Shown here: piece by piece, positions 1-64,000 of the stretch
Layout of the letters: each line of letters opens with the position of its first letter
Numbering within the stretch: the stretch's first letter is position 1
DNA from: Bacteroidales bacterium
Lineage (GTDB): Bacteria > Bacteroidota > Bacteroidia > Bacteroidales > UBA7960
Assembly (NCBI GenBank): GCA_035477775.1
Contig: DATIKH010000133.1
Coordinates: 49,673 to 113,672 of the forward strand
Direction of reading: 5' to 3'
DNA length: 64,000 bases
Notes under the pieces: generated by a model
Seen by the model: only the letters and a program-made list of their open reading frames with translations
What the model was told of the DNA's origin: nothing
The model's database searches: none
Made by a program: the position numbers and the translations under genes

Positions 1-2255
1 CCAATCCTCACATCGTCCAGGAACCAGACATGAGCATCTTCGCCTTCATATACAAAAGCCAGATAAATGGTATCATTATTAAATTCCGCAAGACTTACGG
101 TGTTTGCGCGCCAGCTGTCTTCTACCGCAGATGTGGTCCAGATTTCTACATAGTTATTATCGGCGGGATTCTGACTTCCTCTTGACACCCTGACGCTGTT
201 TTTGCCATACGATGCAGGGAACTGGTTTCTCGACCAGAAGGTAAGTTCTAAATCTGCACCCGGAGGGATGATTATGGCAGGGGTTACCAGCCAGCCTACT
301 TCTCTTGCTGCAGCGTTCTGACGATGAAAGGCAGAATAGGTTCCGGGAGTGGTATTGTTGGCAAGATTGGTAACTCGCCACTCAAAAACCGAAGCATCGG
401 GGTTATAGACCACCCAGCCTGTATTGTTAAACGTGCCTGTTTCAAAATCCTGCACATAAGGAAATGTATTGATAGTGGGTTCATAAACAGGAAGCGGAAA
501 CAGAGGCCCACCCTCAGGCACTGCCACAAAAAGACCAAATTCCGGCCCGTTGCTGTTTACGGCCGGGTTGAGGAACCCCGATGCAACCAAGGTAGCGGCA
601 ACACCATTCCCACCTTCAAGAGGAAGTTCGTAAGCCGCAACAACGGTACCTGCTAGATCACGAACCTCGATTACATTATTTTTGGGTTCAAGGGGAAGGT
701 ACTGTGAAAACTGACCAAATCCAATGTTTTCAATAAGCCGTCTGGACCCGACTCCAGTTTCCCAAATGCTTACCGGGGGTGCATCGGTAGCGCCATGAAA
801 CACCAACAAATCAATATTGGCAGGATTAGCCGCGGCTTCCCTCCCACGGTCATTTACAAAAAGCCTGAAGGGTTCTGCCGGTGTATAGCCCGTGGGGCTT
901 AGGTTGCCTGAGCCTACTATGATGTACGTTCTGTTTTCAATGAGGTTTACCGTTTGAGTAACCCCAGCCGCAATGGGGGCACCGAGTGGGGTGACCGAAA
1001 TATTATGGTCAACTCCTGCCGGTAGCGTTAAAAATGGAGAGGCCGTCCTGAACGGAATGCTATCAAACAGCATAACACCATTCAGATAAACATCAATAGT
1101 ATCCAAAGCTAAATCGGCCGAGTTATGTATTAACTGAACCCTGGCTGTCGGGGGCGCCCCTTCCGGCCTAAGCTCCTGTACAACAAAGCCAGTGCCTACC
1201 ACATGCGCCAAAATCCGAATGTTGCCGTTCTCAAGCACCCCTACAGAGTTTGTGGCAGTGAGGCTGGCATGACGAGGGCCAATTACAAAGTCATGTACCG
1301 TTCTTTCGTTAAGTATAGCTGTACTGGTAATGGCATTAATTGCTTCAACTACAGTGGCGCCTTCCGTAATATCAACGATCTGATACCTTGCCCCGGCCGG
1401 AGCCCCTACCGGAAGCGTAGAGTTTATTGTATAGGTCAAATACCTTCTGCCACCAAAGTAAAAAATATTCGGGTCGTAGGCGGCCGCATTGATGACGGTA
1501 GTAGGTATTTCGGCCTGAATTACACCTGTTGAGTTGGCAATTATAATCCCACTGTTGTTGCTGGTAACCAAAAACAGGTCAGGCTCACCGGGTATTGGGT
1601 TAAAAATGCCATGGTTGTTAAAAACAGCTTCGGGACTTATGGTGATTAACGCGGGCGTGTCGGGATTGGTGATAACGCCGTTTTCAAAATTCCAAACCCG
1701 AAATTCTATTCCGGGGGCCAAATTGATGTGTGCAATAAGTTTACCATTTGTATTTGGATCGCCAATAATGGAAAATGCATCGCCCAGACGGCCTGCCAGA
1801 GCTGTATAGCTCAAAACCAATTCAGGTTCGCTGGTAAGGCTCCTCCACCTGTATAATCTGAATGGACCGGCGCCCCAGCCGGTACCTTGTGGGTTTGTCG
1901 TTAGGCTTGAAACGAAAATATCATCGCCCACTGTCCTTACATAGTTTATCGGAAATGTTTGTACAGCTAAAATGCCGGTACCCATAGGTAAAGAAAATGG
2001 CGGGGCATCGGGATTTTGGCTGTCCCAAACCCATACATTTGTGGTCACTTCGCGCGATGGAACAATTACCCACCTGTTTTGATAAAGTGCTGCAGACCTT
2101 GCATTGCCTCCGGTACCGATTTGGGTGGGTAAAGCAGTGCCGGTTCTGTTTATAAGGGTGGATATGTCGAAATGGGGCTGAGCATAGCTTTGAAAGCTAT
2201 ATAGCAGCAGCAAAGACAAAAACCACAACATGCTTGCACGTAATTTTTTTTTCAT
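1..2255 (-). CDS. Secreted multidomain protein, 3' end cut by the window edge (signal peptide; N-terminal region of unknown fold; DUF4397-like repeats; choice-of-anchor-J / cleaved-adhesin-like domain)
   Basis: Absent from the ORF track because it has no in-window stop. I read the minus frame (codons ending at 2255, 2252 ...) line by line. No tta/cta/tca triplet falls in that frame from 2255 to 1, so 751 codons are open. ATG at 2255..2253 gives MKKKLRASMLWFLSLLLLYSFQSYAQP (signal peptide). About 495..1150 encodes VQLIHNSADLALDTIDVYLNG ... DLLVFHGATDAPPVSIW (duplicated DUF4397-type motif). 1..480 encodes FPYVQDFETGTFNNTGWVV ... GWLVTPAIIIP ... IYLAFVYEGEDAHVWFLDDVRI (choice-of-anchor-J type). 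Confidence 0.8.
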   Translation of the reverse strand, partial: MKKKLRASMLWFLSLLLLYSFQSYAQPHFDISTLINRTGTALPTQIGTGGNARSAALYQNRWVIVPSREVTTNVWVWDSQNPDAPPFSLPMGTGILAVQTFPINYVRTVGDDIFVSSLTTNPQGTGWGAGPFRLYRWRSLTSEPELVLSYTALAGRLGDAFSIIGDPNTNGKLIAHINLAPGIEFRVWNFENGVITNPDTPALITISPEAVFNNHGIFNPIPGEPDLFLVTSNNSGIIIANSTGVIQAEIPTTVINAAAYDPNIFYFGGRRYLTYTINSTLPVGAPAGARYQIVDITEGATVVEAINAITSTAILNERTVHDFVIGPRHASLTATNSVGVLENGNIRILAHVVGTGFVVQELRPEGAPPTARVQLIHNSADLALDTIDVYLNGVMLFDSIPFRTASPFLTLPAGVDHNISVTPLGAPIAAGVTQTVNLIENRTYIIVGSGNLSPTGYTPAEPFRLFVNDRGREAAANPANIDLLVFHGATDAPPVSIWETGVGSRRLIENIGFGQFSQYLPLEPKNNVIEVRDLAGTVVAAYELPLEGGNGVAATLVASGFLNPAVNSNGPEFGLFVAVPEGGPLFPLPVYEPTINTFPYVQDFETGTFNNTGWVVYNPDASVFEWRVTNLANNTTPGTYSAFHRQNAAAREVGWLVTPAIIIPPGADLELTFWSRNQFPASYGKNSVRVSRGSQNPADNNYVEIWTTSAVEDSWRANTVSLAEFNNDTIYLAFVYEGEDAHVWFLDDVRI

Positions 2256-2296
2256 TGGGATAGAAATTTGGTTGGATTTAAAATCGAAAATCAGTT

Positions 2297-2327
2297 CAAA
2301 TATAAAAAAAATTTTTGAGTGACCAAA
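2297..2327 (-). promoter_or_regulatory. Bacteroidota sigma-A type promoter for the 1..2255 gene (TTTG-N19-TATATTTG)
   Basis: The minus strand reads TTTG (2327..2324), a 19-nt spacer, then TATATTTG (2304..2297). This fits the published -33 TTTG / -7 TAnnTTTG consensus at the preferred spacing. The box ends 41 nt upstream of the ATG at 2255. Confidence 0.5.
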
Positions 2328-2631
2328 AGGAGCTGATTTTTTACCAATGCAAACGCATGAAGCAGGTAATAAAAATAATCAGGTTCAGTTATGGTTGGCT
2401 ATAGTTTTTACAGGTTCTTGCGTTTTTTTTGCTAACGGCTGATATATTGAATGGCAGCAGGCCCTGAACCGGTTCTCACTATAGGAGCAGAAAGCAGTCG
2501 TAAAATAAGCCTTCAGGGTGCAATCAATTTTTTCGAAATAAAACCAATAATGATCAGCAAATTAAAAACAGGCGCATAAAAAAAACCAAGTGACAGAAGG
2601 CTTGCCTGACTAGCAAGTGAAAATTTATTGT

Positions 2632-2665
2632 AAAAAAAAACCGCCTCAATGTGCATTTGAGGCGG
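2632..2665 (-). terminator. Rho-independent terminator downstream of the 2690..5164 gene
   Basis: 9-bp GC-rich stem ccgcctcaa (2641..2649) / ttgaggcgg (2657..2665) with a 7-nt loop. On the minus-strand RNA it is followed by a U9 run (plus-strand A9 at 2632..2640). It starts 25 nt after the stop codon at 2690. Confidence 0.75.
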
Positions 2666-2689
2666 TCTCCTTCTAAAAAAAACCAGAAA

Positions 2690-5164
2690 CTATTTTACTA
2701 CCTGAAGGCGTTTGGTATGTAAACCCGTCTGGGTTTTAATCTGTACAAAATAAATACCGTACTTCAGGTCGCCTACATTTACCAAATGGTTATTTCCTGA
2801 GGCCGTTGCGGAATAAACTACCTGACCGAGCATGTCGATTATGCGAACCTCACTGATCATTTCGTTTGCTGCAATGTTGAGTACCGTCCTGGCAGGATTT
2901 GGAAATAAATTAATAGCAGTAGCTGTTTCGGTAATAACAGGCACTGCGGTGGCGCCGGGCTGCGAGCCGAACACATCATTCACCGTCATAGGACCGGTTA
3001 CAATTACCTGGCGGTTGGGTTCTCCTGGCCATTCGCCCGCATTCCAATTTGCTGCATTAAAGTATTTGTATTGGTAGGTGCCGGCTGGGAGATTGAGTCT
3101 CTTTGAAAAAAAGAAAACATTCTCAGGATCGGCATCCATACTTTGAAGTGCGGGGATTTCGCCAGGTCTTGCCCAGTTAATGCCCGGGAAATTTCCTGTG
3201 ATAAAGATGGTATTGCCCCCAGGTATAAAACCTGGCATGTGCCGAATGTCAACCCTGAATGTAACCTCGTGTCTGATTTGGGTAAGGGTAACATTTACAG
3301 TTCGGTCGGCACCTGAAACAACAACCTGTCCCGAAGCACTTTGGTAACCATCTCTGGAAATGGTAAACTGATGGGTGCCATTGGGCAAGGCAACAACATA
3401 TACTCCGGGTTGCTGCGCAACTCCATTAATACTTACTGTTGCTCCAGCCACATTGGCGTTATCCTGGTCTCTCACTACAAATGTAACATTATAGAAAACC
3501 ACCACGGGCAGGGAAAGGCCTTGGGTTATCAGCCAGTTGTTGGGCGAGACCGGGTTGTTGTTTGCAAGCCTTGAGCGGCTTATCATATGGGGCTGGTTGT
3601 TGGTAACTCCATAGAACCAGGTGCGGCCATCGCTGTCGGCATCTACAGCCATCCAGCCCTGAGGCAGCCAATCGGGGTTTATGGGCGAAACATTGCCTGC
3701 GCTAAAGTCTTCTGACAAAATCTGTGCCGGGGTGTCGCCGGTTCTGGTTGCAATAACTCCAACATTGTCGATAACCAGGCGCTCCATGCCGGTTACGTTG
3801 TGGTGGCGGAATGCGACCCTCACATCGGAGCTGTGAAACCCCGAAATATCGACCGAGCGTCTCTGGTAAATAAAGGGTTCGACCGTGGTGCCTAAGGTTT
3901 CTTCAAATACTTTCACAAAATCTGCCTCGTTGAAAGTATATGCTCCCGCCGGCACCCTGGCTACCCATACGCTGTAATGCTCCCTTCGAAGCAGGGGATC
4001 GGTAGCCGTTGATGCAACATCCCACGATAGATTAATGTTGTTGAAGAGGCCCGGATCCCTGATCATTTCAACATTTACAAAAACGTTTCTATCCACCACT
4101 GTTACAATGCCCTGGGTTGGATAGAAACCTGATCGGGAAACGGTAAAAGGATAGAAGCCCGGTGCGGCATTGAAGGTGTATTGCCCTGCCGGCCTGGCCA
4201 CTCCATCAATGGTTAATACGGCGTCGGTAATCAGTTCGCCTCCAGCATCAGCTACTGTAAAGGTTACCAAAAACTGAGGGTCGGTACCGGCTGTGAGGGT
4301 TACCGGAATGGTGAAGTTTGCAGTATCGACCAAAAATGTGCCGGTGCCGCTAACATAGCCGGTTTTCTGCACGAAATACCTGAATTCGCCGGGGAAAAGC
4401 TTGAAGTTGTAGGTACCGGCGGGATATTCTTTGCCATTGAGTGCAATGACGGCATCGGCTATTGCCCCTGCGGCGTCGGCCACCGTAAAGTTAACATCAA
4501 ACCTATCGACAATGCGTAAATCGTCGAAATACACTGTGCCGGTAACGCCGGCAGCTTGTCCGCTCCATGCCAACTGGAAGCTGTCGAAAAAAATATGTGT
4601 TCCATCCCATATTCCATTTCCGTTTACCCATCCAATTACCTGATCCTCAGGCAGGCGCCATGTAATTCGCCTCCAGCCTGTCCAGTCGATGGTAAACCAC
4701 TGCGAACCTTCCAGATGATTGTTTCCTGCCTCCCTGGTCATAAACCGAAATTTGTTTCCGGATCCATCGCCATAAACAAATACTTCTATGGCCTGGTGAC
4801 GTAAAAACGTGCGTTCCACTACATTTGCATTGCTTGCCGGGATGTGCTGCCTTATAAGGTGGCTTCCGGGTGCAACAGGTCTGGCAGGATCCCACCGGTA
4901 AGTTAACCTCATTGAACCGGTACTGCGAGTAGCAGGGTTAACGACTATAGTATCGCGGGCCATGACGGTTGCCGGAGCCCCTTCATGCTCAAGAATGATG
5001 CCTACGGTACTTCCGCTCCCCTGGGGGAGCCACCAGAGTGTAACGCCAGTTTCAAAATTGTCGATTGACCTGAAATTGGGGTTTGAACCACTTGCAGGGC
5101 CAGCAAGACTGATAAAGAAGAGGGCAAGCATTGCTGCCGGTAAGAAAGTAATCCTTGTTTTCAT
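2690..5164 (-). CDS. T9SS-sorted modular protein with no recognisable catalytic domain (beta-sandwich module shared with the neighbouring amidase, 3 CarboxypepD_reg/PEGA-like repeats, permuted cleaved-adhesin-like domain, CBM20/48-like module, T9SS CTD)
   Basis: The ORF track gives 2690..5236. I trimmed the start to the ATG at 5164 (MKTRITFLPAAMLALFFISLAGPASG, a signal peptide) because 5213..5237 is the terminator stem of the upstream gene. Domain reading is by eye. HEVTFRVDIRHMPGF..TIFITGNFPGINW..PAGTYQYKYF..WPGEPNRQV resembles starch/glycogen-binding E-set modules (tentative). Confidence 0.85.
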   Translation of the reverse strand: MKTRITFLPAAMLALFFISLAGPASGSNPNFRSIDNFETGVTLWWLPQGSGSTVGIILEHEGAPATVMARDTIVVNPATRSTGSMRLTYRWDPARPVAPGSHLIRQHIPASNANVVERTFLRHQAIEVFVYGDGSGNKFRFMTREAGNNHLEGSQWFTIDWTGWRRITWRLPEDQVIGWVNGNGIWDGTHIFFDSFQLAWSGQAAGVTGTVYFDDLRIVDRFDVNFTVADAAGAIADAVIALNGKEYPAGTYNFKLFPGEFRYFVQKTGYVSGTGTFLVDTANFTIPVTLTAGTDPQFLVTFTVADAGGELITDAVLTIDGVARPAGQYTFNAAPGFYPFTVSRSGFYPTQGIVTVVDRNVFVNVEMIRDPGLFNNINLSWDVASTATDPLLRREHYSVWVARVPAGAYTFNEADFVKVFEETLGTTVEPFIYQRRSVDISGFHSSDVRVAFRHHNVTGMERLVIDNVGVIATRTGDTPAQILSEDFSAGNVSPINPDWLPQGWMAVDADSDGRTWFYGVTNNQPHMISRSRLANNNPVSPNNWLITQGLSLPVVVFYNVTFVVRDQDNANVAGATVSINGVAQQPGVYVVALPNGTHQFTISRDGYQSASGQVVVSGADRTVNVTLTQIRHEVTFRVDIRHMPGFIPGGNTIFITGNFPGINWARPGEIPALQSMDADPENVFFFSKRLNLPAGTYQYKYFNAANWNAGEWPGEPNRQVIVTGPMTVNDVFGSQPGATAVPVITETATAINLFPNPARTVLNIAANEMISEVRIIDMLGQVVYSATASGNNHLVNVGDLKYGIYFVQIKTQTGLHTKRLQVVK
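2693..2923 (-). other. Type-A T9SS C-terminal sorting domain (Por_Secre_tail)
   Basis: The C-terminal ~77 aa read INLFPNPARTVLNIAANEMISEVRIIDMLGQVVYSATASGNNHLVNVGDLKYGIYFVQIKTQTGLHTKRLQVVK. This is the canonical (F/Y)PNPA ... G.Y ... K.. pattern. Confidence 0.85.
3281..3496 (-). repeat. Third copy of an intragenic ~70-aa CarboxypepD_reg/PEGA-like repeat
   Basis: YNVTFVVRDQDNANVAGATVSINGVAQQPGVYVVALPNGTHQFTISRDGYQSASGQVVV aligns by eye with the two copies at 4064..4501. Confidence 0.65.
4064..4501 (-). repeat. Two tandem ~70-aa CarboxypepD_reg/PEGA-like repeats
   Basis: FDVNFTVADAAGAIADAVIALNGKEYPAGTYNFKLFPGEFRYFVQKTGYVSGTGTFLV is followed by FLVTFTVADAGGELITDAVLTIDGVARPAGQYTFNAAPGFYPFTVSRSGFYPTQGIVTV. 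Shared pattern: .V.FTVAD..G..I.DAV....G...PAG.Y.F...PG.....V...G(Y/F). Confidence 0.7.
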
Positions 5165-5204
5165 AGGAGTTCGATTTTGGTTTAAATTAGATTCTTGTAA
5201 AGAT

Positions 5205-5237
5205 AAAAAAAAGGTGAGAGATGTCGAATCTCCCACC
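5205..5237 (-). terminator. Rho-independent terminator downstream of the amidase gene
   Basis: The minus-strand RNA reads GGUGGGAGAU-UCGAC-AUCUCUCACC followed by U8 (plus-strand A8 at 5205..5212). The stem is 10 bp; the single plus-strand mismatch becomes a G-U pair on the transcribed strand. It starts 12 nt after the TAA at 5250..5252. Confidence 0.75.
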
Positions 5238-5249
5238 TCCCTTTGAGAA

Positions 5250-8200
5250 TTATTTTATTATTTGTATGCGGCTTTGTTTCCAGCCACCATTGCCCAAAAT
5301 TCTGACAATGTAGGTACCCAGGTCAAGCTCCTGGATATTTATCCTGATTTGATTGCCAAAGGGCTCGCGCGATAACACCATCCGCCCATCCATTGCATAC
5401 ACTTCGACCCTTTTTATAATTTCATCAGAAACAATTGTGATGTAACTTCTGGCGGGATTAGGAAAGACTCTAAAACCTGACGGATCGGGCTCTGCAATAT
5501 TGGTAACATTGGGCCTGACTGTAACGGTTGCATTAACCACCAACGGGATTTCGGGGGTAGTCTGAGCAACCAAAGCCGGAAGCACGAATGTGCCGGTAGC
5601 GGTGTAGTTGCCTTCTAAGGCAGGGTTGTAACCTGCAATACTCCAGGTTAAGGCAACCAGGTGTGAGTTTCCGAACGAATCTAAAATGGTGGTGCTGGGC
5701 TGCAACTCGCTCAGGACAGTCGACTCAGGGGTGCCAAATGCCACAGAAACATTTTCGACCGGGGTAATGGATGCCAAAACCGGTGTTTGTCGAAGCACTT
5801 CCACCTGGTCGAGCATCAGCATATAACCGTCGTCAGAAACGTATTGTATTGCAATCCGGATAACCTGGCCTGCATACCTTCCGAGGAAGTACGAAAACGG
5901 CGTCCATTCTGGCGGGGCCTCAACATGATTTCCCGGAGATTTGAGAATAAAGGATGCCGGGTTGAATGAAAATGCTTGATTGTTATCGACCGATACCAGA
6001 ACCCTGAATTGCTCAAGGCCCCTTGGGCTTGTTTTAGACTTGGCAAAAAACCGAAGTACACTGTTTTCAGTTGCTCTGATTTGCCTGGAAATCAACCACT
6101 TATTATTAACAGTGCCGGTCTGACCCGCCATGGCAATCAGGTACTTGGCGCCATCAACCGGCGGGTGGTTTTCAACAATTGGTTCGGGAGTGGTCAGGGC
6201 AGGGTTCATAACCTTGAATGCGAAAGGGGTTCCTGCTCCGGGAAAAATAAACCCTACGGGATAATTAGTGGGTTGAGCATGAACATCTGCGGTTCGCCAG
6301 GGAAGTAGATCGGTTGTAAAGTTTTCATAGGTTTCGAAGCCTTCCAACAGGGTTGTTGGGAAATTTGGCGGGGAGCGTTTTACATGCCTCAGGTCATCAA
6401 AGAAAATTGAACCCCTGAGGTTTGCTCCGGGCGCATGCCTTAAATGAAATCCATCAATAAAAAAGTTACTGCCTTCAAGAATACCATTTCCGTTTACCCA
6501 ACCAAAAACCGGATCGCGCGAAAGATCCCATGAAACAAGTTTCCATCCCACCCAGTTTATGGGTATCCAGGCACTTCCTTCTAGATGATTCAGTCCGTCG
6601 CGAATCATTAACCTGAGCTCGTTGCCCGAACCATCGCCAAAAACAAACACCTGAAGCACATCGCTATTAGTGAACCTAATGGCATTTTGATCGGCTCCTG
6701 GCGGAATATGCTGCCTGATGTAAGGTGTTCCTGCAAACCCTTCCATCCAGGCATAATCCAGGCGCATGCTACCTGTGCTTCCGGTGGTGTGGTTTACGGT
6801 ACTTATATTGTGAAACCTTCCGGTGAGTTCGGTTACTATACCTGCAGTTTGCCCTGCCTGTTGGGGATTCCACCAACTTACTATGCCTGCATCGAACGCA
6901 TCAATGGTGGTTTTTTGGGTAATGGCCTGCTCGATCAGGTAAAAATTAAAGGTAAAAGCCTCTGTGAGGTTGTTGAAAGCATCGGAAAGTCCGGCGGCAA
7001 CATGTACCTTGTAAACCAAAGAAGGATTGAGGTCTTGGGTAGGGAAAAACTGCAAAACACTCCGCCCGTTTACAATACTGTGGCGGATCACACCAGGAAC
7101 TGGAGCCCCACCATTAGCCGGTGCAAGGGTAATGGTTTGAGCGCCAATACCCGCTTCAAGGACTGGTTCGTTGTAAACCAGCCTTATAATCGGCCTCAAT
7201 ACTCTGGCCGGCTCTTTTTCGGTCGGCCAGGAATCAACCAACATGGCAGGTGTATTATCCTGTTCGGCAGTGGTAAAGGAAATCACAAAATCGCCTCCTT
7301 CAAGTCCATTATTATCGCCATCGAGAAGCTGCCCGGTAAGCAATCCCCTTGCTATGCTTCCATCAATTCTAAGCTCATAATTGGTAACATAGTTTAGCTG
7401 AGCAGTATTGATTACCAGAGTAAATTCATCTGTCCAAGAATATGACAGAGCTGCATTCGGGGTAATTCTAATGGCATCAAGAACGCTTTGCTGATTCATT
7501 TTCCGACTGAAACGGATACTTACGGGGGTGCCCGGAACCAGGCCGGTCAACTGCCCTGCAGGCAATACTCTTTCAACCACAGGAGCCTTTGTTGAAGTAA
7601 GGAAAACATCCAGAAAACTCAGGTTTTGGGCAATATTGCCATTCGGGTTGGAGGCAATTACCAGACTGGTATCTAAAGGTTGAAAATAATCCGACGAGAA
7701 AACCACATTTACGGTTGATAAAGGCTCGAGGTTTTCGATAAAGAAAAAACCATTGCTCAGCAGTGAAGGGTCGTTGGTGAATCTGTGAAACAACGACTCA
7801 AAGGAATCGGTAACATATGTCTGATTACCGATTGTTACAGTAATTCCGTTGAGCGGTCTGTTGGTTTCGATATCTCTGATAAAACCAGTAGCAACACCAA
7901 TTGCGGGTTTTTGAAGGTTATGAAATTCAAGTATTGACCAGAGTGCTGCCAGTGCTTCCAATTTTTTCCATTCGGCATTCATGTTGCGCTGGTTCTGGGT
8001 GGGGTTTGTGTGAAAGCCCGCCTCGCTGAGCAACGATGCCATTTGCGAAACCCTGTTCACAAATAAAAAAGGAAATTGGTTTGTGTGGGTTGGTATGTTT
8101 CCTTGTAAAAAAACCCGGTCGGCAAAATTACCTGTAGTGGGTATGCGCATTGCCCCGGGAAGGTGTACATTCTTCAATGCACCGAATGCGGCTCCGCCTT

Positions 8201-8651
8201 GAGGTGTTTTCTCAATGGTAACTCCGTTATTGTTCCAACCTCCGTAAAGCATCAAGGTTCTATTAACCTCAGGAGCCCCGGCATCGCTATGAATTGATAA
8301 ATAAAAGTCGACACCCAGGCTGTTTGCCCTATCAACGCGAGCTGTAAGGGTAACATTTTCCTGATCGTTGTTTCGGGCCAGATAAACCGCTTGAATGTCG
8401 GTATATTTTAAAAGATAATCGCGCAGTGCAAAGCCTACCCTTAATACTTTTTCGGATTCAGAGTAACCAAACACACCCATGTTCTCAAATTGCGAGTGCC
8501 CTTGGTCAATGAAAATTGTCCAGTTGTTAAGGCCCGTTATCCGTTGGACTTGAGCGGATCTGGCAGGCGCAATGGTGGCATAAACCAGCAGTGCTACAAT
8601 CAGGATTCCAATCCGGTTAGGCCTTTTAATAAATGCCACCATAGTTTGCAT
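5250..8651 (-). CDS. T9SS-sorted N-acetylmuramoyl-L-alanine amidase (Amidase_3 family) with Ig-like, shared beta-sandwich, choice-of-anchor-J-like and T9SS CTD modules
   Basis: N-terminal signal peptide. Residues 45-243 (7923..8519) carry the Amidase_3 landmarks: IFIDQGHSQ (Zn His), SESEKV (Zn Glu), FYLSIHSDA (Zn His) and ASLLSEAGFHTNP (catalytic Glu block). Two SbsA-type Ig-like domains lie at about 6936..7589. The module shared with the downstream gene is at 6381..6908. A choice-of-anchor-J-like domain lies at 5793..6353 (NKWLISRQI ... IRIAIQYVSDDGYMLMLDQVEV). Confidence 0.85.
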   Translation of the reverse strand: MQTMVAFIKRPNRIGILIVALLVYATIAPARSAQVQRITGLNNWTIFIDQGHSQFENMGVFGYSESEKVLRVGFALRDYLLKYTDIQAVYLARNNDQENVTLTARVDRANSLGVDFYLSIHSDAGAPEVNRTLMLYGGWNNNGVTIEKTPQGGAAFGALKNVHLPGAMRIPTTGNFADRVFLQGNIPTHTNQFPFLFVNRVSQMASLLSEAGFHTNPTQNQRNMNAEWKKLEALAALWSILEFHNLQKPAIGVATGFIRDIETNRPLNGITVTIGNQTYVTDSFESLFHRFTNDPSLLSNGFFFIENLEPLSTVNVVFSSDYFQPLDTSLVIASNPNGNIAQNLSFLDVFLTSTKAPVVERVLPAGQLTGLVPGTPVSIRFSRKMNQQSVLDAIRITPNAALSYSWTDEFTLVINTAQLNYVTNYELRIDGSIARGLLTGQLLDGDNNGLEGGDFVISFTTAEQDNTPAMLVDSWPTEKEPARVLRPIIRLVYNEPVLEAGIGAQTITLAPANGGAPVPGVIRHSIVNGRSVLQFFPTQDLNPSLVYKVHVAAGLSDAFNNLTEAFTFNFYLIEQAITQKTTIDAFDAGIVSWWNPQQAGQTAGIVTELTGRFHNISTVNHTTGSTGSMRLDYAWMEGFAGTPYIRQHIPPGADQNAIRFTNSDVLQVFVFGDGSGNELRLMIRDGLNHLEGSAWIPINWVGWKLVSWDLSRDPVFGWVNGNGILEGSNFFIDGFHLRHAPGANLRGSIFFDDLRHVKRSPPNFPTTLLEGFETYENFTTDLLPWRTADVHAQPTNYPVGFIFPGAGTPFAFKVMNPALTTPEPIVENHPPVDGAKYLIAMAGQTGTVNNKWLISRQIRATENSVLRFFAKSKTSPRGLEQFRVLVSVDNNQAFSFNPASFILKSPGNHVEAPPEWTPFSYFLGRYAGQVIRIAIQYVSDDGYMLMLDQVEVLRQTPVLASITPVENVSVAFGTPESTVLSELQPSTTILDSFGNSHLVALTWSIAGYNPALEGNYTATGTFVLPALVAQTTPEIPLVVNATVTVRPNVTNIAEPDPSGFRVFPNPARSYITIVSDEIIKRVEVYAMDGRMVLSREPFGNQIRINIQELDLGTYIVRILGNGGWKQSRIQIIK
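5253..5480 (-). other. Type-A T9SS C-terminal sorting domain
   Basis: FRVFPNPARSYITIVSDEIIKRVEVYAMDGRMVLSREPFGNQIRINIQELDLGTYIVRILGNGGWKQSRIQIIK. Confidence 0.85.
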
Positions 8652-8664
8652 TTTTGTTTGTTAT

Positions 8665-9624
8665 CTATTGGATGTTAATTACATAAATACTTCCGGATTT
8701 ATGATTTTCAAAAGCAATTTTTTTTCCGTCGGGCGAAACCGATGGGCTCATTGCAATTATATCGGTATTTGCAGTAAGCAGGAATTCCTGGCCTGTTTGA
8801 GGGTCAACGGCAAAAAGATCGCTTTGGGTAATCTGATAACCATCGTCCTTAGTAATCATTACAATAAGGTATTTACCATCGGGGGTCCATCGTGGGCGCT
8901 CTCCCCTACCAATTTGTTTCAACCCGGTGCCATCGGTGTTCATAACAAAAAGGCCCTGAGCAGACACCTGAAAGGCCAGCCTGCTGCCATCAGGCGATTT
9001 TACAACATTAAAAATGGCATTGTCTCCGAAATCGGCCATAACCCGGATATCAATATTGTCGGTGCTGCCTTCGAGAACCTTCCCTTCGATCGAAAAAGCA
9101 ACCGGAGTTTCGGGCCTTTCGATAGGAACAGCCAGAGGTGCCTTGCCACTTTCTATCCATTGAATTCGCCCATCAATTACTACCCCCAGATGCAGGTCTT
9201 GATGCGTCCAGAGGGGAAGACCTTGAATGCCCCGCTGGGGTTTCGTCATGGCGTGGCTTTCGCCGGTTTCGGCATGTATTATTTCAATCCATTGATGACG
9301 CAGGTCATTAATATAGCCGGAGGCGCGTGCAAGCAGGGTTTTGCCATCTGACGACCAGGAGAAACCAAAGCCCACCCCATCGCGATCAGAAATCTGCCTT
9401 AAACCACTACCATCGGCCATTGCCACCCACAAGCCCTTGTGTTTTTCGGAAGAAAAGGCAATGTACTTCCCATCGGGCGACCATACGGGATGGAGCCAAA
9501 TCCTTTCACTTGCAGGAATCAACTCCCAAGGTTCACCAACAACAACCGGCTGAGCTCTGGAAATCGAACTCAAAACCAAAATAAGCATGGCTGCCGGCAA
9601 AATTATCAAAACACTTTTTCTCAT
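8665..9624 (-). CDS. Exported TolB-like beta-propeller protein (PD40/WD40-like repeats)
   Basis: Signal peptide MRKSVLIILPAAMLILVLSSISRAQP. The PD40 signature recurs: WSPDGKYIAFSS, WSSDGKTLLARA, SPDGSRLAFQV, WTPDGKYLIVM, VSPDGKKIAFEN. Its stop is 13 nt from the amidase start. Confidence 0.7.
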   Translation of the reverse strand: MRKSVLIILPAAMLILVLSSISRAQPVVVGEPWELIPASERIWLHPVWSPDGKYIAFSSEKHKGLWVAMADGSGLRQISDRDGVGFGFSWSSDGKTLLARASGYINDLRHQWIEIIHAETGESHAMTKPQRGIQGLPLWTHQDLHLGVVIDGRIQWIESGKAPLAVPIERPETPVAFSIEGKVLEGSTDNIDIRVMADFGDNAIFNVVKSPDGSRLAFQVSAQGLFVMNTDGTGLKQIGRGERPRWTPDGKYLIVMITKDDGYQITQSDLFAVDPQTGQEFLLTANTDIIAMSPSVSPDGKKIAFENHKSGSIYVINIQ

Positions 9625-9662
9625 AGTTGGTTGGTTTTTTATGATTTATTTTTTCAAAGTAA

Positions 9663-12038
9663 TTAGTTCACTTTCATGACTTTAAAAGTCATCACCTTTC
9701 CACTTTGGGTAATTACGGTTCCGATGTAGAACCCTACCGGCAAACCTTCAAGCGACAATTCATCCAGTCGGGTATCCTCACCGCGTTCAACCTGCCACAT
9801 TTTTTGTCCGGAAGTATTAAACAGCGAAATTGTACGTCTGCCTAAATTTTGGGGGTAAGTCAGGAAAAACCTGGTGGTTGCCGGATTTGGATAGACTCTC
9901 AATGAAATGGGGTCAATATCCTCAACCGATAATGCCGCAGTAGTGGTAAACTGCACAACCGGCGACCATTGCCCCCGGCCGCAGGCATTGATGCCAGCCA
10001 CCCTGAGATAATGCGTGGTGTTGGGTGCCTGCAGGGTAATATTAGACATATTTTGGGTAAGATTCGGGCGGTCAATAATCAGTGAACCTTGACCAAATAA
10101 GGGATCTTGCGAAACCTGCAGATGGAAATTGGTGGCTTCGGGTAAATGCTGCCATTGAGCCACCGATGTAAAGTTTACGTTTTGCTGGCCGCTTAAAGGG
10201 TTATTAATAGCCGGGGTTGAAGGAAAACCGGTATTAAAGCGATCGATCAATGAATAGGAAACGGTCCTGTTATTGATGGCTTTTACCCGGTAAAAATACG
10301 TTTTCTGACCCTCAAACCATTGGCTGTTGATGTTAAAAAAGCGCTGGTCGATTGTGTCTGTCTCAAACTTAAGCAACGATGATGCACTCGGGCCATCAAA
10401 TACCATTAAACTATATCGACTGATTCCGGGTATTTCGTTCCAGATAATTTGATTGCCTTCGCACAAGGTTGCTCCGTTGTGTAGTGAAAACGTCGGTGGG
10501 TTTATATGAATAAATTCAATAAAACCTGAATTTTCGCCAATGGTCTTGTTTCGAGCATATTCGGCTACTGCCAGATATCGGAAATTACGTTGCATATTCA
10601 GGCTGAATCTATTGCCAAAAGCCACCTGCAAGAATTGAGGATTTACCAAGTTATTCATTGCATCCGGAGGCTCATTGGATCCGAACAAAAGAAAGCGATC
10701 GGCATTTGAATCCATATTAAGTACGACCAACTCGTTGTCGTCGGCTATTGAACCAACATCAATGATTCTGGGCTTCCTGAGAGTCGGAGCTGGCAACCAA
10801 CTGGCGACCGGTAAAATAGTCTTTTGGGAAAATAAATCACTCCTAAGATGGCCAGCTAAATTCTTGCTGAGGTTTAGCAAGCCGCTGGTATGAAAAAAAA
10901 TATAACCGGGAGCATTATTGGCAGGGTTATTCCTGTGGGCAATAATTTGGTTTCCGATTTCAGTTACAGGCCAGTTTAACGCGTCATAAAGGCGATACGA
11001 TCCAAGACTTGGATAATGGTGGCGTCCGAAGCGACGAGCCTGCTCGCCCCACCATGCATCAAGTGCGATGAAGTCCTGCCCGCCCCCAATAGGCCAATAC
11101 AGTTGCGGAGAGAGATAATCAATATAGCCATGCTTTAACCATGCCAGAGGGTCGGCGTTAATGGTTGACCAATTGTTCGCGCCGGTTATTCCCGGAGGCA
11201 GGGTGGTGCCATAAAACTGAGCTACCAAATGGTTGGTAGTGTAGATGCCTGCCGGACTAACTCCAAACAACAGCGAAGGGTTGATAGATTTTATAGTGTC
11301 ATTGACTTCCCTGATCATATTGTTTACCGAGGCCCTGCGGAAATCGCCGCGCGTAAGGGTTGTAAACAATGGTCCATGATAATAACGCCTTATAAAAGCT
11401 TCGTTGCCAAAAGCATCGAAGGTATGTTGGTCGAGGTTTAATGGCATGTTGACGGGATAAAAATAATCATCGAAAATTATTCCATCAACGTCGTAATTAT
11501 GCACAATATCGGCAACAATGTTTTTAATTATTTGGGTTGTTTCAGGATGGCCGGGGTCGAGAATGGTACTGTTGTTGAAGTTGATAACCAGGTGTGGGTG
11601 GGTCCGGGCATAATCGCCGGGGAGGCCTGCGAAACTTCCGGTAACACTTTCGAACCTGTATGGGTTGAGCCATGCATGAAGCTCCATTCCTCTTTGGTGT
11701 GCCTGTTCAATGGCAAATTGCAAAGGGTCATACCCTGGATACTGCCCCCTTGAGGCAGACGAAGTACCCAGAAGATGTGACCACGGCTCGTGGGCCGAAT
11801 GGTAAAAAGCATCGGCAAAGGGCCTTACCTGAAAAAACACCACATTGACATTGGCGGCCTCCAACCTGTCGAACATTTGTATAAGGCTGTTCTTTTGGGT
11901 CTGGACCGACCCTACAGGAGGCCAGTCAATGCGCCATGCCGTTGTAAACCAAGTTCCACGTAATTCACGCGCCGGTTGGGTGGCAATGGAAAAAAAGGAA
12001 AAAGGAAAAAGGAAAACAAACAGTAAGAAAATTTTCAT
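9663..12038 (-). CDS. T9SS-sorted glycoside hydrolase-like family 10 (GHL10 / DUF187, YngK-like) protein
   Basis: Signal peptide, then ELRGTWFTTAWRIDWPP ... NVNVVFFQVRPFADAFYHSAHEPWSHLLG ... GYDPLQFAIEQAHQRGMELHAWLNPYRF. These match the GHL10 family motifs as I remember them. Fn3/Ig-like region follows, then a T9SS CTD. Confidence 0.8.
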   Translation of the reverse strand: MKIFLLFVFLFPFSFFSIATQPARELRGTWFTTAWRIDWPPVGSVQTQKNSLIQMFDRLEAANVNVVFFQVRPFADAFYHSAHEPWSHLLGTSSASRGQYPGYDPLQFAIEQAHQRGMELHAWLNPYRFESVTGSFAGLPGDYARTHPHLVINFNNSTILDPGHPETTQIIKNIVADIVHNYDVDGIIFDDYFYPVNMPLNLDQHTFDAFGNEAFIRRYYHGPLFTTLTRGDFRRASVNNMIREVNDTIKSINPSLLFGVSPAGIYTTNHLVAQFYGTTLPPGITGANNWSTINADPLAWLKHGYIDYLSPQLYWPIGGGQDFIALDAWWGEQARRFGRHHYPSLGSYRLYDALNWPVTEIGNQIIAHRNNPANNAPGYIFFHTSGLLNLSKNLAGHLRSDLFSQKTILPVASWLPAPTLRKPRIIDVGSIADDNELVVLNMDSNADRFLLFGSNEPPDAMNNLVNPQFLQVAFGNRFSLNMQRNFRYLAVAEYARNKTIGENSGFIEFIHINPPTFSLHNGATLCEGNQIIWNEIPGISRYSLMVFDGPSASSLLKFETDTIDQRFFNINSQWFEGQKTYFYRVKAINNRTVSYSLIDRFNTGFPSTPAINNPLSGQQNVNFTSVAQWQHLPEATNFHLQVSQDPLFGQGSLIIDRPNLTQNMSNITLQAPNTTHYLRVAGINACGRGQWSPVVQFTTTAALSVEDIDPISLRVYPNPATTRFFLTYPQNLGRRTISLFNTSGQKMWQVERGEDTRLDELSLEGLPVGFYIGTVITQSGKVMTFKVMKVN
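9666..9905 (-). other. Type-A T9SS C-terminal sorting domain
   Basis: SLRVYPNPATTRFFLTYPQNLGRRTISLFNTSGQKMWQVERGEDTRLDELSLEGLPVGFYIGTVITQSGKVMTFKVMKVN. Confidence 0.85.
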
Positions 12039-12059
12039 AAAGCTGCCTAAATAATTATG

Positions 12060-12094
12060 CAGGTAACGGCTATTTGATGAAGCCGTTACCTGCT
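12060..12094 (-). terminator. Perfect 13-bp hairpin between the PKD lipoprotein gene and the GHL10 gene (terminator or processing/stabilising hairpin)
   Basis: gcaggtaacggct (12060..12072) pairs perfectly with agccgttacctgc (12082..12094) around a 9-nt loop. It lies 13 nt after the stop at 12107. The downstream minus-strand tail AUAAUUAUUUAGG is only moderately U-rich. Confidence 0.55.
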
Positions 12095-12106
12095 TTTAAA
12101 CAATGG

Positions 12107-13705
12107 TTATCTTTTAACATGGTCAATTCCAATACCAAAAGGTATTACGCCAGTAACAAAAAACTCAGGTGGGGCCGAACCATCTATTCTGAAACGTTTC
12201 ACCCCAGATCTGGAGCCGTCACCAACAATCTCCCCAAGCAGGTTGATGTCGTCCTGATGCCTGAATGGATAGTAAATATAGCCGCCCTCTGCATCTACCA
12301 CTATGGATGTAATAAAAGTGCGCTCGGCCTCGCCGCCTTGAAGCGAAAATCCTTCTAGGGCATCAATGAGCTGAATGTTCGACCCATCGAGATTGCTTAC
12401 ATATAGTCCAGGATTCAGACCACCGCTGGCATTGTTTATGGCAAAGAAAATTTTCCCGTTTTGGGTATCCACTTCAAAAGTTCTGATTTTGAATGGGAAA
12501 AGGTTGTCGATCCGGGCAATAAACGCCCCTGCCATGGTAAATCTAAATAGACCTTGCCCGGTGCCATGCTTACTGTACCATATTTCGTTATTTACTATCC
12601 TGACGGTTCCATCAGTCCACCCAAATGTACTTGACACATTCAGATTTGCGGCCATTTCTGCAGGTACGTTCCAAACGAATGGGCGGGGATATTCGGCCAA
12701 AACTTCGGAATGATGAATACGGCGTACGCCCTGGAATCGGTCAAGCCAGTAAACAAATCCGTTCTGATCGACAGTCGATACAAACGGATCGTCAATATAA
12801 GTGTGTTCAAGCAGGCTGGGAGCGGTAATTGTATAGCGGTTTGTCCCGGTCAGGGTAGTGGTGAAAATTGAGCCATCGGGTGGCGTTCCGGCTGGAGCAA
12901 ACCTGATGTGATTGCCTGCATCCGAAATAATTAGTCTTTCTCCAAAAACACTAACCGACAGCGGATGCATGCCTACCGAAATTGGCAAGGGTACCAATGG
13001 CGCTACGGCTCCGGTGTAAAGCATTTTTTTGTAAAGGCGCTGAGTTATTGCGTTTGTAATGTAAAGTGTTTTGGCAATTTCGGCTTTTACAGTGACTTGA
13101 ATACTCGTAGAAAGGGTTTCAAGCCCATCGAAAATTGTAACAGTAACCGTGTAAACCCCAGGAAGATTGAACCTGGTTGTGGGCCTGGGTTCGGTCGAAG
13201 TACGGCCGTTACCAAAATCCCACCGAAACGTTACCTGATCGGCTAAATCCGGGTATTGAAAAAACTCCGCCCAAAAAGTTACCTCATCGTTAAACACGAT
13301 TCCTTCAGGATAGAACCTAATTACCGGTTGAGGTTTTATAACCCTAAACTCCCTGGTATGTACAGTTTCTTTTCCTCCGGCAGTAATGGTAAGCGTTGCG
13401 GTATATATTCCCGGCCACGGGTAATACACGCCCTCCGGTTGAATTGCGGTAGTGGTGGAGTCACTTGTTGCCACTCCATTCACAATAATTTGCCCACCTG
13501 GGAAACTCCAATGGTAGGATTCGGCATTCTTGGTCCGGTTAATAAACCTGACTGTTGAAGGAGCGAACAAACGGTCGACATTTTCGATTGTAAAACTGGT
13601 GATCACCTCGCCCCACATCCGTTCATCTTCCTTTTCGCAGCTTATCAAAAGCGCAGCCAACAACAAATATACAGGCCAGATTTTTATGATTTGCTTAGGG
13701 TTCAT
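12107..13705 (-). CDS. Lipoprotein with PKD-like domains and a C-terminal beta-propeller-like region (SusE/F-position candidate surface glycan-binding protein)
   Basis: Lipobox LLAALLISC. PKD-type segments: FAPSTVRFINRTKNAESYHWSFPGG, and VTFRWDFGNGRTSTEPRPTTRFNLPGVYTVTVTIFDG. It sits two genes downstream of susD. Confidence 0.6.
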   Translation of the reverse strand: MNPKQIIKIWPVYLLLAALLISCEKEDERMWGEVITSFTIENVDRLFAPSTVRFINRTKNAESYHWSFPGGQIIVNGVATSDSTTTAIQPEGVYYPWPGIYTATLTITAGGKETVHTREFRVIKPQPVIRFYPEGIVFNDEVTFWAEFFQYPDLADQVTFRWDFGNGRTSTEPRPTTRFNLPGVYTVTVTIFDGLETLSTSIQVTVKAEIAKTLYITNAITQRLYKKMLYTGAVAPLVPLPISVGMHPLSVSVFGERLIISDAGNHIRFAPAGTPPDGSIFTTTLTGTNRYTITAPSLLEHTYIDDPFVSTVDQNGFVYWLDRFQGVRRIHHSEVLAEYPRPFVWNVPAEMAANLNVSSTFGWTDGTVRIVNNEIWYSKHGTGQGLFRFTMAGAFIARIDNLFPFKIRTFEVDTQNGKIFFAINNASGGLNPGLYVSNLDGSNIQLIDALEGFSLQGGEAERTFITSIVVDAEGGYIYYPFRHQDDINLLGEIVGDGSRSGVKRFRIDGSAPPEFFVTGVIPFGIGIDHVKR

Positions 13706-13718
13706 GGCTTATAGTTAT

Positions 13719-14513
13719 TTACTTTATGATTCTGAAATTTCGCGAAGAAGTGGTGCTGGCATTGGTTTTACCGATTACAGCAACTGATTCAATGGTTCCG
13801 CGTGAGTTGTCCTCTACAGTGGCTTCATCTATATGCTGGGCCAACCTTGCTCGGGTAAGGTTGGTGCGTACAAATTCAAACCCGAAAGGTGTGAGGTTTC
13901 CAGTAAATGCGCCTGTTTGTGGATTAAACTCAAAGCATAGAACAGGTGCACCAGGAAACAAGCTTAACACATGGGCCCTGTTCATTTGCAGGCTGAGTTT
14001 TTGTACAATGGCATTAAAAGCTGGGTTGCTCATTTGTTCGATAAGCAACGCACCTGTTGAGGTCAGCATTCCGAATCCACTACCGACGTAGAAAGGGCAA
14101 ATGATCACATATGCGTTTTCAATTGTTTGGTAAAAATCGTTGAGCGATTCACCTGCTCTCGGAAAGGATTCGATCAGGGTTCGCTCAATAAATATTGTAT
14201 CGGTCAGGTGATTAGCCGATAGCCTGACGGTTTGTCCGCTCACGGTAAATGCCATCCTTACCGAAAAATTCTGAATCCTGAATCCCTCGTAAAAGAACGA
14301 AATGGTGCTTATATCGTCGTGCTCCGACCAGCTTACGGTGCGAAGCATAAGGGTGTCGGTTACTTTTGCATCTTGCATTTGGGCAAGCAGGTTAAAAGGC
14401 TTTATTAAGCCTGTGGGGGTGCCCAATTCGGCCAGGTTGTCGTTCTTATCGCAGGAAGCAAAAAAAACACCAATAGCCGCTAATAAAAGAAAAGATTTGA
14501 ATAACATCTTCAT
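13719..14513 (-). CDS. Hypothetical lipoprotein (SusE/F position)
   Basis: The track ORF 13719..14666 overlaps the susD 3' end. An internal ATG at 14513 gives MKMLFKSFLLLAAIGVFFASCDKNDN (lipoprotein signal) and lies 14 nt downstream of the susD stop. I recognise no family motif. Confidence 0.6.
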   Translation of the reverse strand: MKMLFKSFLLLAAIGVFFASCDKNDNLAELGTPTGLIKPFNLLAQMQDAKVTDTLMLRTVSWSEHDDISTISFFYEGFRIQNFSVRMAFTVSGQTVRLSANHLTDTIFIERTLIESFPRAGESLNDFYQTIENAYVIICPFYVGSGFGMLTSTGALLIEQMSNPAFNAIVQKLSLQMNRAHVLSLFPGAPVLCFEFNPQTGAFTGNLTPFGFEFVRTNLTRARLAQHIDEATVEDNSRGTIESVAVIGKTNASTTSSRNFRIIK

Positions 14514-14527
14514 CTTAAAAGGTTTTT

Positions 14528-16009
14528 TTAATTCGACAATGTTGAATTGGCCGACCACCAGAACGGGGTTACAATCCATCTTACATCTCTGGCGCCAAGT
14601 CGGGCAATTTCTCTTGGGTTGAAAATGTATTCTGTTTGAGGGTCGTAGGGCAGACGTTGAATCCATTGCCCGTTGTATTCAGGCAGAGCCCTTTCGGGGT
14701 ATTGAAGACCCGGAAAAACTGAAGGAGAAAACCCGTGACGTCGCATATCCGACCATACCTCTGGTTGCAGATAAAGTGCAATGTATTTTTGCATCATAAT
14801 ATCAGATATTCTCAGTGCTTGGGCACTCTGAGCTACGGCGGGAGAGTTTTTGTATGCCTCAAAATATTGCCCCACACCGAGTCGGTTAAAGTTTCGCCGA
14901 ATTCCGTTCAGGTAAGCCTGAAATGCCCTTTCTCTATTGGGCAAATAAAAAGCTGCCTCAGCCTCTATGAAATACAACTCTTCGTCAGTAATAAAAATAA
15001 TTGGAGAATTGTCACTTGTCCAGTATCCATTATAAAGTATGGCAAAGTCGTCAATACTTAAAGCCCCTATGCCGGTACTTGCCGGAACAGAAGCATAATT
15101 TCCGTTTCGGCCAGGGGTTGTGAGCCTATACAGCCTCGGGTCGCGTTGTCCCGAGAGGTTCATCGCATTCATAAAAAAGGTTGTATGAACTGAGTTGTTA
15201 AGCATATTGCGGATATCGGCAAAGTCCCATTGCGGGCTTGTCCTTGAAGGTCCCCAGGGGTTGATTTCCCATGCATTTGCCGGGTTGTCAGGAAAAGCAT
15301 AAAGAGGTTCTGCCCAATTTGGTCTGGCCAAATCAACCGCATCAAGCACGGCCTGATAGCCCGTTTTAAAATTGGCAGTTCTTAGCAACATTCGGGCACG
15401 TATGGCATGTGCAAAAGCTTTCCATCTGTTTATATTGCCGGCAAAAATATGGTCTTCGGCCTGCGTCATGGCCCTGTCGGTAGGCCTTGACATTTCAAGG
15501 GCCTGAATGCCCTCAAGGAGTAATCTGTCCACTTCGGCATAAACCACATCCTGAGGATCGTAAGTTGGGTTGTGAATGCCTGTAAAGGCCTGAAGAACCG
15601 GCATGTCGCCGAAAAGGTCGGTTGCTGTCAGTGTTGAAAAAGCAAGGATAATTTTGCCCACTCCAATATAATTTTGAGAGCCTTCACTTTCAGCAAAAGA
15701 AATCATTCTGTGCGCGTTTCCGCCAGTATCAAAATAATGGCGCCTCCAAGGGTTAACCCTTAACACCCCGCGGTAATCCCAACGGTCCTTTACTGCATTG
15801 GTACCAAATGTGGTTGTAACAAATTGGGTAATATAGGCAGTGGTTTCTCCGTGGGAATAAAGTGAATAAGCCATATTGCCCAGAACGGCCGGCAGCATAA
15901 AGTTTGGGGTAGTTCTTTCGTCGTTGTCAAGGGAGGTGTTTACATCCAGAAAATCATCACAGCCCCAAAAGAAGATGACAGTTATTATAATAAAAAAGTA
16001 TCTCTTCAT
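14528..16009 (-). CDS. susD: SusD/RagB-family nutrient-binding outer-membrane lipoprotein
   Basis: Lipoprotein signal MKRYFFIIITVIFFWGC. The size (493 aa) and TPR-like helical sequence fit the family. It lies 5 nt downstream of the SusC-like gene, the canonical susC-susD pairing. Confidence 0.85.
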   Translation of the reverse strand: MKRYFFIIITVIFFWGCDDFLDVNTSLDNDERTTPNFMLPAVLGNMAYSLYSHGETTAYITQFVTTTFGTNAVKDRWDYRGVLRVNPWRRHYFDTGGNAHRMISFAESEGSQNYIGVGKIILAFSTLTATDLFGDMPVLQAFTGIHNPTYDPQDVVYAEVDRLLLEGIQALEMSRPTDRAMTQAEDHIFAGNINRWKAFAHAIRARMLLRTANFKTGYQAVLDAVDLARPNWAEPLYAFPDNPANAWEINPWGPSRTSPQWDFADIRNMLNNSVHTTFFMNAMNLSGQRDPRLYRLTTPGRNGNYASVPASTGIGALSIDDFAILYNGYWTSDNSPIIFITDEELYFIEAEAAFYLPNRERAFQAYLNGIRRNFNRLGVGQYFEAYKNSPAVAQSAQALRISDIMMQKYIALYLQPEVWSDMRRHGFSPSVFPGLQYPERALPEYNGQWIQRLPYDPQTEYIFNPREIARLGARDVRWIVTPFWWSANSTLSN

Positions 16010-16014
16010 GGTAT

Positions 16015-19000
16015 TTAAAATTTAAGATTTAAACCAAATGTTATAGATCTGCCGTGGGGTACCTGAAAAAAATCTACACCCATAGTGCCTGCTCCACTAC
16101 CACCTCCGGCATCCGGTCCGGCATTATTTACCTCGGGATCTCCCCCTGAATAATTGGTTAGAAGCAAAGCGTTTTGCAGCGATATGTTTATGCTGGCCTC
16201 TTTTAAGCCTAACCTAGCAATTAAGGAATTTGGAAGAAAATAATTCAGGCCCACATTACGCAAGCGTACCCAGAAAACTTCTTCAACGAAATTGGTTCCT
16301 GCAAGAATGTAATTATTAATGAAAAAGTTTTGATCCAGGGTGACAGGTGTAGTGTTCGGGGCAAAAGTACCATCCGGAAGCTCTACTACTCCATCAAAAA
16401 TAAACTCCTGGTTTCGGTATTTTCCTACCATATTGTGTTGGCCTGTTGAAACAAGAAACTGTCTGGTGGCATTAAGCAGTTGAGCACCATAAGTTCCATC
16501 AACCAAAAATGAAAATTCCAGGTTTCTGAATCTAAAATTATTGTTCAGCCCAAAATAAAACCTTGGTTCGCGGTTTCCTATAAATCTTTTCTGATTGTCA
16601 ATTCTTGGGAAACCATTATTGTCAACGATTACTTTACCTTCGCTGTTTCGCAGGTAATCGGTACCTACAATTCCAAACAGGGGTTTACCAATCCATGAGC
16701 TGGCAATTGCTTGGGTAGAGACTTGGCCGAAGGTTACAGGAAACTCAACCAGGTCGCCAAAAAGTTCGGTCAACCGGGAGCGGTTTCCAAACCCATTGAG
16801 GGTTACCTCCCAATTAAGATCCTCCCTCCTTATTATCCTGCTGCTGATAAGAAGTTCAATACCCCTGTTTTCTACCGAGCCTGAGTTTACTGCCTGCAAT
16901 ATAGCGCCGGTAACCGGTGTCACCCTTGGCTGAATTATTTGGTCGCTCGACACTCTGTTGTAATAGGTCATGTCTATGGTAAAGAGACCGTCCCAAAGCC
17001 TTAAGTCGGCACCGATTTCAAATTCTCTGGTAATTTCTGGTTTTAGGAGCGGGTTTCCAGCAAAGGCTCCATTTCTCCATCCGCCTCCGATACCAAAAAA
17101 CTGCTCTAGGGTTTGTGTTAGGCGATGTGGAGGGGCGTCCTTACCAACACTGGCAACACTTGCCCTTATTTTTCCAAAAGAAAAAATGCGGGCGGCCCTT
17201 CCATCGAGCAACTCACTAAAGATAAATGCTGTACTGATTGAGGGATAAAAGAATGAGCGGTTTTGCAAGGGAAGGGTCGAAGACCAGTCATTGCGTCCAG
17301 TAAAATTCAGAACTAAAAATCGGTCGTAATCAATGGTTAGGTTACCAAATACACCTATAATTCTCCTATTGGATGTTGCCTGATTATTTCGCACCACGCG
17401 CAGGTTGTTTATGGAGTGCAGGGCAGGGTTGCGGAAGCGCTCACCCTCAACGCTGGTATTGCGTGCAAAATTAGACTGAATGTTTTTCCCTACCATGGTA
17501 GTAACTCGCAGTCTATCTGTGAATTCATTATCGGCAACTGCCAGTAATGTAGATGTTATTTTCTCGCTTTCGCGATTAAGCTCACTTATGGATCCCTCAA
17601 AGTCAGTTCCTTCCGATCCGGGCTCCTGAACAGATTTTAGGTGCTGCTGAAAATAGTCGCGCCCGGCAGTATAATTAAAAGATAGCCAATCTAAAGCCTG
17701 GAAAGTAAGATTAATGGTGTTGATATTGCGGCTTACGTTATCGGTTCTAACCTGATGAAAAGCGCTCCACATGGGATTATCGGGGACTTCGGCAAGATTG
17801 CCGCTTACGGGTATCCAAACATTCCGTTCTGAGCCATCGGGGTTACGGTAATCGATCATATTATCCCAAACCGGCCAGCGGTAAAGATCTCTTAGCCAAC
17901 CACCGCTTGAACTGAATATACCAAGCCGGTTATTAGTCCTGACTATGTTAGAGGTAGTGGTGACCGAAATGCGGTCACTGATGTTTACTGTTCCTGATAG
18001 GAAAGCTGAGTTTCGTCCAAAGAAAGTATTGGGTACTATGCCTCTATCCCCCAAACTCGACAGCGATAAAAAATAGGTGAGTTTTGAGGTACCTCCGCTT
18101 ACATTAGCGTCAATCTTATTAGCCATTCCGGTTTGGAAATAGTTATTTAGGTTGTCATGTACCTGATCGCTTCGCCTTAATGGGGGTCCCCAATGCGAGA
18201 ACGTTCTTGGGTGGAAAATTCCTGCCCCTCCTGTTGTATAAAACTGTTGTGTGTCGTGCAACCAACCCACCTGCGAAATGGTGGAAGAAGTTGATAGGCC
18301 AACAGAAACGACACCCTCTTGTCCGCGTCTGGTAGTAATGATTATTGCACCATTGGCAGCATCGATGCCGTAAAGCGCAGCCGCCGCAGCCCCTTTCAAT
18401 ACCGTAACCGATTCAATGTCGTTTGGGTTAAGGTCGGCAATCCGGTTGGTGGTTCCCCTTATGGAGGCATTTGAAACAGGAACTCCATCGATTACAAACA
18501 ATGGCTGATTGTCTCCATCAACAGAGGTTGCCCCGCGCAAAATAATTTCTGAAGAAGACCCGGGTGCTCCTCCTGTAGAGCTAATCTGTACCCCCGAAAC
18601 CCTTCCTTGAAGCGCATTCACAACATTTTCCTGACGTGAAGCTCTAATAGCATCAGAATCAACGCTCTGAACATTGTAGGTAAGAGTCCGCTCCTCACGT
18701 GCTATACCCAGAGCGGTAACCACTACTTCTTGCAGTGCAGCTGCTTCGGGTTGGAGTACCACATTAATGATGGTTCGATCCCCTACAATGGTTTCATAGG
18801 TCTCCATACCAACAAAACGAAACACCAGCACATCGCCCGACGAAGCATTGATCCGGAATTGTCCCTCCAGATCGGTGGTTGTGCCAATGGTCGTTCCTTT
18901 AATTAAAACGGTAACCCCGATAAGTTGAGTGCCATCCAAGGCATCAGTTACCGTTCCGGTAATCTGCCTGGCCTGTCCGTGCAACCCAAGCGTCGTGAAG

Positions 19001-19035
19001 ATCAAAAGACCTAAAAAAACAAAGATCTTCTTCAT
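16015..19035 (-). CDS. susC: SusC/RagA-family TonB-dependent outer-membrane transporter
   Basis: 1006 aa. N-terminal carboxypeptidase-regulatory-like domain ITGTVTDALDGTQLIGVTVLIKGTTIGTTTDLEGQFRI. Plug region (VVVTALGIAREERTLTY, IESVTVLKGAAAAALYG). C-terminal beta-barrel ending ...ITFGLNLKF. No N-terminal STN/anti-sigma signalling extension is visible. Confidence 0.9.
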   Translation of the reverse strand: MKKIFVFLGLLIFTTLGLHGQARQITGTVTDALDGTQLIGVTVLIKGTTIGTTTDLEGQFRINASSGDVLVFRFVGMETYETIVGDRTIINVVLQPEAAALQEVVVTALGIAREERTLTYNVQSVDSDAIRASRQENVVNALQGRVSGVQISSTGGAPGSSSEIILRGATSVDGDNQPLFVIDGVPVSNASIRGTTNRIADLNPNDIESVTVLKGAAAAALYGIDAANGAIIITTRRGQEGVVSVGLSTSSTISQVGWLHDTQQFYTTGGAGIFHPRTFSHWGPPLRRSDQVHDNLNNYFQTGMANKIDANVSGGTSKLTYFLSLSSLGDRGIVPNTFFGRNSAFLSGTVNISDRISVTTTSNIVRTNNRLGIFSSSGGWLRDLYRWPVWDNMIDYRNPDGSERNVWIPVSGNLAEVPDNPMWSAFHQVRTDNVSRNINTINLTFQALDWLSFNYTAGRDYFQQHLKSVQEPGSEGTDFEGSISELNRESEKITSTLLAVADNEFTDRLRVTTMVGKNIQSNFARNTSVEGERFRNPALHSINNLRVVRNNQATSNRRIIGVFGNLTIDYDRFLVLNFTGRNDWSSTLPLQNRSFFYPSISTAFIFSELLDGRAARIFSFGKIRASVASVGKDAPPHRLTQTLEQFFGIGGGWRNGAFAGNPLLKPEITREFEIGADLRLWDGLFTIDMTYYNRVSSDQIIQPRVTPVTGAILQAVNSGSVENRGIELLISSRIIRREDLNWEVTLNGFGNRSRLTELFGDLVEFPVTFGQVSTQAIASSWIGKPLFGIVGTDYLRNSEGKVIVDNNGFPRIDNQKRFIGNREPRFYFGLNNNFRFRNLEFSFLVDGTYGAQLLNATRQFLVSTGQHNMVGKYRNQEFIFDGVVELPDGTFAPNTTPVTLDQNFFINNYILAGTNFVEEVFWVRLRNVGLNYFLPNSLIARLGLKEASINISLQNALLLTNYSGGDPEVNNAGPDAGGGSGAGTMGVDFFQVPHGRSITFGLNLKF

Positions 19036-19084
19036 GGTAAATTGTTTTTGTTAGATTTAAATTATTAAAAAATGATTTTTCGTT

Positions 19085-19930
19085 TTATTCACCAAGCCTC
19101 TCGTAAGCTTCCAATGCATTTTTTACTGATCCGTACTTTAGCAGCAAATCCCTTGCTTTTACCGAATCAAGGCTAAGTTCTTCCATAAGCATGCGGGTAC
19201 CGCGTAGCACCAACTTTTGGTTTGTAAGCTGCATATTTACCATTTTATTCCCTTTTACCCGCCCCAACTTAATCATTATTGTTGTGGTAATCATGTTCAG
19301 AATCATCTTTTGGGCGGTTCCTGCCTTGAGCCTTGTGCTTCCGGTAACAATCTCGGGGCCTACAATGGCTTCAATAGGGTATTCGGCTTCGCGCGAAACG
19401 AGTGAATTGGGATTGCAGGTAATACATCCGGTAAGAATTCCGTTTTCGCGTGCCTTTCTCAGGCCTCCAACCACATAAGGCGTTGAGCCTGATGCTGCAA
19501 TTCCAATAACTGTGTCGAGCGTATTTATGTTGCGCTCTTTCAGCTCTTCCCAAGCTTTATCCTGGTCATCTTCGGCAGCCTCAACCGGATTTCGCAATGC
19601 CCTGTCGCCTCCGGCAATCAACCCTATAACCAGACCCTGGGGTGCACCAAAAGTGGGCGGAAGCTCCGAGGCATCCAATACACCCAAACGACCACTTGTA
19701 CCTGCACCCAAATAAAAAAGGCGGCCCCCGTTGCGCATTCGCTCAATAATCTGACAAATCAAAGCCTCAATTTGGGGCAAGGCCTTACGCACCGCTATAT
19801 GAACCTTGGCATCTTCGCTGTTGATAGAATCAATTAGCTTCTTCACAGTCATCTTCTCAAGGTTTTCAAATTGCGAAGGCGACTCGGTTATGCTAAGTTC
19901 AAATTTTATTTTTTTATCCCTGCCCGACAT
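19085..19930 (-). CDS. murQ: N-acetylmuramic acid 6-phosphate etherase
   Basis: GGRLFYLGAGTSGRLGVLDASELPPTFG, IGLIAGGDRALRNPVEAAEDD, IGIAASGSTPYV and VTGSTRLKAGTAQKMILNMITT align block for block with E. coli MurQ as I remember it. Confidence 0.93.
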   Translation of the reverse strand: MSGRDKKIKFELSITESPSQFENLEKMTVKKLIDSINSEDAKVHIAVRKALPQIEALICQIIERMRNGGRLFYLGAGTSGRLGVLDASELPPTFGAPQGLVIGLIAGGDRALRNPVEAAEDDQDKAWEELKERNINTLDTVIGIAASGSTPYVVGGLRKARENGILTGCITCNPNSLVSREAEYPIEAIVGPEIVTGSTRLKAGTAQKMILNMITTTIMIKLGRVKGNKMVNMQLTNQKLVLRGTRMLMEELSLDSVKARDLLLKYGSVKNALEAYERLGE

Positions 19931-19947
19931 TATCCTTTACAAAAGTT

Positions 19948-20790
19948 TTAATTATAAAATTTGTGAAACTCAATAAGGCCCAACATCGGATCCTTAATAA
20001 TTTTCCCAATGGTAAATCCACAATCGTGCGCCGCTTCTTTGAGTACTCCTTCAAAATGCCAGGCTATGCTTCCGGTAAAATGCACCGGGAGGCTTTGTGC
20101 CCGAGGGTATTGGGCTATGTTGCGGTTAAAAAACTCTTTGAATGAGCTTTTTACCAGTTGGTAAACAAACCCGTCGCTAATATGCTTTGAAAGAAACGGA
20201 GTAAAGGAAGCCAGATAACGATTAGGAAATGGCTTTCGGTAAACGCTTTCAAGAATCTCGGCCGTAGTTTGGCCAAATGTTTTCTCAAAACTTACCTGAA
20301 GATGCTCCGGAGCCTGATTTTTGAGAAAATCGGCTACCAGTTTACGGCCAAGAACTGCTCCGCTACCTTCGTCGCCTAAAATAAATCCTAGTGGCGAAAC
20401 ATGTTGTTTAATATTGACTCCATCGTAATAACATGAGTTGGAGCCGGTGCCTAATATTGCGGCAATCCCTTCGCTATGCCCGCATAAAGACCGGGCTGCT
20501 GCAAGCAGATCGCTTTCTACTTCAACCGAGGATACTTCAAAAAAGTTTTTAAGGACTGACGACAGCAGAGCCTTTTTCTCTGGATTGGCACAACCTGCTC
20601 CGTAAAAAAATATCTTCCGTATACCCTCACGCCCAAGTGTAAATTCCCCAGAGAGGGTAGAATAAATATCGTCGGCCGATTGGAAAAAAGGGTTTATGCC
20701 TGCAGTCTGACAGTTCATTTCAGGGATTTTTTCATCGGCAAGCAAAAACCAATTTGTCTTTGTCGATCCACTGTCAGCAATTAGCACCAT
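19948..20790 (-). CDS. BadF/BadG/BcrA/BcrD-type sugar kinase (GlcNAc/MurNAc kinase-like; same family as Tannerella MurK)
   Basis: N-terminus MVLIADSGSTKTNWFLL, then GAGC ... ILGTGSNSCYYDG ... ILGDEGSG, the ASKHA-fold phosphate and adenosine motifs. 280 aa. Its stop is 17 nt upstream of the murQ start. Substrate specificity cannot be read from the sequence. Confidence 0.75.
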   Translation of the reverse strand: MVLIADSGSTKTNWFLLADEKIPEMNCQTAGINPFFQSADDIYSTLSGEFTLGREGIRKIFFYGAGCANPEKKALLSSVLKNFFEVSSVEVESDLLAAARSLCGHSEGIAAILGTGSNSCYYDGVNIKQHVSPLGFILGDEGSGAVLGRKLVADFLKNQAPEHLQVSFEKTFGQTTAEILESVYRKPFPNRYLASFTPFLSKHISDGFVYQLVKSSFKEFFNRNIAQYPRAQSLPVHFTGSIAWHFEGVLKEAAHDCGFTIGKIIKDPMLGLIEFHKFYN

Positions 20791-20916
20791 AAAATTTAAA
20801 TCATTAAAATTCTATTCAAAAGTGATAACACTCAGGTTCAAGACCTTCGGCTTGGACGTATTACCAAAGCGCGATAAATGGCTTCAATACTAATATATCT
20901 AACTTTTGCTTACTTG

Positions 20917-20924
20917 CAAATTTA
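20917..20924 (-). promoter_or_regulatory. Candidate -7 box TAAATTTG upstream of the kinase-murQ-susC-susD transcription unit
   Basis: Plus-strand caaattta is TAAATTTG on the minus strand (matches TAnnTTTG), 127 nt upstream of the ATG at 20790. I found no good -33 TTTG at the preferred spacing. Confidence 0.3.
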
Positions 20925-21442
20925 AAGATAAAACCTAAAAGTTTTATAAAAATTTACGAAAATATAATCACTGCAGTCTGAAAGTATAATTTTAAGAGTG
21001 CTTAAAATATTTTAGAATAAAAGTCTTTCAGAACACATTATTAATTTAGCTATCTATATATTACGAATTAATACAGACCTTATCGAAAGCAAATTTTGAA
21101 TTTAATCCCAATACATATTTTCGCAAATCCAAAAAGATTCGATTATGAGAAATACTCCTAAAAGGTTGTAGTCTAATTATCCAGAAAGGCATTAAAAAGC
21201 TTAAAAATTCTGTCAATAAAAAGGACGAGTAGAAAATTCTACGCGCCCCTCAAGATTAGAGTTGTTCTTGAGGCAATCAAAAAGTCATAACCATTTAGCG
21301 GCTAAGCACAGCTATTTTACCTTTATCTCCTCTCGGCAGATAATAGATGTTTTGAAACAGGTTGAGAAAGCCTTTTAAGACCTTTTAAAACCTAAGATTA
21401 AGCAAAACATAAAGTAATTCAGGACATTTTGCCACCACTTGC

Positions 21443-22672
21443 CTAATAAAGAAAATATTTTTCCGCTCTTTTGATAAAGGCCGGTATCTCCTTTGTCCAG
21501 AGGGGCAGAATATCTTCTACCAGAAAACGTCTTCCGAATGCTTTGCGAACTTGGTCGGTGCCGCAAACTTTATCGAACATATCGAGACGGCTTTGGTGGG
21601 CTAATTCAAAAACGTTTTTCTCAGGGTGCAATTTTTTAAGCTCCTGCAAAAAATAAAATTGTAAAAGCGAAAGCGGGGCTTTTTGTGCATCGATTATGTG
21701 TACCTGCACTCCGTGTAACATTTTATTTTTCATATCGGTGTAGAAGGCGCGATAGTGAATGGGCCTGAAAATTACTCCTGGTATTTCCAGATTGTTTAAA
21801 CGATTGGACAACTCTGAAGCATTTCTGATCCAATCAATTGCAAAAGTCTGAAAAGGAAGTGTGTATCCAACACCAATATTTATTACATGCAACTCGCCCA
21901 GGATTCCAGAAGCCGGATAATAATAAGACGTGATGGCATGCGGTATATGAGGCGATGCAAGCACCCAATGCAGACCGGTCTCCTCGAAAGTCATGTTCCG
22001 CTCCCACCCCTGCATCTCAATTACAGTAAGCTTTGCCTGGATTCCATTAGCCAGCAGACGTTCGCCATTCAGAAACTTTGCAAGTTCTCCCACGGTAAAT
22101 CCATGCACATAAGGAATTGGAAATTGGCTAACAAAAGAGATGAAACCTTCCTTTACAAGAGGGCCTTCAAACTTGTTGCCTCCCAGCGGGTTGGGGCGAT
22201 CTAACACCATAAATTCAATTCCTTGCTCTGCTGCAGCCTCCATAGCCAAGCCTAAAGTGCTGATATAGGTATAGGAGCGTGAGCCTATGTCCTGTATGTC
22301 GTAAACCAGTATATCAATACCTTTTAGCATTTCTCGTGTCGGTTTACGAGTGCGGCCATAAAGGCTGTACATGGTTATGCCGGTAATAGGGTCTTTTTTA
22401 TCGTCAATTAACTCCCCTGCGGGGAACTCGCCACGCACTCCGTGTTCAGGGCCGAAAAGGGCTACAAGTTGTACCCCGGGAGCTTCATGCAAAATGTCGA
22501 TTGTTGATCGTAACTGGCTGTCAACACCGGTTGGATTGGTTATCAGCCCAACGCGTTTCCCCAGCAATGGTGCAAACCCTTTTTCGCGCAAAACATCAAT
22601 GCCTGGTTTTACCTGGCTAAAAACTAACATACTGTTAAAAATCAAAACTAATAAAACAACAGTTTTTTTCAT
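21443..22672 (-). CDS. namZ: DUF1343-family protein, NamZ-type exo-beta-N-acetylmuramidase homologue (periplasmic)
   Basis: Signal peptide MKKTVVLLVLIFNSMLVFSQ. Then GIDVL ... GKRVGLITNPTGV ... LFGPEHGVRG ... YSLYGRTRKPTREML ... ILVYDIQDIGSRSYTYISTL ... VLDRPNPLGG ... IPYVHGFTVGELA, the conserved blocks of DUF1343. The enzymatic call is by family membership only. Confidence 0.8.
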   Translation of the reverse strand: MKKTVVLLVLIFNSMLVFSQVKPGIDVLREKGFAPLLGKRVGLITNPTGVDSQLRSTIDILHEAPGVQLVALFGPEHGVRGEFPAGELIDDKKDPITGITMYSLYGRTRKPTREMLKGIDILVYDIQDIGSRSYTYISTLGLAMEAAAEQGIEFMVLDRPNPLGGNKFEGPLVKEGFISFVSQFPIPYVHGFTVGELAKFLNGERLLANGIQAKLTVIEMQGWERNMTFEETGLHWVLASPHIPHAITSYYYPASGILGELHVINIGVGYTLPFQTFAIDWIRNASELSNRLNNLEIPGVIFRPIHYRAFYTDMKNKMLHGVQVHIIDAQKAPLSLLQFYFLQELKKLHPEKNVFELAHQSRLDMFDKVCGTDQVRKAFGRRFLVEDILPLWTKEIPAFIKRAEKYFLY

Positions 22673-22874
22673 AATTTTTTAAGTGTATTTAATGCGTCTG
22701 GTTTGCCCAAAAGCAGGGTTAACAAGGCAAAATTAATAATTTTTTCCACTATTGACCGATGAAAGCGATAAAGCAAATTCCAGGCCAATTTAAACCCACA
22801 ATGGTACCGAGGGCGTTTCTGTTTATCTTTGTGCTTTTTTAAATAAAAAGGTCTGATTTTAAATTTATCAACTT

Positions 22875-23369
22875 ATGAAGCAAGGAAAAGTAGTATCGCT
22901 CCTGTATGTTCTCAGAGCCGGCAACAGCCAGGGTGAAATTATCGAAAGTGTTGAGGAAAATCTTCCAGCGCAGTTCATCCTGGGTATTGGAAGTCTGATT
23001 CCGGACTTTGAAAGTCAGATCGTAAACCTCAAACAGGGCGAAGGATTTGAATTTATAATCCCATCCGAAAGGGCTTATGGGGCTTTTGATGAGCAGGCGG
23101 TGGTAAACCTTCCCAAAAGCACTTTTATCTATGAAGGAAAAGAGCTTACGCATCTGCTCGAAGTTGGAAATGTGATTCCGATGTCCGACCAGGATGGCAA
23201 TATGATCAACGGAAAGGTATTAGAGGTGGGTTTTGAATCGGTAAAAGTGGACTTCAACCACCCTCTTGCAGGCCGCGACCTGCATTTTAAAGGCACATTG
23301 CTCGAAACCCGCATGGCAACACCCGAAGAGATGGCGCATGGACATGTGCACGATGATGGTTGCTGCTAA
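22875..23369 (+). CDS. slyD: FKBP-type peptidyl-prolyl cis-trans isomerase, SlyD-like
   Basis: VSLLYVLR ... FILGIGSLIPDFESQIVNLKQGEGFEFIIPSERAYG ... VDFNHPLAGRDLHF, and a His/Cys-rich tail HGHVHDDGCC. Confidence 0.88.
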   Translation: MKQGKVVSLLYVLRAGNSQGEIIESVEENLPAQFILGIGSLIPDFESQIVNLKQGEGFEFIIPSERAYGAFDEQAVVNLPKSTFIYEGKELTHLLEVGNVIPMSDQDGNMINGKVLEVGFESVKVDFNHPLAGRDLHFKGTLLETRMATPEEMAHGHVHDDGCC

Positions 23370-23420
23370 TAATACCTTTCAAAAACGAAAAAACACAAAC
23401 TTCACACCAGTTAAGCCGCC

Positions 23421-23825
23421 CTAAACAGTTTTGAGCATTTTAATATGTATGGTTACCCCCATGGCAATGATTAATAGTAGAATCCTGATCCACCACTGAT
23501 CCACAGCAAAAGTTGCCGACAATGCGATGGTTGTCCACAACAGAGCGATGGCAAATATTTTAACCTTCTTTTCTACTCCACCTTTTTCGTGATAATTTCT
23601 GATGATTTTGCCAAAATACCTGTGGTTTACAAGCCATGTATAAAATCGTTTGGAACTTAAAGCATAAAACCAGGCCGAAAGGAGCAAAAATGGAGTGGTT
23701 GGAAGTAACGGAAGCGGAATGCCGATCATGGCAAGGCCAAAAAACAAAGTACCTGCAATAATGCAGGCTATACGTACCCAGGGACTCAGATTCTTTCCAA
23801 AATGTGGTGTTGCTGCAGGCTTCAA
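23421..23825 (-). CDS. DUF454/YbaN-family inner-membrane protein
   Basis: IGIPLPLLPTTPFLLLSAWFYALSSKRFYTWLVNHRYFG, followed by two further hydrophobic helices. 134 aa. Confidence 0.72.
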   Translation of the reverse strand: MKPAATPHFGKNLSPWVRIACIIAGTLFFGLAMIGIPLPLLPTTPFLLLSAWFYALSSKRFYTWLVNHRYFGKIIRNYHEKGGVEKKVKIFAIALLWTTIALSATFAVDQWWIRILLLIIAMGVTIHIKMLKTV

Positions 23826-23997
23826 AACTTAAGTGCTTTAAATTGATATTGAATTAATTATTACGTTGTTGGGAAAAACTAAATGTCGATTCTTTGGAAT
23901 AATTAAATTTGACACCGAAAATTAAATGGCGCAGCAATTATTAAAGGCGTAAAATTACTTCTTTCGAAAAGAAGGAGTGCTGAATACAACGATAAAA

Positions 23998-24954
23998 ATG
24001 CATTGTATGGAACCTAAAGTAAACAATGAGCAAGTTTTCAATCTAAAAAACAGTTTTAATGAAAGGTTTTTTGTAAGAAGTTACCTGCCCGAATCAGAGA
24101 AACCCATGGGCATTGTACAGGTAATTCATGGCATGGCCGAGCACGGGGGTCGGTATTCAGAGTTTGGTAACTATCTGACCAAACTTGGGTTTGGTTTGTA
24201 TGTTGCAGATCTTCCCGGTCATGGCCAAACGGCCGAAAACTCCATGCAGTTAGGACATATTTCGCCCAATGACGGTTGGGAGAAAATGCTTGATAATACA
24301 CGAACCCTATATACTCATATCCGGACCAGCCACTCGGAAGTGCCGGTTTTTATGCTGGGTCATAGCCTGGGTTCAATTCTTGCCAAGCATATCACAGCTC
24401 TTTACCCGCTATATGTGCAGGGTTTGATATTATCAGGCACTTTCGATGTACCCGAAAGCAAAATGCGTCTCATAAATATTTTTCTGCAATTCCAGTCCTT
24501 TTTCCTAAGCTCTGAAACCAAAAGCAAATGGTTTAACCGGTTGTTTTTTGGAGGTTTCAACATGCATTTCAACCCGAGGCCCACACCTTACGAATGGATT
24601 TCTTCTGTTCGCGAAGAGGTTGACCAGTATGCCAATGACCCATATTGCGGATTCGAATGCAGTGTAGGTTTTTTTAAAAGTTTCGGAAGGGGTTACTTAG
24701 CCATGAAAAAAGTAAGCCAAAACCTTACGTATCGAAAGACATTACCAGTGCTGATTTTTTGCGGACAGGATGACCCCGTGGGTAATTTTGGGAAAGATGC
24801 TATTAAAATACACAGTGATTTTTACAAGCAACGGTTTCAGAATCTAACCATTAAGGTCTTTAATGGTCGACACGAATTGTTTCACGAAAAAGACAAGGAA
24901 AAAGTGTTCGAATATCTTCTTAACTGGATGCTCGAATACCTCCATACCCGATAA
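23998..24954 (+). CDS. Alpha/beta hydrolase (lysophospholipase / monoacylglycerol lipase-like)
   Basis: VIHGMAEHGGRYSEF ... ADLPGHGQT ... nucleophile elbow MLGHSLGS. The track start at 23977 is a GTG. I prefer ATG 23998 (MHCMEPK); ATG 24007 is also possible. Confidence 0.8.
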   Translation: MHCMEPKVNNEQVFNLKNSFNERFFVRSYLPESEKPMGIVQVIHGMAEHGGRYSEFGNYLTKLGFGLYVADLPGHGQTAENSMQLGHISPNDGWEKMLDNTRTLYTHIRTSHSEVPVFMLGHSLGSILAKHITALYPLYVQGLILSGTFDVPESKMRLINIFLQFQSFFLSSETKSKWFNRLFFGGFNMHFNPRPTPYEWISSVREEVDQYANDPYCGFECSVGFFKSFGRGYLAMKKVSQNLTYRKTLPVLIFCGQDDPVGNFGKDAIKIHSDFYKQRFQNLTIKVFNGRHELFHEKDKEKVFEYLLNWMLEYLHTR

Positions 24955-25084
24955 AATTAAGTTTAATAAACCCTTTTACCGTTTTTGCCTGCATTGAACT
25001 TCAAAATTTTACCAATGCAAATTCGAGCGGTAATATTCACCAACTAGAACAGTAGAATTTTTAAACCTCACTAATTACATAATT

Positions 25085-27130
25085 ATGAAACAGTTCATCC
25101 GATTCAAATCGGCTTTTTTCATTTTGACGGTATTCTTGCTGGCAACCGCCTGCAAACCGCGCGACAATAATGCCGTGATTCCTATCGATAGGGCCAATAT
25201 GGACTTTACGATAAATCCAGGTGATGATTTTTTCAGATTTGCTAACGGAGGATGGTTGGTGGCCAACCCCATTCCCGACGAATACAGTAGGTACGGTGCG
25301 TTCGAACAGCTGCGCAAGGCCAATGACCAACAACTTCAAGCTTTGATCTCACAGATCAGCAGCGACCTGCAGGCACAACACGGAAGCAACCGTCAGCGGA
25401 TCCGCGATTTTTTCAACACAGCCCTCGACACCGTGGCAATCGAAGAAAACGGGATTACCCCATTGCTCCCAATGATGCAAGAAATTGGCAACATGGCCAC
25501 CCGCGACGATCTGGCAAAGAAAATGGCTGATCTGCACCTTCAGGGAATCAGGCCATTGTTTTCGATCTTCGCCTCTCAGGACCGGAAAAATGCCGAGATG
25601 AACATTGCAAACATAGCACAAGGCGGCCTCGGCATGACCGACCGCGATTATTATTTTCTGAACGACCCCAGGAGCCTCGAAATTCGTGCCGCCTACGAAG
25701 CCATGATTGAAACCATGTTCGGTTTGGCAGGCTACGATGAAAATCAAAGAGTGGAAGCTCGCAAAACCATAATGGCAATTGAAACCCGGCTTGCCAGGGC
25801 CTCCATGGACAGGGTAACCCGCCGCGACCCACGTGCCACCTACAACAAAAAATCCGTCGAGCAATTACGCCGTATTTCCCCAACATTCAATTGGCAGTTG
25901 TATTTCAGTGAACTTGGAATTGCCATCGAGGACCTTAATGTATCCCAACCGGCTTTTTTCGCCGAAATGGAAAAGCTTCTGCGAGAGCATCCCCTTGAGG
26001 CTTGGAGAACTTATCTTACATGGAACCTGCTGCGCAGCTCTGCCCCTTTCCTCTCTTCTGCCTTCGAAAATGCCTCTTTCGAATTTTATGGAAGGGTTAT
26101 GACGGGAAGTCTTGCCATGCAGGAGCGCTGGCGCCGGGCATTATCATGGCTCAATAGCGCTATGGGAGAGGCTGTAGGACAGGAGTATGTAGCCATACAT
26201 TTCCCTCCGGAAGCTAAAGAGCGCATGCTCGACCTGGTGGAACATTTGCGTAAAGGTTTCTCGAAACAGATAGACCAGCTCACCTGGATGAGCGACGATA
26301 CAAAGGTACAGGCACAGAAGAAACTTGCCTCCATGAACGTGAAGATCGGGTACCCCGACAGATGGATTGATTATTCGGCAATGAATATTTCGGTACAGCC
26401 GTTTGTACTTAATGTGCTGGAGGGCAATAGGTTCAACACACGTCGCAATCTCGACCGGATTGGACAACCTGTTGACCGCGATGAATGGTTTATGAGTCCA
26501 CAAACGGTAAATGCATATTACAGCGCTTCGCTCAACGAGATTGTTTTTCCGGCAGGTATTCTGCAACCACCTTTCTTCTATCTCGAAGGCGACGATGCGG
26601 TAAATTTCGGAGCCATCGGCATGGTTATTGGCCACGAGATTATTCATGGATTCGACGATCAGGGAAGAAAATTTGACGCTGCAGGAAATCTCCGCGACTG
26701 GTGGACACCCGAAGATTCTCAAAAATTTACAACCCTTACCCAGGTGTTGGTTGACCAATTCAATAATTACGTAATGCTCGACACCCTCACGATTAATGGT
26801 CGCCTGAGCCTTGGTGAAAATATTGCCGACCTGGGTGGGCTTACCATCGCTTTCAACGGACTTCAGAGCAAATTGGCCGAAACAGGCCGTCCCGACCTTA
26901 TCGACGGGTTCACCCCCGAACAACGTTTCTTTATCTCTTATGCACAAATTTGGCGAAACAATGTCCGCCCGCAAGAGCTAAGACGACAGATAAACGAAGG
27001 GCCACACTCACCCGGCGAAGCCAGGGTAAATGGACCTGTTTACAATATGGATGTTTTTTACGAAGCATTCGATATTCAACCAGGCCAAGCCCGATTTATT
27101 GCGCCAGAAAACCGGGCAAGGATTTGGTAA
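25085..27130 (+). CDS. M13-family zinc metallopeptidase (PepO / endothelin-converting-enzyme-like), lipoprotein
   Basis: Lipobox LLATAC. NAYY motif (VNAYYSAS). Zinc site VIGHEIIHGFD. Downstream GENIADLGG. C-terminal ...ARFIAPENRARIW. Confidence 0.9.
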   Translation: MKQFIRFKSAFFILTVFLLATACKPRDNNAVIPIDRANMDFTINPGDDFFRFANGGWLVANPIPDEYSRYGAFEQLRKANDQQLQALISQISSDLQAQHGSNRQRIRDFFNTALDTVAIEENGITPLLPMMQEIGNMATRDDLAKKMADLHLQGIRPLFSIFASQDRKNAEMNIANIAQGGLGMTDRDYYFLNDPRSLEIRAAYEAMIETMFGLAGYDENQRVEARKTIMAIETRLARASMDRVTRRDPRATYNKKSVEQLRRISPTFNWQLYFSELGIAIEDLNVSQPAFFAEMEKLLREHPLEAWRTYLTWNLLRSSAPFLSSAFENASFEFYGRVMTGSLAMQERWRRALSWLNSAMGEAVGQEYVAIHFPPEAKERMLDLVEHLRKGFSKQIDQLTWMSDDTKVQAQKKLASMNVKIGYPDRWIDYSAMNISVQPFVLNVLEGNRFNTRRNLDRIGQPVDRDEWFMSPQTVNAYYSASLNEIVFPAGILQPPFFYLEGDDAVNFGAIGMVIGHEIIHGFDDQGRKFDAAGNLRDWWTPEDSQKFTTLTQVLVDQFNNYVMLDTLTINGRLSLGENIADLGGLTIAFNGLQSKLAETGRPDLIDGFTPEQRFFISYAQIWRNNVRPQELRRQINEGPHSPGEARVNGPVYNMDVFYEAFDIQPGQARFIAPENRARIW

Positions 27131-27151
27131 ATCGATTAATTCTTGAATCCG

Positions 27152-27189
27152 CAGGAGGGAATCACCATGCTTCCCTCCTGTTCTTTTTT
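27152..27189 (+). terminator. Rho-independent terminator after the M13 peptidase gene
   Basis: 10-bp stem caggagggaa (27152..27161) / ttccctcctg (27171..27180) with a 9-nt loop, followed by ttctttttta. Confidence 0.75.
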
Positions 27190-27245
27190 ATAGCGTTGCA
27201 TTCTCCAATTCTTTTGCAAGCAATTCTGCTGTAGTTTTCTGAATT

Positions 27246-27273
27246 TTTGTCCTTTGCTTTTTTCGTACTTTTG
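27246..27273 (+). promoter_or_regulatory. Candidate promoter for ruvX-def-M16-methyltransferase (TTTG-N16-TACTTTTG)
   Basis: TACTTTTG at 27266..27273 matches TAnnTTTG and ends 21 nt before the ATG at 27295. TTTG lies at 27246..27249. The spacer is shorter than the preferred ~19 nt. Confidence 0.35.
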
Positions 27274-27294
27274 CAAAATCTATTTTTTACCCTG

Positions 27295-27726
27295 ATGGGA
27301 AGAATCCTTGCAATAGATTATGGCCAAAAACGAGTGGGCATAGCGGTAACTGACGAATTGCAAATCATTGCAAACGGATTAACTACCATTCATGTTAAAG
27401 ACCTCATGCCGTTTCTGAAAAATTACTGCATCAAAGAATCCGTCGAATGCATTGTTGTTGGTCAACCTCTTGATATGCAGGGGAAGCCCTCGGACGCTGC
27501 CAGATTTGTGGAACCTTTTGTAAAAAATCTGCGCAAGCAGTTTCCTGAAATGAGGATTGAGCGTGCCGATGAAAGGTTTACTTCACATATCGCAAAACAA
27601 ACCATGCTCGATGCAGGGCTAAGTAAAAAGGCCCGGCAAAACAAGGCGCTGGCCGATACCATCAGCGCAACATTAATTCTACAATCATACCTCGAATCCC
27701 AAACAATCCGCCCGAAACTGTCATGA
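27295..27726 (+). CDS. ruvX: Holliday junction resolvase-like protein RuvX (YqgF)
   Basis: MGRILAIDYGQKRVGIAVTD ... VVGQPLDMQG ... DERFTS. The track ORF starts at an upstream TTG (27247); the ATG at 27295 gives the canonical N-terminus. Confidence 0.9.
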   Translation: MGRILAIDYGQKRVGIAVTDELQIIANGLTTIHVKDLMPFLKNYCIKESVECIVVGQPLDMQGKPSDAARFVEPFVKNLRKQFPEMRIERADERFTSHIAKQTMLDAGLSKKARQNKALADTISATLILQSYLESQTIRPKLS

Positions 27727-28286
27727 TATTACCTATTGTTGCATACGGGGATCCCGTGTTGAAAACCAAGGCCCTGCCGATTGAAAAAGATTTTCAGGGA
27801 CTCGAATCCCTCCTGTCCGATATGTGGGAAACCATGTACCACGCCAGCGGTGTAGGTCTGGCAGCCCCCCAGATTGGTAAAAGCATCCGATTGTTTATTG
27901 TCGATGCAAGTCCTTTTGAAGATGAGGAACCTGCATTGAAAGATTTCAAAAAAGTCTTTATCAACCCGCTCATCACCGAACAATGGGGAACGGAATGGGT
28001 GTTCAACGAAGGCTGCCTGAGCTTTCCGGAATTGCGCGAAGATATTTACCGCAAACCCAACTTACGTTTGAGCTACCTCGATGAGCAGTTTAATCCGCAT
28101 GAGGAAGTATTCACCGGCCTTGCAGCCCGTATCATTCAGCACGAGTACGATCACATCGAAGGGGTAGTGATGACCGACCGCTTAACACCCCTGAAAAGAA
28201 CCCTTTTACGCAACCGGCTTCTCAGGATATCGAAAGGTGAAGTAGATGCCGGATATCCCATGAAGTATCCTCTCAAAAAGCGATGA
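27723..28286 (+). CDS. def: Peptide deformylase
   Basis: GVGLAAPQIG, EGCLSFP and QHEYDHIEG motifs. 4-nt ATGA overlap with ruvX. Confidence 0.95.
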   Translation: MILPIVAYGDPVLKTKALPIEKDFQGLESLLSDMWETMYHASGVGLAAPQIGKSIRLFIVDASPFEDEEPALKDFKKVFINPLITEQWGTEWVFNEGCLSFPELREDIYRKPNLRLSYLDEQFNPHEEVFTGLAARIIQHEYDHIEGVVMTDRLTPLKRTLLRNRLLRISKGEVDAGYPMKYPLKKR

Positions 28287-29509
28287 TTTATCAGACCTAC
28301 CGGATGTCCAACGGCATTCGTCTTGTTCACAAGGAAACCAAGTCGGAGGTTGCCCATTGCGGGTTGTATATCAACGCCGGCTCGCGCGACGAAGACCCAA
28401 ATGAGCAAGGCTTAGCTCATTTTGTGGAGCATGTTTTGTTTAAAGGAACCCAGAAGCGGCATGCACACCATATTCTCAGCAACATGGAAAATGTTGGTGG
28501 CGAAATGAATGCCTTTACCACCAAGGAGGACACCTGCCTGCACGCTTCCTTTTTGCACCAGTATTACGCCCGGTGGTTCGATCTGGTTTCCGATATACTT
28601 TTTAAAAGTGTTTTTCCGGCTAAAGAATTACAAAAAGAAAAAGACATCATCATCGATGAGATTAATTCCTGTAAGGACAATCCGGGCGAGCAGATCTTCG
28701 ACGATTTCGACGGAGTAATATTTGCAGGGCATTCTCTTGGTCGCAACATTTTGGGAACTCCGGCACACCTTCGGAAATTTAATAAAAAGCACATCGAAAA
28801 CTTTATTATGCGCACTTATGCCAGCGAGGAAATGGTTTTAAGCTCGGTGGGCCGGATCAGGTTTAACGATTTGATCCGTTTGGCGCAAAAGTATTTTGGG
28901 CATGTGCCTTCAACCGTCCGTCAGAATGATCGCACCGCATTTACAGGATATGCAGCCTCCGAGAAAACCGTAAAACGAAACAACCACCAGGCCCATTGCA
29001 TTTTGGGCGCTCCTGCATATCATGCATCTCATACCCACAAGACCGCAATGATTTTACTGAATAACATTCTTGGTGGCCCAGGTTTAAATTCGCGGCTCAA
29101 TATGGCGGTGCGCGAAAAACACGGCTTTTGTTATACCATCGAAAGCAATTACCAACCCTATTCCGACACAGGCATTTTTTCCATTTACTTTGGAACCGGA
29201 CCCGACGATGTAAGCAAGACCCTATCGCTTATTTACAAAGAATTGGGTCGTTTAAGGAACGAAACCCTGGGAACACTGCAGTTGGCCAGAGCCAAGAGGC
29301 AGTTAGCCGGGCAAATTGCCATCTCGCTCGAATCGAACATGGCCGAAATGATATCAATCGGAAAAAGTCTCCAGCTTTACGACAAGGTTGACAGCCTGGA
29401 GGAAATTTATCAACGGATCGATTCGGTAACTGCAAATGAAGTGCTCGAAACAGCCCGCGAAATTTTGGAACCTGCGAAGCTGAGCATGCTAACTTACAAG
29501 CCGCGCTGA
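28283..29509 (+). CDS. M16-family (pitrilysin/insulinase-like) zinc peptidase
   Basis: Inverted zinc motif HFVEHVLFKGT. 408 aa. 4-nt overlap with def. Confidence 0.85.
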   Translation: MIYQTYRMSNGIRLVHKETKSEVAHCGLYINAGSRDEDPNEQGLAHFVEHVLFKGTQKRHAHHILSNMENVGGEMNAFTTKEDTCLHASFLHQYYARWFDLVSDILFKSVFPAKELQKEKDIIIDEINSCKDNPGEQIFDDFDGVIFAGHSLGRNILGTPAHLRKFNKKHIENFIMRTYASEEMVLSSVGRIRFNDLIRLAQKYFGHVPSTVRQNDRTAFTGYAASEKTVKRNNHQAHCILGAPAYHASHTHKTAMILLNNILGGPGLNSRLNMAVREKHGFCYTIESNYQPYSDTGIFSIYFGTGPDDVSKTLSLIYKELGRLRNETLGTLQLARAKRQLAGQIAISLESNMAEMISIGKSLQLYDKVDSLEEIYQRIDSVTANEVLETAREILEPAKLSMLTYKPR

Positions 29510-29510
29510 C

Positions 29511-30146
29511 ATGATTTCGGATGAAATAGAACAATATGCACGCGACATGAGCAACCCGGAACCTCCGGTTCTGAGCAGGCTGAGTCGCGAAACCCACGCC
29601 AAAATACTCAGGCCGCGTATGCTTTCGGGGCACATCCAGGGAGAGTTGCTACGCTTTATCAGTTGCCTGAAACCTTCGCGGCGAATACTTGAAATAGGAA
29701 CCTATACGGGATATTCTGCAATCTGCCTTGCACAAGGCCTTACACATGATGGGGTTTTGCATACCATAGACTGCAATCCCGAATTGGAAGATTTTGCCAA
29801 ACAATTCTTTGACGAGGCCGGATTGAAAAGTAAAATAGTAATGCATATCGGCAATGCACTTGAGGTGATTCCTCAACTCAAGGAAATGTTCGACCTGGTT
29901 TTTATAGATGCTGATAAAGAAAACTATATAAACTACTTTGACCTGGTTTACCCGAAAATTCCTTCGGGAGGAATCATATTGGCCGACAATGTGCTATGGG
30001 ATGGAAAGGTTTTGCAAAAGCCTGCTGAAAACGATTCCGAAACTCTCGGAATCATACGGTTTAATGAATATGTGAAAAATCATCAGGGAGTCAGCAAAGT
30101 GATACTTCCCTATCGTGACGGGCTGAGTCTGATCAGGAAAAAATAA
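29511..30146 (+). CDS. Class I SAM-dependent O-methyltransferase (family 3, YrrM/caffeoyl-CoA OMT-like)
   Basis: ILEIGTYTGYSAICLA ... HTIDCNPE ... FDLVFIDADKENY ... GGIILADNVLWDGKV. Confidence 0.85.
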   Translation: MISDEIEQYARDMSNPEPPVLSRLSRETHAKILRPRMLSGHIQGELLRFISCLKPSRRILEIGTYTGYSAICLAQGLTHDGVLHTIDCNPELEDFAKQFFDEAGLKSKIVMHIGNALEVIPQLKEMFDLVFIDADKENYINYFDLVYPKIPSGGIILADNVLWDGKVLQKPAENDSETLGIIRFNEYVKNHQGVSKVILPYRDGLSLIRKK

Positions 30147-30208
30147 GCCGGCCCGGTTAGATAATCAAAACCCTCCCTAAAAACTTCCGGCAGGTAAAAA
30201 ACAACTGG

Positions 30209-31087
30209 TCATGTTGCGATCAAAGACATAATAGCTTCTGCAACTTTTTCCATCTGCCACTGCGGGGTAGAGGTGGCTCCGCAAACTCCGGCGCTTCTGG
30301 CGCCAGAAAACCAGGATTTCTGAAGTTCGCTTTCGTTTTCAATTTTATATGTTCTGGAATTTACGGATTGGGCAAGGCCATAAAGGTATTTTCCATTCGA
30401 ACTGTTGGCTCCGCCAACAAAAACAATTACATCGTGTCTGCCGGAAAATTGTTTTATGGCAGGTCCTCGCTTCGATACCTGCCGGCAGATTGAATTTTCC
30501 ACTTTCAAAAACACATCGGGATTCAATCCGGCCTCCCTGAACCGATTGGCAATATAGGTTTTTAACTCCTCATATCGCTCAACACTTTGAGTGGTCTGGC
30601 TAAAAAGCCGCACAGGTTTGCTGAAATCGATTTTATCAAGGTCGGCTTGGATGTCTGAAATCACAATGGCCTGATATTGAATACCGCCATTCAACCCAAT
30701 GATTTCAGGATGGTCTTGTTTGCCAAAAATCACGATCTGATTTTCAGGTTGGTTCAACCAGGTGTTTTTAATTTTTTTTTGAAGAGCCAATACCACCGGA
30801 CAAGTGGCATCAATCAGGTGGGTTCCCGATTTCTTAATTATTTCATAAGTTTCGGGGGGTTCGCCGTGGGCCCTTATCAGAACGGCTTTTCCAGCAATGG
30901 TTTGCAATTGGGAAGTGTTTGTTTCACGAAGGCCCATGTCGCTGAGTCGGGCATTTTCACCGGGATTATGCACAATATGCCCAAGGGAGTAAACAGGCAA
31001 ATCCTTTTGCAGCGCCTTTTCTGCGGCCTTGATAGCCTTCTCCACTCCAAAACAAAATCCGGCGTTAGGGTCAATTTCAACGATCAT
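30209..31087 (-). CDS. ispH: 4-hydroxy-3-methylbut-2-enyl diphosphate reductase
   Basis: MIVEIDPNAGFCFGVEKAI ... LGHIVHNP ... IDATCPVV ... FSQTTQS. The start is set at the ATG at 31087. The track's upstream extension would run into porQ. Confidence 0.9.
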   Translation of the reverse strand: MIVEIDPNAGFCFGVEKAIKAAEKALQKDLPVYSLGHIVHNPGENARLSDMGLRETNTSQLQTIAGKAVLIRAHGEPPETYEIIKKSGTHLIDATCPVVLALQKKIKNTWLNQPENQIVIFGKQDHPEIIGLNGGIQYQAIVISDIQADLDKIDFSKPVRLFSQTTQSVERYEELKTYIANRFREAGLNPDVFLKVENSICRQVSKRGPAIKQFSGRHDVIVFVGGANSSNGKYLYGLAQSVNSRTYKIENESELQKSWFSGARSAGVCGATSTPQWQMEKVAEAIMSLIAT

Positions 31088-32171
31088 ACTCTTCGCTTTG
31101 AGCAGGCATCGGGGCACCCCAGTTGAACAGGTCGCTGATCCTCGTACTTACAGTAATATGATTCGGAGCGCCTGCAAGATGATATGCCGAACGTCCGTAG
31201 CTAAAATGAAATCTTGAAATTTTCAAACCAAACCCCCATGAAAATCCAACGGTGGAAATACGGGTATCAACTTTCAATTCCTGCCGGCGACGGTAATTGT
31301 ACCCGACACGTATGCTGAAATTTCTTGTTGGTAAAAATTCGGCACCCAACACAACGTGCCTGAGTAATTTGTCGGCAAACTCGCTTACGCGGTCGCCTGC
31401 TGTCTGCTGTTGCACCTGTTCTTGAAAATTCGGATCAGGCGGCAACAAGGGAGAGGTGTAGGTGAGGTTGAAGCGGTGCAAGTTATGCAATGCCAGGGAG
31501 AAACGCAGCGGGGCCTTGGGCAATTGTTTGGAGACTCCAAAAACCAGGTCGAATGGCAGACGTTCTCTCTGGTTTGGGTTGAAGTGGGTAATCTGCCTTC
31601 CTGCATTACGTGCAACCAGTCCTGCAGCAATAAGCCTGTCGGGGTCAAAATAAGTAAGCGAAACGTCAACTGCTAGCCCCATCGAGTTGTATAGGTGTAG
31701 TGAGGAGAATATTATTTTAAGATTGCTTCCGATAGCCCACCGCTCGCTGAGCGGTCTTCCCCAACCGACCATAAAACTATACTCTCCGGCAGTGAAATTG
31801 CCGAGTTCCTGACCGATTATGTCCGTTTCGGTAAACTGACCGTAATCAATAAACTGCATTGCGGCACTAAAGGTGCCTGTTTCTCCGAAATTGCGGGCAA
31901 AAGCCACGGTGCCGTAATTGATATCAGAAAAGTAATCGACAAAATTCAATGTAAGAAAATTGCTTACCTCGGGGCGCAGCAGCGATGGAAAAAAAAGGGC
32001 TGATTCCAGATCGGCATCCAGGCTCGGAATGGCGTATCCGCCAAGTGCTGTTATTCTGGCAGAGATGGGCAATCCCAGAAACTCATATACCCTGCCACTT
32101 TGCTGTGCAATAACATTCTTTGGCAACATAAGCCAACAAAAAACCGCCAGATAAGGGATGATTTTTAGCAC
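31077..32171 (-). CDS. porQ: Type IX secretion system outer-membrane protein PorQ
   Basis: Signal peptide, then GRVYEFLGLPISARITALGGYAIPSLDADLESALFFPSLL, the N-terminal PorQ-type motif as I remember it. A beta-barrel-like alternating pattern runs to the C-terminus. The 3' end overlaps the ispH start by 11 nt. Confidence 0.65.
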   Translation of the reverse strand: MLKIIPYLAVFCWLMLPKNVIAQQSGRVYEFLGLPISARITALGGYAIPSLDADLESALFFPSLLRPEVSNFLTLNFVDYFSDINYGTVAFARNFGETGTFSAAMQFIDYGQFTETDIIGQELGNFTAGEYSFMVGWGRPLSERWAIGSNLKIIFSSLHLYNSMGLAVDVSLTYFDPDRLIAAGLVARNAGRQITHFNPNQRERLPFDLVFGVSKQLPKAPLRFSLALHNLHRFNLTYTSPLLPPDPNFQEQVQQQTAGDRVSEFADKLLRHVVLGAEFLPTRNFSIRVGYNYRRRQELKVDTRISTVGFSWGFGLKISRFHFSYGRSAYHLAGAPNHITVSTRISDLFNWGAPMPAQSEEYDR

Positions 32172-32238
32172 AGCAGCAACATTTAAAGGTACGGTTTACA
32201 AAAATAACATATTGTAAAACGTCATTGCAGAATAATTC

Positions 32239-32829
32239 TTAGGAGGCCAGGGTTCGCAAGGCCGCATCGATGGTTAATACCTGAGGAATGACCGGCCTCA
32301 GATCGTTATTTTCGATAACAAAATCGGCCCTGGTCAACAGATAGTCCTGATCCAATTGGTTGGCAGCCCTGCGCATCACATCTGCACGTGAAGTATGATC
32401 ACGCTGGATTACCCTGTTCAGGCGAAGTTCGAGCGGAGCAGTTACCAAAATAATTTTATGAAAATTGCCCGAAAGGTTTGCTTCATACAAAATAGCTGAT
32501 TCCATCATTACATAAGCCGGTTTTGTTTGCTGTGCTACCCAACGGCTATAATCCTGAATTACCCTTGGATGGATTATCTTGTTGAGCAATTCCAATTTTT
32601 CTTTATGAGAAAATACTTCGGCAGCAAGTGCCTTGCGGTCAATCTGAAAATTTTTATCAATGTATTTTTCACCAAAAATACGCCCCACCTCCTCAACAAC
32701 TTCTTTTTCATGCATTATGTGCCTTGCGAACACATCGGCACGGTACACCGGGATCCCTAAACACTCAAAAACAAGTGCTACTGTAGATTTGCCGCTTCCA
32801 ATATTGCCGGTAAGGCCGATTTGAAGCAT
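32239..32829 (-). CDS. coaE: Dephospho-CoA kinase
   Basis: MLQIGLTGNIGSGKSTVA (P-loop) ... VYRADVFARHIM ... IIHPRV. Start at the ATG at 32829, 10 nt after the upstream gene's stop. Confidence 0.9.
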   Translation of the reverse strand: MLQIGLTGNIGSGKSTVALVFECLGIPVYRADVFARHIMHEKEVVEEVGRIFGEKYIDKNFQIDRKALAAEVFSHKEKLELLNKIIHPRVIQDYSRWVAQQTKPAYVMMESAILYEANLSGNFHKIILVTAPLELRLNRVIQRDHTSRADVMRRAANQLDQDYLLTRADFVIENNDLRPVIPQVLTIDAALRTLAS

Positions 32830-32839
32830 TTTATGATGT

Positions 32840-33850
32840 TTAGGGTTGTTTAAGAAATTCAACCTGTGGAGGTTCTATGGAAACTATCTGAACAAATGGA
32901 GGCATTCTTCCGATATGAACATCCAGTCGCTTGGTAGCAGGAGGTAGTTCTATTGGGCAATTCACATAAGCTTCAACCAAAGTTGTGTCAATCGATTCAA
33001 TGAACTTTTTGGACGCCAAAAGTGTAATGGTTACCCTGTTGGGAAAAAGGATGACTTCGGAGCCTCTGAAACCTTCTGAATCCTGGCGCCTAATCCCTAA
33101 TGGTAATTCAAGGGAGGTTTGCAAAAATTCTCCTACCGGAATGAAAATTTCGACCTGATTAGTTCCCAGCGAAAGTCCTTTCTCCAAGGCAGGGTTTACC
33201 AGGTCAACCAAATTGATTGCTTCCTTATCCAGGTTTACAAGCACCATAGGATGAGTATGGATGGCTGACAAAGTGTCAACCACATTTCTTGGGCCACGCA
33301 CTTTAATACTGTCGGGTTCAATCCTCAGGTGGTCTGTTTGGCCAAAGCCCTTAGAAAAGGACAAGGATACATTGGCCAAAACGGAAACCATTTTTTCGGC
33401 TGCAAACGAAAACCTAACATAAACGGTATCGGGTGATACATTTATAACAAACTTTTCGGCATCGAGCCTATTGGCCATTTGCCTGATAAGTTTTGTGGAA
33501 GGTATAATAAACAAAGGTTCACCGCCTTCCGCAATGGGAGCTAACTGCCTTGCATCAAATACTAAGGTATCGTTTGCCAGAAAAAAATTCTGAACGAGCA
33601 GCCGTAATCCGGTAGCTCGCATGGTAAATTGCACTTTCCGTTGACTCAAATGCGAAACGACCACTTCCTCGGGCACATTCGACACCGCTATTGGCTGCTC
33701 GATGACCATCTCGGCTTCGCGCGAGAGTTTGATAAAAAGCCAAAAGAAAGCGCTACAAAACAAGCACAGGAGAAAAAAGTACAGTTTTTTCTTTCCGTCG
33801 GGTTCGCGGTATTGATTTAAAAGACGACGAAGAAAAATTTTTCCTTTCAC
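32840..33850 (-). CDS. YbbR-like domain-containing membrane-anchored protein (tentative)
   Basis: A single N-terminal TM helix (LYFFLLCLFCSAFFWLFIKL) followed by beta-rich repeats. Its position between yajC and coaE is the one usually occupied by a YbbR-like gene in Bacteroidota. The call rests mostly on context. Confidence 0.45.
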   Translation of the reverse strand: MKGKIFLRRLLNQYREPDGKKKLYFFLLCLFCSAFFWLFIKLSREAEMVIEQPIAVSNVPEEVVVSHLSQRKVQFTMRATGLRLLVQNFFLANDTLVFDARQLAPIAEGGEPLFIIPSTKLIRQMANRLDAEKFVINVSPDTVYVRFSFAAEKMVSVLANVSLSFSKGFGQTDHLRIEPDSIKVRGPRNVVDTLSAIHTHPMVLVNLDKEAINLVDLVNPALEKGLSLGTNQVEIFIPVGEFLQTSLELPLGIRRQDSEGFRGSEVILFPNRVTITLLASKKFIESIDTTLVEAYVNCPIELPPATKRLDVHIGRMPPFVQIVSIEPPQVEFLKQP

Positions 33851-33949
33851 CTGATTGATTCTTTTTTTTAAAAAACCGGAAAGCCCTTGTTTTACCTGGG
33901 TGCAGGTTGAACAAAGGCCATCCAGCAGTCCGGCAATTTTCTAAAATTA

Positions 33950-34285
33950 CTATCTGTTTTCGCCCAAATTTTCGGCAACTGTATTCTGGGCAACAGCAGA
34001 TTTCTCTATTTTAAGCCTGTTCTGGCCTTCAACTTCGATAATGATGGTTTTTTCTTGTATTTCGAGTATTTTACCATGAATACCACCAATGGTAATAATC
34101 TTGTCGCCCTTCTTCAGGTTTTCACGGAATTTATTCAACTCTTTCTGCCTCCGCATTTGCGGCCTGATGAAAAAGAAATAAAACACCACGATGATTAGTA
34201 TCAATGGAAGAAACGCTCCGATTCCGCCAGTTCCCTCGGCAGGAGGAGTCATGAGGATAATTGTGTTCAAAAGACTCATATTCAA
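33950..34285 (-). CDS. yajC: Preprotein translocase subunit YajC
   Basis: [49 protein letters not shown]. Confidence 0.9.
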
Positions 34286-34306
34286 ATGATTTAATGGTTA
34301 AAAAAA

Positions 34307-34753
34307 CTATTGTTCGATTACTTCAACATTTATCTGCAAGAGTTGCTCCTGAGGCTCGGCATTGGTTACCACCCTGATGGTTTCGGAAATTGAGCCCCAT
34401 CTGCCACCACTGTCGAATCGTACCTGAATCCGCCCCTCCCCTCCTGGTGGAATTGCCTCCCGGGTATATTCGCCAACCACGCAAACACAACCACTTTGCG
34501 TGCTTATTATGATGAGAGGGGCATCGCCGGTGTTGCTGACTCTAAATGAATAGGTAACAATTTCGCCGCTGAATATTTTTCCAAAATCATGTAAGGTTTT
34601 AGCAAAGGTGGCAATTGGCATTCCGGCAGATTCACCGGCAGGTACTTGACGGGTATTGGTGCCCGAACCACCCCCGCACGAAAGCAATAAAGGGGAAACA
34701 AATCCAAGTATCACTAAAAACAGCTTCATTTTTAATATGCGAGGTGTTTTCAT
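34307..34753 (-). CDS. DUF1573 domain-containing lipoprotein
   Basis: Lipobox LLLSC. HDFGKIFSGEIVTYSFRVSNTGDAPLII ... CVCV ... PPGGEGRIQVRFD. An alternative start at ATG 34729 (MKLFLVILGF) is possible. Confidence 0.75.
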   Translation of the reverse strand: MKTPRILKMKLFLVILGFVSPLLLSCGGGSGTNTRQVPAGESAGMPIATFAKTLHDFGKIFSGEIVTYSFRVSNTGDAPLIIISTQSGCVCVVGEYTREAIPPGGEGRIQVRFDSGGRWGSISETIRVVTNAEPQEQLLQINVEVIEQ

Positions 34754-34864
34754 TGAGAAATCTTTAAATCCGTTATCCGTTAACTTTTTCCCTGAATTCA
34801 GATTGCTTTAACCCGGGAAAAAACCATCCATGCAAAGGTAAGAGATTTCAACAGGTTAAAATCC

Positions 34865-35806
34865 TTACATGCCTTTCACATTCTTTTTAATTTGATTGGT
34901 GGCAACAAAATCTTCAACCAGTTTATCGAGCACGCCATTTATAAACTGATTGCTTTTGGGAGTGCTGTACATTTTCGACAACTCGATATATTCATTTAGA
35001 CTTACCTTGACCGGAATATGATCGAATTTTAATATTTCGGTTAAAGCCATTTTCATGATGATGACATCCATCAGTGCAATACGGTCGATTTCCCAATTTT
35101 TTGTTTTGGCCGAAATGGCTTCGTCCATTTCCTTCTGGTTCAGAATGGTTCGTGCAAAAAGCTCCCTTGCAAACACTTTGTCTTCCGGGTCTTTGTACAA
35201 TTCCATGAGGACCAGGCCATGATCTGGGGCATCGGATTCAATGCCTTTTATGGTTTTGACCATCATCATATTCACCAACTCCCAATCATCTATCCAATAA
35301 ATTGAATTTTCTTCGTAAAAAGAATGCAACAATTCAAAATGAAAGAGGTCTTTTTTGATCAGCTTTACAATAAATTCGCGATCATCGTCGAACCCAACCG
35401 ATTCTTTTTCCAGGTATGCTTTGTAGTAAGGCTGTTGTTTCAGATGGCTCAGAAGTTTTCGGACAATATCCTGATGTTTACCCCAGGAAACGTTTCGGCG
35501 CTTACACAACGACTCCAATTCCTTACTTTCAGAAATCAGGCCCAAGACCTTGTTTTCGAGCAAGCGCTTGTTTGGGTTTAAGTCCTCGGAGGTTGGAATG
35601 TATTTGTTTCGGTTATCTTCTATGGTTCTTGCTTCCTGATGGTGGAGCTCAGCAAGCAATAAAAATTGAAAAAGGTATAGGTCGTGAATTTTTTCAATAC
35701 CATGAAAAAGTTCTTTTTCCCCGGACGACAGATCGGTGTTTCCCGACTGGAAAAAGGCATAAAGGCTTTGGAGCACTTTTACGCGCAAATGCCTTCTGTT
35801 TAGCAT
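34865..35806 (-). CDS. nusB: Transcription antitermination factor NusB (long Bacteroidota form)
   Basis: MLNRRHLRVKVLQSLYAFF at the N-terminus. C-terminal NusB core: DRIALMDVIIMKMALTEIL ... PVKVSLNEYIELSKMYSTPKSNQFINGVLD. Confidence 0.85.
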   Translation of the reverse strand: MLNRRHLRVKVLQSLYAFFQSGNTDLSSGEKELFHGIEKIHDLYLFQFLLLAELHHQEARTIEDNRNKYIPTSEDLNPNKRLLENKVLGLISESKELESLCKRRNVSWGKHQDIVRKLLSHLKQQPYYKAYLEKESVGFDDDREFIVKLIKKDLFHFELLHSFYEENSIYWIDDWELVNMMMVKTIKGIESDAPDHGLVLMELYKDPEDKVFARELFARTILNQKEMDEAISAKTKNWEIDRIALMDVIIMKMALTEILKFDHIPVKVSLNEYIELSKMYSTPKSNQFINGVLDKLVEDFVATNQIKKNVKGM

Positions 35807-36058
35807 ATAAAAATTTTTACAAGGAACTTATTCGGATTCCACTTGGAAAAACTCCCAATGTACGGAAACCCTGCAAAATTAATGGAATTTTAAAAGCAGA
35901 CAACAAGAATATAATATGAATATATTTAACATTTTTTTTAATGTTTTATAACGTAATTTGTAAAACTCTTACACGAAGCAATTCTTGGATGAAATGACAA
36001 GTAAGGTTTGAATTCGAAATGAGTTTCAGGAAAGCTAAATTTACTATAAGGCATATTT

Positions 36059-36086
36059 TTTGCGGAGAAACTTTCCGGTAAATTTG
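36059..36086 (+). promoter_or_regulatory. Candidate promoter for the DUF3276 gene (TTTG-N16-TAAATTTG)
   Basis: TAAATTTG at 36079..36086 matches TAnnTTTG and ends 34 nt before the ATG at 36121. TTTG lies at 36059..36062. The same octamer also occurs at 36569..36576 (upstream of parA) and 41684..41691 (upstream of the decarboxylase gene). Confidence 0.3.
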
Positions 36087-36120
36087 CTTTGCTTTGTTAA
36101 GGAAAAAAACCAAACAACCA

Positions 36121-36435
36121 ATGGAAAATTTTGAAAGGACGAAGAACCGCGAAGATTTGTTTTCCAAAACTGTCAGGGCAGGAAAAAGGACCTACTTTTT
36201 TGATGTTAAAGCCACGCGTCAGAACGAATACTATCTGAACATTACCGAGAGCAAGAAGTTGTTCAATCAGGAGACAGGAAAATTCTCCTTCGAGAAGCAC
36301 AAAATTTTTCTTTACCGGGAAGATTTCGAGAAATTTCAAGTAGCTCTTCAGGAAGCTGTACAGGCGATAATTTCGGGGAATGTATTTGCAGAAGATCATA
36401 CTGGTTTGGAAGGTGAACAAACCACAGATCAGTAA
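36121..36435 (+). CDS. DUF3276 / PUR-alpha-like nucleic-acid-binding protein
   Basis: FSKTVRAGKRTYFFDVKATRQNEYYLNITESKK ... KHKIFLYREDFEKF. Start at ATG 36121; the track uses an upstream TTG. Confidence 0.7.
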   Translation: MENFERTKNREDLFSKTVRAGKRTYFFDVKATRQNEYYLNITESKKLFNQETGKFSFEKHKIFLYREDFEKFQVALQEAVQAIISGNVFAEDHTGLEGEQTTDQ

Positions 36436-36740
36436 TTTATTTTTGCCCACCTGATTTTGTTTCCCGGTTTAAACAACAGCAATAAGAGATAACTCCTTGC
36501 TATAAAAGCTCTTTAGAAGATAGTTTCATTTTTTTTTCACAAAACAAGTAGCAGGCACTCTAAAATTGTAAATTTGCACTTGACAAATTACACAGAGATA
36601 TTCAACATACAAGAAAACATCCGATGTTTTTTGAACGGTTTTTTTTTTAACCTGCTAATAACATTTAAATAAAGTAAGCACCCCTTTGGTTTCGGCTGGC
36701 TTGCACCCGGTATGAAACCTTGATTTTTTTAAAAAAGTAT

Positions 36741-37538
36741 ATGAGTAAAGTTATCGCAATAGCCAATCAGAAAGGCGGGGTTGGCAAAACTACAACAGCC
36801 ATAAACCTTGCAGCCAGTCTGGCAGTACTTGAACACAAAACCCTGCTGATTGATGCCGACCCGCAGGCCAATGCAACCTCGGGCGTAGGTATTGATCCCA
36901 AGTTGGTTAAAACAAGTATCTATGAGTGCATCATTGACGGGGTTGACCCCAATAATATTTTACTAAAAACGGCCACTCCCAATCTGGATCTGATTCCGGC
37001 CCATATCGACCTGGTAGGAGCCGAAATTGAGATGATCAATATGCCCAACAGGGAAACAATGATGCGCAAAGCCATTGAAAAGATTAGGTACGAATATGAA
37101 TTTGTGATAATCGATTGCTCGCCCTCTTTGGGCCTCATCACTGTAAATGCCCTTACAGCGGCCGATTCGGTATTGGTTCCTGTGCAATGCGAATATTTTG
37201 CCCTTGAAGGGTTGGGTAAGCTCCTGAACACGATAAAAATAGTTCAATCGAGACTAAATACCCAACTGGAAATTGAAGGCATCCTGCTGACTATGTACGA
37301 CAACAGGTTAAGGCTATCGAATCAGGTAGTTGAGGAGGTGCGTACCCATTTCCAGGATTTGGTTTTTGAAACCATAGTTCAACGCAATACCAAGCTGGGT
37401 GAAGCCCCAAGTTTTGGCGAAACCATTATTATGCACGATGCCGAAAGCAAAGGAGCAATCAATTATCTTAATCTTGCACGGGAAATTCTTCAAAAAAACG
37501 AATTAACCCGAATTCCACAATCTGAGAAAAATCTTTAG
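36741..37538 (+). CDS. parA: Chromosome partitioning ATPase ParA/Soj
   Basis: MSKVIAIANQKGGVGKTTTAINLAASLA (deviant Walker A) ... LLIDADPQANAT ... VIIDCSPSLG. Confidence 0.93.
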   Translation: MSKVIAIANQKGGVGKTTTAINLAASLAVLEHKTLLIDADPQANATSGVGIDPKLVKTSIYECIIDGVDPNNILLKTATPNLDLIPAHIDLVGAEIEMINMPNRETMMRKAIEKIRYEYEFVIIDCSPSLGLITVNALTAADSVLVPVQCEYFALEGLGKLLNTIKIVQSRLNTQLEIEGILLTMYDNRLRLSNQVVEEVRTHFQDLVFETIVQRNTKLGEAPSFGETIIMHDAESKGAINYLNLAREILQKNELTRIPQSEKNL

Positions 37539-37546
37539 GACAAATA

Positions 37547-38455
37547 ATGAACGCAAAGAAAAGAGCTTTGGGCAAAGGATTGAGCGCCCTCCTGGAGCAT
37601 GGTGATCTCGAACCAGCAGCAATCTATGATGCTGAAAGGGAACTTTTGGCGGCCGGTACCATAGGCAAAATATCCCTTGACAAAATTGTAAGCAATCCTT
37701 TTCAGCCAAGAGCTGATTTCGATGAAGAAGCTTTGCAGGAACTAGCTTCTTCCATAAAGGAACAAGGTGTGATACAGCCCGTTACAGTCAGGAAGGGCGA
37801 TGACGGATTCTTTCAACTTATTTCGGGCGAACGTCGCTGCAAGGCTTCACGGATGGCCGGTTTAACTGAAATTCCGGCTTACATTGTTTCGGCAAGCGAA
37901 AATGCCATGCTCGAAATGGCCATAGTTGAAAACATTCAACGTGAGAACCTCAATCCTATTGAGATAGGTCTTGCCTACAAGCAATTAATTCAGGGTTACC
38001 AACTCACACAGGAAATGCTGAGCGAACGCCTTGGAAAGAGCCGCTCATCCATTGCCAACCACCTCAGGCTGCTTACCCTGCCGGGCGAAATCCAGATTGG
38101 ACTGCGCCAGGATCATATCAGCATGGGGCATGCACGAGCCCTGGTTTCCATCGATAATATCCAGACCCAACTCGACATATACAACGATATTCTGGCTCAG
38201 GGGCTATCGGTTCGGGAAGTTGAAGAAATTGTTAAAAACCTGTCGGAGCAAAAAACTGAAGAACCAAGTGCGGGCGCTAAGAAGACAAACGCTACACCAC
38301 ATATTGCCAAATTCCAATCGCTGCAAAAGCAACTATCCGAGTACTATGGTTCCAAGGTTCAGATAAAAAGCAAAACAGAAGGAAAAGGGGCCATAGTCAT
38401 TAATTTTTCTTCGGAGCAAGATTTGGAGCGGATCATTGGCTTGATTCATTCCTGA
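37547..38455 (+). CDS. parB: Chromosome partitioning protein ParB/Spo0J
   Basis: NPFQPR ... GVIQPVTVRK ... LISGERRCKASRMAGLTEIPAYI ... ENIQRENLNPIE ... HTH region LTQEMLSERLGKSRSSIANHLRLL. Confidence 0.93.
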   Translation: MNAKKRALGKGLSALLEHGDLEPAAIYDAERELLAAGTIGKISLDKIVSNPFQPRADFDEEALQELASSIKEQGVIQPVTVRKGDDGFFQLISGERRCKASRMAGLTEIPAYIVSASENAMLEMAIVENIQRENLNPIEIGLAYKQLIQGYQLTQEMLSERLGKSRSSIANHLRLLTLPGEIQIGLRQDHISMGHARALVSIDNIQTQLDIYNDILAQGLSVREVEEIVKNLSEQKTEEPSAGAKKTNATPHIAKFQSLQKQLSEYYGSKVQIKSKTEGKGAIVINFSSEQDLERIIGLIHS

Positions 38456-38474
38456 CACAAACTTTGACTTAATT

Positions 38475-39125
38475 GTGGCCAATAAAGCAACCCACGACTC
38501 TCGCCCAAACGGGCCGGCAGGCAGGAAAATTTCGAAGGTGTTGGTCCTTTTTCTGTTGCTTGGCTTACCTGGATTTGTTTCACATGCACAACCAAATGCA
38601 CAGGGTCCCGGCACGGCTGATTCATCTGTCGTAGAAAGTACAGATAATCAGGAGCAACTGCCTTTTATGCCGATACCGGGGCGTGCAGCCATGCTTTCGG
38701 CTGCTTTGCCAGGGTTAGGTCAGGCCTACAACAGAGCTTACTGGAAAATTCCCATCATTTATGCAGGTTTTGCCGGTGTGGCGTATGCGGTGCATTTCAA
38801 CAGCAACCACTACCGGACCTGGCGAAGTGCCTTTATAGCAAAGGTTGATGGAAATCCAAACACCATCGACCTGTATCCTACCTTTAGCGATGCCGCCCTG
38901 AGAAGAGTTATGGAGTTTTACCGGCGCAACCTTGAGCTGAGCTATATTGCCGGAGTGGCACTATATTTGCTTAATATTCTCGATGCCAATGTACAGGCGC
39001 ACCTTATGGATTTTGATGTAGGCGAGGATTTGACCATGCGGCTGGGCCCATCGATGGCGCCTCTGACCTTGCCTGGTGTGCACCCTATTCCTACTGCAGG
39101 GCTAAAATTAACATTCAGGTTTTGA
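38475..39125 (+). CDS. DUF5683 domain-containing protein
   Basis: PGRAAMLSAALPGLGQAYNRAYWKIPIIYAGFAGVAYAV. Its position between parB and dapB is typical of Bacteroidota. The only start that includes the hydrophobic N-terminus is a non-ATG codon: GTG 38475, or a GTG a few codons before LVLFLLLG. Confidence 0.6.
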   Translation: MANKATHDSRPNGPAGRKISKVLVLFLLLGLPGFVSHAQPNAQGPGTADSSVVESTDNQEQLPFMPIPGRAAMLSAALPGLGQAYNRAYWKIPIIYAGFAGVAYAVHFNSNHYRTWRSAFIAKVDGNPNTIDLYPTFSDAALRRVMEFYRRNLELSYIAGVALYLLNILDANVQAHLMDFDVGEDLTMRLGPSMAPLTLPGVHPIPTAGLKLTFRF

Positions 39126-39853
39126 TTATGAACAGGTTGCCAAAAATTGCCATTATTGGTTACGGTAAAATGGGCCGCGAAATTGAGAAAGCTGCCCTTG
39201 CAAAAGGTCATCAGGTGGTTTGTATAGTAGATCAGGAAAAGGATTGGAGCCGGTTTCCCGGCCAGGCAGAGGTAGCTGTTGAGTTTTCGGTTCCCGAAGC
39301 TGCATTTGGAAACATCAGGCGCTGCTTCGACGCCAATATTCCCGTTGTTTGCGGTACAACCGGATGGTACAAAAACCTGAACCATGCCGAAACATTATGC
39401 ATTGCGAAAGGTCAGACTCTTTTTTATGCTCCCAATTTTAGCCTGGGTATGAATATTTTTTTCGAAGTGAACAGGTATCTGGCCTCCCTGATCAGTTCAT
39501 TTGAAGGTTACAAACCTTCGATATCCGAAACGCATCATACCCAAAAGATCGACTCGCCAAGCGGTACAGCCATCTATCTGGCCAACCAGCTAATTGAACA
39601 ACACATCGGGTTTACCGGATGGAAACTTCAGAGCGAAGATACACACAGGGAAGGTTCAATTCCAATCGAGGCTTTGCGTATTGAAGGAGTTCCCGGCACC
39701 CATGTGGTACATTGGACAGGGCAGAACGATACGCTGGAAATTATGCATAAAGCACACAGCCGGAGCGGCTTTGCTCAAGGAGCCCTCCTGGCGGCTACGT
39801 GGGTATGGCAGAAAAAAGGCGTTTTCACCATGAAAGATTTGTTAAACCTCTAA
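39122..39853 (+). CDS. dapB: 4-hydroxy-tetrahydrodipicolinate reductase
   Basis: KIAIIGYGKMGREI (NAD(P) fold) and ISETHHTQKIDSPSGTA (E-x-HH-x-K-D-x-PSGTA signature). Confidence 0.92.
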   Translation: MIMNRLPKIAIIGYGKMGREIEKAALAKGHQVVCIVDQEKDWSRFPGQAEVAVEFSVPEAAFGNIRRCFDANIPVVCGTTGWYKNLNHAETLCIAKGQTLFYAPNFSLGMNIFFEVNRYLASLISSFEGYKPSISETHHTQKIDSPSGTAIYLANQLIEQHIGFTGWKLQSEDTHREGSIPIEALRIEGVPGTHVVHWTGQNDTLEIMHKAHSRSGFAQGALLAATWVWQKKGVFTMKDLLNL

Positions 39854-39866
39854 AATCACCTATGTC

Positions 39867-41360
39867 ATGAGCATATACATGATTTTGACCATTTTGTTTA
39901 TTGTCGCATCAGTAGCCGGTCTCTGGAAGATTTTTGCGAAAGCTGGCAGGCCGGGATGGTTGGCGCTTATTCCCTTTCTGAATATTTACCATTGGCTCCG
40001 CATCATTGAAAAACCCCTCTGGTGGTTTATATTCGTTTTGGTGCCGTTTATCAATGTGTTTACACTTCTGCTCATGGTGGTTGAAACCCTGAAGTGCTTC
40101 AAAAAAAATAGTTTCGGACAGACAACGCTCGGTATTCTTTTTCCTTTTGCCTATCTGCCTTATTTAGGCTTTTCGCCCAAGGAAGATTACGTAAGTCCCT
40201 CCAAGCTCCCGGTGATAATTAAGTCGGGATTGAGGGAATGGGCCGATGCAATAGTCTTTGCAGTGGTTGCGGCAACCTTTCTTCGCACCTTTATGATTGA
40301 GGCCTACACCATCCCCACACCTTCGATGGAAGGCTCTTTGCTGGTTGGCGATTATTTATTTGTGAGTAAAGTAAGCTATGGGCCAAGGGTTCCCATGACT
40401 CCGGTTGCGTTTCCTTTTGCCCACCATACCCTGCCTTTGACACAAAATGTAAAAGCCTATTTTGATGGGATACAACTCCCGTATTTTCGCTTCCCGGGAT
40501 TTCGTTCCATCAGAAACAACGATGTGGTCGTTTTCAATTATCCCGATGGCGACACAGTTGCAGTTCAGCGGCAAAACGAAAGTTATTATGCTCTTGTTCG
40601 CACCCTGGGAAGAGAACATGTATGGGAAAATTACGACATTATTGCCCGGCCGGTCGATAAGCGCGAAAACTATATAAAAAGATGCGTTGGGATTCCGGGC
40701 GACACGTTGCAAATGATCAATGGAGAAATCTTTATTAATGGCGCACTTCTGGAAGACCCGCCCGGGGTAAGGCACAACTATAGGGTTACCACCGACGGTA
40801 ACCCTTTGAGCCCACGCATATTCGAACGCCACGAAATTTCAAACTGGGGAAGAGCGTCGGAGGATATTTACTTTATTGAAATGAACAGAGCTGTTGCTGG
40901 GGAAATAAGCAATCTTGGAAATGTAGTTTCGATCGAAAAAATGATCAAACCCGAAGGGTGGTTCGAACCACATATTTTCCCACACCACATGAATTTTCCA
41001 TGGAACGAAGACAACTATGGCCCCATAGTAATCCCAAAAGCAGGCGCTACCATTGAATTAACCACAGCAAACCTCCCGCTCTACGAACGCATCATTAATG
41101 TATATGAAGGAAATGACCTCGAGGTTAGAAACGGACAGATTTACATCAACGGACAACCATCGACCAGCTACACGTTTCGGATGAACCACTTCTGGATGAT
41201 TGGTGACAATCGCCACAATTCGGCTGATTCGCGTTTTTGGGGCTTCGTACCCGAAGATCATATAGTTGGTCGCGCCATGTTCGTTTGGTTATCGTTAGAC
41301 AATACAAAGCCATTGCCTGGTAGAATTCGCTTCGACAAGACGTTCAGGGTAATTAGATAA
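39867..41360 (+). CDS. lepB: Signal peptidase I with an N-terminal DUF5684-like membrane module
   Basis: Catalytic boxes IPTPSMEGSLLVGDYLFVSK (Ser) ... YIKRCVGIPGD (Lys) ... GDNRHNSADSRFWGFVPEDHIVGRAMF. The first ~110 aa read LWKIFAKAGRPGWLALIPFLNIYHWLRIIEKPLWWFIFVLVPFINV. Confidence 0.9.
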   Translation: MSIYMILTILFIVASVAGLWKIFAKAGRPGWLALIPFLNIYHWLRIIEKPLWWFIFVLVPFINVFTLLLMVVETLKCFKKNSFGQTTLGILFPFAYLPYLGFSPKEDYVSPSKLPVIIKSGLREWADAIVFAVVAATFLRTFMIEAYTIPTPSMEGSLLVGDYLFVSKVSYGPRVPMTPVAFPFAHHTLPLTQNVKAYFDGIQLPYFRFPGFRSIRNNDVVVFNYPDGDTVAVQRQNESYYALVRTLGREHVWENYDIIARPVDKRENYIKRCVGIPGDTLQMINGEIFINGALLEDPPGVRHNYRVTTDGNPLSPRIFERHEISNWGRASEDIYFIEMNRAVAGEISNLGNVVSIEKMIKPEGWFEPHIFPHHMNFPWNEDNYGPIVIPKAGATIELTTANLPLYERIINVYEGNDLEVRNGQIYINGQPSTSYTFRMNHFWMIGDNRHNSADSRFWGFVPEDHIVGRAMFVWLSLDNTKPLPGRIRFDKTFRVIR

Positions 41361-41419
41361 TACAACCGTCAATGATTCTATAAGGCCAAAAAGCCAGAAC
41401 AGAAGCATTTTTAATAAAT

Positions 41420-41460
41420 AAGAAACCGGAAAATCGCAAGGTTTTCCGGTTTCTTATTTC
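41420..41460 (+). terminator. Rho-independent terminator after lepB
   Basis: 14-bp perfect stem aagaaaccggaaaa (41420..41433) / ttttccggtttctt (41442..41455) with an 8-nt loop, followed by atttc. Confidence 0.8.
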
Positions 41461-41787
41461 TGGTTGGATTTCGTTTTTAGGTTAAAGTCGCATGATCATC
41501 ACCACCTTTTCCGCAAGTTAAGATTGCCGCGAATGATCTTTTTTACATCCCACACAATAACAGTTTGTTTCATCAAGTTTCAATTAGCAAATACCGGACT
41601 GATAGAAATATTCCGTGGTGTGTTTCTTTAGCAGGCACAAGAAAAGATTGTATTTGCTTTAAAAATCGAAAGTTCAATTTTATTAAATTTGCTAACTTTT
41701 TGCAAAAGTAAATCATCTGCCTTGGTTTTTTTTTTTGAATGTAACTCTCTTACTTTTTCTGATTAATCCATTATCCGGTTTTAGAAA

Positions 41788-43185
41788 ATGAAAAACAAGT
41801 ACATCGACCTGATTGAGCAAACATTTGAGTTTCCGCAGGAAGAGTTCAAAGTAATTGATAATGAACTGTATTTTCACGACATCAGCCTGATGGACATCAT
41901 CAAGCAATATGGTACACCACTGAAAATCAGTTATCTTCCGAAGATTAGTCAGCAGATACAGAAGGCGAAGCGGATGTTTAATGTTGCCATGGCCAGGGTA
42001 GATTATAAAGGAGGATACCATTATTGTTACTGTACCAAAAGTTCTCATTTCAGTTTTGTTTTGGAAGAGGCGTTGAAAAACGACATACATATCGAGACTT
42101 CCTCAGCCTTTGATATATATATTGTTGAGGAATTATACAATTTGGGTTTGATTGATAAGGCAAGATATGTGGTTTGTAATGGATTTAAAAGGCCGCTTTA
42201 TACCCAGAAAATAAGTGAGTTAATCAATAATGGTTTTGTAAATACCATACCGGTTCTCGACAATAAGAATGAAATAAAAGCTTATCACGAGCTCATAGAA
42301 AAGGACAAATCTGTAAAGTTGGGTATTCGCATTGCAGCCGAAGAGGAACCCATGTTCGAATTTTACACCTCCCGACTAGGCATCAGATACAATGATATCG
42401 TGCCCTATTACAAGGAAAATATTGAAAACGACCCGCGTTTCACGCTCAAAATGTTGCACTTTTTTATCAACACCGGCATTAAAGACAACGCCTATTATTG
42501 GAACGAGCTTTCGAAATGCGTGAACGTATATTGTGAATTAAAAAAGATTTGCCCTGATCTTGACAGTTTGAATATTGGCGGGGGCTTTCCGATAAAAAAC
42601 TCCCTGGGATTTGATTACGACTATGAATATATGACCGAGGAAATCGTTGCCCAGATTAAAAACATCTGCAATCAGAATGGGGTTAAAGAGCCGGATTTAT
42701 TCACTGAATTCGGAGCCTTTACGGTTGGCGAAAGTGGTGCTGTACTTTATTCAATTCTTGACCAGAAGCAGCAAAATGACCGGGAGCACTGGAATATGAT
42801 CGACAGCAGCTTTATGACTACCTTGCCCGACATTTGGGCAGCCAAACAACGGTTCATTTTGCTGGCCATCAACAACTGGGATAGCGAGTACCAGCGTGTA
42901 AACCTTGGTGGCCTAACTTGCGACAGTCAGGATTATTATAATGCCGAAACCCATGCCAATGCTATCTTTCTTCCTAAAATAAACGAAGAAACAACGCAAT
43001 ACATCGGAATGTTTCATACAGGGGCATACCAGGAAAGCCTCGGCGGTTTCGGAGGGATTCAGCATTGTCTCATGCCAGCTCCCAAATTGGTAATTATAGA
43101 TAAGGATGATGAAGGTGAAATTATCACCAAATTGTTCGCAAAGGAGCAGAGCTACAAGTCTATGCTGAAAACTCTTGGATTTTAG
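41788..43185 (+). CDS. Type III (alanine-racemase-fold) PLP-dependent decarboxylase, arginine decarboxylase-like
   Basis: N-terminus MKNKYIDLIEQTFEFPQEEFKV...YGTPLKISYLP, CYCTKS, and the late GGLTCDSQD ... motif resemble the ~465-aa Bacteroidota arginine decarboxylases I remember. The substrate is inferred. Confidence 0.7.
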   Translation: MKNKYIDLIEQTFEFPQEEFKVIDNELYFHDISLMDIIKQYGTPLKISYLPKISQQIQKAKRMFNVAMARVDYKGGYHYCYCTKSSHFSFVLEEALKNDIHIETSSAFDIYIVEELYNLGLIDKARYVVCNGFKRPLYTQKISELINNGFVNTIPVLDNKNEIKAYHELIEKDKSVKLGIRIAAEEEPMFEFYTSRLGIRYNDIVPYYKENIENDPRFTLKMLHFFINTGIKDNAYYWNELSKCVNVYCELKKICPDLDSLNIGGGFPIKNSLGFDYDYEYMTEEIVAQIKNICNQNGVKEPDLFTEFGAFTVGESGAVLYSILDQKQQNDREHWNMIDSSFMTTLPDIWAAKQRFILLAINNWDSEYQRVNLGGLTCDSQDYYNAETHANAIFLPKINEETTQYIGMFHTGAYQESLGGFGGIQHCLMPAPKLVIIDKDDEGEIITKLFAKEQSYKSMLKTLGF

Positions 43186-43319
43186 ATTAAACTGTATCTC
43201 CGGTTCATGCTCACAAAGGCGTATTTAACTACTGCCGGGGCAAATTTAAAACCCGGTATCAAAAAGTATGAACAATAGTTTTTATAATTTTGGGAATTGT
43301 TAATATAAGCGGTAACCGG

Positions 43320-45797
43320 ATGCAGAACAAGCCCAAAAACCTAAAAAGAAATACCTTCAAAGAGAAGAAAGAGAAGAGTGAAAAGAAAAGCGAACTCTCC
43401 GGCAATGAATTATCATGGGGATCATTAGAAAGGTTCTTTCGCAGCAACCGGCTTCGAAAAACGGTTGGGCTGTTTTTTGTATTGCTTTCAGTTTTCCTTA
43501 TTCTTTCGTTTGTTTCTTATCTGTTCACATGGAAAGCTGATGACGACCTGCTGAATGGCAGGGCTTTCAACTGGGAGCTGCTCGTTGACAACTCCGTTGT
43601 TTCCGATAACCTGATGGGGCGTTTAGGATCTATTGTTGCACATTTCTTTATAAAACAAGGATTTGGTATCTCCTCGGTACTATTTACGCTCATATTTTTC
43701 GTTGCAGGGTTCAGGTGGTTGTTTGGTTTTGGAATATTACCTGTTGGTAAAACACTGATCCAAAGTGTATTCTTTATTATTTGGGTTTCAGTCTTTTGTG
43801 GAGCTGTAATCCCTGCGGGGCCGGAACTTATCTTGGCAGGGGTATTTGGATTTCAGGCTTATGAATGGCTAAACGGGATTCTTGGAGGGTTAGGAACAGC
43901 CATACTCTTAATCTTTTCGATGGGGAGCTACATTTTGCTGGTATTCGACCCAAACCTGTCCTTTGTTGGCCAACAAATCGTTGGAGTTTTTTCGAGAAAA
44001 AAATCTACTGCCGAATCCGACCAATGGTTGGATGAGAATACCGAAAGGGATCATTTCGAACAGGAGCAATATGCCTCCAAACCCGAAACGACATTCGGAC
44101 CGGGAGCTGAGGTTTCGTTCGAAGATGGTGAGGAAGAACCCGTTGAATTCGAAATCAACGACAGTAGGCCTGAATCACCTCCTCAATTTGAAGTAGAGGT
44201 CAATTCTGGCAAAATCACGGATCACAACTACCAGAGTGTTGATGACCCTGCTCTTTTTGGTTCTGAAGGCGATATGCCCGACCTCTCGCATCTGGGACCT
44301 TACGATCCCAAACTTGATTTACCTCATTATCAGATACCTGAGCTACATCTACTCGACGAGCGGGGCAATGTATCGATACAGGTAAACAAAGCTGAACTCG
44401 AGGCCAACAAGAACAAGATCATTGAAACCCTCAACAATTACTCCATACAGATTGACCGGATAAAAGCTACTATTGGGCCTACGGTAACATTGTACGAAAT
44501 TATACCAGCGCCAGGTGTTAGGATATCGCGGATTCGAAGCCTTGAGAATGATATCGCGCTGAGCCTTTCGGCCCTGGGAATCCGCATAATTGCCCCGATA
44601 CCAGGCCGTGGCACTATAGGTATCGAGGTTCCAAACAGCAATCCCGAAATCGTTTCCATGCGCTCCATCCTGGCCAGCGAACGGTTTCAACATTCTACTC
44701 TGGAGTTGCCTATCGGGCTCGGTAAAACCATTGCCAACGAAACCTATATTGCCGATCTAACAAAAATGCCACACCTGCTTATGGCAGGGGCAACCGGCCA
44801 AGGGAAATCGGTGGGGCTGAATGCCATTCTGGCGTCCATTCTTTACAAGAAACATCCGGCCTACGTAAAGTTTGTTCTGGTTGATCCAAAAAAAGTGGAA
44901 CTCACTCTTTTTTCCAAAATAGAACGACATTTCCTTGCCAAACTGCCCGATGCAGAAGAGGCCATTGTAACAGATACACGACAGGTTGTTCGTACGTTGA
45001 ATTCGTTGTGCATTGAGATGGACAACCGGTACGACCTTCTCAAAGATGCCCAGGTAAGGAACATAAAAGAGTATAATGCCAAATTTTTGGAACGAAAACT
45101 CAATCCAAACCACGGTCACCGGTTTTTGCCTTACATCATTTTGTTTATAGATGAGTTTGCAGATCTGATAATGACCGCAGGAAAAGAGATTGAGCTGCCA
45201 ATCGCCCGCCTTGCCCAACTTTCGCGGGCAGTAGGACTTCACCTGATTATTGCCACCCAACGACCTTCTGTGAATATTATTACAGGAACCATTAAGGCCA
45301 ATTTTCCGGCAAGAATGGCCTTCAGGGTAACTTCAAAAATTGACTCAAGGACTATCCTGGATACAGGTGGCGCCGACCAACTTATTGGGCGCGGCGACAT
45401 GCTGCTCTCTACAGGTAGCGAACTGATTCGTCTGCAATGTGCCTTTATAGACACCCCCGAAATAGAACGTGTAACTGAATTTATTGGTTCACAGAGAGCT
45501 TATTCTCAACCGTTTCTCTTGCCAGAGTATTATGAAGAAGGTGATACCGATTCTGCCCCATTAGATCCGGCCGACCGCGATGACCTTTTTGATGAAGCCG
45601 CCCGAATAGTGGTTTCAACACAACAAGGATCTACATCTCTGTTGCAACGTAAATTAAAATTAGGGTACAATAGGGCCGGAAGGATTATTGACCAACTTGA
45701 GGCTGCTGGTATTGTTGGTCCATTCGAAGGCAGCAAGGCCCGTGAAGTGAGAATTAAAGACGAAGTAACTTTGGAACAGATTTTGAAGCAGGTATAA
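43320..45797 (+). CDS. ftsK: DNA translocase FtsK
   Basis: N-terminal TM helices. Motor domain: MPHLLMAGATGQGKSVGLN (Walker A), ILFIDEFADL (Walker B), IIATQRPSVNIITG. C-terminal gamma domain: GSTSLLQRKLKLGYNRAGRIIDQLE. Start at ATG 43320. Confidence 0.95.
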   Translation: MQNKPKNLKRNTFKEKKEKSEKKSELSGNELSWGSLERFFRSNRLRKTVGLFFVLLSVFLILSFVSYLFTWKADDDLLNGRAFNWELLVDNSVVSDNLMGRLGSIVAHFFIKQGFGISSVLFTLIFFVAGFRWLFGFGILPVGKTLIQSVFFIIWVSVFCGAVIPAGPELILAGVFGFQAYEWLNGILGGLGTAILLIFSMGSYILLVFDPNLSFVGQQIVGVFSRKKSTAESDQWLDENTERDHFEQEQYASKPETTFGPGAEVSFEDGEEEPVEFEINDSRPESPPQFEVEVNSGKITDHNYQSVDDPALFGSEGDMPDLSHLGPYDPKLDLPHYQIPELHLLDERGNVSIQVNKAELEANKNKIIETLNNYSIQIDRIKATIGPTVTLYEIIPAPGVRISRIRSLENDIALSLSALGIRIIAPIPGRGTIGIEVPNSNPEIVSMRSILASERFQHSTLELPIGLGKTIANETYIADLTKMPHLLMAGATGQGKSVGLNAILASILYKKHPAYVKFVLVDPKKVELTLFSKIERHFLAKLPDAEEAIVTDTRQVVRTLNSLCIEMDNRYDLLKDAQVRNIKEYNAKFLERKLNPNHGHRFLPYIILFIDEFADLIMTAGKEIELPIARLAQLSRAVGLHLIIATQRPSVNIITGTIKANFPARMAFRVTSKIDSRTILDTGGADQLIGRGDMLLSTGSELIRLQCAFIDTPEIERVTEFIGSQRAYSQPFLLPEYYEEGDTDSAPLDPADRDDLFDEAARIVVSTQQGSTSLLQRKLKLGYNRAGRIIDQLEAAGIVGPFEGSKAREVRIKDEVTLEQILKQV

Positions 45798-45817
45798 CAA
45801 ATCCAAATTCTTTCAAA

Positions 45818-46477
45818 ATGATAAAAAGTATTATACTCCTGTTTCTTCTAGCGGGCTGGATTCCGGGTGTCTTCGCCCAGACTCCCGCCGAAAGGCAAGC
45901 AGAAACCGTTGGCCAGGAGATGCTCCGTGCAACCAGAGAACACCTGAAGTCTTTTCAAACTCTGCGAATCCACTTTACTTACCAAATGGAAAACACTTCT
46001 CAAAACCTGTCAGAGACCTTTCAGGGAGAGTTGCTGTTGCAAGGCGATCGATACAACATGAAACTGGGCGAAAACCTTTTTATTTCCAATGGAGAAATTA
46101 CCTGGTCGTACCTTGCCGAGCTAAATGAAGTTTATATCAACCGAATTGAAAACAATGAAGACGCAATTACTCCAACAGCGCTTCTCAATGATTTCGAAAA
46201 CCGTTTCAGGGCGAGGCACATGCGTCGGGAAACCCATAGGGGCAGACCGGTGGAAATAATCGACCTATTGCCAAGAACTCCACAGGCATTTCACAAGTAC
46301 CGTGTAGCTATAGACCCTACGAACCACATGTTGGTTTATACGATTGCTTTTGACCGCGAAGGGGGTACTTTCAGGCATACAATAGATCGTTTTGAACCAA
46401 ATCCCAGGTTGCCTGCCAATGCTTTTACTTTCGATAACAAAAGGTTTCCGGGCCTTGAGGTAATTGACCTCAGGTAG
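45818..46477 (+). CDS. lolA: LolA-like outer-membrane lipoprotein carrier protein
   Basis: Signal peptide. F.GELLLQGDRYNMKLGENLFISNGEITWSYLAELNEVYI. Immediately downstream of ftsK, as is usual in Bacteroidota. Confidence 0.7.
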   Translation: MIKSIILLFLLAGWIPGVFAQTPAERQAETVGQEMLRATREHLKSFQTLRIHFTYQMENTSQNLSETFQGELLLQGDRYNMKLGENLFISNGEITWSYLAELNEVYINRIENNEDAITPTALLNDFENRFRARHMRRETHRGRPVEIIDLLPRTPQAFHKYRVAIDPTNHMLVYTIAFDREGGTFRHTIDRFEPNPRLPANAFTFDNKRFPGLEVIDLR

Positions 46478-46489
46478 AAATTTATCCAA

Positions 46490-48484
46490 TCAGGGAGTTG
46501 TAATAAGATCTGAACGCATAACATTTGTGCGTCTGAATCCCTGCTGCCTAAACAAAACAGATTCTATATTTTCCCAGCCACCCCTCTCAGAATTAACCCT
46601 TTGAAAATAGAATGGATTCTGAATACCCGGAGTATTCAGGTTTTCGATGCAGCGATTGAAGTTTCTGCCATACTTTGCAAGGGCGTTGAAGAAATAATAG
46701 GATGTTGTTACACCCAGCATTGCCCCTTCATTAGGTTCGGTATTGAAGTTGGAACGAAAACGCAAAACAAAATCTCTTATGTGTTTGTCGCGATACTCAA
46801 TGAAATCATTAGAAAACAAATGAAGCCTTACCGGTTCAAAAAGGCGGAGGTTAATGGTAAGGTAATCTGCCCATTCACTTGTGCCGAATAGAGTTATCTG
46901 GTGCGTACCTGCAATTTGGTTTAGTTCCCGCAGATAATTCGAAAGAAACGCCTCACCGCTTATTAAGGTGATTAAAACATTTTGGCGGTTCAAATCAAGA
47001 TTTTTCCTTACCGAATCCATCCCTCCTGTTCGAAAAACAACTTCCCTGACTGTAGTAGCATTGTTCTGTGTGCCCACCCTGTTGCCATTCATTGCAGGAG
47101 AATGGGGGCCTTGAGGCAGCATTGCTCCGGAATGTCCCAAACTCAAAATGCCATGCTGACTTAGATAGTCCTCTAACTCTCCAATACCTCCATTTGCTTT
47201 TAGGTGCTGAAAACCAACCAGCTCATTTTGAAGTTTGTTTCTAAAAGCGTTGATCAAACCAATGGCTTCGGGGATGTTGTTATGTACTAAAATGATATTT
47301 TGACCATAAAAAGTTCTTGCGATGTAGGAGGCTTGTGAAAACAACTGTGTTGGCAGTGAGGTAGAAACCTGAAACAGATTGGGATTATTATTAAGGATAT
47401 CTAAGTTATCATAGAAAGGCGAAACCACCGAAATATTATTTCTCCTGGCAAACTCCGCCACATGGGGAATTGTTTCAGGAAAAAAGGGACCGATAATCAA
47501 ATCCATTTGTTCGAAACCGGGCTGGCTGGTAACCGCCTTTGCAGATTCAAGGTCTCTCGCAACATCAAAAGTGTAAAGTTTTATATTAACACCTTGCTTC
47601 CTGATGGAATCAACAGCTATCAATACCCCCTGATAAAACTGAATGAATGTAAACGAGACATGGTTCGGATCAATTTGGGTAGCAGACCCATCGAAAAGGT
47701 CAAGGTACAATGGAATAAGCAGAGCCACATTGTATTGTGGTTTTAATTCCGGGTTGAGGCAATACGAATCCTGCTGTTGTGTAAGCATAGGGAGTTGCCA
47801 CTCGGGTAATTCTTCTGCCTGGATCGGTGCAGGGGGCGCTATTGCAGCCACACGTGCAGGTATTCTGATTTTTTGCCCTTCTGTAAGGGGTTGGGATTCT
47901 AAATCCGGATTAATCCGAATGAGCTCATCAGATGCCAAGTTAAAATGGTTTGAAACCCTAGAGAGCGTTTCACCTTTTCTGATGGTGTAATAAAAAAATT
48001 CGACCATCACAGACTGTTGAACCGGGATTTTTAAAATTTGCCTATGCCGGAGTCCTTGCCGTGCAGTTGGGTTATGCTTCAAAAGCTCCTCTTGAGTAAT
48101 ATTGTACTTTCGCGAAATGCCAAACAAGGTTTCACGCCTTGCCACTTCATGTTCGATAAATGATGTAACCGTCAACATCTCCCTGATTACCTGATTTGTC
48201 TCCACAGCAGGAATGCGAAGCACCATACCGATGCGGATAACATTCAGAAGATCGGTAAACTGTCTGTTTTCGTCAACAATTTGCTGTACCGTTACCTCAT
48301 AAGCCCTCGCAATGCCGAAAAGTGTTTGTCCGGGTTGAACAGTATGCATATAAAATGTCCTCCCGCTAACAGTCTCTTTTACATGCGACCGGTTTACCGG
48401 TGCCGGCTCAAACTGTGCATAGGATTCAGGACTCAACAGCATCAGCCCAAAAATCATTGCTAATAAACCCAGTTGCTTTTTCAT
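46490..48484 (-). CDS. Exported protein with three LysM domains fused to a type-1 periplasmic-binding-protein-like domain
   Basis: LysM copies: HTVQPGQTLFGIARAYEVTVQQIVDEN, HEVARRETLFGISRKYNITQEELLKHNP and YTIRKGETLSRVSNHFNLASDELIRINP. The C-terminal ~400 aa have the alternating alpha/beta PBP1 character (VALLIPLYLD ... DLIIGPF). Confidence 0.75.
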   Translation of the reverse strand: MKKQLGLLAMIFGLMLLSPESYAQFEPAPVNRSHVKETVSGRTFYMHTVQPGQTLFGIARAYEVTVQQIVDENRQFTDLLNVIRIGMVLRIPAVETNQVIREMLTVTSFIEHEVARRETLFGISRKYNITQEELLKHNPTARQGLRHRQILKIPVQQSVMVEFFYYTIRKGETLSRVSNHFNLASDELIRINPDLESQPLTEGQKIRIPARVAAIAPPAPIQAEELPEWQLPMLTQQQDSYCLNPELKPQYNVALLIPLYLDLFDGSATQIDPNHVSFTFIQFYQGVLIAVDSIRKQGVNIKLYTFDVARDLESAKAVTSQPGFEQMDLIIGPFFPETIPHVAEFARRNNISVVSPFYDNLDILNNNPNLFQVSTSLPTQLFSQASYIARTFYGQNIILVHNNIPEAIGLINAFRNKLQNELVGFQHLKANGGIGELEDYLSQHGILSLGHSGAMLPQGPHSPAMNGNRVGTQNNATTVREVVFRTGGMDSVRKNLDLNRQNVLITLISGEAFLSNYLRELNQIAGTHQITLFGTSEWADYLTINLRLFEPVRLHLFSNDFIEYRDKHIRDFVLRFRSNFNTEPNEGAMLGVTTSYYFFNALAKYGRNFNRCIENLNTPGIQNPFYFQRVNSERGGWENIESVLFRQQGFRRTNVMRSDLITTP

Positions 48485-48539
48485 AATCTTCTAATGTTTA
48501 ACATGCGGTATTACAAGCAGTTATAAAGAATCCTGGCTT

Positions 48540-50069
48540 TTATTCCCACTCGATGGTAGCCGGGGGCTTTGAACTGATGTCGTAAACAACCCGGTTGATC
48601 CCTTTAATTTTATTAATAATCTGACTTGAAACCTTGGCCAGAAATTCGAAGGGAAGGTGCACCCAATCGGCAGTCATTCCATCGGTGGAATCTACAGCTC
48701 TGAGCGCAATGACGTTTTCGTAAGTCCTTTCATCGCCCATAACCCCAACTGTTTGAACCGGAAGCAACACAGCAAAAGCTTGCCAAGTCTTGTTATACAG
48801 TCCATCCTGCCGCAAGGCACTAATAAAAATATCATCAGCTTCCTGCAAAACAGATACTTTTTCGGCAGTAACCTCTCCTAAGATCCGCACCCCTAATCCC
48901 GGACCCGGAAAAGGATGCCGTTGCAACAACATCGGGCTAATCCCAAGTGATGAGCCTATTCGGCGAACCTCGTCTTTAAACAGGGAATTGAGCGGTTCAA
49001 CGATTTTCAGTTTCATAAAATCTGGCAGTCCGCCTACATTGTGATGCGATTTAATGGTTGCCGAAGGCCCTTTTACTGAAGCTGATTCGATAACATCGGG
49101 GTAAATAGTTCCTTGAGCAAGCCATACCACATTTTCAATTTTGTGTGCTTCTTCGTCGAAAACTTCAATAAAAGTATGCCCGATTGCCTTGCGCTTCTTT
49201 TCAGGATCCGAAACCCCTTTCAATGCTTTCAAAAACCTGCTTCCTGCCCTTACACCTTTTACATTGAGCCCCATGCCTCGATATGAATCTAATACCTGTT
49301 CGAATTCATTTTTTCTGAGAAGGCCGTTATCAACAAAAATACAATGTAGCTGCGACCCTATGGCCTGATGTAGCAAAACTCCTGCCACAGTTGAATCGAC
49401 CCCGCCGGATAAGCCCAAAACTACATTGTCGTTACCGATTTTTTCTTTAAGGTGGGCAATAGTGCTTTGAATGAATGATTCCGGAGTCCATTGCTGTTTA
49501 CATCCGCAAATTTCGACCAGAAAGTTACGCATCAATTCAAGTCCCTGTAGTGAATGAACCACCTCCGGGTGAAATTGCAGACCATAAATAGGCCTTTGGT
49601 CGTATCTAAATGCAGCTATGCCCACGTCGTTGGTTCGCGCTATGGTCCTGCAGCCGGCCGGCAGTTTGGTAATACTATCACCATGCGACATCCAAACCTG
49701 TGAATTGATTTCAATGCCATGCAAAAGTTTTTCGTCATTATCAACCGAAGTCAGGTTGGCACGACCATACTCGCGGGTAGTCGATTTTTGAACCGCTCCC
49801 CCGTCTTCGTAGGCAAAAATTTGAGCGCCATAACAGACCCCCAACAGCGGTACCGGCAATTCATTGTAAGAAAACCCCGGACGTGGTGAATCTTTCTGAT
49901 GAACACTGAAAGGGCTACCAGAGAAAATCACCCCCTTAATGTCAGAAAAATTATCGGGCACATAATGATATGGATGGATTTCACAATACACATTCAACTC
50001 TCTTATACGCCTGGCAATCAGCTGGGTATATTGTGATCCAAAATCGAGAATCAGTATTTTTTCCTGCAT
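48540..50069 (-). CDS. guaA: GMP synthase (glutamine-hydrolysing)
   Basis: [39 protein letters not shown]-terminal ...KPPATIEWE. Confidence 0.97.
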
Positions 50070-50186
50070 AGTGCAAAGATAGTATTACCCGTTTTAATTG
50101 TAAGCTAAGCTGAAACTTAATATTTCAAAAATCTTCCCATCTTCGACAATTGACTAAATTTGTAATGTAACCAAGCTTAGCGTTAA

Positions 50187-50855
50187 ATGAGCACGGATAG
50201 TAGCCGGTTTATTGAATTTAAAAAGTCTCTTCCTTTGCATGTACAATTGGTTGCAGTAAGCAAAACCAAGACTGCAGCCGAAATCATGGAAGTTTATGAT
50301 GCCGGACAACGATGCTTTGGGGAAAACAAAGTTCAGGAGTTGATTCCAAAGCATGAGGCACTTCCAAAAGACATCGAATGGCACATGATTGGTCATCTTC
50401 AGTCGAACAAGGTAAAATATATTGCGCCATTTGTTGGAATGATCCACTCTGTTGATAGTTTAAAACTGCTTTCGGTAATCGACAAAGAAGCCCAAAAAAA
50501 CAACAGGGTAATACCATGTCTTCTTCAAATACAAATTGCCGAAGAAGATACCAAATTCGGTCTTAATACAACCGAAACATGGAACTTGCTGCAATCGGAG
50601 AATTACCAACAATTAAGAAATGTTCTCATCAGAGGGGTGATGGGTATGGCCACATTTACTGATGATTTAGAAAAAATTCGCAAAGAATTCCGGTTCCTGA
50701 AGGGGATCTTCGATAGGTTAAAAAAGGAATTCTTCCCGAAAAATGATTATTTTTCGGAAGTTTCGATGGGTATGACCGACGACTACCCTATTGCAATTCA
50801 GGAAGGAAGCACCATCATCAGGATTGGAAGTGCTATATTCGGGAGCCGGAAATAA
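50187..50855 (+). CDS. yggS: YggS-family pyridoxal phosphate homeostasis protein
   Basis: LVAVSKTK (PLP lysine) ... FGENKVQE ... WHMIGHLQSNKVKYI ... SMGMTDDY ... IRIGSAIFG. Confidence 0.9.
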   Translation: MSTDSSRFIEFKKSLPLHVQLVAVSKTKTAAEIMEVYDAGQRCFGENKVQELIPKHEALPKDIEWHMIGHLQSNKVKYIAPFVGMIHSVDSLKLLSVIDKEAQKNNRVIPCLLQIQIAEEDTKFGLNTTETWNLLQSENYQQLRNVLIRGVMGMATFTDDLEKIRKEFRFLKGIFDRLKKEFFPKNDYFSEVSMGMTDDYPIAIQEGSTIIRIGSAIFGSRK

Positions 50856-50980
50856 CAAGTAAAAAAGAAACATGCAAAAAAGCACTTCGCCTCACTCTCC
50901 GAAATAAGCAGGGCTCGTTGTAATTCAAATTCAGTTTAAATGACCTTGAAAGTATTTTAAATTCAGGCAACAGAAGGAAC

Positions 50981-51550
50981 ATGATTATACTTGGAATTAC
51001 CGGCACTTTGGGTTCCGGAAAAGGCACAGTAGTAACGTATCTTGCTGAAACAAGGGGCTTTGTTCATTTTTCGGTACGGGAATATATTGCCCGCAGATTA
51101 CACCATGACAATATACCGGTTAACCGAGACACGCTAACAGCAAAGGCGAATGAACTACGTGCCATAAACGGCCCTGCTTATATTATAGAAGAGCTTTACA
51201 AGGAAGCCGAAGCACTGAAGAAAAACTGCATTATTGAGAGTATAAGGACACCAGGCGAAATAGCAGTTTTAAGATCGAAACCCTATTTTTTTTTGCTGGC
51301 TGTTGATGCCGATTCGCGGAAAAGGTACGACCGGATCAGGTTGCGCAACTCCGAAACCGACCAGGTAACCTTCGATACCTTCCTGAGCAACGAGCAACGT
51401 GAAATGTACTCAACCGATCCCAATAATCAGAATTTGTCTGAATGTATCAGACAGGCAGATGTTGTGATATTCAACAATGGCGATCTGGAGGAATTGTACG
51501 CTCAAACTGAAAAATTCTTATCCGTGGTCTTAAAGCGGGATCAACAATAA
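50981..51550 (+). CDS. P-loop nucleotide/nucleoside-monophosphate kinase-like protein
   Basis: MIILGITGTLGSGKGTVVTYL (Walker A). 189 aa. Its stop TAA shares one nucleotide with the ATG of the dCMP deaminase gene. The substrate is not deducible. Confidence 0.5.
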   Translation: MIILGITGTLGSGKGTVVTYLAETRGFVHFSVREYIARRLHHDNIPVNRDTLTAKANELRAINGPAYIIEELYKEAEALKKNCIIESIRTPGEIAVLRSKPYFFLLAVDADSRKRYDRIRLRNSETDQVTFDTFLSNEQREMYSTDPNNQNLSECIRQADVVIFNNGDLEELYAQTEKFLSVVLKRDQQ

Positions 51551-52053
51551 TGAATAAAAAGATGGAACCAAAAAACGACCATCGCCCAAGCTGGGATGAG
51601 TATTTTATGGAAATCGCCCACACGGTTAGTAAGCGGGCAACATGCGATAGGGGCCGAAGCGGTTGTGTTATCGTGCGCGACAGGCAGATTCTCGTTACTG
51701 GATATGTTGGTTCACCACGAGGAATGGCGCATTGCGACGATGCAGGGCACCAACTGAAAAAGGTTGTGCATGAAGATGGTCTTACTACGATGCATTGCGT
51801 AAGAACTGTGCACGCAGAGCAAAATGCAATTTGTCAGGCTGCACGCCTGGGAATAAGCATCGAAGGCGCCACATTGTACTGCCGGATGACACCTTGCAGA
51901 GTCTGTGCCATGCTCATAATTAATTGTGGAATAAAACGGGTTGTTTGCGAAAAAAAATACCACACCAGCCTGGAATCGGAGCAAATGTTTGCCGAGGCTG
52001 GTGTGGAAGTTCAATACTATACAACCGAAGTACTTAAGTATAAAGATCAGTGA
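51550..52053 (+). CDS. Deoxycytidylate (dCMP) deaminase
   Basis: WDEYFMEIAHTVSKRATC ... HAEQNAI ... PCRVCAMLI (zinc-binding H-A-E / P-C-x-x-C). Confidence 0.88.
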   Translation: MNKKMEPKNDHRPSWDEYFMEIAHTVSKRATCDRGRSGCVIVRDRQILVTGYVGSPRGMAHCDDAGHQLKKVVHEDGLTTMHCVRTVHAEQNAICQAARLGISIEGATLYCRMTPCRVCAMLIINCGIKRVVCEKKYHTSLESEQMFAEAGVEVQYYTTEVLKYKDQ

Positions 52054-53046
52054 TTACCTAAAAATTTTCACTTCGGTTTCACCAGTAGATTTGATATACC
52101 CCCTAAACATGGCCGTAGTGTTGAAAGGCATTGAAATATTGCCCTTTCTGTCGATGGCAATAACACCTCCCCTGGCGCCTTGTTGTTTTAACCTTACCAT
52201 GATGTTATAATTTGTAGCTTGCTCCAGGGTTTCGCCCAGATATAGCATACGTGCCGAAATATCGTATGCAACAGCATTTCGGATGAAAAATTCACCATGG
52301 CCGGTTGATGAAACTGCGCAACTGAGGTTATTGGCATAGGTACCTGCACCAATAATAGGTGCGTCGCCGATGCGTCCTTGCTTTTTGCCGGTCATTCCAC
52401 CGGTCGAAGTTGCGGCAGCCAGATTTCCTTGCTGGTCAAGGGCAACTGCCCCGACTGTGCCCATGCTCATTTCGGAAGCAATGGAGCCCCGCAACGGGGA
52501 ATTTTCGCGAAGAAACTCGCGGTATTGATCCCAGCGCCGTTGATCGAAAAAGTACGAGGGATCTACAACTTCTAGTCCCTGCTCAAAAGCAAATTGCTCA
52601 GCTCCTCGGCCCGACAACATTACATGGCGGGTGTTCTCCATTACTTTGCGGGCAGCCTTTATTGGGTTTTTAACGGTGGTAACACCAGCAACAGCACCAG
52701 CCATCAGGTTGCTGCCATCCATAATTGAGGCATCCAGTTCGTTTCGCCCATCAATCGTGAAAACTGACCCCCTGCCTGCGTTGAACAATGGTGAATCTTC
52801 GAGAATTACCACAGCTGCCTGAGTTGCATCAAGGCTGCTTCCTCCTGCACTAAGGATTTCATGCCCAGCCTTCAAGGCTTCACGAAGCTTATCCAGAAAT
52901 GCTGCTTCCATCTCAGGCGTAATACTTTCGCGTGCAATATTCCCAGCGCCTCCGTGAATAACCAAAGCATAATTTCCCTGAGAATAAGCAAACTGACCAA
53001 TAAAAATCAGCGCAATAACAAACGAAATGGACAAGAGTTTTTTCAT
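52054..53046 (-). CDS. Isoaspartyl peptidase / L-asparaginase (Ntn-hydrolase family), exported
   Basis: ALVIHGGAGN ... LDASIMDG ... nucleophile GTVGAVALD ... TSTGGMTGK ... GAGTYA. Confidence 0.85.
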   Translation of the reverse strand: MKKLLSISFVIALIFIGQFAYSQGNYALVIHGGAGNIARESITPEMEAAFLDKLREALKAGHEILSAGGSSLDATQAAVVILEDSPLFNAGRGSVFTIDGRNELDASIMDGSNLMAGAVAGVTTVKNPIKAARKVMENTRHVMLSGRGAEQFAFEQGLEVVDPSYFFDQRRWDQYREFLRENSPLRGSIASEMSMGTVGAVALDQQGNLAAATSTGGMTGKKQGRIGDAPIIGAGTYANNLSCAVSSTGHGEFFIRNAVAYDISARMLYLGETLEQATNYNIMVRLKQQGARGGVIAIDRKGNISMPFNTTAMFRGYIKSTGETEVKIFR

Positions 53047-53239
53047 CCTATAACATTTTTAAAAATTTCAACCAAATGACCAACCTTTCATGCCCTCGCA
53101 TTATCAAGCGAGTACTGCGAGACGTTGAACCTGTCTTTAAATTATTCGCCTGGACTAATTGCAAGCCAGCAAGAATGGAGTACAACCCAATCAACCAATT
53201 AACCGGCCCAGCTTCACTACAAGAATTCGAAAACCAAGG

Positions 53240-53935
53240 TTAGTTCGGGTTGTTGATGCCAGCCTGATACTCTGCATTGAGCTTGGCAAGTACATCACTG
53301 GTAATATCGTGCTGTGTATTGGCGTAAAGGATGCCCCCTCCCGGAGAAAACCCAAGTATGTAGTCGAATCCGTACTCAACATTGTACCTTTTCAAAAATT
53401 CACTCAACTTATCGAGCAATTGCTGGTTCATTTCAACCTCCTTCTGCATGAGGCGATTTGTGAAAGTCTCGTTGAGTTGGATTAGCTCCTGCTGCCTCTG
53501 CATCAGTTCCCTTTCTTTGGCCTGTGCAAGCTCAATGTTTGCCATGCCCGACTGAACGTCGCGCTGAAACTGTTGTACTTCAGTCTGAAAACTGCGTTGC
53601 CTTCTGCTAAGGTCATTTTCCATACGGGTTCTTTCGACTTCAAAATCTGCCCTCAATTTTATTGCAAATTCATAGTTTTCCATCAGCAATTCTGAGTCGA
53701 TATAAGCGATTCGTGCAGATTCGGCAACTATTTCATTTGCCTGGTCACCTGATTGTGGCATTACAATGCCCTTGCCGGCAATCCCAATCCCCGTAAAATG
53801 CAGTGCATACAGCACAATTAGGCCGAGCAGGAGCAGTATATTAATGTAGGTCAAGGCACCAATTCTTTTAAAAATGCACTTTTTAGGTTCTTCAGGAGAA
53901 GTAGCGGTCTTTTGGTCTTTGATTTCGGTATTCAT
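53240..53935 (-). CDS. OmpH/Skp-family periplasmic chaperone
   Basis: TM/signal anchor, then IAYIDSELLMENYEF and a long coiled-coil (Q/E/R-rich), ending ...YGFDYILGF. Start at ATG 53935; the track uses an upstream TTG. Confidence 0.72.
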   Translation of the reverse strand: MNTEIKDQKTATSPEEPKKCIFKRIGALTYINILLLLGLIVLYALHFTGIGIAGKGIVMPQSGDQANEIVAESARIAYIDSELLMENYEFAIKLRADFEVERTRMENDLSRRQRSFQTEVQQFQRDVQSGMANIELAQAKERELMQRQQELIQLNETFTNRLMQKEVEMNQQLLDKLSEFLKRYNVEYGFDYILGFSPGGGILYANTQHDITSDVLAKLNAEYQAGINNPN

Positions 53936-54006
53936 AATTATTCTAAAAGGTTTGAAATTACCAGCCAATTCAATGGCACAATGGATTAAAAATTTACAAA
54001 ATGATT

Positions 54007-54044
54007 GCGAGATTCTAATATTTCACAATTGAAATACTTCTCGC
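54007..54044 (-). terminator. Compound hairpin downstream of recQ (possible terminator)
   Basis: Outer stem gcgaga (54007..54012) / tctcgc (54039..54044). Inner stem atttca / tgaaat. The minus-strand tail AAUCAUUUUGUAAAUUUUU is U-rich. Confidence 0.45.
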
Positions 54045-54075
54045 ATCTGCATTCAAAAGTACTCAAAAAACCTTC

Positions 54076-56274
54076 CTAATTACCCATTTCGGACATAAAC
54101 CGTACCCGCATCAGCCTGACTTCTTCTTCGGTATAGTCATCTTCGCCCAATTCTTCGAGGGCTGTTTTGAAGGAATCGGTTTCGGCAGTTTTGAAATAAT
54201 TAAAAATCTCGTCCTGCTTGTCGGGTTCAACAACTTCGTTGATATAATAGCGAATATCTATTTTGGTTCCCGAGGAAACAATACTTTCTATTTCGGAGAG
54301 CAACTCTTCGAACTCAATACCCTTCGCTAGCGCAATATCTTCGAGAGAAACCTTGCGGTCGATATTCTGTATGATATACACTTTGAGGCCTGATTTATTG
54401 ACCACCGACTTTACGACCATGTCCATCGGTCGCTCTATCTCATTTTCTTCTACATAGCGGGCAATCAATTCCACAAACGGTTTCCCGAATCGCTCAGCTT
54501 TCCCGGAACCAACACCGGTAATCTGTTTAAGTTCATCGAGCTTCACAGGGTATTGGATTGCCATGTCTTCGAGCGAAGGATCCTGAAAAATGACAAACGG
54601 AGGAAGGTTGTTCTTTCGGGCAATCTCCTTGCGGAGATCTTTCAATAATGCAAACAACACTTTGTCGGTTGCACTGGTTTTTTGACCTAATCCAGACAAG
54701 GGATCGGCTTCGGCAGTACTGCTGTAGTCGTGATCCTTGCTCATTTTTACCGATCTGGGCTTTTCTAGAAATTCTTTTCCGGCTTTGGTTACTTTCAGTG
54801 TGCCATAGTCTTCTATATCTTTCTCCAGTAGCCTTTCTACGAGACTCTGTCTCAGAACGGCATTCCAGAATTTTTCGTCGAACTCGGCACCCTTGCCAAA
54901 CACCTCTAATTGATGGTGTTTGCAGTTTTTAATGGTTGTGCTTGGTTTTCCCATCAGGACATTAATTACATGCTTAGGTTTGAATAATTGTTTTACGGCC
55001 AGAACCGCTTCAATTAGCTGGCAAATGTATTCATTTCCTTCAAATTTTTCCTTGGGCTGGAGACAATTATCGCACGACCCGCAATTATCTTCCCTGTAAA
55101 TCTCTCCAAAATAATTCAACAATGTTTTGCGCCGGCAGATTGATGATTCGCTGTAGGCTACAGTTTCTGTCAGCAGTTGCATCCCGATTTCCTGTTCCGA
55201 TACTGGTTTTCCTTTCAGAAACTTCTCGAGTTTCTGAATATCGTCGTATGAGTAGAATGTGATGCAATTTCCTTCTCCGCCATCGCGCCCTGCACGGCCC
55301 GTTTCCTGATAGTAGGCCTCAAGGCTTTTGGGAATATCGTAATGGATCACGTACCTGACATCGGGCTTATCAATTCCCATTCCAAAAGCAATGGTTGCCA
55401 CAATTACCTCGGCGTCTTCCATCAGAAATCTATCCTGATTATTTATTCTGGTGGCTGATTCAAGACCAGCATGATAAGGCAAAGCCCTTATTCCGTTAAC
55501 TTTTAAGGTTTCGGCAAGCTCTTCCACCTTTTTTCGACTCAGGCAATAAATGATGCCAGACTTTCCTTCCTGCGACTTCACATACCGGATAATGTCCTTG
55601 ATACTGTTTTCCGTTTTTGGCCTTATTTCATAATAAAGATTTGGCCTGTTGAACGAGGATATGAATACAACAGCATTGAGCATATTCAAATTTTTCTGAA
55701 TATCGAGTTGTACTTTTGGAGTTGCTGTTGCCGTAAGCGCTATTAGCGGAACTTTTTTGTTGAGGGTTTGTATTATTGGACGAAGGCGCCTGTATTCGGG
55801 CCTGAAATCGTGACCCCATTCAGAGATACAATGTGCTTCATCAACGGCAAAAAAGGAAATATCGATATCTTTCAAAAACTCAACATTCTCATCTTTGGTA
55901 AGGGATTCGGGAGCAACGTAGAGTAATTTGGTTAGTCCGTCGGTTAGGTCCTTTTTTACCTGAATTATTTCTGCTTTGGTTAGCGATGAGTTTAATACAT
56001 GCGCAATGCCATTATAATCAGCAAAATTCCTTATGGTATCCACCTGGTTTTTCATAAGGGCAATCAATGGCGATACCACTATTGCGGTTCCTTTGCTAAT
56101 AAGCGCAGGCAGTTGGTAACACATCGATTTTCCGCCACCGGTAGGCATGATTACAAATGCATCTCCTCCGGCAATCAAGTGTCTTATAACATCTTCCTGT
56201 TGACCTTTAAATGTGTCGTAGCCAAAAATCTCTTTCAGCAGGTCCTTCAATGACACATCTGCTCGAACTTCCAT
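54076..56274 (-). CDS. recQ: ATP-dependent DNA helicase RecQ
   Basis: FGYDTFKGQQEDVI ... VIMPTGGGKSMCYQLPA ... FAVDEAHCISEWGHDFRPEY ... zinc-binding C..C..C.NC ... C-terminal HRDC-like region. Confidence 0.95.
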   Translation of the reverse strand: MEVRADVSLKDLLKEIFGYDTFKGQQEDVIRHLIAGGDAFVIMPTGGGKSMCYQLPALISKGTAIVVSPLIALMKNQVDTIRNFADYNGIAHVLNSSLTKAEIIQVKKDLTDGLTKLLYVAPESLTKDENVEFLKDIDISFFAVDEAHCISEWGHDFRPEYRRLRPIIQTLNKKVPLIALTATATPKVQLDIQKNLNMLNAVVFISSFNRPNLYYEIRPKTENSIKDIIRYVKSQEGKSGIIYCLSRKKVEELAETLKVNGIRALPYHAGLESATRINNQDRFLMEDAEVIVATIAFGMGIDKPDVRYVIHYDIPKSLEAYYQETGRAGRDGGEGNCITFYSYDDIQKLEKFLKGKPVSEQEIGMQLLTETVAYSESSICRRKTLLNYFGEIYREDNCGSCDNCLQPKEKFEGNEYICQLIEAVLAVKQLFKPKHVINVLMGKPSTTIKNCKHHQLEVFGKGAEFDEKFWNAVLRQSLVERLLEKDIEDYGTLKVTKAGKEFLEKPRSVKMSKDHDYSSTAEADPLSGLGQKTSATDKVLFALLKDLRKEIARKNNLPPFVIFQDPSLEDMAIQYPVKLDELKQITGVGSGKAERFGKPFVELIARYVEENEIERPMDMVVKSVVNKSGLKVYIIQNIDRKVSLEDIALAKGIEFEELLSEIESIVSSGTKIDIRYYINEVVEPDKQDEIFNYFKTAETDSFKTALEELGEDDYTEEEVRLMRVRFMSEMGN

Positions 56275-56441
56275 TCCTAAAAACCTGGTTAGACCTTTTG
56301 TTGATTATTCGTATTGTGAGGTGAGGGTTCACCCAACCTACCATGTTTAATTTTTTGTGGGTTTTATTGTTTGCAAAAATTCGTGTAGGTTTGTAAAGTA
56401 AATTTAATATTATAATTAGCGATTACCAAACTTTTTTTTGA

Positions 56442-57407
56442 TTGAAATCAAGGAACGAAATAAAAAAAATTGCCCTCGAAACCATTGAGGCCGAACTTCA
56501 GGCAGTTAGCAAGCTAAAAAATTATATCGACGATGGTTTTCTTTCGAGCATAGAAGCCATTTATCGAGGGCAAGGGCGGGTAGTATTAACCGGAATTGGA
56601 AAAAGCGCAATCATAGCTCAGAAAGTTGTTGCCACCCTGAATTCTACTGGAACACCAGCAATTTTTATGCATGCTGCTGATGCCATACATGGCGATCTGG
56701 GCATTGTGCAATCCAACGATGTGGTAATTTGCGTAAGTAATAGTGGCAATACTCCTGAAATAAAAGTATTGCTACCAATGCTCAAATCACTGGGTGCCCT
56801 GCTCATAGGCATGGTAGGAAATCCTGAATCGGAGCTTGGCAGAAAAGCTGATCTGGTAATAAATACCGCTGTAGATCAGGAAGCAGCCCCCGATCATCCG
56901 GCCCCTACTGCCAGCACTACCGCACAACTCGTAATGGGAGATGCATTGGCAATCGCGTTGCTGCACTGCAGGGGCTTCTCCATTCAGGATTTTGCCCGCT
57001 ATCATCCGGGTGGGTCTCTCGGCAAACAACTTTACACAAGGGTTGAGCACCTTTACCCTAATAATGAAAAGCCCAAAGTAAGCCTTGATGCTCCCCTGCG
57101 CGAAGTAATTATTGAAATCACCTCCAAAAGACTTGGAGTTACTGCAGTGGTTGACAACGAAACGCTTTGCGGAATAATAACCGATGGCGACCTCCGGAGA
57201 ATGCTCCAGCGCAATCCAGACCTAACCGCCCTGAAAGCTTCGGAAATTATGACTACCAACCCAAAAACCATCGATAGCAATACTTTGGCGGTAGAAGCAC
57301 TTCAGGTAATGCGCAAGTACAACATTACCCAGTTGTTAGTTGTTGATAATTTGCAATACAAGGGAGTAGTACATTTGCATGACATTATTAAAGAAGGCAT
57401 AATCTAG
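56442..57407 (+). CDS. kdsD: KpsF/GutQ-family arabinose-5-phosphate isomerase (SIS + 2 CBS domains)
   Basis: GRVVLTGIGKSAIIAQKVVATLNSTGTPAIFMHAADAIHGDLG. C-terminal CBS pair. The start is TTG at 56442, immediately after an in-frame TGA. The next in-frame ATG would delete the conserved N-terminal helix and part of the SIS domain. Confidence 0.88.
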   Translation: MKSRNEIKKIALETIEAELQAVSKLKNYIDDGFLSSIEAIYRGQGRVVLTGIGKSAIIAQKVVATLNSTGTPAIFMHAADAIHGDLGIVQSNDVVICVSNSGNTPEIKVLLPMLKSLGALLIGMVGNPESELGRKADLVINTAVDQEAAPDHPAPTASTTAQLVMGDALAIALLHCRGFSIQDFARYHPGGSLGKQLYTRVEHLYPNNEKPKVSLDAPLREVIIEITSKRLGVTAVVDNETLCGIITDGDLRRMLQRNPDLTALKASEIMTTNPKTIDSNTLAVEALQVMRKYNITQLLVVDNLQYKGVVHLHDIIKEGII

Positions 57408-57414
57408 ATGTGAA

Positions 57415-57762
57415 ATGAGCGATTTGGTTAAAGAATTTAATGAATACAGGGCGCGCATGAATGCGTCGGTAATGCAAGCCGACAATCTTACCCTGAAGCG
57501 GCTTTTCAATCTCGACTCCAACGCATACACTGAAGGGGCGTTACCCACACGCACAAAGGAAATGATTGGACTTGCCGCGTCGATGGTTCTGCGTTGCGAC
57601 GACTGTGTAAAATACCACCTTCAAAAATGTCATGAGTTGGGTGTTTCGCAGGAGGAGATTTTTGAAGTTTTTGCCATTTCCAACATAGTTGGGGGAACCA
57701 TTGTTATACCCCATCTTCGAAGGGCTGTAGAATTTTGGAATGCCCTTTGTGAAACCAAATAA
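57415..57762 (+). CDS. Carboxymuconolactone decarboxylase (AhpD-like) family protein
   Basis: LPTRTKEMIGLAASMVLRCDDCVKYHLQKCHELGVSQEEI, the CMD-family core with a C-x-x-C. Confidence 0.75.
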   Translation: MSDLVKEFNEYRARMNASVMQADNLTLKRLFNLDSNAYTEGALPTRTKEMIGLAASMVLRCDDCVKYHLQKCHELGVSQEEIFEVFAISNIVGGTIVIPHLRRAVEFWNALCETK

Positions 57763-57810
57763 CCATTCGAAACACTTTCGTTTTCCACCTAAATTTAAAT
57801 GATTTTATAG

Positions 57811-58536
57811 ATGAGGTTGTACTCTGAAAACCTTGTAAAAAAATACAAAAAGCGGGTTGTAGTAAACCATGCCTCTATCGAAGTGCACCAAGGCGAAATT
57901 GTAGGTTTGCTTGGCCCAAATGGGGCAGGAAAAACCACCACTTTTTACATGATAGTTGGACTGATAAAAGCCAACGAGGGGCGAATTTTTATCGACCAGA
58001 CCGAAATCACTAAGATGCCCATGTACCGCAGGGCACAGAAAGGTATTGGATATCTTGCACAAGAAGCAAGCGTTTTTCGAAATTTGAGCGTTGAGGACAA
58101 CATCAAAGCGGTGCTTGAGTTTACCGACCTATCGAAAGCTGAACAATCGGAACGTCTTGAAAATCTGCTATCTGAATTTGGTTTGAACCATATCAGAAAG
58201 AGCTTGGGAATAACCCTTTCAGGAGGCGAACGCCGCAGAACTGAAATAGCCCGGTCGCTTGCAGTAAATCCCAAGTTTATCCTTCTCGATGAGCCATTTG
58301 CAGGAGTCGATCCCATTGCTGTGGAAGACATTCAAACAATCGTTTCGAAGCTCAAAGAAAAAAACATCGGGGTGCTCATTACCGACCACAACGTGCACGA
58401 AACTTTGTCAATAACCGACAGAGCCTATCTTTTGTTCGAAGGTTCGATTCTCAAATCGGGTACTGCAGAAGAACTGGCGCTTGATGAAGAAGTACGCCGG
58501 GTTTATTTAGGCACTAATTTTCAATTGCGCCGCTAA
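57811..58536 (+). CDS. lptB: LPS export ABC transporter ATP-binding protein
   Basis: [59 protein letters not shown]. 241 aa. Confidence 0.9.
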
Positions 58537-58547
58537 CCTCCATACCA

Positions 58548-59030
58548 TTAGTCCTTTTTTAGCAGGAGCACCGCAGCATAAGCTGTTATGCCTTCTTGTC
58601 GTCCGATAAAACCCATACTTTCGGAAGTGGTTGCTTTAATGGATATTTTGGAAAGATCAACATCTAAAATGGCAGCCAAATGGTTGCGCATTTCTGGGAT
58701 AAAGCCTGCAATTTTGGGTTTCTCAAGGCAAACGGTAGCATCCAAATTTCCAACAACGTACCCGTCTTTTGCTACCAGTCTCATAACCCTTTCCAGCAGT
58801 ATTTTACTGTCGATTCCTTTGAGCGAAGGGTCCGTGTCGGGAAAATGCACACCGATGTCCCTCAAGCCGGAAGCCCCAAGCATGGCATCCATTATGGCAT
58901 GTATCAACACATCGCCATCGGAATGACCTAAAGAACCAGCATGATTTGGTACCAATGCGCCCCCAATAACGAGGGGCCTGCCTTCAACGAGTTTATGTAC
59001 ATCATAACCGAAACCAACCCGTATATCCAT
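58548..59030 (-). CDS. ispF: 2-C-methyl-D-erythritol 2,4-cyclodiphosphate synthase
   Basis: MDIRVGFGYDVHKL ... GHSDGDVLIHAIMDAMLGA ... KATTSE. Confidence 0.95.
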   Translation of the reverse strand: MDIRVGFGYDVHKLVEGRPLVIGGALVPNHAGSLGHSDGDVLIHAIMDAMLGASGLRDIGVHFPDTDPSLKGIDSKILLERVMRLVAKDGYVVGNLDATVCLEKPKIAGFIPEMRNHLAAILDVDLSKISIKATTSESMGFIGRQEGITAYAAVLLLKKD

Positions 59031-59105
59031 TACGCAAGCATCAAAAAAAACTCTATATAGTTCCCAAATGTTAACGAGCTACACCCTGATTATATGGCTA
59101 TATGA

Positions 59106-60320
59106 TTAATTTAGGATGTTCTCAGACCTTAGGGCGTCAAAGTCGAAACTCAATGAAAAGCGCAATACGTTTTCAAGCGGGCTTCTTTGGGCTAATGGCA
59201 CAAGGTAGGCAAAATCAAGTCCAAACACATGGTATTTGAGCCCAAGCCCAAGGGTGAAAAACTTCCTGTCTCCTTTGGTTTCGTGCTCATGAAAGTACCC
59301 CGCCCGAAGGGCAAACTGCCGGTCGTACCAATACTCTACCCCAAAGGAATAGGTAATCTCGTTGAGTTCTTCGCGAAACCCGCCGGGCGCGTCGGTAAAT
59401 GACCCTAAAATACCTGAGGCAACCGACCTGTGAGGGTTGCGTCCGGCTGCAATCACATACTCCCCGTCCGGGCCTATAACAACATTCCCTGTTGTTTCAT
59501 CGCGCAAATAAATTGGAGGTGTTGGTACAAGAAGTTTATTGAAATCAACCATCAACGAGAGTTGATTATAATCGTCTAAATTAAAAGTAAATGATGGACC
59601 TATCCTGAGGTTAATCGGGATAAAATTAGCATGAATCTCATCGGAATAGGAAATCTTGTTTCCGATATTTGAAATGTTTATACCTGCAGAAAATATAGTT
59701 GGTGTGCGCCAATTCAGTTCGCGTGTATAAAATGCCGATACATCTGCCGCTATTGCTGTTCCAGGCCTTGTTTCTACTCCACCAACAAATTGCCCCTGGG
59801 TAAGATTGCTGTAAATATAGCGCACACCTATTGCTCCCGAAAAATGTTCCCCTAATTTTCTGGCGTAAGCTACATTGATGGAAAACTCATTCGGTCGAAC
59901 GGGAAATAGGAACTCACCAGCCTCATCGGTAAAGTTGATTTCGCCAAGGGTAAAGTAGGTAAGCGAGAAGGCAACCGTCTGAAGCTCGTCTATTCTCCTG
60001 AAAGCGCTTAAATAAGAAAGGTTTATGTCAGGCACCAGTGCCCGCAACCATGGCGTATAGTTCAACGACAGACCCATTTCGCTCTCGATAAAAGCAAACT
60101 TGGCAGGATTCCAGTGCATGGAATTGGCATCAGGGGTAGAAGACACACCGGCATCGCCCATAGCACCTGCCCGCGAATCCGGGGCAATCATCAGAAATGG
60201 CACGGCTGTGGTAATGGTATTTAGCCTTTGACCAAGCACATCGCGGTAAGCCTGGGCAATAGCATTCTGGAAGGTTAAAAGGAAGCCTGCTGCAACTAAT
60301 AATGTGATGATTTTTTTCAT
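59106..60320 (-). CDS. porV: Type IX secretion system outer-membrane shuttle protein PorV (LptO)
   Basis: Signal peptide MKKIITLLVAAGFLLTFQNAIAQ, then LNTITTAVPFLMIAPDSRAGAMGDAGVSSTPDANSMHWNPAKFAF, the PorV signature N-terminus. Downstream of porU. Start at ATG 60320. Confidence 0.85.
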   Translation of the reverse strand: MKKIITLLVAAGFLLTFQNAIAQAYRDVLGQRLNTITTAVPFLMIAPDSRAGAMGDAGVSSTPDANSMHWNPAKFAFIESEMGLSLNYTPWLRALVPDINLSYLSAFRRIDELQTVAFSLTYFTLGEINFTDEAGEFLFPVRPNEFSINVAYARKLGEHFSGAIGVRYIYSNLTQGQFVGGVETRPGTAIAADVSAFYTRELNWRTPTIFSAGINISNIGNKISYSDEIHANFIPINLRIGPSFTFNLDDYNQLSLMVDFNKLLVPTPPIYLRDETTGNVVIGPDGEYVIAAGRNPHRSVASGILGSFTDAPGGFREELNEITYSFGVEYWYDRQFALRAGYFHEHETKGDRKFFTLGLGLKYHVFGLDFAYLVPLAQRSPLENVLRFSLSFDFDALRSENILN

Positions 60321-60588
60321 TACAAATCTTGGTTGGTTAAAAAGCATTTAACAATAGCTTATTTTTTGGTAAATACTCGAAGGAACTTGTCCTGACTGCC
60401 ATGGTTAGGAAAATTAACCTGTCATCAAATCCCCAAGTTGTTCAAAAAATTCACCAAAGTAGAATTTTACTATAATTTCTTCAGATTTGTAGGTTAGCAG
60501 ACCTTCTTAATAATGCAAAGATAACGAAATAATAATTTCTCTATTGTTTGATGTAGCCTTCGACCATGCTCAATTATTGTACAGTTGT

Positions 60589-63500
60589 TTACCGAATAAT
60601 TACGAGTTTTTGTGTGGCTATCGAAGAATTACCATCTGGCGTTCGCAGGATTAGCCGGTATATATAGACCCCATTTCCAATTAGATTTCCATCGATACCT
60701 CTTCCATCCCAACGAATCGGCGGAGAGAGAAATCCGGGAGTATTCTGACGCGCTTCGATAAATTGAACAAGCTGGCCCCGCAAATCAAAAATCTCGATCC
60801 GGATGTTCAGATCGGTAAATGGCTGATTGTGTGTAAACCTAAAAGAAGTTTCCAGACTGAAAGGATTTGGATAATTCAACAAATTTTCCAAGGCAAGTGA
60901 GGCCGCTGAGCTTACTATGAACTCGATAGATTTTATTGAAGGATTGTTGTGTGTGTCCCATGCACGCAGGGTTAATTGGTGGCGCCCATCAGGTAATTTG
61001 TAAAATGGATAAACCACCTTACCCGAAGTGAAATCATCGAGGTTATTCTGGAAAAAATTGTTCAGAATGATTGATTGTTGCGCATTGTCATTGAGAAAAG
61101 TGACAATGTCGTGCCCGACACGGCCAGAAATATTGATTCCATTTTTATCGGACAGTTTGGCAATCAGGATAGGATTTTGATTTGTGGTTCCGCCCGAAAC
61201 GAACGATGTATCGTTCATAAATAATCGAATATCCGGACCTGTAAAATCTGGTTCAACCCCCTGATAGGTACCCCCAATCACGAAATCCTGAAAATACCCG
61301 TTACCGTCGTTTACACCATCAAATGCATAATAGCTGATGCGCCCTGAGCCAAAACTGTAAGTAATATTCGCTGGAACGGAAAACTGAAACGAAAACCTTC
61401 CATTCACCACACTTGCCTTTCCCCTGTAAATCAGCACATCGCGTTTGAAAAAATCGCTTCTGAAGCTATCGTTGTCCTGGCCAAATGTATTGAAAAGTGA
61501 TTTTTTGTCGAAAACGGTTGGGTAAACATAACCGTTGAAGCCCGAAAGGAGGTTGCCTGCTTGATCAGCAATGTAGCCACTCACCGATACAGTTTGAAAA
61601 GCCTTAATGGTGTCAGGCATTGCTTCGGTAATAACGCGGTAACGCGGACGAGCCATGTGCATCGAAGGGTCGCCCAGCAAAACAAAATTCCGGATTCTCC
61701 AGGTTTCTAAGAGGCCACTGCTTCTGATTTTCGAAAGTCTGATAATGTCGCCAAGACGGTTGTAATTTCCATGTTGGTCTCGTTCAAAAGAGGCATCTAT
61801 AAAATTGCGGTTCAGCACCATGTTAGGTCCAGACCATGCCAAACGTGTCGTAGTGAAAAGAGCAATGGCACCTCCATTGGGTTTCAGAAAAATTCTTACA
61901 CCGGCCGAGACCTCGTCAGGGTCTGGATTGTCGAACCGTGAAAATTCGCATGTGGCCGTCATGAACACAGGAAGATTATAATAATTTCTCCATGAAGCAA
62001 TATCTGAAAAAGTTAGGACCCGCTCATGTCCAAGACCGGATGTACCGCCATGCCCTATATAATTTATGAGTAAAGCACCCTGGTTAACGGCTTCGTTGAT
62101 GGCTCGGTTCACTTCGGGGTACCTTGCTCCACCTGCAAGGGTAAGCTGGTTGAAGGCATCAAAATAGATCTTTTCAACATTAAACTTTGGGAACCGGCTT
62201 TCCATAGTAGCGGCAAGCACTTCAGAGTCAATATAGTGGCGGTTGAAGTCCTGGTCGTCGGCAACAAAAACAACCCTGTTTCGCCAATCAGCAAAATTGG
62301 ACACAAATCCAGTACTCATAGTACCCTCTTGTGGATTTACGTGTTGGGAAACAGGTATCTGATACCTTAGAAGTTTATCCACCACATCGCGGGCTTCTTC
62401 AATAGTTCGGACTGGCAGCCTCCCGATCCCGATGTCAAGGTCGCCTTCGGAATGAAAACCTTCATTGTCGTCGAGTAATCCAAAAAAATCATCCGTCATG
62501 AATGAGCGGTCGTAATGCAGGGAGTTTTGACTCTGAAATGTGGGGATGTAGTTGCCTCCGAAATCCAAAAGATTGCGGTTGTCGTACGTGCCATTACCGA
62601 AAAGCAGCAAATAGCGGGGCAACTGGTTTTGATTTTGTGCCCTGTCGTAAAACATTTTCATAAAATTCCGTATGGCACCGATATCGGGTGTTCCGGATGA
62701 GAACTCATTGTAAATCTGGTTGGTGGTTACAACCGATACCCTCAATCCATCCATAATCCGCCTGAACTCTCCCAACCTCTCGGCTTCTGACTTGAATTCT
62801 TCAGGAACAACAATGGTAAGGTCAGCTACTGCCATTCCATGCAAGTTTTGATTGGCTACCCTTCCTGCTCTGCGAGGCCTCAAGAAGCTACTTCCATCAA
62901 ATACGACATATTGCCTAAGTTGGGAAGCATGCTGCCTAAAATGTAAGTTGCTACCCTCTATAACGGTTTGTTGCACCCTCACATTAAATCGGTCTGTAAC
63001 ATCCCAAACCACCGATTGACTCGATACATCAGTTATATTATATTGTTTAATATTGCCCACACCGATGATGTTTACATTCCGAAAATCCATCTGGGGACCA
63101 ACAAATCTGAGTTGGCGGGTTACATTAAACTCTAAAAAATTTAACCAACCCCGGGCTTCGGCATTGGGACGATTATAAGTTACTGTTGCGCGGATTTGAG
63201 AGGGTTGATTTGGATTAAACCACATGGTTTGTTCCGAAAAGTTGGCAAATGGCCCGGTAAAATGAGCCGTAAAAATCTGGTTGACAGGAAGCGTCAGCAG
63301 CCCTGAACCTGTATTAACAGTAAAAGAACTGGTAACCGAAGACCGAGCGGCAACATGAGCTCTGATTCTTGCAGGAGATTGTGTTACCAGATTCGGAAAA
63401 GAAAATGTAAATTCTCGTGATAAGGTTGCATCAAACACTTCACCATACCATTCCCTGCCACTACTTAACAGGTTTACCAAATCGAGGTGGTGGAAAGCAA

Positions 63501-64000
63501 AATCCTGAAAAGTAGTAACTTGGTGGGTAGCCTCTGCCTGTAAATTGGGTTCAATCTGCATACGAAGTCCAGCACCCTGGTCGGTAGTCAAAAAATAGCA
63601 GGTTTCTTTTGCGTACAAATGTATGTGGTGATCAAATGCCCGGGTTGCAGGATTGAAAACCCATTGATTTGGCGACTGGCCATAAAACAAAATGAAATCG
63701 CTCTGTCCGAAAATTCCGGCTTGCTGTCCTGAAACAAATATTGCATTTTCCCTTAGGTCGGTTATCCTGCTGCTGTTGTTAGCCTCTGGAAGCATACCCC
63801 CGCCATTTCCAAATATCCTGATATTGGCCCTTTGAAGCCCCTGAGTATTTATTCCCATCTCTACAAGATCATTGTAGGTAAGCCGGTAAACTCCAGATTG
63901 TTCTACGCAGATCTTATGCCAGGTTCCCTGTGCCAGTACAGAGTTTGCAGGATATGGGTGTGAGGAAGCTGCAAAAACTTCCGGTGCAAAAACTTGTTCT
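60589..64000 (-). CDS. porU: Type IX secretion system sortase PorU (C25 gingipain-like peptidase), 5' end beyond the window
   Basis: The track starts it at Met 63858, but the 47 codons from 63999 to 63859 are open in the same frame. They encode ...SVLAQGTWHKICVEQSGVYRLTYNDLVE, the typical PorU N-terminal segment. C25-type catalytic blocks: INYIGHGG (His) and FMTATCEFSRFD (Cys). A retained CTD-like tail reads LLNYPNPFSLE...GVYIYRLIL. Confidence 0.85.
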   Translation of the reverse strand, partial: EQVFAPEVFAASSHPYPANSVLAQGTWHKICVEQSGVYRLTYNDLVEMGINTQGLQRANIRIFGNGGGMLPEANNSSRITDLRENAIFVSGQQAGIFGQSDFILFYGQSPNQWVFNPATRAFDHHIHLYAKETCYFLTTDQGAGLRMQIEPNLQAEATHQVTTFQDFAFHHLDLVNLLSSGREWYGEVFDATLSREFTFSFPNLVTQSPARIRAHVAARSSVTSSFTVNTGSGLLTLPVNQIFTAHFTGPFANFSEQTMWFNPNQPSQIRATVTYNRPNAEARGWLNFLEFNVTRQLRFVGPQMDFRNVNIIGVGNIKQYNITDVSSQSVVWDVTDRFNVRVQQTVIEGSNLHFRQHASQLRQYVVFDGSSFLRPRRAGRVANQNLHGMAVADLTIVVPEEFKSEAERLGEFRRIMDGLRVSVVTTNQIYNEFSSGTPDIGAIRNFMKMFYDRAQNQNQLPRYLLLFGNGTYDNRNLLDFGGNYIPTFQSQNSLHYDRSFMTDDFFGLLDDNEGFHSEGDLDIGIGRLPVRTIEEARDVVDKLLRYQIPVSQHVNPQEGTMSTGFVSNFADWRNRVVFVADDQDFNRHYIDSEVLAATMESRFPKFNVEKIYFDAFNQLTLAGGARYPEVNRAINEAVNQGALLINYIGHGGTSGLGHERVLTFSDIASWRNYYNLPVFMTATCEFSRFDNPDPDEVSAGVRIFLKPNGGAIALFTTTRLAWSGPNMVLNRNFIDASFERDQHGNYNRLGDIIRLSKIRSSGLLETWRIRNFVLLGDPSMHMARPRYRVITEAMPDTIKAFQTVSVSGYIADQAGNLLSGFNGYVYPTVFDKKSLFNTFGQDNDSFRSDFFKRDVLIYRGKASVVNGRFSFQFSVPANITYSFGSGRISYYAFDGVNDGNGYFQDFVIGGTYQGVEPDFTGPDIRLFMNDTSFVSGGTTNQNPILIAKLSDKNGINISGRVGHDIVTFLNDNAQQSIILNNFFQNNLDDFTSGKVVYPFYKLPDGRHQLTLRAWDTHNNPSIKSIEFIVSSAASLALENLLNYPNPFSLETSFRFTHNQPFTDLNIRIEIFDLRGQLVQFIEARQNTPGFLSPPIRWDGRGIDGNLIGNGVYIYRLILRTPDGNSSIATQKLVIIR

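Follow-up and report, generated by a model that had tools for sequence, protein, structure and literature searches.

A candidate Bacteroidales peptidoglycan utilization locus that couples predicted T9SS-exported hydrolases to MurNAc catabolism

Escherichia coli DigH is a hydrolase specific for denuded glycan (PMC12288456), and Cwp19 of C. difficile is a peptidoglycan lytic transglycosylase (PMC6016235). Residues S133-P134-L135 of the kinase MurK give space for the lactyl ether (PMC10465942), and the disaccharide-releasing TfNamZ1 clusters with BfNamZ1 (bioRxiv 10.1101/2021.12.02.470905). In the locus described here, which lies in a 64,000-nucleotide stretch of DNA that was analysed as a whole (the window), relatives of these proteins occur around a SusC–SusD pair, and the adjoining AmpG-like and SpoIID/LytB genes mirror the T. 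forsythia ampG-lytB-namZ1-murTKQ cluster.

A preliminary description of the window had proposed a peptidoglycan utilization locus that couples T9SS-exported hydrolases to MurNAc catabolism, and our analysis supports and sharpens this proposal on sequence evidence only. We put at roughly 70% the probability that the locus is a PUL for the glycan backbone of peptidoglycan of external origin; there are no data on activity, induction or growth. The Amidase_3, DUF1343/NamZ and MurQ assignments, offered as points on which the proposal could fail, all hold in profile and structure-sequence searches. Profile searches also bear out SusC, SusD, GHL10 and the T9SS type-A sorting domain, and the sequence agrees with the signal peptides and lipoboxes as described. 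Like the preliminary description, we found no experimentally described PUL of this composition in the searchable literature.

Organization of the locus

All 12 genes are on the minus strand within positions 1–22672, and their coordinates agree with those first given (Table 1). Their shared orientation stands, but they do not form one tight unit, given a 652-bp gap between NamZ and the kinase, a 434-bp gap before G12 and a terminator; from the kinase to G11 the gaps are only 5–85 bp. The core operon runs from the kinase through the amidase gene (G2–G10). Flanking it, with signals of their own, are NamZ, which is probably transcribed separately, and the G11 and G12 units. The hairpin between the amidase gene and G11, read from 5244 to 5206, was the strongest terminator-like site in a 20-kb scan. 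Neither a credible open reading frame nor an Rfam match was found in the NamZ/kinase gap, which contains TAAATTTG, a TAnnTTTG-type motif, near position 20915; we presume that it is the promoter region of the main operon, a function that is inferred and not shown. Because promoter-like motifs of the kind upstream of G12 are no more frequent in the window than expected by chance, that copy is suggestive only.

Table 1 Features of the locus and of the rest of the window
Feature	Positions	Strand	Basis
G1, NamZ/GH171 exo-beta-N-acetylmuramidase homologue	21443..22672	-	Pfam NamZ_N E 7e-84, NamZ_C E 3e-33
AT-rich non-coding NamZ/kinase gap, 652 bp	20791..21442	-	sequence read; GC 0.39
G2, MurK-type MurNAc kinase, predicted cytoplasmic	19948..20790	-	PDB MurK 8oqw/8ow9 E 1e-75
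G3, MurQ, MurNAc-6-phosphate etherase, predicted cytoplasmic	19085..19930	-	TIGR00274 equivalog 311.9 bits vs cut-off 302
G4, SusC/RagA TonB-dependent outer-membrane transporter	16015..19035	-	TIGR04056 609 bits; SusC signature, Plug, barrel domains
G5, SusD-like lipoprotein	14528..16009	-	SusD-like_2 E 3e-40
G6, 264-aa lipoprotein, SusE/F position	13719..14513	-	lipobox ...FFASC, then DKNDN
G7, 532-aa lipoprotein, two PKD/Ig domains and six-bladed beta-propeller	12107..13705	-	lipobox LLISC, then EKEDE
G8, GHL10 (DigH/Cwp19-family) enzyme with T9SS type-A sorting domain	9663..12038	-	GHL10 E 4e-53
G9, PD40 (TolB-like) beta-propeller protein with signal peptide	8665..9624	-	PD40 repeats E 2e-24
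G10, 1130-aa T9SS cargo, N-terminal Amidase_3 (MurNAc-L-Ala amidase)	5250..8642	-	Amidase_3 51.9 bits vs 27
Intrinsic-terminator-like hairpin, 17 pairs and T-run	5206..5244	-	directly 3' of amidase stop codon
G11, 824-aa T9SS cargo, binding-type	2690..5164	-	TIGR04183 50.6 bits vs cut-off 23
Bacteroidetes-type promoter-like motif TTTG-N19-TAnnTTTG	2297..2327	-	upstream of G12
G12, DUF4623 and DUF4397 protein, incomplete at window edge	1..2255	-	domain matches
PorV and PorU-like Peptidase_C25 protein	59106..63858	-	PorV E 2e-67; Peptidase_C25 E 3e-102

Predicted functions of the encoded proteins

Every function that we assign to the genes is inferred from sequence. Strong assignments of this kind are the kinase and MurQ, in neither of which a signal peptide was detected. 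G2 shares 48% identity with MurK and matches the T. forsythia MurK structures better than the paralogue K1058 (8oqk; E 2.5e-64), and its S132-P133-L134 aligns with the S-P-L lactyl-ether pocket. The kinase had been described as BadF/BadG-type; the corresponding Pfam match, BcrAD_BadFG, is below the gathering score (26.3 versus 31.5 bits), whereas the match to the MurK crystal structures has an E value of 1e-75. G3 scores 365.9 bits with NF003915 and matches the MurQ structures 4s12 (E 9e-72) and 4lzj (E 4e-68).

The GHL10 domain had been left without a known specificity, a caveat that no longer applies, because the family includes DigH and Cwp19, both of which act on peptidoglycan glycan. G8 is 33% identical to E. 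coli DigH over 350 aa (E 1e-61), has Cwp19 as its best solved relative (5oq2, E 2e-66) and retains acidic residues conserved in the family (D185, D190, D191, D296 and D307). With a cleavable signal peptide and a sorting domain (Por_Secre_tail/TIGR04183, 37.1 bits against a cut-off of 23), it is predicted to cut peptidoglycan glycan strands extracellularly, whether as a hydrolase or as a lytic transglycosylase being undecided. The PD40 propeller G9 was not named in the preliminary description; its gene is flanked by those for GHL10 and the amidase in 20 of the 27 Bacteroidales relatives and also in three Marinilabiliaceae loci.

G10 comprises, in order, Amidase_3, Big_5, a domain of about 190 aa common to G11, choice-of-anchor J (choice_anch_J match) and a sorting domain (Por_Secre_tail, 38.6 bits; TIGR04183, 39.4 bits against a cut-off of 23). 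Alignment to AmiB/AmiC-type structures shows that it keeps DQGH (49), SIHSDA (119) and LLSEAGF (207), together with an aligned Glu in YSESEK (63). The gene has an alternative ATG at 8651. The shared domain spans residues 33–226 of G11 and 582–764 of G10 (45% identity, E 6e-44); G11 further contains Cleaved_Adhesin/choice-of-anchor J, CarboxypepD_reg/PEGA and a weak CBM20/48-like module, and the domain search found no catalytic domain in it. That module had been cited as leaving room for another substrate, but its CBM_20, AMPK1_CBM and X25 matches are all below Pfam gathering scores. The full G12, recovered from a metagenome contig (L089) that is 100% identical to window positions 1–9799, has 910 aa, with choice-of-anchor J and a T9SS sorting domain at its end, which brings the sorting domains in the locus to four (G8, G10, G11 and G12). 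Cleavable signal peptides are present on G10, G11 and G12, as well as on NamZ, G8 and G9. PorV and a PorU-like protein are encoded in the window outside the locus, indicating that a T9SS exists in this genome.

SusC lacks an STN signalling domain. SusD anchors a conserved family: orthologues of 40–83% identity are spread over several orders of Bacteroidota, with 474 genomic stretches confirmed; the closest solved SusD scores only 66 bits, and there is no close characterized relative. SusD, G6 and G7 each have a lipobox Cys followed by acidic residues. G6 has no Pfam or NCBIfam match, and its AlphaFold model (pLDDT 83), a beta-sandwich with a helical insert, yielded no informative PDB neighbour. 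The model of G7 (pLDDT 89) matched YWTD-type propellers and the Bacteroides propeller lipoproteins BT1954, BT2095 and BT1487 in Foldseek, making G7 a candidate surface glycan-binding protein. Neither model gave a hint of the substrate.

G1 scores 504 bits against BfNamZ1 (PDB 4k05) and 160 bits against BfNamZ2 (4jja), and by sequence it is of the NamZ1, disaccharide-releasing type. A PEHG motif, which contains the putative catalytic Glu, begins at residue 75, and the protein is predicted to be periplasmic. Its family assignment holds (NamZ_N/NamZ_C), but it lies beyond the long gap, and NamZ is at this position in none of the 27 Bacteroidales relatives, adjacency among these being limited to this species.

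Proposed route of peptidoglycan use

On our reading, G10 would act outside the cell, where it would free foreign sacculi or wall debris of their stem peptides, a step that rests on its family membership, intact zinc and catalytic motifs and sorting domain. G8 would then cut the peptide-free strands, as its DigH/Cwp19 homology implies. By the PUL paradigm, the non-catalytic cargo G11 and G12, with G6, G7 and SusD, may retain substrate at the surface while SusC imports oligosaccharides. In the periplasm, G1 would trim these mainly to GlcNAc-MurNAc, judging from its similarity to BfNamZ1.

The preliminary description had MurNAc itself set free in the periplasm and phosphorylated afterwards. The MurK-type kinase and MurQ are in place for this, but the window holds no MurNAc transporter. 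Our search of the locus and the rest of the window found no inner-membrane MurNAc transporter, NagZ/GH3/GH20, AnmK, NagA/NagB or regulator. An AmpG-like permease gene is located about 6 kb past the window edge, with the SpoIID/LytB gene also just past the edge; together with the NamZ1-type enzyme, this permease suggests uptake of the GlcNAc-MurNAc disaccharide instead. That it carries the disaccharide into the cytoplasm is speculative: it scores 170 bits against an NCBIfam cut-off of 350, has an insertion of about 200 aa and is in convergent orientation. An unidentified hexosaminidase would free MurNAc, which G2 would phosphorylate and MurQ convert to GlcNAc-6-P and D-lactate.

Related loci across Bacteroidota

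The core of SusC, SusD, lipoprotein and PKD/propeller lipoprotein is found in 73 of 79 related loci, the same number as have G7; a sequence seed recovered G6 in 50 of the 79, and most others have a gene of about 255–290 aa in that slot. In 39 of the 79 loci, from five of eight clades (Bacteroidales, Marinilabiliaceae, Pontibacter, marine Cytophagales and Sphingobacteriaceae), MurQ is no more than 10 kb from the SusD orthologue; we estimate that chance would give about 0.3 such loci for a gene present once per genome of several Mb. About 20 of the 27 related Bacteroidales MAG loci share the order kinase, MurQ, SusC, SusD, lipoprotein, PKD lipoprotein, GHL10, PD40 and amidase. This kinase-to-amidase arrangement and the MurQ linkage are more than chance.

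In about one third of the related loci, mainly from Pedobacter, Chitinophagaceae and Saprospiraceae MAGs and several on short contigs, the only enzyme linked within 10 kb is a chitinase-like GH18, or there is none at all, so the SusCD core may take a wider class of GlcNAc-type oligosaccharides. Moreover, because Sphingobacteriaceae sister loci have a chitinase-like GH18 in place of GHL10, the exact glycan of the locus family is only inferred. Peptidoglycan as the substrate is strengthened by the DigH/Cwp19 membership of GHL10, the S-P-L pocket of the kinase and the linkage of the SusCD core, in other Bacteroidota orders, to MurQ, NamZ, DigH-like enzymes, AmpG-like MFS, GH3 and NagB. The Marinoscillum locus, for example, combines AmpG-like MFS, GH3, a DigH-like enzyme, SusCD, two lipoproteins, GHL10, kinase and MurQ, and that of Reichenbachiella additionally has Amidase_3 and NagB. 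NamZ was also recruited to this core in Sphingobacteriaceae, where 13 of the 26 loci have it alongside. Many Bacteroidota in culture carry related clusters, among them Marinoscillum furvescens DSM 4134, Reichenbachiella agariperforans DSM 26134, Pontibacter and Sphingobacterium spp., which makes the peptidoglycan reading testable.

Organization of the locus

Gene calls place twelve genes (G1–G12), all on the minus strand, in window positions 1–22672 (see table). The orientation and extent reported in the preliminary description are thus confirmed, but the twelve genes are not packed into a single operon. Intergenic gaps from G2 to G11 measure 5–85 bp, with 5 bp between susC and susD and 49 bp between murQ and susC, so that the kinase–MurQ pair lies directly upstream of susC; gaps of 652 bp and 434 bp separate G1 from G2 and precede G12, respectively. 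Right after the amidase stop codon, a hairpin of 17 pairs followed by a T-run (5244–5206) forms the strongest terminator-like site in the region. A TTTG-N19-TAnnTTTG motif is found upstream of G12, and the count of this pattern in the window is no higher than expected by chance. On the basis of the gap sizes and the terminator-like hairpin, together with the promoter-like motif at G12, we read the core operon as running from the kinase through the amidase, with NamZ, G11 and G12 as neighbouring units. A pattern search of the window matched no Bacteroidetes promoter upstream of the kinase, and neither a credible open reading frame nor an Rfam family was found in the 652-bp gap; searching the whole window also returned no Rfam family.

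The adjacent susC/susD pair by which a polysaccharide utilization locus (PUL) is recognized is present: SusC matches TIGR04056 with 609 bits and SusD matches SusD-like_2 with E 3e-40. A second hallmark, co-located enzymes and binding proteins, is met by the GHL10 and GH171 enzymes and two lipoproteins in SusE/F positions, for which binding is inferred only. SusD has no close characterized relative, as its best match in the PDB reaches only 66 bits. The structural models of G6 and G7 fit a surface binding role and do not indicate a ligand. G6 (pLDDT 83) is modelled as a β-sandwich with a helical insert, for which a Foldseek search of the PDB returned only arrestin-like β-sandwich matches (TM-score ≤0.28) and no functional clue. 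G7 is predicted to combine two Ig/PKD domains with a six-bladed propeller, and it resembles lipoproteins of the Bacteroides surface, among them BT1954 and BT2095, which bind B12; this supports such a role. No dedicated PUL regulator (HTCS, SusR or ECF sigma/anti-sigma) was found in 1–22672 or its flanks, and SusC lacks an STN domain; relatives of the locus encode DeoR (Pedobacter) or ECF/FecR (Saprospiraceae) regulators.

Table. Genes and other features of the locus and its surroundings (window coordinates unless a contig is named).
Feature	Position	Strand	Remark
G1, NamZ	22672–21443	-	First in transcription order
AT-rich gap, 652 bp	Between G1 and G2		
G2, kinase	20790–19948	-	
G3, MurQ	19930–19085	-	
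G4, SusC	19035–16015	-	
G5, SusD	16009–14528	-	
G6, lipoprotein	14513–13719	-	264 aa
G7, PKD lipoprotein	13705–12107	-	532 aa
G8, GHL10 with T9SS sorting domain	12038–9663	-	791 aa
G9, PD40 propeller	9624–8665	-	
G10, Amidase_3 protein with sorting domain	8642–5250	-	1130 aa
G11, protein with sorting domain	5164–2690	-	824 aa
G12	2255 to window edge	-	910 aa at full length
PorV and adjacent PorU-like Peptidase_C25 (1089 aa)	59106–63858	-	T9SS sorting/attachment machinery
GlcD/YdiJ-like FAD/FeS oxidase, 937 aa	Within L089:10485–16157		Convergent to G12
AmpG-family MFS, 620 aa, ~200-aa insertion	Within L089:10485–16157		Convergent to G12; 170 bits, below the 350-bit cut-off
SpoIID/LytB-domain protein	Within L089:10485–16157		Convergent to G12; cut by contig end

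Exported enzymes predicted to act on peptidoglycan

Profile HMM searches uphold the family assignments made earlier for NamZ, MurQ, SusC, SusD, GHL10, Amidase_3 and the T9SS domains of G8, G10 and G11. G8 contains a GHL10 domain (PF02638, E 4e-53, 181 bits; Escherichia coli DigH scores 453 bits on the same profile), shares 33% identity with DigH over 350 aa (E 1e-61) and has Clostridioides difficile Cwp19 as its best solved relative (E 2e-66). G8 keeps D185, D190, D191, D296 and D307, acidic residues that are conserved across a set of 47 sequences with DigH among them, as well as the conserved acidic FDDYFY motif. DigH (YddW), a housekeeping divisome enzyme in E. coli, is a hydrolase specific for denuded glycan strands that acts after amidases have taken off the stem peptides (PMC12288456), and the GHL10 domain of Cwp19 has peptidoglycan lytic transglycosylase activity (PMC6016235). 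The specificity of GHL10, previously treated as unknown, is thus less uncertain than supposed, since both characterized members act on peptidoglycan glycan strands. By sequence, G8 meets the requirements for membership of the DigH/Cwp19 family; glycan-strand cleavage, bond specificity and the choice between hydrolase and lytic transglycosylase remain undetermined. Of the characterized enzymes, DigH is a divisome lipoprotein in the periplasm and Cwp19 an autolysin on a Gram-positive surface, whereas G8 is a T9SS cargo encoded in a nutrient-uptake operon. It would place a GHL10 enzyme in a nutritional setting, in contrast to the housekeeping roles of the two characterized GHL10 proteins.

The Amidase_3 domain of G10 scores 51.9 bits (cut-off 27), and its DQGH, SIHSDA and LLSEAGF motifs and an aligned Glu line up with the AmiB/AmiC-type structures 3ne8, 4rn7 and 4bin; we take these to be the Zn-binding His/Glu/His and the catalytic Glu of Amidase_3. 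Because characterized GHL10 enzymes act on peptidoglycan glycan strands, an exported amidase adjoining an exported DigH-like enzyme would make a coherent two-step depolymerization system. Sorting domains (TIGR04183) were detected in G8 (37.1 bits), G10 (39.4), G11 (50.6) and G12 (46.4). The adjacent PorV and PorU-like genes in the window indicate that a T9SS exists in this genome.

G10 (residues 582–764, window 6357–6905) and G11 (residues 33–226, window 4487–5068) have in common a domain of ~190 aa (45% identity, E 6e-44) with only sub-threshold CBM_11-like matches, which may be an uncharacterized carbohydrate- or wall-binding module. The CBM20/48-like module noted in the preliminary description can be traced to matches in G11, all of them below threshold, and they were accordingly given no weight in favour of a starch-like substrate. 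A secreted PD40/TolB-like propeller is kept between the GHL10 and amidase genes in Bacteroidales and Marinilabiliaceae (window 8665–9624, minus strand; L010–L033, L084–L086, the L-numbers denoting related genomic loci).

Genes predicted for MurNAc catabolism

The earlier assignment of G2 to BadF/BadG-type kinases is borne out by solved structures, despite a Pfam score (26.3 bits) under the gathering score. G2 matches Porphyromonas gingivalis PG1100 and a Bacteroides thetaiotaomicron homologue with ~284 bits each, Tannerella forsythia MurK with 257 bits and the MurK paralogue K1058 with 220 bits. Its S132-P133-L134 aligns with MurK S133-P134-L135, whereas in K1058 the first two of these residues are R-A. 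These small residues of MurK have been structurally shown to accommodate the lactyl ether of MurNAc (PMC10465942). G2 therefore meets the pocket signature of a MurK-type kinase as far as its sequence can tell, and a preference for MurNAc over GlcNAc is inferred only.

G3 scores 311.9 bits on the MurQ equivalog TIGR00274, above its cut-off of 302, and aligns with solved MurQ structures of the SIS fold at E 9e-72 (4s12) and 4e-68 (4lzj). The LDASE and AEDD motifs are visible in this alignment, and their glutamates are presumably the catalytic ones. Both halves of G1 score above the gathering scores (NamZ_N, E 7e-84, 280.7 bits; NamZ_C, E 3e-33, 116.3 bits), and G1 is closer to Bacteroides fragilis NamZ1 (4k05, 504 bits) than to NamZ2 (4jja, 160 bits). 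A PEHG motif that contains the Glu begins at residue 75 of G1 and is common to both B. fragilis structures. The putative catalytic Glu conserved in GH171 is Glu92 in Bacillus subtilis NamZ, where the C-domain Arg is Arg279; the counterpart of this Arg was left unmapped for want of the B. subtilis sequence. A MurNAc transporter, NagZ and AnmK are absent from the locus.

MurQ recurs beside the same SusCD core

A genome scan confirmed 474 stretches with a SusD orthologue, of which the best 79 loci were analysed with 10-kb flanks around SusD; loci within a clade are not independent, and only the best 80 of the 474 stretches were covered. The orthologues (40–83% identity) come from Bacteroidales MAGs, Saprospiraceae, Pontibacter, marine Cytophagales, Sphingobacteriaceae and Chitinophagaceae. 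Among the best 79 of 474, the core of SusC, SusD, a ~260-aa lipoprotein and a ~530-aa PKD lipoprotein is present in 73 loci, and ~20 of the 27 Bacteroidales loci have the order kinase–MurQ–core–GHL10–PD40–amidase seen in the window. The order from kinase and MurQ through SusC to the amidase is kept in ~20 relatives, down to a SusD identity of 63%. In the same 79 loci, MurQ occurs within 10 kb in 39, spread over five of eight clades; we estimate chance proximity for a single-copy gene at ~0.3 in 79 loci. In four other clades MurQ has joined this core anew, in gene orders that differ, and such repetition speaks for a functional tie of this SusCD family to substrates that contain MurNAc. In Marinoscillum furvescens the order is AmpG-like MFS, GH3, DigH-like, SusC, SusD, lipoprotein, PKD lipoprotein, GHL10, kinase and MurQ; in Reichenbachiella it is DigH-like, Amidase_3, core, GHL10, NagB fusion, kinase and MurQ. 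A transporter of the SSF family follows MurQ in relatives from Sphingobacterium, some Pedobacter and some Pontibacter.

In Pontibacter, Sphingobacteriaceae and Chitinophagaceae, the enzyme slot is filled by a GH18 lipoprotein, which is often accompanied by a DigH-like GHL10 protein. The best solved relatives of the GH18 lipoprotein are chitinases (6xyz, 3co4), and an EndoH-type N-glycan enzyme was rejected on these grounds. NamZ, mostly as a lipoprotein, is encoded in 13 of 26 Sphingobacteriaceae loci (L046, L048–L051, L055, L057, L058, L062, L063, L065, L066 and L078), and within the best 79 of 474 it is found only with the GH18 lipoprotein (13/33 GH18 loci versus 0/46 others). This suggests that a GH18 and NamZ route replaces the GHL10 and amidase route in Sphingobacteriaceae.

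Further genes recur in these neighbourhoods. A ~620-aa protein joining Metallophos to a PQQ-like β-propeller is encoded downstream of GH18 in Pontibacter and Sphingobacteriaceae (L008:18468–20339, L062:15046–16911 and similar), often with MurQ and the SSF-family transporter after it. In Marinilabiliaceae (L084–L086; for example, L085:14387–16840), a NAGPA (phosphodiester glycosidase) protein of ~820 aa with a T9SS sorting domain is inserted between the PKD lipoprotein and GHL10, which may hint at wall polymers with phosphodiester linkages. Upstream of the kinase, in the place that NamZ takes in the window, Bacteroidales relatives have a divergently oriented gene pair for a GT2 glycosyltransferase of ~490 aa and a ~1030-aa protein with a Golvesin_C domain (L012:376–4935; equivalents in L015–L022, L031, L033 and L038), and the adjacency of NamZ is therefore a recent rearrangement in this species.

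A candidate peptidoglycan PUL and its alternatives

Tentatively, at a probability of about 0.45, we propose that the SusC–SusD–lipoprotein–propeller core defines a PUL for the denuded glycan of peptidoglycan that is widespread in several Bacteroidota orders, and that it supplies the front end that MurNAc scavenging has so far lacked, both at the outer membrane and outside the cell, with a T9SS-displayed amidase and DigH-like enzyme in one lineage and a GH18 lipoprotein turned to the peptidoglycan backbone in another. For the window locus itself, a peptidoglycan PUL is the likeliest reading, inferred from sequence alone. The extracellular amidase would take off stem peptides, after which the GHL10 enzyme would cleave the denuded strands; the resulting oligosaccharides would be captured and imported by the surface proteins and SusCD. 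Trimming of the NamZ1 type would follow in the periplasm, disaccharides would enter the cytoplasm probably through the AmpG-like permease, and MurK and MurQ would turn MurNAc into GlcNAc-6-P and D-lactate. Given the T9SS tags and the SusCD route, the target is more plausibly peptidoglycan from other cells than the cell's own.

The main rival holds that the core targets GlcNAc-type glycans more broadly or a different one of them, such as chitin and its oligosaccharides, an amino-sugar polymer with partial modification or the glycans of glycoproteins, with MurK/MurQ, the amidase and NamZ being general amino-sugar or cell-wall genes that happen to lie nearby. The chitinase-related GH18 of the sister loci speaks for it, as do several Pedobacter and Chitinophagaceae loci that have GH18 and lack MurQ, NamZ and GHL10 within 10 kb, and the weak CBM20/48- and CBM11-like matches of G11. 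We nevertheless consider it unlikely, because it does not fit the gene content of the window locus, from which GH18, GH20 and a chitin-binding module are all absent and whose sole glycan cleavers belong to GHL10 and GH171, families in which characterized members act on peptidoglycan (PMC12288456, PMC6016235, PMC8054146). Moreover, the MurNAc-specific MurQ and the kinase with the SPL pocket sit immediately before susC, and the restriction of NamZ to GH18-type loci fits a GH18 that cuts the chitin-like backbone of peptidoglycan rather than chitin itself. Co-orientation could also merely reflect unrelated units lying side by side, namely the two MurNAc catabolic genes, a PUL whose substrate is unknown and adhesins exported by the T9SS. 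The wide gaps before the kinase and G12, the terminator after the amidase gene and the failure of Bacteroidales relatives to keep NamZ adjacent are all compatible with this, yet it can hardly be reconciled with a kinase–MurQ–SusC...amidase order that persists in ~20 relatives or with the return of MurQ to the same core, differently arranged, in four other clades.

A further explanation is recycling or remodelling of the cell's own wall instead of foraging on foreign ones, on the model of the AmpG pathway of E. coli or the murQ operon of B. subtilis. The presence of classic recycling parts (MurK/MurQ, NamZ and the AmpG-like and SpoIID/LytB proteins) and the housekeeping divisome role of DigH (PMC12288456) speak for it. 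It is very unlikely for a locus whose amidase and GHL10 enzyme bear sorting domains that would put them on the outer membrane or outside it, apart from the cell's own sacculus, whose uptake depends on a SusCD pair with predicted surface lipoproteins, and whose amidase is a large multi-domain protein unlike the periplasmic AmiA/B/C. Similarly improbable is a device mainly for antagonistic or predatory lysis of neighbours with nutrient uptake secondary, a notion that overlaps with the peptidoglycan PUL and does not exclude it. Together with adhesin-like partners (Cleaved_Adhesin, choice-of-anchor J), a T9SS amidase and glycan cleaver could act against Gram-positive walls that lie exposed, and Cwp19 causes lysis (PMC6016235); however, tight operon coupling to SusCD and MurK/MurQ indicates consumption, DigH-type enzymes favour strands that are already denuded, and the locus has no component that would breach the outer membrane of Gram-negative bacteria.

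In guts, digesters, soils and seawater, few bacterial polymers are more abundant than peptidoglycan. To our knowledge, nearly all catalogued PULs are directed at glycans of plants, algae, fungi or hosts; if the proposal of a peptidoglycan PUL is true, the bacterial cell wall (necromass or prey) would stand beside these as a dedicated substrate. Related loci in cultured Marinoscillum, Reichenbachiella, Pontibacter, Pedobacter and Sphingobacterium make the hypothesis directly testable; among the carriers are M. furvescens DSM 4134 (L068), Reichenbachiella agariperforans DSM 26134 (L070), Pontibacter locisalis KCTC 42498 (L037) and Sphingobacterium spiritivorum ATCC 33861 (L066).

Relation to known systems

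The parallels drawn earlier with T. forsythia and B. subtilis extend to the logic of the enzymes and not to the full gene sets, as MurP, MurR, NagZ and MurT are absent from the locus. The T. forsythia cluster (ampG-lytB-namZ1-murT-murK-murQ, Tanf_08345–08385) likewise places MurQ directly after a MurK-type kinase, includes a signal-peptide-bearing GH171 of the NamZ1 type, and follows the same logic of periplasmic processing of peptide-free glycan strands; its ampG and lytB neighbour namZ1, much as an AmpG-like permease and a SpoIID/LytB-domain protein adjoin the locus here. By contrast, the locus studied here lacks MurT, has only an AmpG-like MFS outside the window, and joins its catabolic genes to SusCD, surface lipoproteins and a T9SS-exported amidase and GHL10 enzyme. 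The papers that we consulted on peptidoglycan scavenging in T. forsythia mention no importer in the outer membrane, and to them the amidase acting on exogenous peptidoglycan is 'so far unidentified'; the locus offers explicit candidates for that amidase and for the route across the outer membrane.

The B. subtilis murQ-murR-murP-amiE-nagZ-namZ operon also combines an amidase, the exo-muramidase NamZ and MurQ for sequential dismantling of peptidoglycan and MurNAc catabolism. Its PTS MurP, MurR and NagZ were not found in the window, whereas the window locus adds a layer for import across the outer membrane of a Gram-negative cell, as well as an endo-acting GHL10 enzyme, and its amidase is of the Amidase_3 family, from which AmiE differs in fold. 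The window locus works like this operon but is no member of it. The chitin locus of Flavobacterium johnsoniae, in which the T9SS-secreted ChiA reportedly works with SusCD pairs (an account attributed to Larsbrink et al. in 2016), resembles the window locus in exporting the key depolymerase by T9SS, importing products by SusCD and acting on a related backbone of the β-1,4-linked GlcNAc type. It differs in using GH18/GH20 and NagK/NagA/NagB, as opposed to Amidase_3, GHL10, GH171 and MurK/MurQ, and no Flavobacterium locus is among the best 79 of 474 SusD relatives. All parts of the window locus thus come from known families, and T9SS-assisted PULs are already known. The preliminary description was aware of no experimentally described PUL of this composition, and in the full-text literature we likewise found no published coupling of NamZ, MurQ, GH171 or peptidoglycan with a SusCD PUL; subscription journals are mostly not covered, and a prior description is not excluded.

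Genomic surroundings

L089, a metagenome contig of the same strain, is 100% identical to window positions 1–9799 and runs beyond the window edge, where it completes G12, with a sorting domain at its end. Three genes convergent to G12 lie just past window position 1 (L089:10485–16157). That the FAD/FeS oxidase among them handles D-lactate released by MurQ is pure speculation. On the other side of the locus, in window positions 22.7–64 kb, NagZ, GH20, NagA/NagB, MurT, AmpG and regulators were not found, and only housekeeping genes and PorU/PorV were seen. Peptidase genes of the M13 (neprilysin-like; 25085–27130, plus strand) and M16 (28283–29509, plus strand) families lie a few kilobases upstream of NamZ, and a link to the use of stem peptides is conceivable. 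A ParA/ParB pair (36720–38455, plus strand) followed by DUF5683, DapB and signal peptidase genes represents an ordinary chromosomal context. A 664-aa protein (46490–48484, minus strand) fuses three LysM domains, which are peptidoglycan-binding modules, to Peripla_BP_6.

Follow-up and report, generated by a model that had tools for sequence, protein, structure and literature searches.

What would an Amidase_3 enzyme do as the N-terminal module of a large protein resembling T9SS cargo, and on whose peptidoglycan would it act? One gene in a 64,000-nucleotide stretch of Bacteroidales DNA (the window) raises this question. An original prediction described a 1133-aa T9SS-type protein with an N-terminal Amidase_3 module, and the open reading frame, together with Pfam and CTD scores above their cut-offs, bears this out. 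The gene and its parts, in order from the N- to the C-terminus of the protein, and two T9SS component genes of the same window are:

5250..8651, minus strand: T9SS-cargo Amidase_3 protein gene, 1133 aa, ATG start (open reading frame and domain matches)
8550..8651, minus strand: Sec (SPI) signal peptide, aa 1-34 (read from the translation)
7959..8516, minus strand: Amidase_3 catalytic domain, aa 46-231 (Pfam E 1.2e-13, 51.9 bits against a cut-off of 27)
7650..7889, minus strand: transthyretin/CarboxypepD_reg-like beta-sandwich, aa ~255-334 (weak Pfam match; all-beta AF2 model)
6942..7589, minus strand: pair of Big_5 (SbsA-type) Ig-like domains, aa ~355-570 (matched in two stretches by PF13205, E 7e-16)
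6342..6938, minus strand: CBM-like jelly roll, aa 572-770 (AF2 model and CBM22/CBM4 structural matches)
5796..6149, minus strand: choice-of-anchor-J/cleaved-adhesin-like jelly roll, aa 835-952 (NF038128, choice_anch_J, 49.8 bits against 30)
5472..5786, minus strand: Ig-like beta domain, aa ~956-1060 (AF2 model all-beta with pLDDT >90)
5265..5468, minus strand: type-A T9SS CTD, aa 1062-1129 (PF18962, Por_Secre_tail, 38.6 bits against 27)
59106-60347, minus strand: T9SS component PorV (486 bits against 250)
60589-63858, minus strand: T9SS sortase PorU (1220 bits against 420)

The SbsA-type Ig pair, the choice-of-anchor-J-like domain and the type-A CTD are thereby recovered as predicted, the last also by TIGR04183 (39.4 bits against a cut-off of 23). 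The proposed CarboxypepD_reg-like domain holds as a fold but not as a Pfam assignment: its score of 16.9 bits lies below the cut-off of 32.3, but the AF2 model contains a beta-sandwich at aa ~253-345 with weak matches to carboxypeptidase D and its transthyretin-like domain. What had been called a beta-sandwich module is real, aa ~572-770 forming a jelly roll (AF2 pLDDT about 94-97) that Foldseek matches to tandem CBM22, CBM4-2 and gingipain cleaved-adhesin domains. This module, which probably serves substrate targeting, carries a WWxPQQ(S/A)G(S/Q)T motif and is conserved in the core family of ~840-aa proteins. The choice-of-anchor-J jelly roll, structurally matched by the Kgp K1-K3 adhesin domains, is restricted to long family variants (1130-1290 aa).

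Alignment of the catalytic domain to 3NE8, 4RN7, 5EMI and 4BIN identifies H52, E65 and H121 as the zinc ligands and E210 as the catalytic Glu. Each motif quoted in the original prediction (GHS with H52, SESE, SIHSDA with H121 and LLSEAGF with E210) aligns to site residues of solved Amidase_3 enzymes, and no catalytic or metal residue is lost either against these structures or among 121 family members, in which all four are invariant. The SESE motif does contain a zinc ligand, but it is E65 rather than E67; the former is Glu in 120 of 120 aligned sequences, the latter Glu in 105 and Gln in 13. Because all four residues are invariant, the domain is unlikely to be dead; its active site is apparently intact, and the enzyme is predicted to be active.

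The AF2 model of the domain (pLDDT 97) agrees with the Amidase_3 fold, its closest structures being the helix-less, constitutively open amidases AmiC2 (5EMI), 4RN7 and CwlV (1JWQ), with TM scores of 0.83-0.85 normalised to these structures. A long autoinhibitory helix is likewise absent from the model. The enzyme shares its fold, His-Glu-His zinc site and catalytic Glu with CwlV, the catalytic domain of Nostoc AmiC2 and Clostridioides difficile 4RN7; it is only 20-23% identical to them, however, and differs in its extra inserts, in some 880 aa of sandwich, Ig and CBM-like modules followed by a T9SS CTD, and in an accompanying PD40 gene. The inserts, one a beta-hairpin following H121 and the other spanning aa ~178-200, are conserved and family-specific. 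Identity to solved amidases spans 13-23%, and the domain scores far under the AmiA/AmiC/CwlD equivalog cut-offs (21.8 against 400 bits; 21 against 700 for AmiA/AmiC).

Signal-peptide cleavage, as read from the translation, is predicted between ..ARSA and QVQ, leaving an N-terminal Gln. With its Sec signal and type-A CTD, and with genes for PorU and PorV also present in the window, the protein resembles T9SS cargo, and export across the outer membrane, as originally proposed, is supported as far as sequence can take it. A copy identical from Met4 onward exists in a public protein collection (P0001, 1130 aa). Among 8000 candidates scored, 381 homologues were found at E<=0.001; relatives occur in 417 species-level genomes, and most of the family, a gut version included, keeps the type-A CTD.

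The substrate question is informed by the neighbouring features:

2690..5164, minus strand: 824-aa T9SS cargo downstream of the amidase, true start ATG 5164
5206..5244, minus strand: intrinsic terminator, 17-bp stem then U-run, directly after the amidase stop codon
8665..9624, minus strand: PD40 (TolB-like) beta-propeller, 319 aa, with SPI signal peptide and without lipobox or CTD
9663..12038, minus strand: GHL10 (Cwp19-like) enzyme with type-A T9SS CTD, 791 aa (PF02638, 3.7e-53)
12107..13705, minus strand: PKD-domain lipoprotein (N-terminus ..LISC-EKEDE), candidate surface glycan-binding protein
13719..14513, minus strand: lipoprotein with no family assigned (likely start MKMLFKSF..FFASC-DKNDN), candidate surface binding protein
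14528..16009, minus strand: SusD-like lipoprotein (PF12771, 3e-40)
16015..19035, minus strand: SusC/RagA-type TonB-dependent transporter (TIGR04056, 609 bits against 368; Pfam matches)
19085..19930, minus strand: MurQ, MurNAc-6-phosphate etherase (TIGR00274, 311.9 bits against 302; NF003915, 365.9 against 168)
19948..20790, minus strand: MurK-like sugar kinase, BadF/BcrAD ATPase family (PDB 8OQW and 8OW9, E ~1e-75)
21443..22672, minus strand: NamZ (GH171) exo-beta-N-acetylmuramidase with signal peptide (NamZ_N 7e-84, NamZ_C 3e-33)

Nine co-directional genes, separated by gaps of at most 68 bp, run from the MurK-like kinase through MurQ, SusC, SusD, the two lipoproteins, the GHL10 enzyme and PD40 to the amidase, which comes last; NamZ lies upstream, and the terminator (folding at -20.5 kcal/mol, z -4.66, a stability reached by none of 200 shuffles) closes the run. 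The two kinase matches are deposited as 'putative novel MurNAc kinase'. The GHL10 enzyme matches Cwp19 (5OQ2) at E 1.9e-66 over about 366 aa and is probably a secreted cleaver of peptidoglycan glycan strands; Cwp19 of C. difficile is a GHL10 lytic transglycosylase (PMC6016235). Cwp19 is the closest known relative of this neighbour, not of the amidase, and has CWB2 anchoring repeats where the neighbour carries a T9SS CTD. The 824-aa cargo, in which no catalytic domain was found, comprises an N-terminal WW jelly-roll module 45% identical to that of the amidase, a cleaved-adhesin/choice-of-anchor-J domain, PEGA, a CBM20-like region and a CTD. Neither an inner-membrane MurNAc/muropeptide transporter nor a regulator gene was found at the locus within the window. 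The original prediction mentioned neither this context nor the PD40 gene.

Because the locus also encodes SusC/SusD, NamZ, a MurK-like kinase, MurQ and a Cwp19-like T9SS cargo, the substrate of the amidase is probably exogenous peptidoglycan, a proposal that genomic context supports much more strongly than the architecture alone. Two uses, which are not exclusive, were first suggested; a setting of uptake and catabolism makes scavenging more likely than attack on neighbours. Our preferred reading, to which we give a probability of roughly two in three, is that the protein is a T9SS-exported N-acetylmuramoyl-L-alanine amidase that strips peptides for a peptidoglycan-utilisation locus and has PD40 as its dedicated partner.

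In such a pathway, the amidase would enter the periplasm by Sec, be exported through its type-A CTD, and then either leave the cell or be attached to its surface by PorU. Outside, the CBM-like and Ig modules would keep the enzyme bound to foreign sacculi or wall debris while Amidase_3 removes stem peptides and the co-encoded GHL10 cargo cuts glycan strands. Fragments would be captured by the surface lipoproteins and SusD and imported by SusC, after which periplasmic NamZ, working on peptide-free glycan only, would release MurNAc. Uptake across the inner membrane would use a transporter encoded outside the window, and the MurK-like kinase and MurQ would turn MurNAc into GlcNAc-6-P and lactate. 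The proposed order of steps is consistent with the finding that NamZ enzymes cleave neither sacculi nor peptide-bearing glycan and need prior amidase treatment (bioRxiv 10.1101/2021.12.02.470905).

Conservation of the neighbourhood extends beyond this genome; Saccharicrinis carchari, Maribellus sediminis and Anaerophaga thermohalophila are cultivable carriers. About 14 Bacteroidales MAGs share the full locus (SusC, SusD, lipoprotein, PKD protein, GHL10, PD40, amidase and WW cargo), the unassigned lipoprotein gene is syntenic in 14 genome loci, and at least one peptidoglycan-catabolism gene lies within 10 kb in 45 of 54 related loci from other genomes. Balneolales loci have NamZ and MurK within 10 kb, some of them also an AmpG-like MFS transporter, NagZ or AmiC. 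A GHL10 gene adjoins in Rubrivirga and Rubricoccaceae, and the Big_5 modules of the amidase recur in some GHL10 relatives (L111). Catabolic neighbours of this kind are missing from the other 9 of the 54 loci and from gut Muribaculaceae versions (L153, L155); the pair is therefore not PUL-tied everywhere.

PD40 itself is a constant neighbour. Its stop codon lies 13 bp before the amidase ATG, and in all 54 genome loci it immediately precedes the amidase gene on the same strand; in metagenomes, where the search started from PD40, the amidase follows directly in 44 of 45 informative loci. The two genes are duplicated as a unit in several loci (L116, L119, L123-126 and L130). All PD40 relatives examined carry an SPI signal peptide, and none has a lipobox or CTD. 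From these localisation signals and this linkage, PD40 is predicted to be periplasmic and a partner dedicated to the amidase, which it would most likely hold or neutralise in periplasmic transit, sparing the producer's own wall.

The literature searched yielded no description of such a locus, although its parts have counterparts. The Bacillus subtilis amiE-nagZ-namZ-murQRP operon serves exo-lytic peptidoglycan digestion (PMC8054146; 10.1101/2021.12.02.470905). There too the genes are clustered, and an amidase strips peptides before NamZ frees MurNAc and MurQ follows, but that operon is Gram-positive and PTS-based and lacks SusC/SusD, T9SS, a GHL10 enzyme and PD40. AmiE, as far as we know, does not belong to Amidase_3. 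Tannerella forsythia has a namZ1-murT-murK-murQ-ampG-lytB cluster (10.1101/2021.12.02.470905). It is likewise a Bacteroidota locus for exogenous peptidoglycan sugars with NamZ, MurK and MurQ; as described, however, it has no SusC/SusD pair, secreted amidase or T9SS cargo, and its extracellular MurNAc-freeing steps are unassigned, whereas the window lacks MurT and AmpG. A parallel in layout is the chitin PUL of Flavobacterium johnsoniae, which reportedly includes a T9SS-secreted chitinase, ChiA, with a CTD said to be of another type than the type-A CTD of the amidase. Both loci combine SusC/SusD import with large multi-modular T9SS depolymerases, but the substrate proposed here is peptidoglycan, which needs an amidase and a glycan cleaver, and the PD40 partner is obligatory.

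The same genes could also form an antibacterial system, in which the amidase and the GHL10 enzyme lyse neighbours, mainly Gram-positive ones, uptake is secondary and PD40 is a true immunity protein. Self-protection pairs accompany other exported wall hydrolases, as in T6SS Tae/Tai and Bdellovibrio Bd3459/Bd3460, and the present pair resembles them in that a gene for a predicted periplasmic protein stands beside that of an exported peptidoglycan hydrolase, with strict linkage and co-duplication. Two wall-degrading enzymes with T9SS export signals, one of them an amidase of the helix-less, unregulated type, fit this idea as well. PD40, however, lies upstream of the enzyme gene and is a putative partner from linkage, and we know of no such pair for T9SS cargo. 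The genes are moreover embedded in an uptake and catabolism locus rather than a toxin island, and the wall of Gram-negative neighbours would be out of reach for free amidase. We regard this alternative as unlikely; it differs mainly in emphasis, because killing and feeding are not mutually exclusive.

Turnover or recycling of the cell's own wall, with the amidase acting at its periplasmic stage or its CTD unused and PD40 as a periplasmic regulator, appears to us decidedly improbable. Amidase_3 enzymes commonly need a dedicated partner, and 8C0J (AmiB-EnvC), 7TJ4 (LytH-ActH) and 7RAG (CwlD-GerS), members of the same catalytic family, are among the structural matches; PD40, too, is predicted to be periplasmic. 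Unlike Escherichia coli AmiA, AmiB and AmiC, the present enzyme has no AMIN domain and is predicted to be exported beyond the outer membrane, and its partner is a beta-propeller rather than a LytM, TPR or lipoprotein activator such as EnvC, NlpD, ActH or GerS. In Gracilimonas (L067) the pair lies among an AmpG-like MFS transporter, NagZ, AMIN-AmiC, NamZ and MurK, and the AmpG-like, NagZ and AMIN-AmiC neighbours in Balneolales look as much like own-wall recycling as scavenging. In that Gracilimonas locus, however, a separate canonical AMIN-Amidase_3 gene adjoins the pair. Retention of the type-A CTD in most of the family, the presence of PorU and PorV, CBM-like and adhesin-like modules typical of surface or secreted enzymes, and the SusC/SusD import locus of the window further argue against a role in self-turnover. 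That the domain acts on another lactyl- or amide-linked glycoconjugate, or is a binding module only, is suggested by its divergence and family-specific inserts but is very improbable in view of the four invariant residues and of neighbours as specific to MurNAc and peptidoglycan as NamZ, MurQ, the MurK-like kinase and the Cwp19-like enzyme.

Under the preferred reading, in which the amidase strips peptides from exogenous peptidoglycan for a utilisation locus, the new point is the obligatory PD40 gene, equipped with a signal peptide only, beside that of the amidase; its product may serve self-protection, or act as a chaperone or subunit of the enzyme.

The amidase gene is the last of a tightly packed series of minus-strand genes (gaps of 5-68 bp) that starts with a MurK-like kinase. 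Upstream of this series, past an AT-rich, ORF-free region of 650 bp (20791-21442), stands a gene for NamZ, and the MurNAc pathway trio of NamZ, a putative MurNAc kinase (MurK-like) and MurQ is complete at the locus.

Features of the locus and T9SS genes in the window (coordinates, strand, assignment)
21443-22672, minus strand: NamZ (GH171), with NamZ_N at 7e-84, NamZ_C at 3e-33 and a signal peptide
19948-20790, minus strand: MurK-like kinase, matching PDB 8OQW and 8OW9 ('putative novel MurNAc kinase') at ~1e-75; MurNAc specificity predicted
19085-19930, minus strand: MurQ, TIGR00274 equivalog, 311.9 bits against 302
16015-19035, minus strand: SusC, TIGR04056, 609 bits against 368
14528-16009, minus strand: SusD-like protein, SusD-like_2 at 3e-40, 5 bp from susC
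13719-14513, minus strand: lipoprotein with acidic residues after the lipobox Cys (..FFASC|DKNDN)
12107-13705, minus strand: PKD lipoprotein, with acidic residues after the lipobox Cys
9663-12038, minus strand: GHL10 protein, 791 aa, with its own type-A CTD
8665-9624, minus strand: PD40 propeller, 319 aa
5250-8651, minus strand: amidase, a single ORF of 1133 codons with an ATG start
5206-5244, minus strand: intrinsic terminator, a 17-bp hairpin and U-run right after the amidase stop (-20.5 kcal/mol, z -4.66, 0 of 200 shuffles as stable)
2690-5164, minus strand: WW cargo (a T9SS cargo named for its WW jelly-roll module), 824 aa; likely start ATG 5164, which gives a signal peptide
59106-63858, minus strand: PorV and the sortase PorU, at 486 bits against 250 and 1220 against 420 (equivalog cut-offs)

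Judged by gene content, this arrangement qualifies as a PUL under the SusC/SusD criterion, in that a susC-susD pair is accompanied by candidate binding lipoproteins and by co-directional genes for GHL10, the amidase and NamZ. The GHL10 domain matches Clostridioides difficile Cwp19 (5OQ2) with an E-value of 1.9e-66; Cwp19 is a peptidoglycan lytic transglycosylase (PMC6016235). The smaller lipoprotein carries no family assignment, and its conservation is confined to the locus as it occurs in Bacteroidales; its ORF as called (315 aa, 13719-14666, minus strand) runs into the end of susD, and its likely start is Met52 (14513). The promoter and operator of the locus are probably situated in the ORF-free region at 20791-21442. 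Scanned with Rfam at gathering thresholds, the window as a whole, this region included, gave no match, and a sigma-70 promoter scan, run with a consensus not suited to Bacteroidota, gave 45 sites against 33 expected. Scans of the genes from 2690 to 23400 found no regulator domain (HTCS, ECF/anti-sigma or similar), and the window ORFs scanned included no inner-membrane MurNAc or muropeptide transporter (MurT, AmpG, MurP).

On the downstream side, the terminator stands between the amidase and WW cargo genes, though the latter is syntenic in 14 relatives; the GTG start that the ORF finder assigned to the WW cargo (5236) falls inside the terminator hairpin. Domain scans recognized no catalytic domain in the WW cargo and left residues ~226-500 without an assignment. 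Divergent from the namZ side of the locus, genes at 23977-27130 (plus strand) encode an S33 alpha/beta hydrolase and an M13 (PepO-like) metallopeptidase, which might process released stem peptides. A further gene, unlinked to the locus (46490-48484, minus strand), encodes a 664-aa protein with an unusual peptidoglycan-binding architecture in which three LysM domains are fused to a Peripla_BP_6-like domain.

The amidase itself is identical from Met4 onward to the public-collection protein P0001. The original prediction had described it as an N-terminal Amidase_3 domain followed by a CarboxypepD_reg-like domain, two SbsA-type Ig domains, an unnamed beta-sandwich module, a choice-of-anchor-J-like domain and a type-A T9SS CTD, and every one of these elements was found using Pfam, NCBIfam and AF2. 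Amidase_3 (PF01520) scores 51.9 bits against a gathering threshold of 27 at residues 46-231, spanning profile positions 1-163 of 174; CarboxypepD_reg, at residues 255-334, lies below the Pfam threshold; two Big_5 domains are detected by Pfam (E 7e-16); and choice_anch_J, at residues 835-952, reaches 49.8 bits against 30 in NCBIfam. The CTD, located at the extreme C-terminus (residues 1062-1129), is borne out by two models above their curated cut-offs, Por_Secre_tail (PF18962, 38.6 bits against 27) and TIGR04183 (39.4 against 23). The unnamed sandwich corresponds to residues ~572-770. An AF2 model of residues 572-1062 (pLDDT 93.9) comprises two jelly rolls and then an Ig-like domain, with best PDB matches to the tandem CBM22 pair of Xyn10C, CBM4-2, the K1-K3 cleaved-adhesin domains of gingipain, and FlaA1. 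The conserved WW jelly roll of the amidase (residues 572-770, motif WWxPQQ.G.T) has a counterpart in the WW cargo, whose N-terminal module matches it at 45% identity (E 1e-46). The core protein of the family is ~840 aa long and consists of the amidase, sandwich, two Big_5, WW jelly-roll and CTD modules; to this core the 1133-aa form in the window adds the choice-of-anchor-J and Ig modules.

Alignment by phmmer to solved Amidase_3 enzymes (3NE8, 4RN7, 5EMI and 4BIN) places H52 (DQGHS) at the first zinc histidine, E65 at the zinc glutamate and H121 (SIHSDA) at the second zinc histidine, while E210, within LLSEAGFHTN on the last core strand (..vEvGFlsN.. motif), aligns to LIEIGY, LIECGF and LVETGY. 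All four residues are invariant across the query and 120 homologues (121 sequences for E210), so that the metal ligands and catalytic glutamate are intact, as had been proposed. Within the SESE motif, E67 was rejected as the zinc ligand in favor of E65, because E67 is replaced by Gln in 13 homologues while E65 is invariant. An AF2 model of residues 33-345 (pLDDT 97) recovers the Amidase_3 alpha/beta fold, and its top Foldseek matches are Amidase_3 structures only (E ~1e-12). Target-normalized TM scores are highest to enzymes without the regulatory helix (5EMI, 0.83; 4RN7, 0.84; 1JWQ, 0.85) and lower to AmiA, AmiB and AmiC (0.39-0.67). In the secondary structure of the model, the 89-aa stretch that separates H121 from E210 has two helices of 5-6 residues besides an extra beta-hairpin but no long helix, and an autoinhibitory helix of the AmiB/AmiC kind is not evident; from this model we infer that the active site may be constitutively open. 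The protein falls far under the equivalog cut-offs for AmiA (21.8 bits against 400), AmiC (21 against 700) and likewise CwlD, and a Pfam scan gave no AMIN match. By these profile comparisons, the catalytic domain is assigned to Amidase_3 as a distinct subfamily, outside AmiA/B/C and CwlD.

Inspection of the translation reveals a Sec signal peptide with a basic n-region (KRPNR), the hydrophobic core ILIVALLVYATIA and ARSA|Q. With this signal and its CTD, the amidase has the sequence hallmarks expected of a type-A T9SS cargo. The porV and porU genes lie ~50 kb from the cargo genes, inside the same window.

Relatives of the amidase, collected by pattern scan with one genome per species, occur in 417 genomes of Bacteroidales and Marinilabiliales, Balneolales, Rhodothermales (Rubrivirga), Ignavibacteriales, Calditrichaceae and others; neighborhoods were counted at the 54 loci for which 15 kb or more of sequence was available. 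The order SusC-SusD-lipoprotein-PKD-GHL10-PD40-amidase-WW cargo is whole in ~14 Bacteroidales MAGs among the 54 loci, and Marinilabiliaceae retain SusCD-PKD-GHL10-PD40-amidase. In Rubrivirga and Rubricoccaceae, GHL10 adjoins the pair formed by PD40 and the amidase, and in many Balneolales NamZ and MurK are encoded no more than 10 kb from it. Around the pair in Gracilimonas sediminicola (locus L067), Pfam identifies NagB/PIG-L, an AmpG-like MFS transporter, PD40, the T9SS amidase, a canonical AMIN-Amidase_3, NamZ, a GH3 NagZ and MurK; an AmpG-like MFS gene adjoins the pair in 16 of the 54 other loci. Altogether, 45 of 54 loci contain at least one peptidoglycan-catabolism gene besides PD40, and nine contain none. 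The GHL10 enzyme of one relative (L111) bears the same Big_5 modules as the amidase. At the Saccharicrinis carchari locus (L001), the PKD and GHL10 genes are separated by a gene (3322-5775) for an additional T9SS cargo that has a NAGPA (phosphodiester glycosidase) domain; speculatively, it could remove GlcNAc-1-P-linked wall polymers from MurNAc.

NamZ enzymes cleave peptide-free glycan only, and sacculi become usable after amidase treatment (bioRxiv 10.1101/2021.12.02.470905); in B. subtilis, NagZ acts first, then the amidase AmiE, then NamZ (bioRxiv 10.1101/2021.12.02.470905; PMC8054146). The sole amidase at the window's locus is a T9SS cargo, as is the sole candidate endo-acting glycan cleaver, GHL10; a scheme in which both cargos are exported is the most economical reading. 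The amidase and GHL10 enzyme would, once exported, strip and fragment foreign wall material outside the cell, and the products would be captured and imported by the surface lipoproteins, SusD and SusC. Periplasmic NamZ would then release MurNAc, to be catabolized by the MurK-like kinase and MurQ. The targeting modules common to the three cargos (the WW jelly roll, and Big_5 in the L111 GHL10 enzyme) fit action on one substrate. As read from the genes, the mechanism as a whole is plausible, and the locus context (SusCD, NamZ, the MurK-like kinase, MurQ and the GHL10 cargo) supports and strengthens the earlier proposal that the amidase acts on exogenous peptidoglycan.

The same parts would also fit a primarily antibacterial role for the amidase and GHL10 enzyme; the catabolic context makes feeding the better primary label. 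Recycling-type neighbors in Balneolales suggest instead that the amidase could act on the producer's own wall, but the conserved CTD and the CBM and adhesin modules argue against this role, as does the separate AMIN-Amidase_3 (AmiC-type) gene that adjoins the pair in Gracilimonas L067. A non-peptidoglycan substrate or a dead Amidase_3 domain is unlikely, because the catalytic residues are invariant and the neighbors MurNAc-specific.

The most consistent feature of the amidase family is its linkage to PD40, which the original prediction had not noticed. The PD40 gene lies immediately upstream of the amidase gene, on the same strand, in all 54 genome loci and also in three contexts fetched by exact protein look-up, at an intergenic distance of mostly -47 to +140 bp. 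In a reverse search from PD40, counting those metagenome loci where the match reached orthologue level (at least 115 bits) and sequence was available downstream, the amidase follows directly in 44 of 45 cases, the exception being L112, where a TonB-dependent receptor follows. Seven loci (L116, L119, L123-L126 and L130; five distinct, L123-126 being near-identical) carry two PD40-amidase pairs in tandem. Both amidases of such tandems retain the catalytic residues; in the second, strongly diverged pair, the amidase is 528 aa long and keeps all of these residues and the CTD. Gut Muribaculaceae (Sodaliphilus) have an abundant PD40 subgroup of 279 aa (cluster P0210, 894 members), in which PD40 is followed (L153-L155) by an Amidase_3-Big_5 protein of 852-859 aa with a type-A CTD, except that the L155 protein has a dockerin-like match at its C-terminus in place of a clear CTD. 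This gut pair sits among housekeeping genes (lon, groEL), outside any PUL. PD40 goes with the amidase and not with the PUL.

Every PD40 orthologue inspected starts with an SPI-type signal peptide that ends in ..A|Q. A lipoprotein or T9SS cargo was rejected, as these orthologues have neither a lipobox Cys nor a CTD, and so was an enzyme, as there is no peptidase domain and the positions that do not vary are structural ones (Pro, Gly, Trp and the SPDG repeat motif). Together, these properties predict a soluble, non-enzymatic periplasmic protein. No PD40-amidase fusion occurs among the best 120 homologues of the amidase or the best 120 of PD40; the long matches (P0095, P0093, P0034 and P0003) have only extra Big_5 or Flg_new repeats. 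Marinilabiliaceae, Maribellus and Anaerophaga encode a second PD40 paralogue, which diverges strongly and lies between the GHL10 gene and the amidase-linked PD40 (L025, L028, L032, L044, L046, L048, L090, L091 and L104), and might be a partner for GHL10.

Among possible roles for PD40, we rank first periplasmic self-protection against, or holding of, a folded, unregulated wall hydrolase before its T9SS export, with a probability of roughly 0.4. Its more specific form, in which PD40 is a cognate factor that binds the folded amidase between Sec export and T9SS translocation and keeps it off the producer's own wall, is put forward tentatively. By analogy with EnvC, ActH and GerS, PD40 could be a co-exported subunit or activator, a role that ranks second and seems rather unlikely; product handling in the periplasm comes third and is improbable, with some other function making up the remainder.

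The pathway logic of the locus is the same as that of the B. subtilis amiE-nagZ-namZ-murQ operon and the T. forsythia namZ1-murTKQ cluster, and its export/import design is that of the F. johnsoniae chitin locus, reportedly a T9SS-assisted PUL. What appears to be new is the combination of two T9SS-exported wall hydrolases with a dedicated SusCD pair and NamZ/MurK/MurQ, along with the targeting module common to the T9SS cargos and the obligatory PD40 partner. In the full-text literature searched, where subscription journals are thinly covered, we found no description of the protein family, the PD40 pairing or a SusC/SusD peptidoglycan locus with T9SS cargo, and databases name family members 'N-acetylmuramoyl-L-alanine amidase' or 'T9SS type A sorting domain-containing protein'.

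Peptidoglycan is among the largest pools of bacterial necromass and auxotrophs such as Tannerella depend on it obligately for MurNAc. Of the steps in its use, the periplasmic and cytoplasmic ones (NamZ, MurK and MurQ) have been characterized; to our knowledge, the extracellular enzymes that open the polymeric wall to Bacteroidota have not been assigned. The locus supplies candidates, namely a T9SS amidase and a Cwp19-like glycan cleaver that is likewise a T9SS cargo, together with a dedicated SusCD pair and a CBM-like targeting module common to the cargos, and so represents a concrete candidate system for extracellular peptidoglycan scavenging in Bacteroidota. It is present in cultivable Saccharicrinis, Maribellus, Anaerophaga, Carboxylicivirga and Gracilimonas, making growth on sacculi, induction, secretion and deletion directly testable. 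In the gut Muribaculaceae (Sodaliphilus) version, secreted amidases could influence which host-active muropeptides are present. The PD40 linkage also poses the question of how T9SS bacteria carry a wall hydrolase that is folded and unregulated across the periplasm without harm to themselves. If PD40 does serve as the cognate holding factor, it would be a new structural class of Amidase_3 partner, and PD40-amidase would be the first effector/immunity-like pair described for type IX secretion, a module that spans Bacteroidota, Balneolales, Rhodothermales, Ignavibacteriales and Calditrichaceae, with cognate pairs amplified in some cases.

Follow-up and report, generated by a model that had tools for sequence, protein, structure and literature searches.

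The gene on the minus strand at positions 9663-12038 of the window (the whole 64,000-nucleotide stretch of Bacteroidales DNA analysed) probably encodes a secreted, endo-acting enzyme of the GHL10 family, which cleaves peptidoglycan strands and serves as the glycanase of a SusC/SusD locus for foraging on the walls of other bacteria. The locus as a whole appears to allow its host, an uncultured member of the Bacteroidales, to use foreign bacterial cell walls as food. Dead bacterial biomass contains much peptidoglycan, a nitrogen-rich material whose recycling matters for the turnover of carbon and nitrogen in gut, soil and aquatic environments. The GHL10 enzymes characterised so far act on the wall of the cell that makes them: DigH functions in cell division, Cwp19 in autolysis. 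The novel feature here is a GHL10 module that is predicted to be exported by T9SS and is tied to SusC/SusD import and MurNAc catabolism.

The gene is an uninterrupted open reading frame of 791 codons, giving a 791-aa protein (P0001). As read from the translation, its N-terminus, MKIFLLFVFLFPFSFFSIA/TQ, has the features of a Sec signal peptide and lacks a lipobox cysteine. Residues 25-333 matched the Pfam GHL10 profile PF02638 (E 3.7e-53; 181.1 bits against a cut-off of 27.9), covering profile positions 1-282 of 311. In the AlphaFold2 model (mean pLDDT 90.4, pTM 0.79), a TIM barrel at about residues 22-410 is followed by three all-beta modules (about 420-505, 525-603 and 610-700) and by a C-terminal (CTD) sandwich at 712-791. 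For residues 390-715, Pfam gave no confident family, and fn3 was detected below the threshold only (E 0.08). The Fn3-like assignment of the middle modules is therefore based on the model, of which the middle region resembled tandem Fn3 arrays in Foldseek, and on the homologues, many of which carry PF00041 (fn3). The architecture read by the earlier note from the letters of the DNA, a GHL10 barrel with Ig/Fn3-like spacers and a T9SS CTD within 791 aa, was thus borne out by Pfam, NCBIfam and the predicted fold. The closest metagenomic homologues (P0002-P0018) are 51-68% identical to this protein.

Table 1. Features of the GHL10 gene and its locus (window positions)
Feature	Position	Strand	Evidence
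NamZ exo-beta-N-acetylmuramidase (GH171)	21443..22672	-	PF07075 E 7e-84; PF20732 E 2.7e-33
BadF/BcrAD-type sugar kinase, MurK/NagK-like	19948..20790	-	PF01869 below cut-off (26.3 vs 31.5 bits)
MurQ etherase	19085..19930	-	NF003915 E 1.3e-109
SusC	16015..19035	-	TIGR04056 E 2e-182
SusD	14528..16009	-	SusD-like_2 E 3e-40
Small lipoprotein, SusE/F position	~13719..14513	-	62% identical in G032 (sister species)
PKD-domain protein, 532 aa, SusE/F position	12107..13705	-	Pfam; conserved with SusCD and GHL10
T9SS-exported GHL10 enzyme (predicted), whole gene	9663..12038	-	ORF, translation, Pfam and NCBIfam domains
Signal peptide, residues 1 to ~20, no lipobox cysteine	11979..12038	-	Translation; model helix 2-14, low pLDDT
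GHL10 (beta/alpha)8 catalytic barrel, residues ~22-410	10809..11975	-	PF02638; Cwp19 and DigH alignments; Foldseek; invariant columns
Beta-sandwich module 1, residues ~420-505	10524..10781	-	AlphaFold2 model, pLDDT mostly >90
Fn3-like module 2, residues ~525-603	10230..10466	-	AlphaFold2 model; Foldseek Fn3 arrays
Fn3-like module 3, residues ~610-700	9939..10211	-	AlphaFold2 model; weak Pfam fn3; homologues with PF00041
Type-A T9SS C-terminal sorting domain, residues ~712-791	9666..9905	-	PF18962 and TIGR04183, both above cut-offs
PD40 (TolB-like) beta-propeller, 38 bp downstream of GHL10 gene	8665..9624	-	PF07676 E 1.8e-24; synteny
T9SS-exported Amidase_3 (MurNAc-L-Ala amidase) with Big_5 and CTD, 1133 aa (predicted)	5250..8651	-	Domain search; conserved partner
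Terminator-like hairpin, 17-bp stem and T run, after amidase stop	5206..5244	-	Sequence scan

Membership in the GHL10 family (PF02638, also DUF187, UPF0748 or COG1649) is indicated by the HMM score, the superposition of the barrel and the set of active-site residues. The sole sequence match in the PDB was Clostridioides difficile Cwp19 (5OQ2, E 1.9e-66), and by Foldseek the model barrel superposed on 5OQ2_B with a TM-score (target) of 0.92, an rmsd of 2.5 A and an E-value of 3.4e-33 at about 35% identity. E. coli DigH/YddW (b1491) aligned along the whole barrel, with 33% identity over 350 residues (E 1e-61). From the solved structure of Cwp19 (PDB 5OQ2/5OQ3), an active site of W36, Q77, W127, R132, D195, D196, Y197, S250, Q295, Y297, G328, F367 and S368 has been proposed (PMC5765458). 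Eleven of these 13 residues are identical in the 791-aa protein (W30, Q70, W123, R128, D190, D191, Y192, S261, Q312, Y314 and F382), and the same eleven are identical in DigH. The two changed positions are Gly328, replaced by Ser344 (still non-acidic), and Ser368, replaced by His383 at a site that is not conserved in DigH either. Among 54 homologues, Q70, W123-x-N-P-Y-R128, D190-D191-Y192, S261, Q312 and Y314 are invariant and W30 is nearly so, while the position of F382 is occupied by Tyr in most. The structure prediction and the search for catalytic residues proposed by the earlier note thus yielded a Cwp19-like barrel with an invariant Asp-Asp pair, D190-D191. The Asp-Asp-Tyr motif ending strand 4 and a non-acidic residue where strand 7 would carry the 'nucleophile' point to a substrate-assisted mechanism involving the 2-acetamido group. 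Hydrolysis of an alpha-glucan is hardly credible for this site, even though the release of maltose from starch was reported for DogH of Deinococcus, a distant protein annotated as GHL10 (PMC9967864): the same paper puts the similarity of DogH to Cwp19 at only about 21%, Cwp19 is inactive on starch, pullulan and maltose (PMC5765458), and the locus holds no alpha-glucan gene.

Both well-characterised relatives act on peptidoglycan. Cwp19 degrades it to lytic transglycosylase products, in which 1,6-anhydro-muropeptides are accompanied by reducing-end products (PMC6016235). According to PMC12288456, DigH is a hydrolase with specificity for peptidoglycan strands that lack peptides ("denuded" strands); the same source, citing Yakhnina & Bernhardt 2020, records that it degrades denuded glycans both in vivo and in a purified system. 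The preference for denuded strands is on record for DigH only, Cwp19 having been assayed on whole peptidoglycan. By homology to these two enzymes, the 791-aa protein is predicted to cleave the glycan backbone of peptidoglycan. The earlier note had started from a family without established substrate and had proposed an endo-acting enzyme for denuded strands. The starting point is outdated, since the substrate question of GHL10 was largely answered in 2018-2020; the proposal itself finds all the support that sequence, fold and genomic context can give, and, given the clear homology to Cwp19 and DigH, it is what homology already predicts. Because these activities are known, the locus represents a new deployment of the family rather than a handle on its substrate, and it does not open the substrate question for the family.

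The chemistry of cleavage can be considered separately from the substrate. The reaction intermediate would be resolved either by water, as in a hydrolase, or by the C6-OH of MurNAc, as in a lytic transglycosylase. In the latter case, which we regard as possible though rather unlikely, the same peptidoglycan would be cut in the manner of Cwp19 to leave 1,6-anhydro-MurNAc instead of reducing MurNAc ends. The closest solved relative does give anhydro-muropeptides (PMC6016235), a single-acid Asp-Asp site without a strand-7 nucleophile is compatible with such a reaction (PMC5765458), and an AnmK gene lies on the same contig. That gene is about 57 kb away and outside the locus, however, and the kinase (MurK/NagK-type) and MurQ within the locus use non-anhydro MurNAc; moreover, DigH is described as a hydrolase in PMC12288456 and Cwp19 itself also yielded reducing-end products (PMC6016235).

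The C-terminal residues 715-789 matched the T9SS sorting domain Por_Secre_tail (PF18962, 29 bits against a cut-off of 27), and the type-A sorting domain TIGR04183 was detected with E 2.3e-9 (37.1 bits against a cut-off of 23). The GHL10 protein thus combines the Sec signal peptide, known from reading the sequence, with the type-A CTD that together characterise T9SS type-A cargo. The secretion machinery is encoded in the same genome, SprA on contig C105 (2588 bits) and both PorV (NF033710, E 6e-146) and PorU (NF033707, 1220 bits) within the window. These domains and the presence of SprA, PorV and PorU point to export of the GHL10 protein by T9SS. Sec would carry the protein over the inner membrane, and T9SS would then export it by means of the CTD to be bound at the surface or released. 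Such a destination is difficult to reconcile with a DigH-like housekeeping enzyme that remodels the septal wall of the cell itself, a role which the homology to DigH could suggest: the sorting domain sends its cargo out of the periplasm, the gene lies inside a SusCD locus, and a second GHL10 gene of this genome (on contig C41 and truncated where that contig ends) could serve the septum. We judge the housekeeping role to be very improbable.

Pfam and NCBIfam confirmed the neighbours named in the earlier note (PD40, exported amidase, SusCD, MurQ and NamZ), all on the minus strand. The order of genes in the unit is kinase-MurQ-SusC-SusD-lipoprotein-PKD-GHL10-PD40-amidase. The small lipoprotein gene (~13719-14513) showed no match in Pfam or NCBIfam, while the PKD-domain protein (12107-13705) is a probable surface glycan-binding protein. 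The intergenic gaps are 38 bp between GHL10 and PD40 and 13 bp between PD40 and the amidase, and the only strong terminator-like hairpin found lies after the amidase, at 5244-5206 of the minus strand. A transcription unit shared by GHL10, PD40 and amidase, which the earlier note had taken as apparent, is therefore plausible, in line with the common strand, the short gaps and the terminator. As in a polysaccharide utilisation locus (PUL), SusC and SusD are adjacent and lie on the same strand as glycan-degrading enzymes, with short gaps and conserved synteny. No regulator of the PUL families (HTCS, SusR or ECF/anti-sigma pair) was detected among the open reading frames scanned between 3 and 23800, and the locus contains no inner-membrane transporter, NagZ or regulator.

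Based on this gene content, we can also propose a pathway. The co-secreted Amidase_3 would strip the stem peptides off exogenous peptidoglycan, leaving peptide-free strands, and the GHL10 barrel, by analogy with DigH and Cwp19, would cut these bare strands outside the cell into oligosaccharides, the Fn3-like modules possibly serving as a spacer arm or taking part in binding. The oligosaccharides would be captured by the PKD lipoprotein and SusD, imported through SusC, and trimmed by periplasmic NamZ, which would act only on peptide-free glycans. After uptake across the inner membrane, the kinase and the MurQ etherase would turn MurNAc into GlcNAc-6-phosphate. NamZ enzymes are known to act on peptide-free glycans (bioRxiv 10.1101/2021.12.02.470905), and this preference fits a pathway in which the amidase acts first. 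Rescue of MurNAc auxotrophy, as in Tannerella forsythia, was considered as a rationale for the locus and rejected; MurA is present in the genome, and the locus thus looks nutritional or salvage-related.

The predicted secretion of both the GHL10 enzyme and the amidase by T9SS, and the ability of Cwp19 to drive cell lysis (PMC6016235), would also agree with an antibacterial or predatory weapon that lyses neighbours with the amidase, nutrient uptake being secondary. We consider this primary role quite improbable, since an enzyme preferring denuded strands would not by itself lyse intact cells, the tight linkage to SusCD and to the catabolic kinase-MurQ module points to uptake, and an immunity gene is not apparent; both roles could, however, coexist.

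Other Bacteroidia share the core of the unit, and Rhodothermota-type genomes share parts of it. A sister species (G032) has the whole unit in the same gene order; G029 and G135, which represent two further families of the order, retain SusC-SusD-PKD-GHL10, and G029 retains PD40-amidase as well. The block or parts of it were found in loci of Mariniphaga, Carboxylicivirga, Paludibacter and Rubricoccaceae. The amidase is a conserved partner (L011, L012, L049, L081 and G032), and the PD40 propeller travels with it in relatives. Among 80 distant loci, the specific T9SS-type amidase was located within 10 kb of GHL10 in 10 and NamZ in 8, where about 1 would be expected by chance on a rough estimate. 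When neighbours were clustered without bias, two of the three recurrent contexts consisted of peptidoglycan or MurNAc genes (NagZ-type GH3, NamZ, BadF kinase and amidase).

The wider module may not always be directed at peptidoglycan. In some 26 of the 80 distant loci, mostly of Ignavibacteria type, a full-length T9SS GHL10 is accompanied by a TonB-dependent receptor, a TIG protein, a PorV/FadL-like porin and a 695-aa protein, and no peptidoglycan gene was recognised in them. In the SusCD-PKD-GHL10 module of Pedobacter glucosidilyticus, a GH18 and a second GHL10 replace the amidase, which was absent from the 23 kb examined. The SusCD-GHL10 module in its wider sense might thus act on amino-sugar glycans of a broader class. 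In addition, the nearest structural neighbour of Cwp19 outside the family is the C-terminal domain of PNAG-processing PgaB (PMC5765458). For the locus studied here, another amino-sugar polymer as the substrate (chitin/chitosan, PNAG, a capsular or secondary cell-wall polysaccharide, or a fungal wall glycan) is nevertheless improbable, because the flanking MurNAc-L-Ala amidase and the upstream MurQ and NamZ are all specific to MurNAc-containing material, and peptidoglycan is the substrate of both DigH and Cwp19.

DigH shares with the 791-aa protein the Pfam family and the active-site residues listed above, and the amidase of the present locus is likewise placed to make a denuded substrate. DigH is, however, a 439-aa outer-membrane lipoprotein, localised at the divisome and acting in the periplasm on its own septal wall, whereas the 791-aa protein carries three Fn3-like modules followed by a T9SS sorting domain, is predicted to be exported and is encoded in a SusCD nutrient-uptake locus. 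Cwp19, the only solved relative, resembles it in that a C-terminal extension without catalytic function presents the enzyme outside the cytoplasmic membrane. In Cwp19 this extension consists of CWB2 repeats anchoring the enzyme to its own Gram-positive wall, where it causes autolysis; here it consists of the Fn3-like modules and the T9SS CTD, and the target is presumably a foreign wall. The MurNAc salvage clusters of T. forsythia and Bacillus subtilis (NamZ, MurK, MurQ, AmiE and NagZ) have NamZ, a BadF-type kinase and MurQ in common with the present locus and also remove peptides before the exo-muramidase acts, but as described they include no SusC/SusD pair, GHL10 or T9SS-exported endo-glycanase, the T. 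forsythia cluster listing a putative lytic transglycosylase LytB in place of GHL10 (bioRxiv 10.1101/2021.12.02.470905).

On balance, we favour the view that the unit represents a dedicated peptidoglycan utilisation locus of Bacteroidota, in which two T9SS enzymes would make peptide-free oligosaccharides for import by SusC/SusD and the PKD protein, and that GHL10 may be the general 'missing' endo-glycanase of necromass foraging in several phyla. The chitin utilisation locus of Flavobacterium johnsoniae combines a T9SS-secreted polymer-cutting ChiA with SusC/SusD import and periplasmic exo-enzymes, and employs GH18 and GH20. The architecture is the same here, with GHL10, Amidase_3 and GH171 directed at peptidoglycan instead of GH18 and GH20 at chitin. 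No account of such a SusCD-GHL10-amidase peptidoglycan locus was found in the searchable literature. If confirmed, this locus would extend the PUL paradigm to bacterial cell walls and would assign a substrate to many 'orphan' SusCD loci in which the sole enzyme is a 'family 10 glycosylhydrolase' or 'YddW', an endo-glycanase that standard CAZyme-based PUL annotation would have overlooked.

The genome-wide survey of co-occurrence between GHL10 and namZ, which the earlier note had suggested, was not discriminating: NamZ was present in 146 of the 151 genomes sampled from the order, and only co-location is therefore informative. Only 3 genomes of this sample have NamZ and GHL10 no more than about 12 kb apart, and GHL10 lies near NamZ or MurQ in a minority of cases. 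What is conserved in this clade is the co-location of GHL10 with SusCD, the PKD protein, PD40 and the amidase.

The GHL10 enzyme (P0001) is encoded by an uninterrupted ORF of 791 codons, and its N-terminal sequence resembles a Sec signal peptide lacking a lipobox. The GHL10 domain was detected with Pfam (PF02638, residues 25-333, E 3.7e-53; score 181 bits, cut-off 27.9), as was a T9SS C-terminal sorting domain (CTD, residues 715-783), confirmed as type A by the NCBIfam model TIGR04183. The AlphaFold2 model, built from 54 homologues, was confident (mean pLDDT 90.4, pTM 0.79). In Foldseek its barrel superposes on the Cwp19 structure 5OQ2 (TM 0.92, rmsd 2.5 Å) and its middle region matches tandem Fn3 arrays. 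The architecture described in the earlier note, a GHL10 barrel, Ig/Fn3-like spacers and a T9SS CTD with the strand unstated, was recovered in full.

The premise that GHL10 lacks a firmly established substrate does not hold, since Cwp19 and DigH both act on peptidoglycan glycan; P0001 belongs to a family of already known substrate class. Cwp19 of C. difficile, the sole PDB sequence match (E 1.9e-66), degrades peptidoglycan through its GHL10 domain to 1,6-anhydro-muropeptides, indicating lytic transglycosylase activity (PMC6016235). E. coli YddW, renamed DigH (RefSeq annotation 'divisome localized glycosyl hydrolase'), shares 33% identity with P0001 across 350 residues (E 1e-61). In a purified system DigH breaks down denuded glycan strands, which carry no peptides, and the enzyme becomes critical for cell separation once such strands accumulate (PMC12288456). 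Starch activity was reported for DogH, a distant GHL10 protein (PMC9967864), but a starch-active P0001 conflicts with the inactivity of Cwp19 on alpha-glucans (PMC5765458) and with the locus context.

The active site proposed in the Cwp19 structure paper (PMC5765458) was placed on P0001 by position in pairwise alignments with Cwp19 and DigH. Eleven of the 13 proposed residues are identical in P0001 (W30, Q70, W123, R128, D190, D191, Y192, S261, Q312, Y314 and F382), and all eleven are identical in DigH too. Among the 54 homologues ten are invariant and W30 nearly so; at the position of F382 most homologues carry Tyr. Cwp19 Gly328, in the place of the clan GH-A nucleophile, is Ser344 in P0001, and Cwp19 Ser368 is His383, at a position variable in DigH also. 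Since the site residues are kept and Ser344 remains non-acidic, the catalytic module appears intact. For substrate-assisted cleavage beside a 2-acetamido sugar, one would expect an Asp-Asp pair following strand 4 and no carboxylate on strand 7. P0001 has such a pair (D190, D191) and no strand-7 carboxylate, and this mode of cleavage would fit it. The chemistry may be hydrolytic like that of DigH, matching the MurK/MurQ route, or lytic transglycosylation like that of Cwp19; in the latter case AnmK (anhydro-MurNAc kinase), encoded on the same contig ~57 kb from the locus and ~5 kb beyond the window end, gains relevance.

All neighbours named in the earlier note (propeller, exported amidase, SusCD, MurQ and NamZ) were found on the same minus strand as the GHL10 gene. 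P0001 most likely serves a peptidoglycan-foraging PUL (SusC/SusD-type utilisation locus) as its extracellular endo-glycanase, because peptide-free strands emerge as the working intermediate from three independent lines of evidence: the peptide-stripping amidase is putatively co-transcribed and co-secreted with P0001, DigH is specific for denuded strands, and NamZ enzymes act on peptide-free glycans (bioRxiv 10.1101/2021.12.02.470905). After the predicted export of P0001 by T9SS, the amidase would act next, before the GHL10 barrel cleaves the strands into oligosaccharides; these would be captured and imported by PKD/SusD/SusC and trimmed by NamZ in the periplasm. Inner-membrane uptake would need a transporter, none of which was found in the locus, and the kinase and MurQ would perform the final steps. 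The analysis establishes the family and fold of P0001, its intact site, an export signal with the matching machinery, and synteny that is conserved; the substrate and its peptide-free state, the endo mode, the location outside the cell and the sequence of steps are inferred. Secretion is also compatible with a weapon-like role, which leaves the import and catabolic genes unexplained. In the literature searched, no description was found of a T9SS-secreted GHL10 foraging enzyme whose SusCD locus also encodes a secreted amidase. The S33-type hydrolase and M13 metallopeptidase just upstream of namZ could process released stem peptides; nothing ties either to the locus.

Locus genes, protein modules and related features (window coordinates unless a contig or locus is named)
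Feature	Position	Strand	Remark
NamZ (GH171 exo-muramidase)		-	first in locus order; then 652-bp gap
BadF/BcrAD-type sugar kinase		-	between NamZ gap and MurQ
MurQ		-	after kinase; E 1.3e-109
SusC, then SusD		-	after MurQ; SusC TIGR04056, E 2e-182
Small protein		-	between SusD and PKD protein; no family match
PKD protein		-	directly before GHL10 gene
GHL10 enzyme P0001	9663-12038	-	791 aa
(beta/alpha)8 barrel	residues ~22-410		AlphaFold2 model
Three beta-sandwich modules	residues ~420-505, 525-603, 610-700		AlphaFold2 model
CTD sandwich	residues 712-791		AlphaFold2 model
PD40 propeller		-	38 bp downstream of GHL10 gene
Amidase_3 + Big_5 + T9SS-CTD protein		-	1133 aa; 13 bp past PD40 gene
Strong terminator-like hairpin	5244-5206	-	past amidase gene
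S33-type alpha/beta hydrolase (PF12146), M13 metallopeptidase	23977-27130	+	strand opposite to namZ
PorV	59106-60347	-	NF033710, E 6e-146
PorU T9SS sortase	60589-63858	-	NF033707, 1220 bits; ORF may run past window end
AnmK	C133:118543-119637		
Second GHL10 gene of source genome	C41:8252-8965 (L001:1330-2220)	+	PF02638, 208 bits
Pedobacter module	L064:9995-23433		GHL10-CTD (597 aa), CTD cargo (536 aa), SusC, SusD, 254-aa protein, PKD protein, GH18, second GHL10 (502 aa)
Ignavibacteria-type example	L016:16238-18325		
Beta-lactamase-family/NamZ fusion	L078:11398-13875	+	825 aa; Blastocatellia MAG
HGSNAT_cat/DUF1624-type membrane protein	L063:14510-15670	-	

The source genome (a 2.63-Mb assembly in 151 contigs) encodes the T9SS translocon SprA together with PorV and the sortase PorU. 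The PorV and PorU genes are adjacent within the window, ~47 kb away from the T9SS cargo genes that belong to the locus. The T9SS sorting signal is at odds with a housekeeping role for P0001 like that of DigH; a second GHL10 protein, 40% identical to P0001 and lacking its C-terminus at a contig end, might be the housekeeping DigH-like copy. MurA is encoded, ruling out MurNAc auxotrophy of the organism, and the GH3 genes are located outside the locus.

The same gene order, kinase-MurQ-SusC-SusD-small protein-PKD-GHL10-PD40-amidase-adhesin-like cargo, was found in the sister species (G032), with protein identities of 40 to 81%. Within this order, very rich in families, SusC-SusD-PKD-GHL10 is kept in genomes of two other families (G029 and G135), and PD40 and the amidase likewise in G029. 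Among 80 more distant loci from species-representative genomes (29-45% identity to P0001), SusC was present within 10 kb in 12, PD40, amidase and kinase in 10 each, and NamZ in 8, against a roughly estimated chance expectation of ~1 locus for a gene of one to three copies; four of the ten amidase matches align across ~750 residues at 39-47% identity. For the proposed survey of GHL10 and namZ co-occurrence, genome-level presence is uninformative, because 146 of the order's 151 sampled genomes encode NamZ; only 3 of these carry it within ~12 kb of a GHL10 gene.

Unbiased clustering of all ORFs neighbouring GHL10 gave three recurrent contexts: Bacteroidia-type (SusCD, PKD, PD40 and amidase), Balneolales-type (GH3 NagZ, NamZ, BadF kinase and HGSNAT-like membrane protein) and Ignavibacteria-type (TonB-dependent receptor, TIG protein, PorV/FadL-like porin, 695-aa protein and histidine kinase). 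The first two contexts point to peptidoglycan or MurNAc. The Ignavibacteria-type is an uptake locus whose partner genes are uninformative. A variant of the SusCD-PKD-GHL10 module was found in cultured Pedobacter glucosidilyticus DSM 23534; the 23 kb examined there contain no amidase. Its GH18, together with the Ignavibacteria-type contexts, makes another amino-sugar polymer conceivable as substrate for the wider SusCD-GHL10 module; such a polymer is unlikely in the window locus because amidase, MurQ and NamZ are present.

About 26 loci (a subset of L004-L056), mostly Ignavibacteria-type, carry full-length T9SS GHL10 genes in a recurrent TonB-dependent receptor/TIG context. This subset looks like an uptake locus without SusD, and its conserved 695-aa protein had no Pfam match. 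In a Blastocatellia MAG, the gene adjoining GHL10 encodes a protein in which a beta-lactamase-family domain (PF00144, E 5e-74) is fused to NamZ_N and NamZ_C; this protein may be a combined processing enzyme for peptide and glycan. The HGSNAT_cat/DUF1624-type membrane protein and its relatives (12 Balneolales-type loci) lie beside BadF-type kinase, NamZ and GH3, near GHL10 genes of the short form, and are candidates for the inner-membrane step absent from the window locus.
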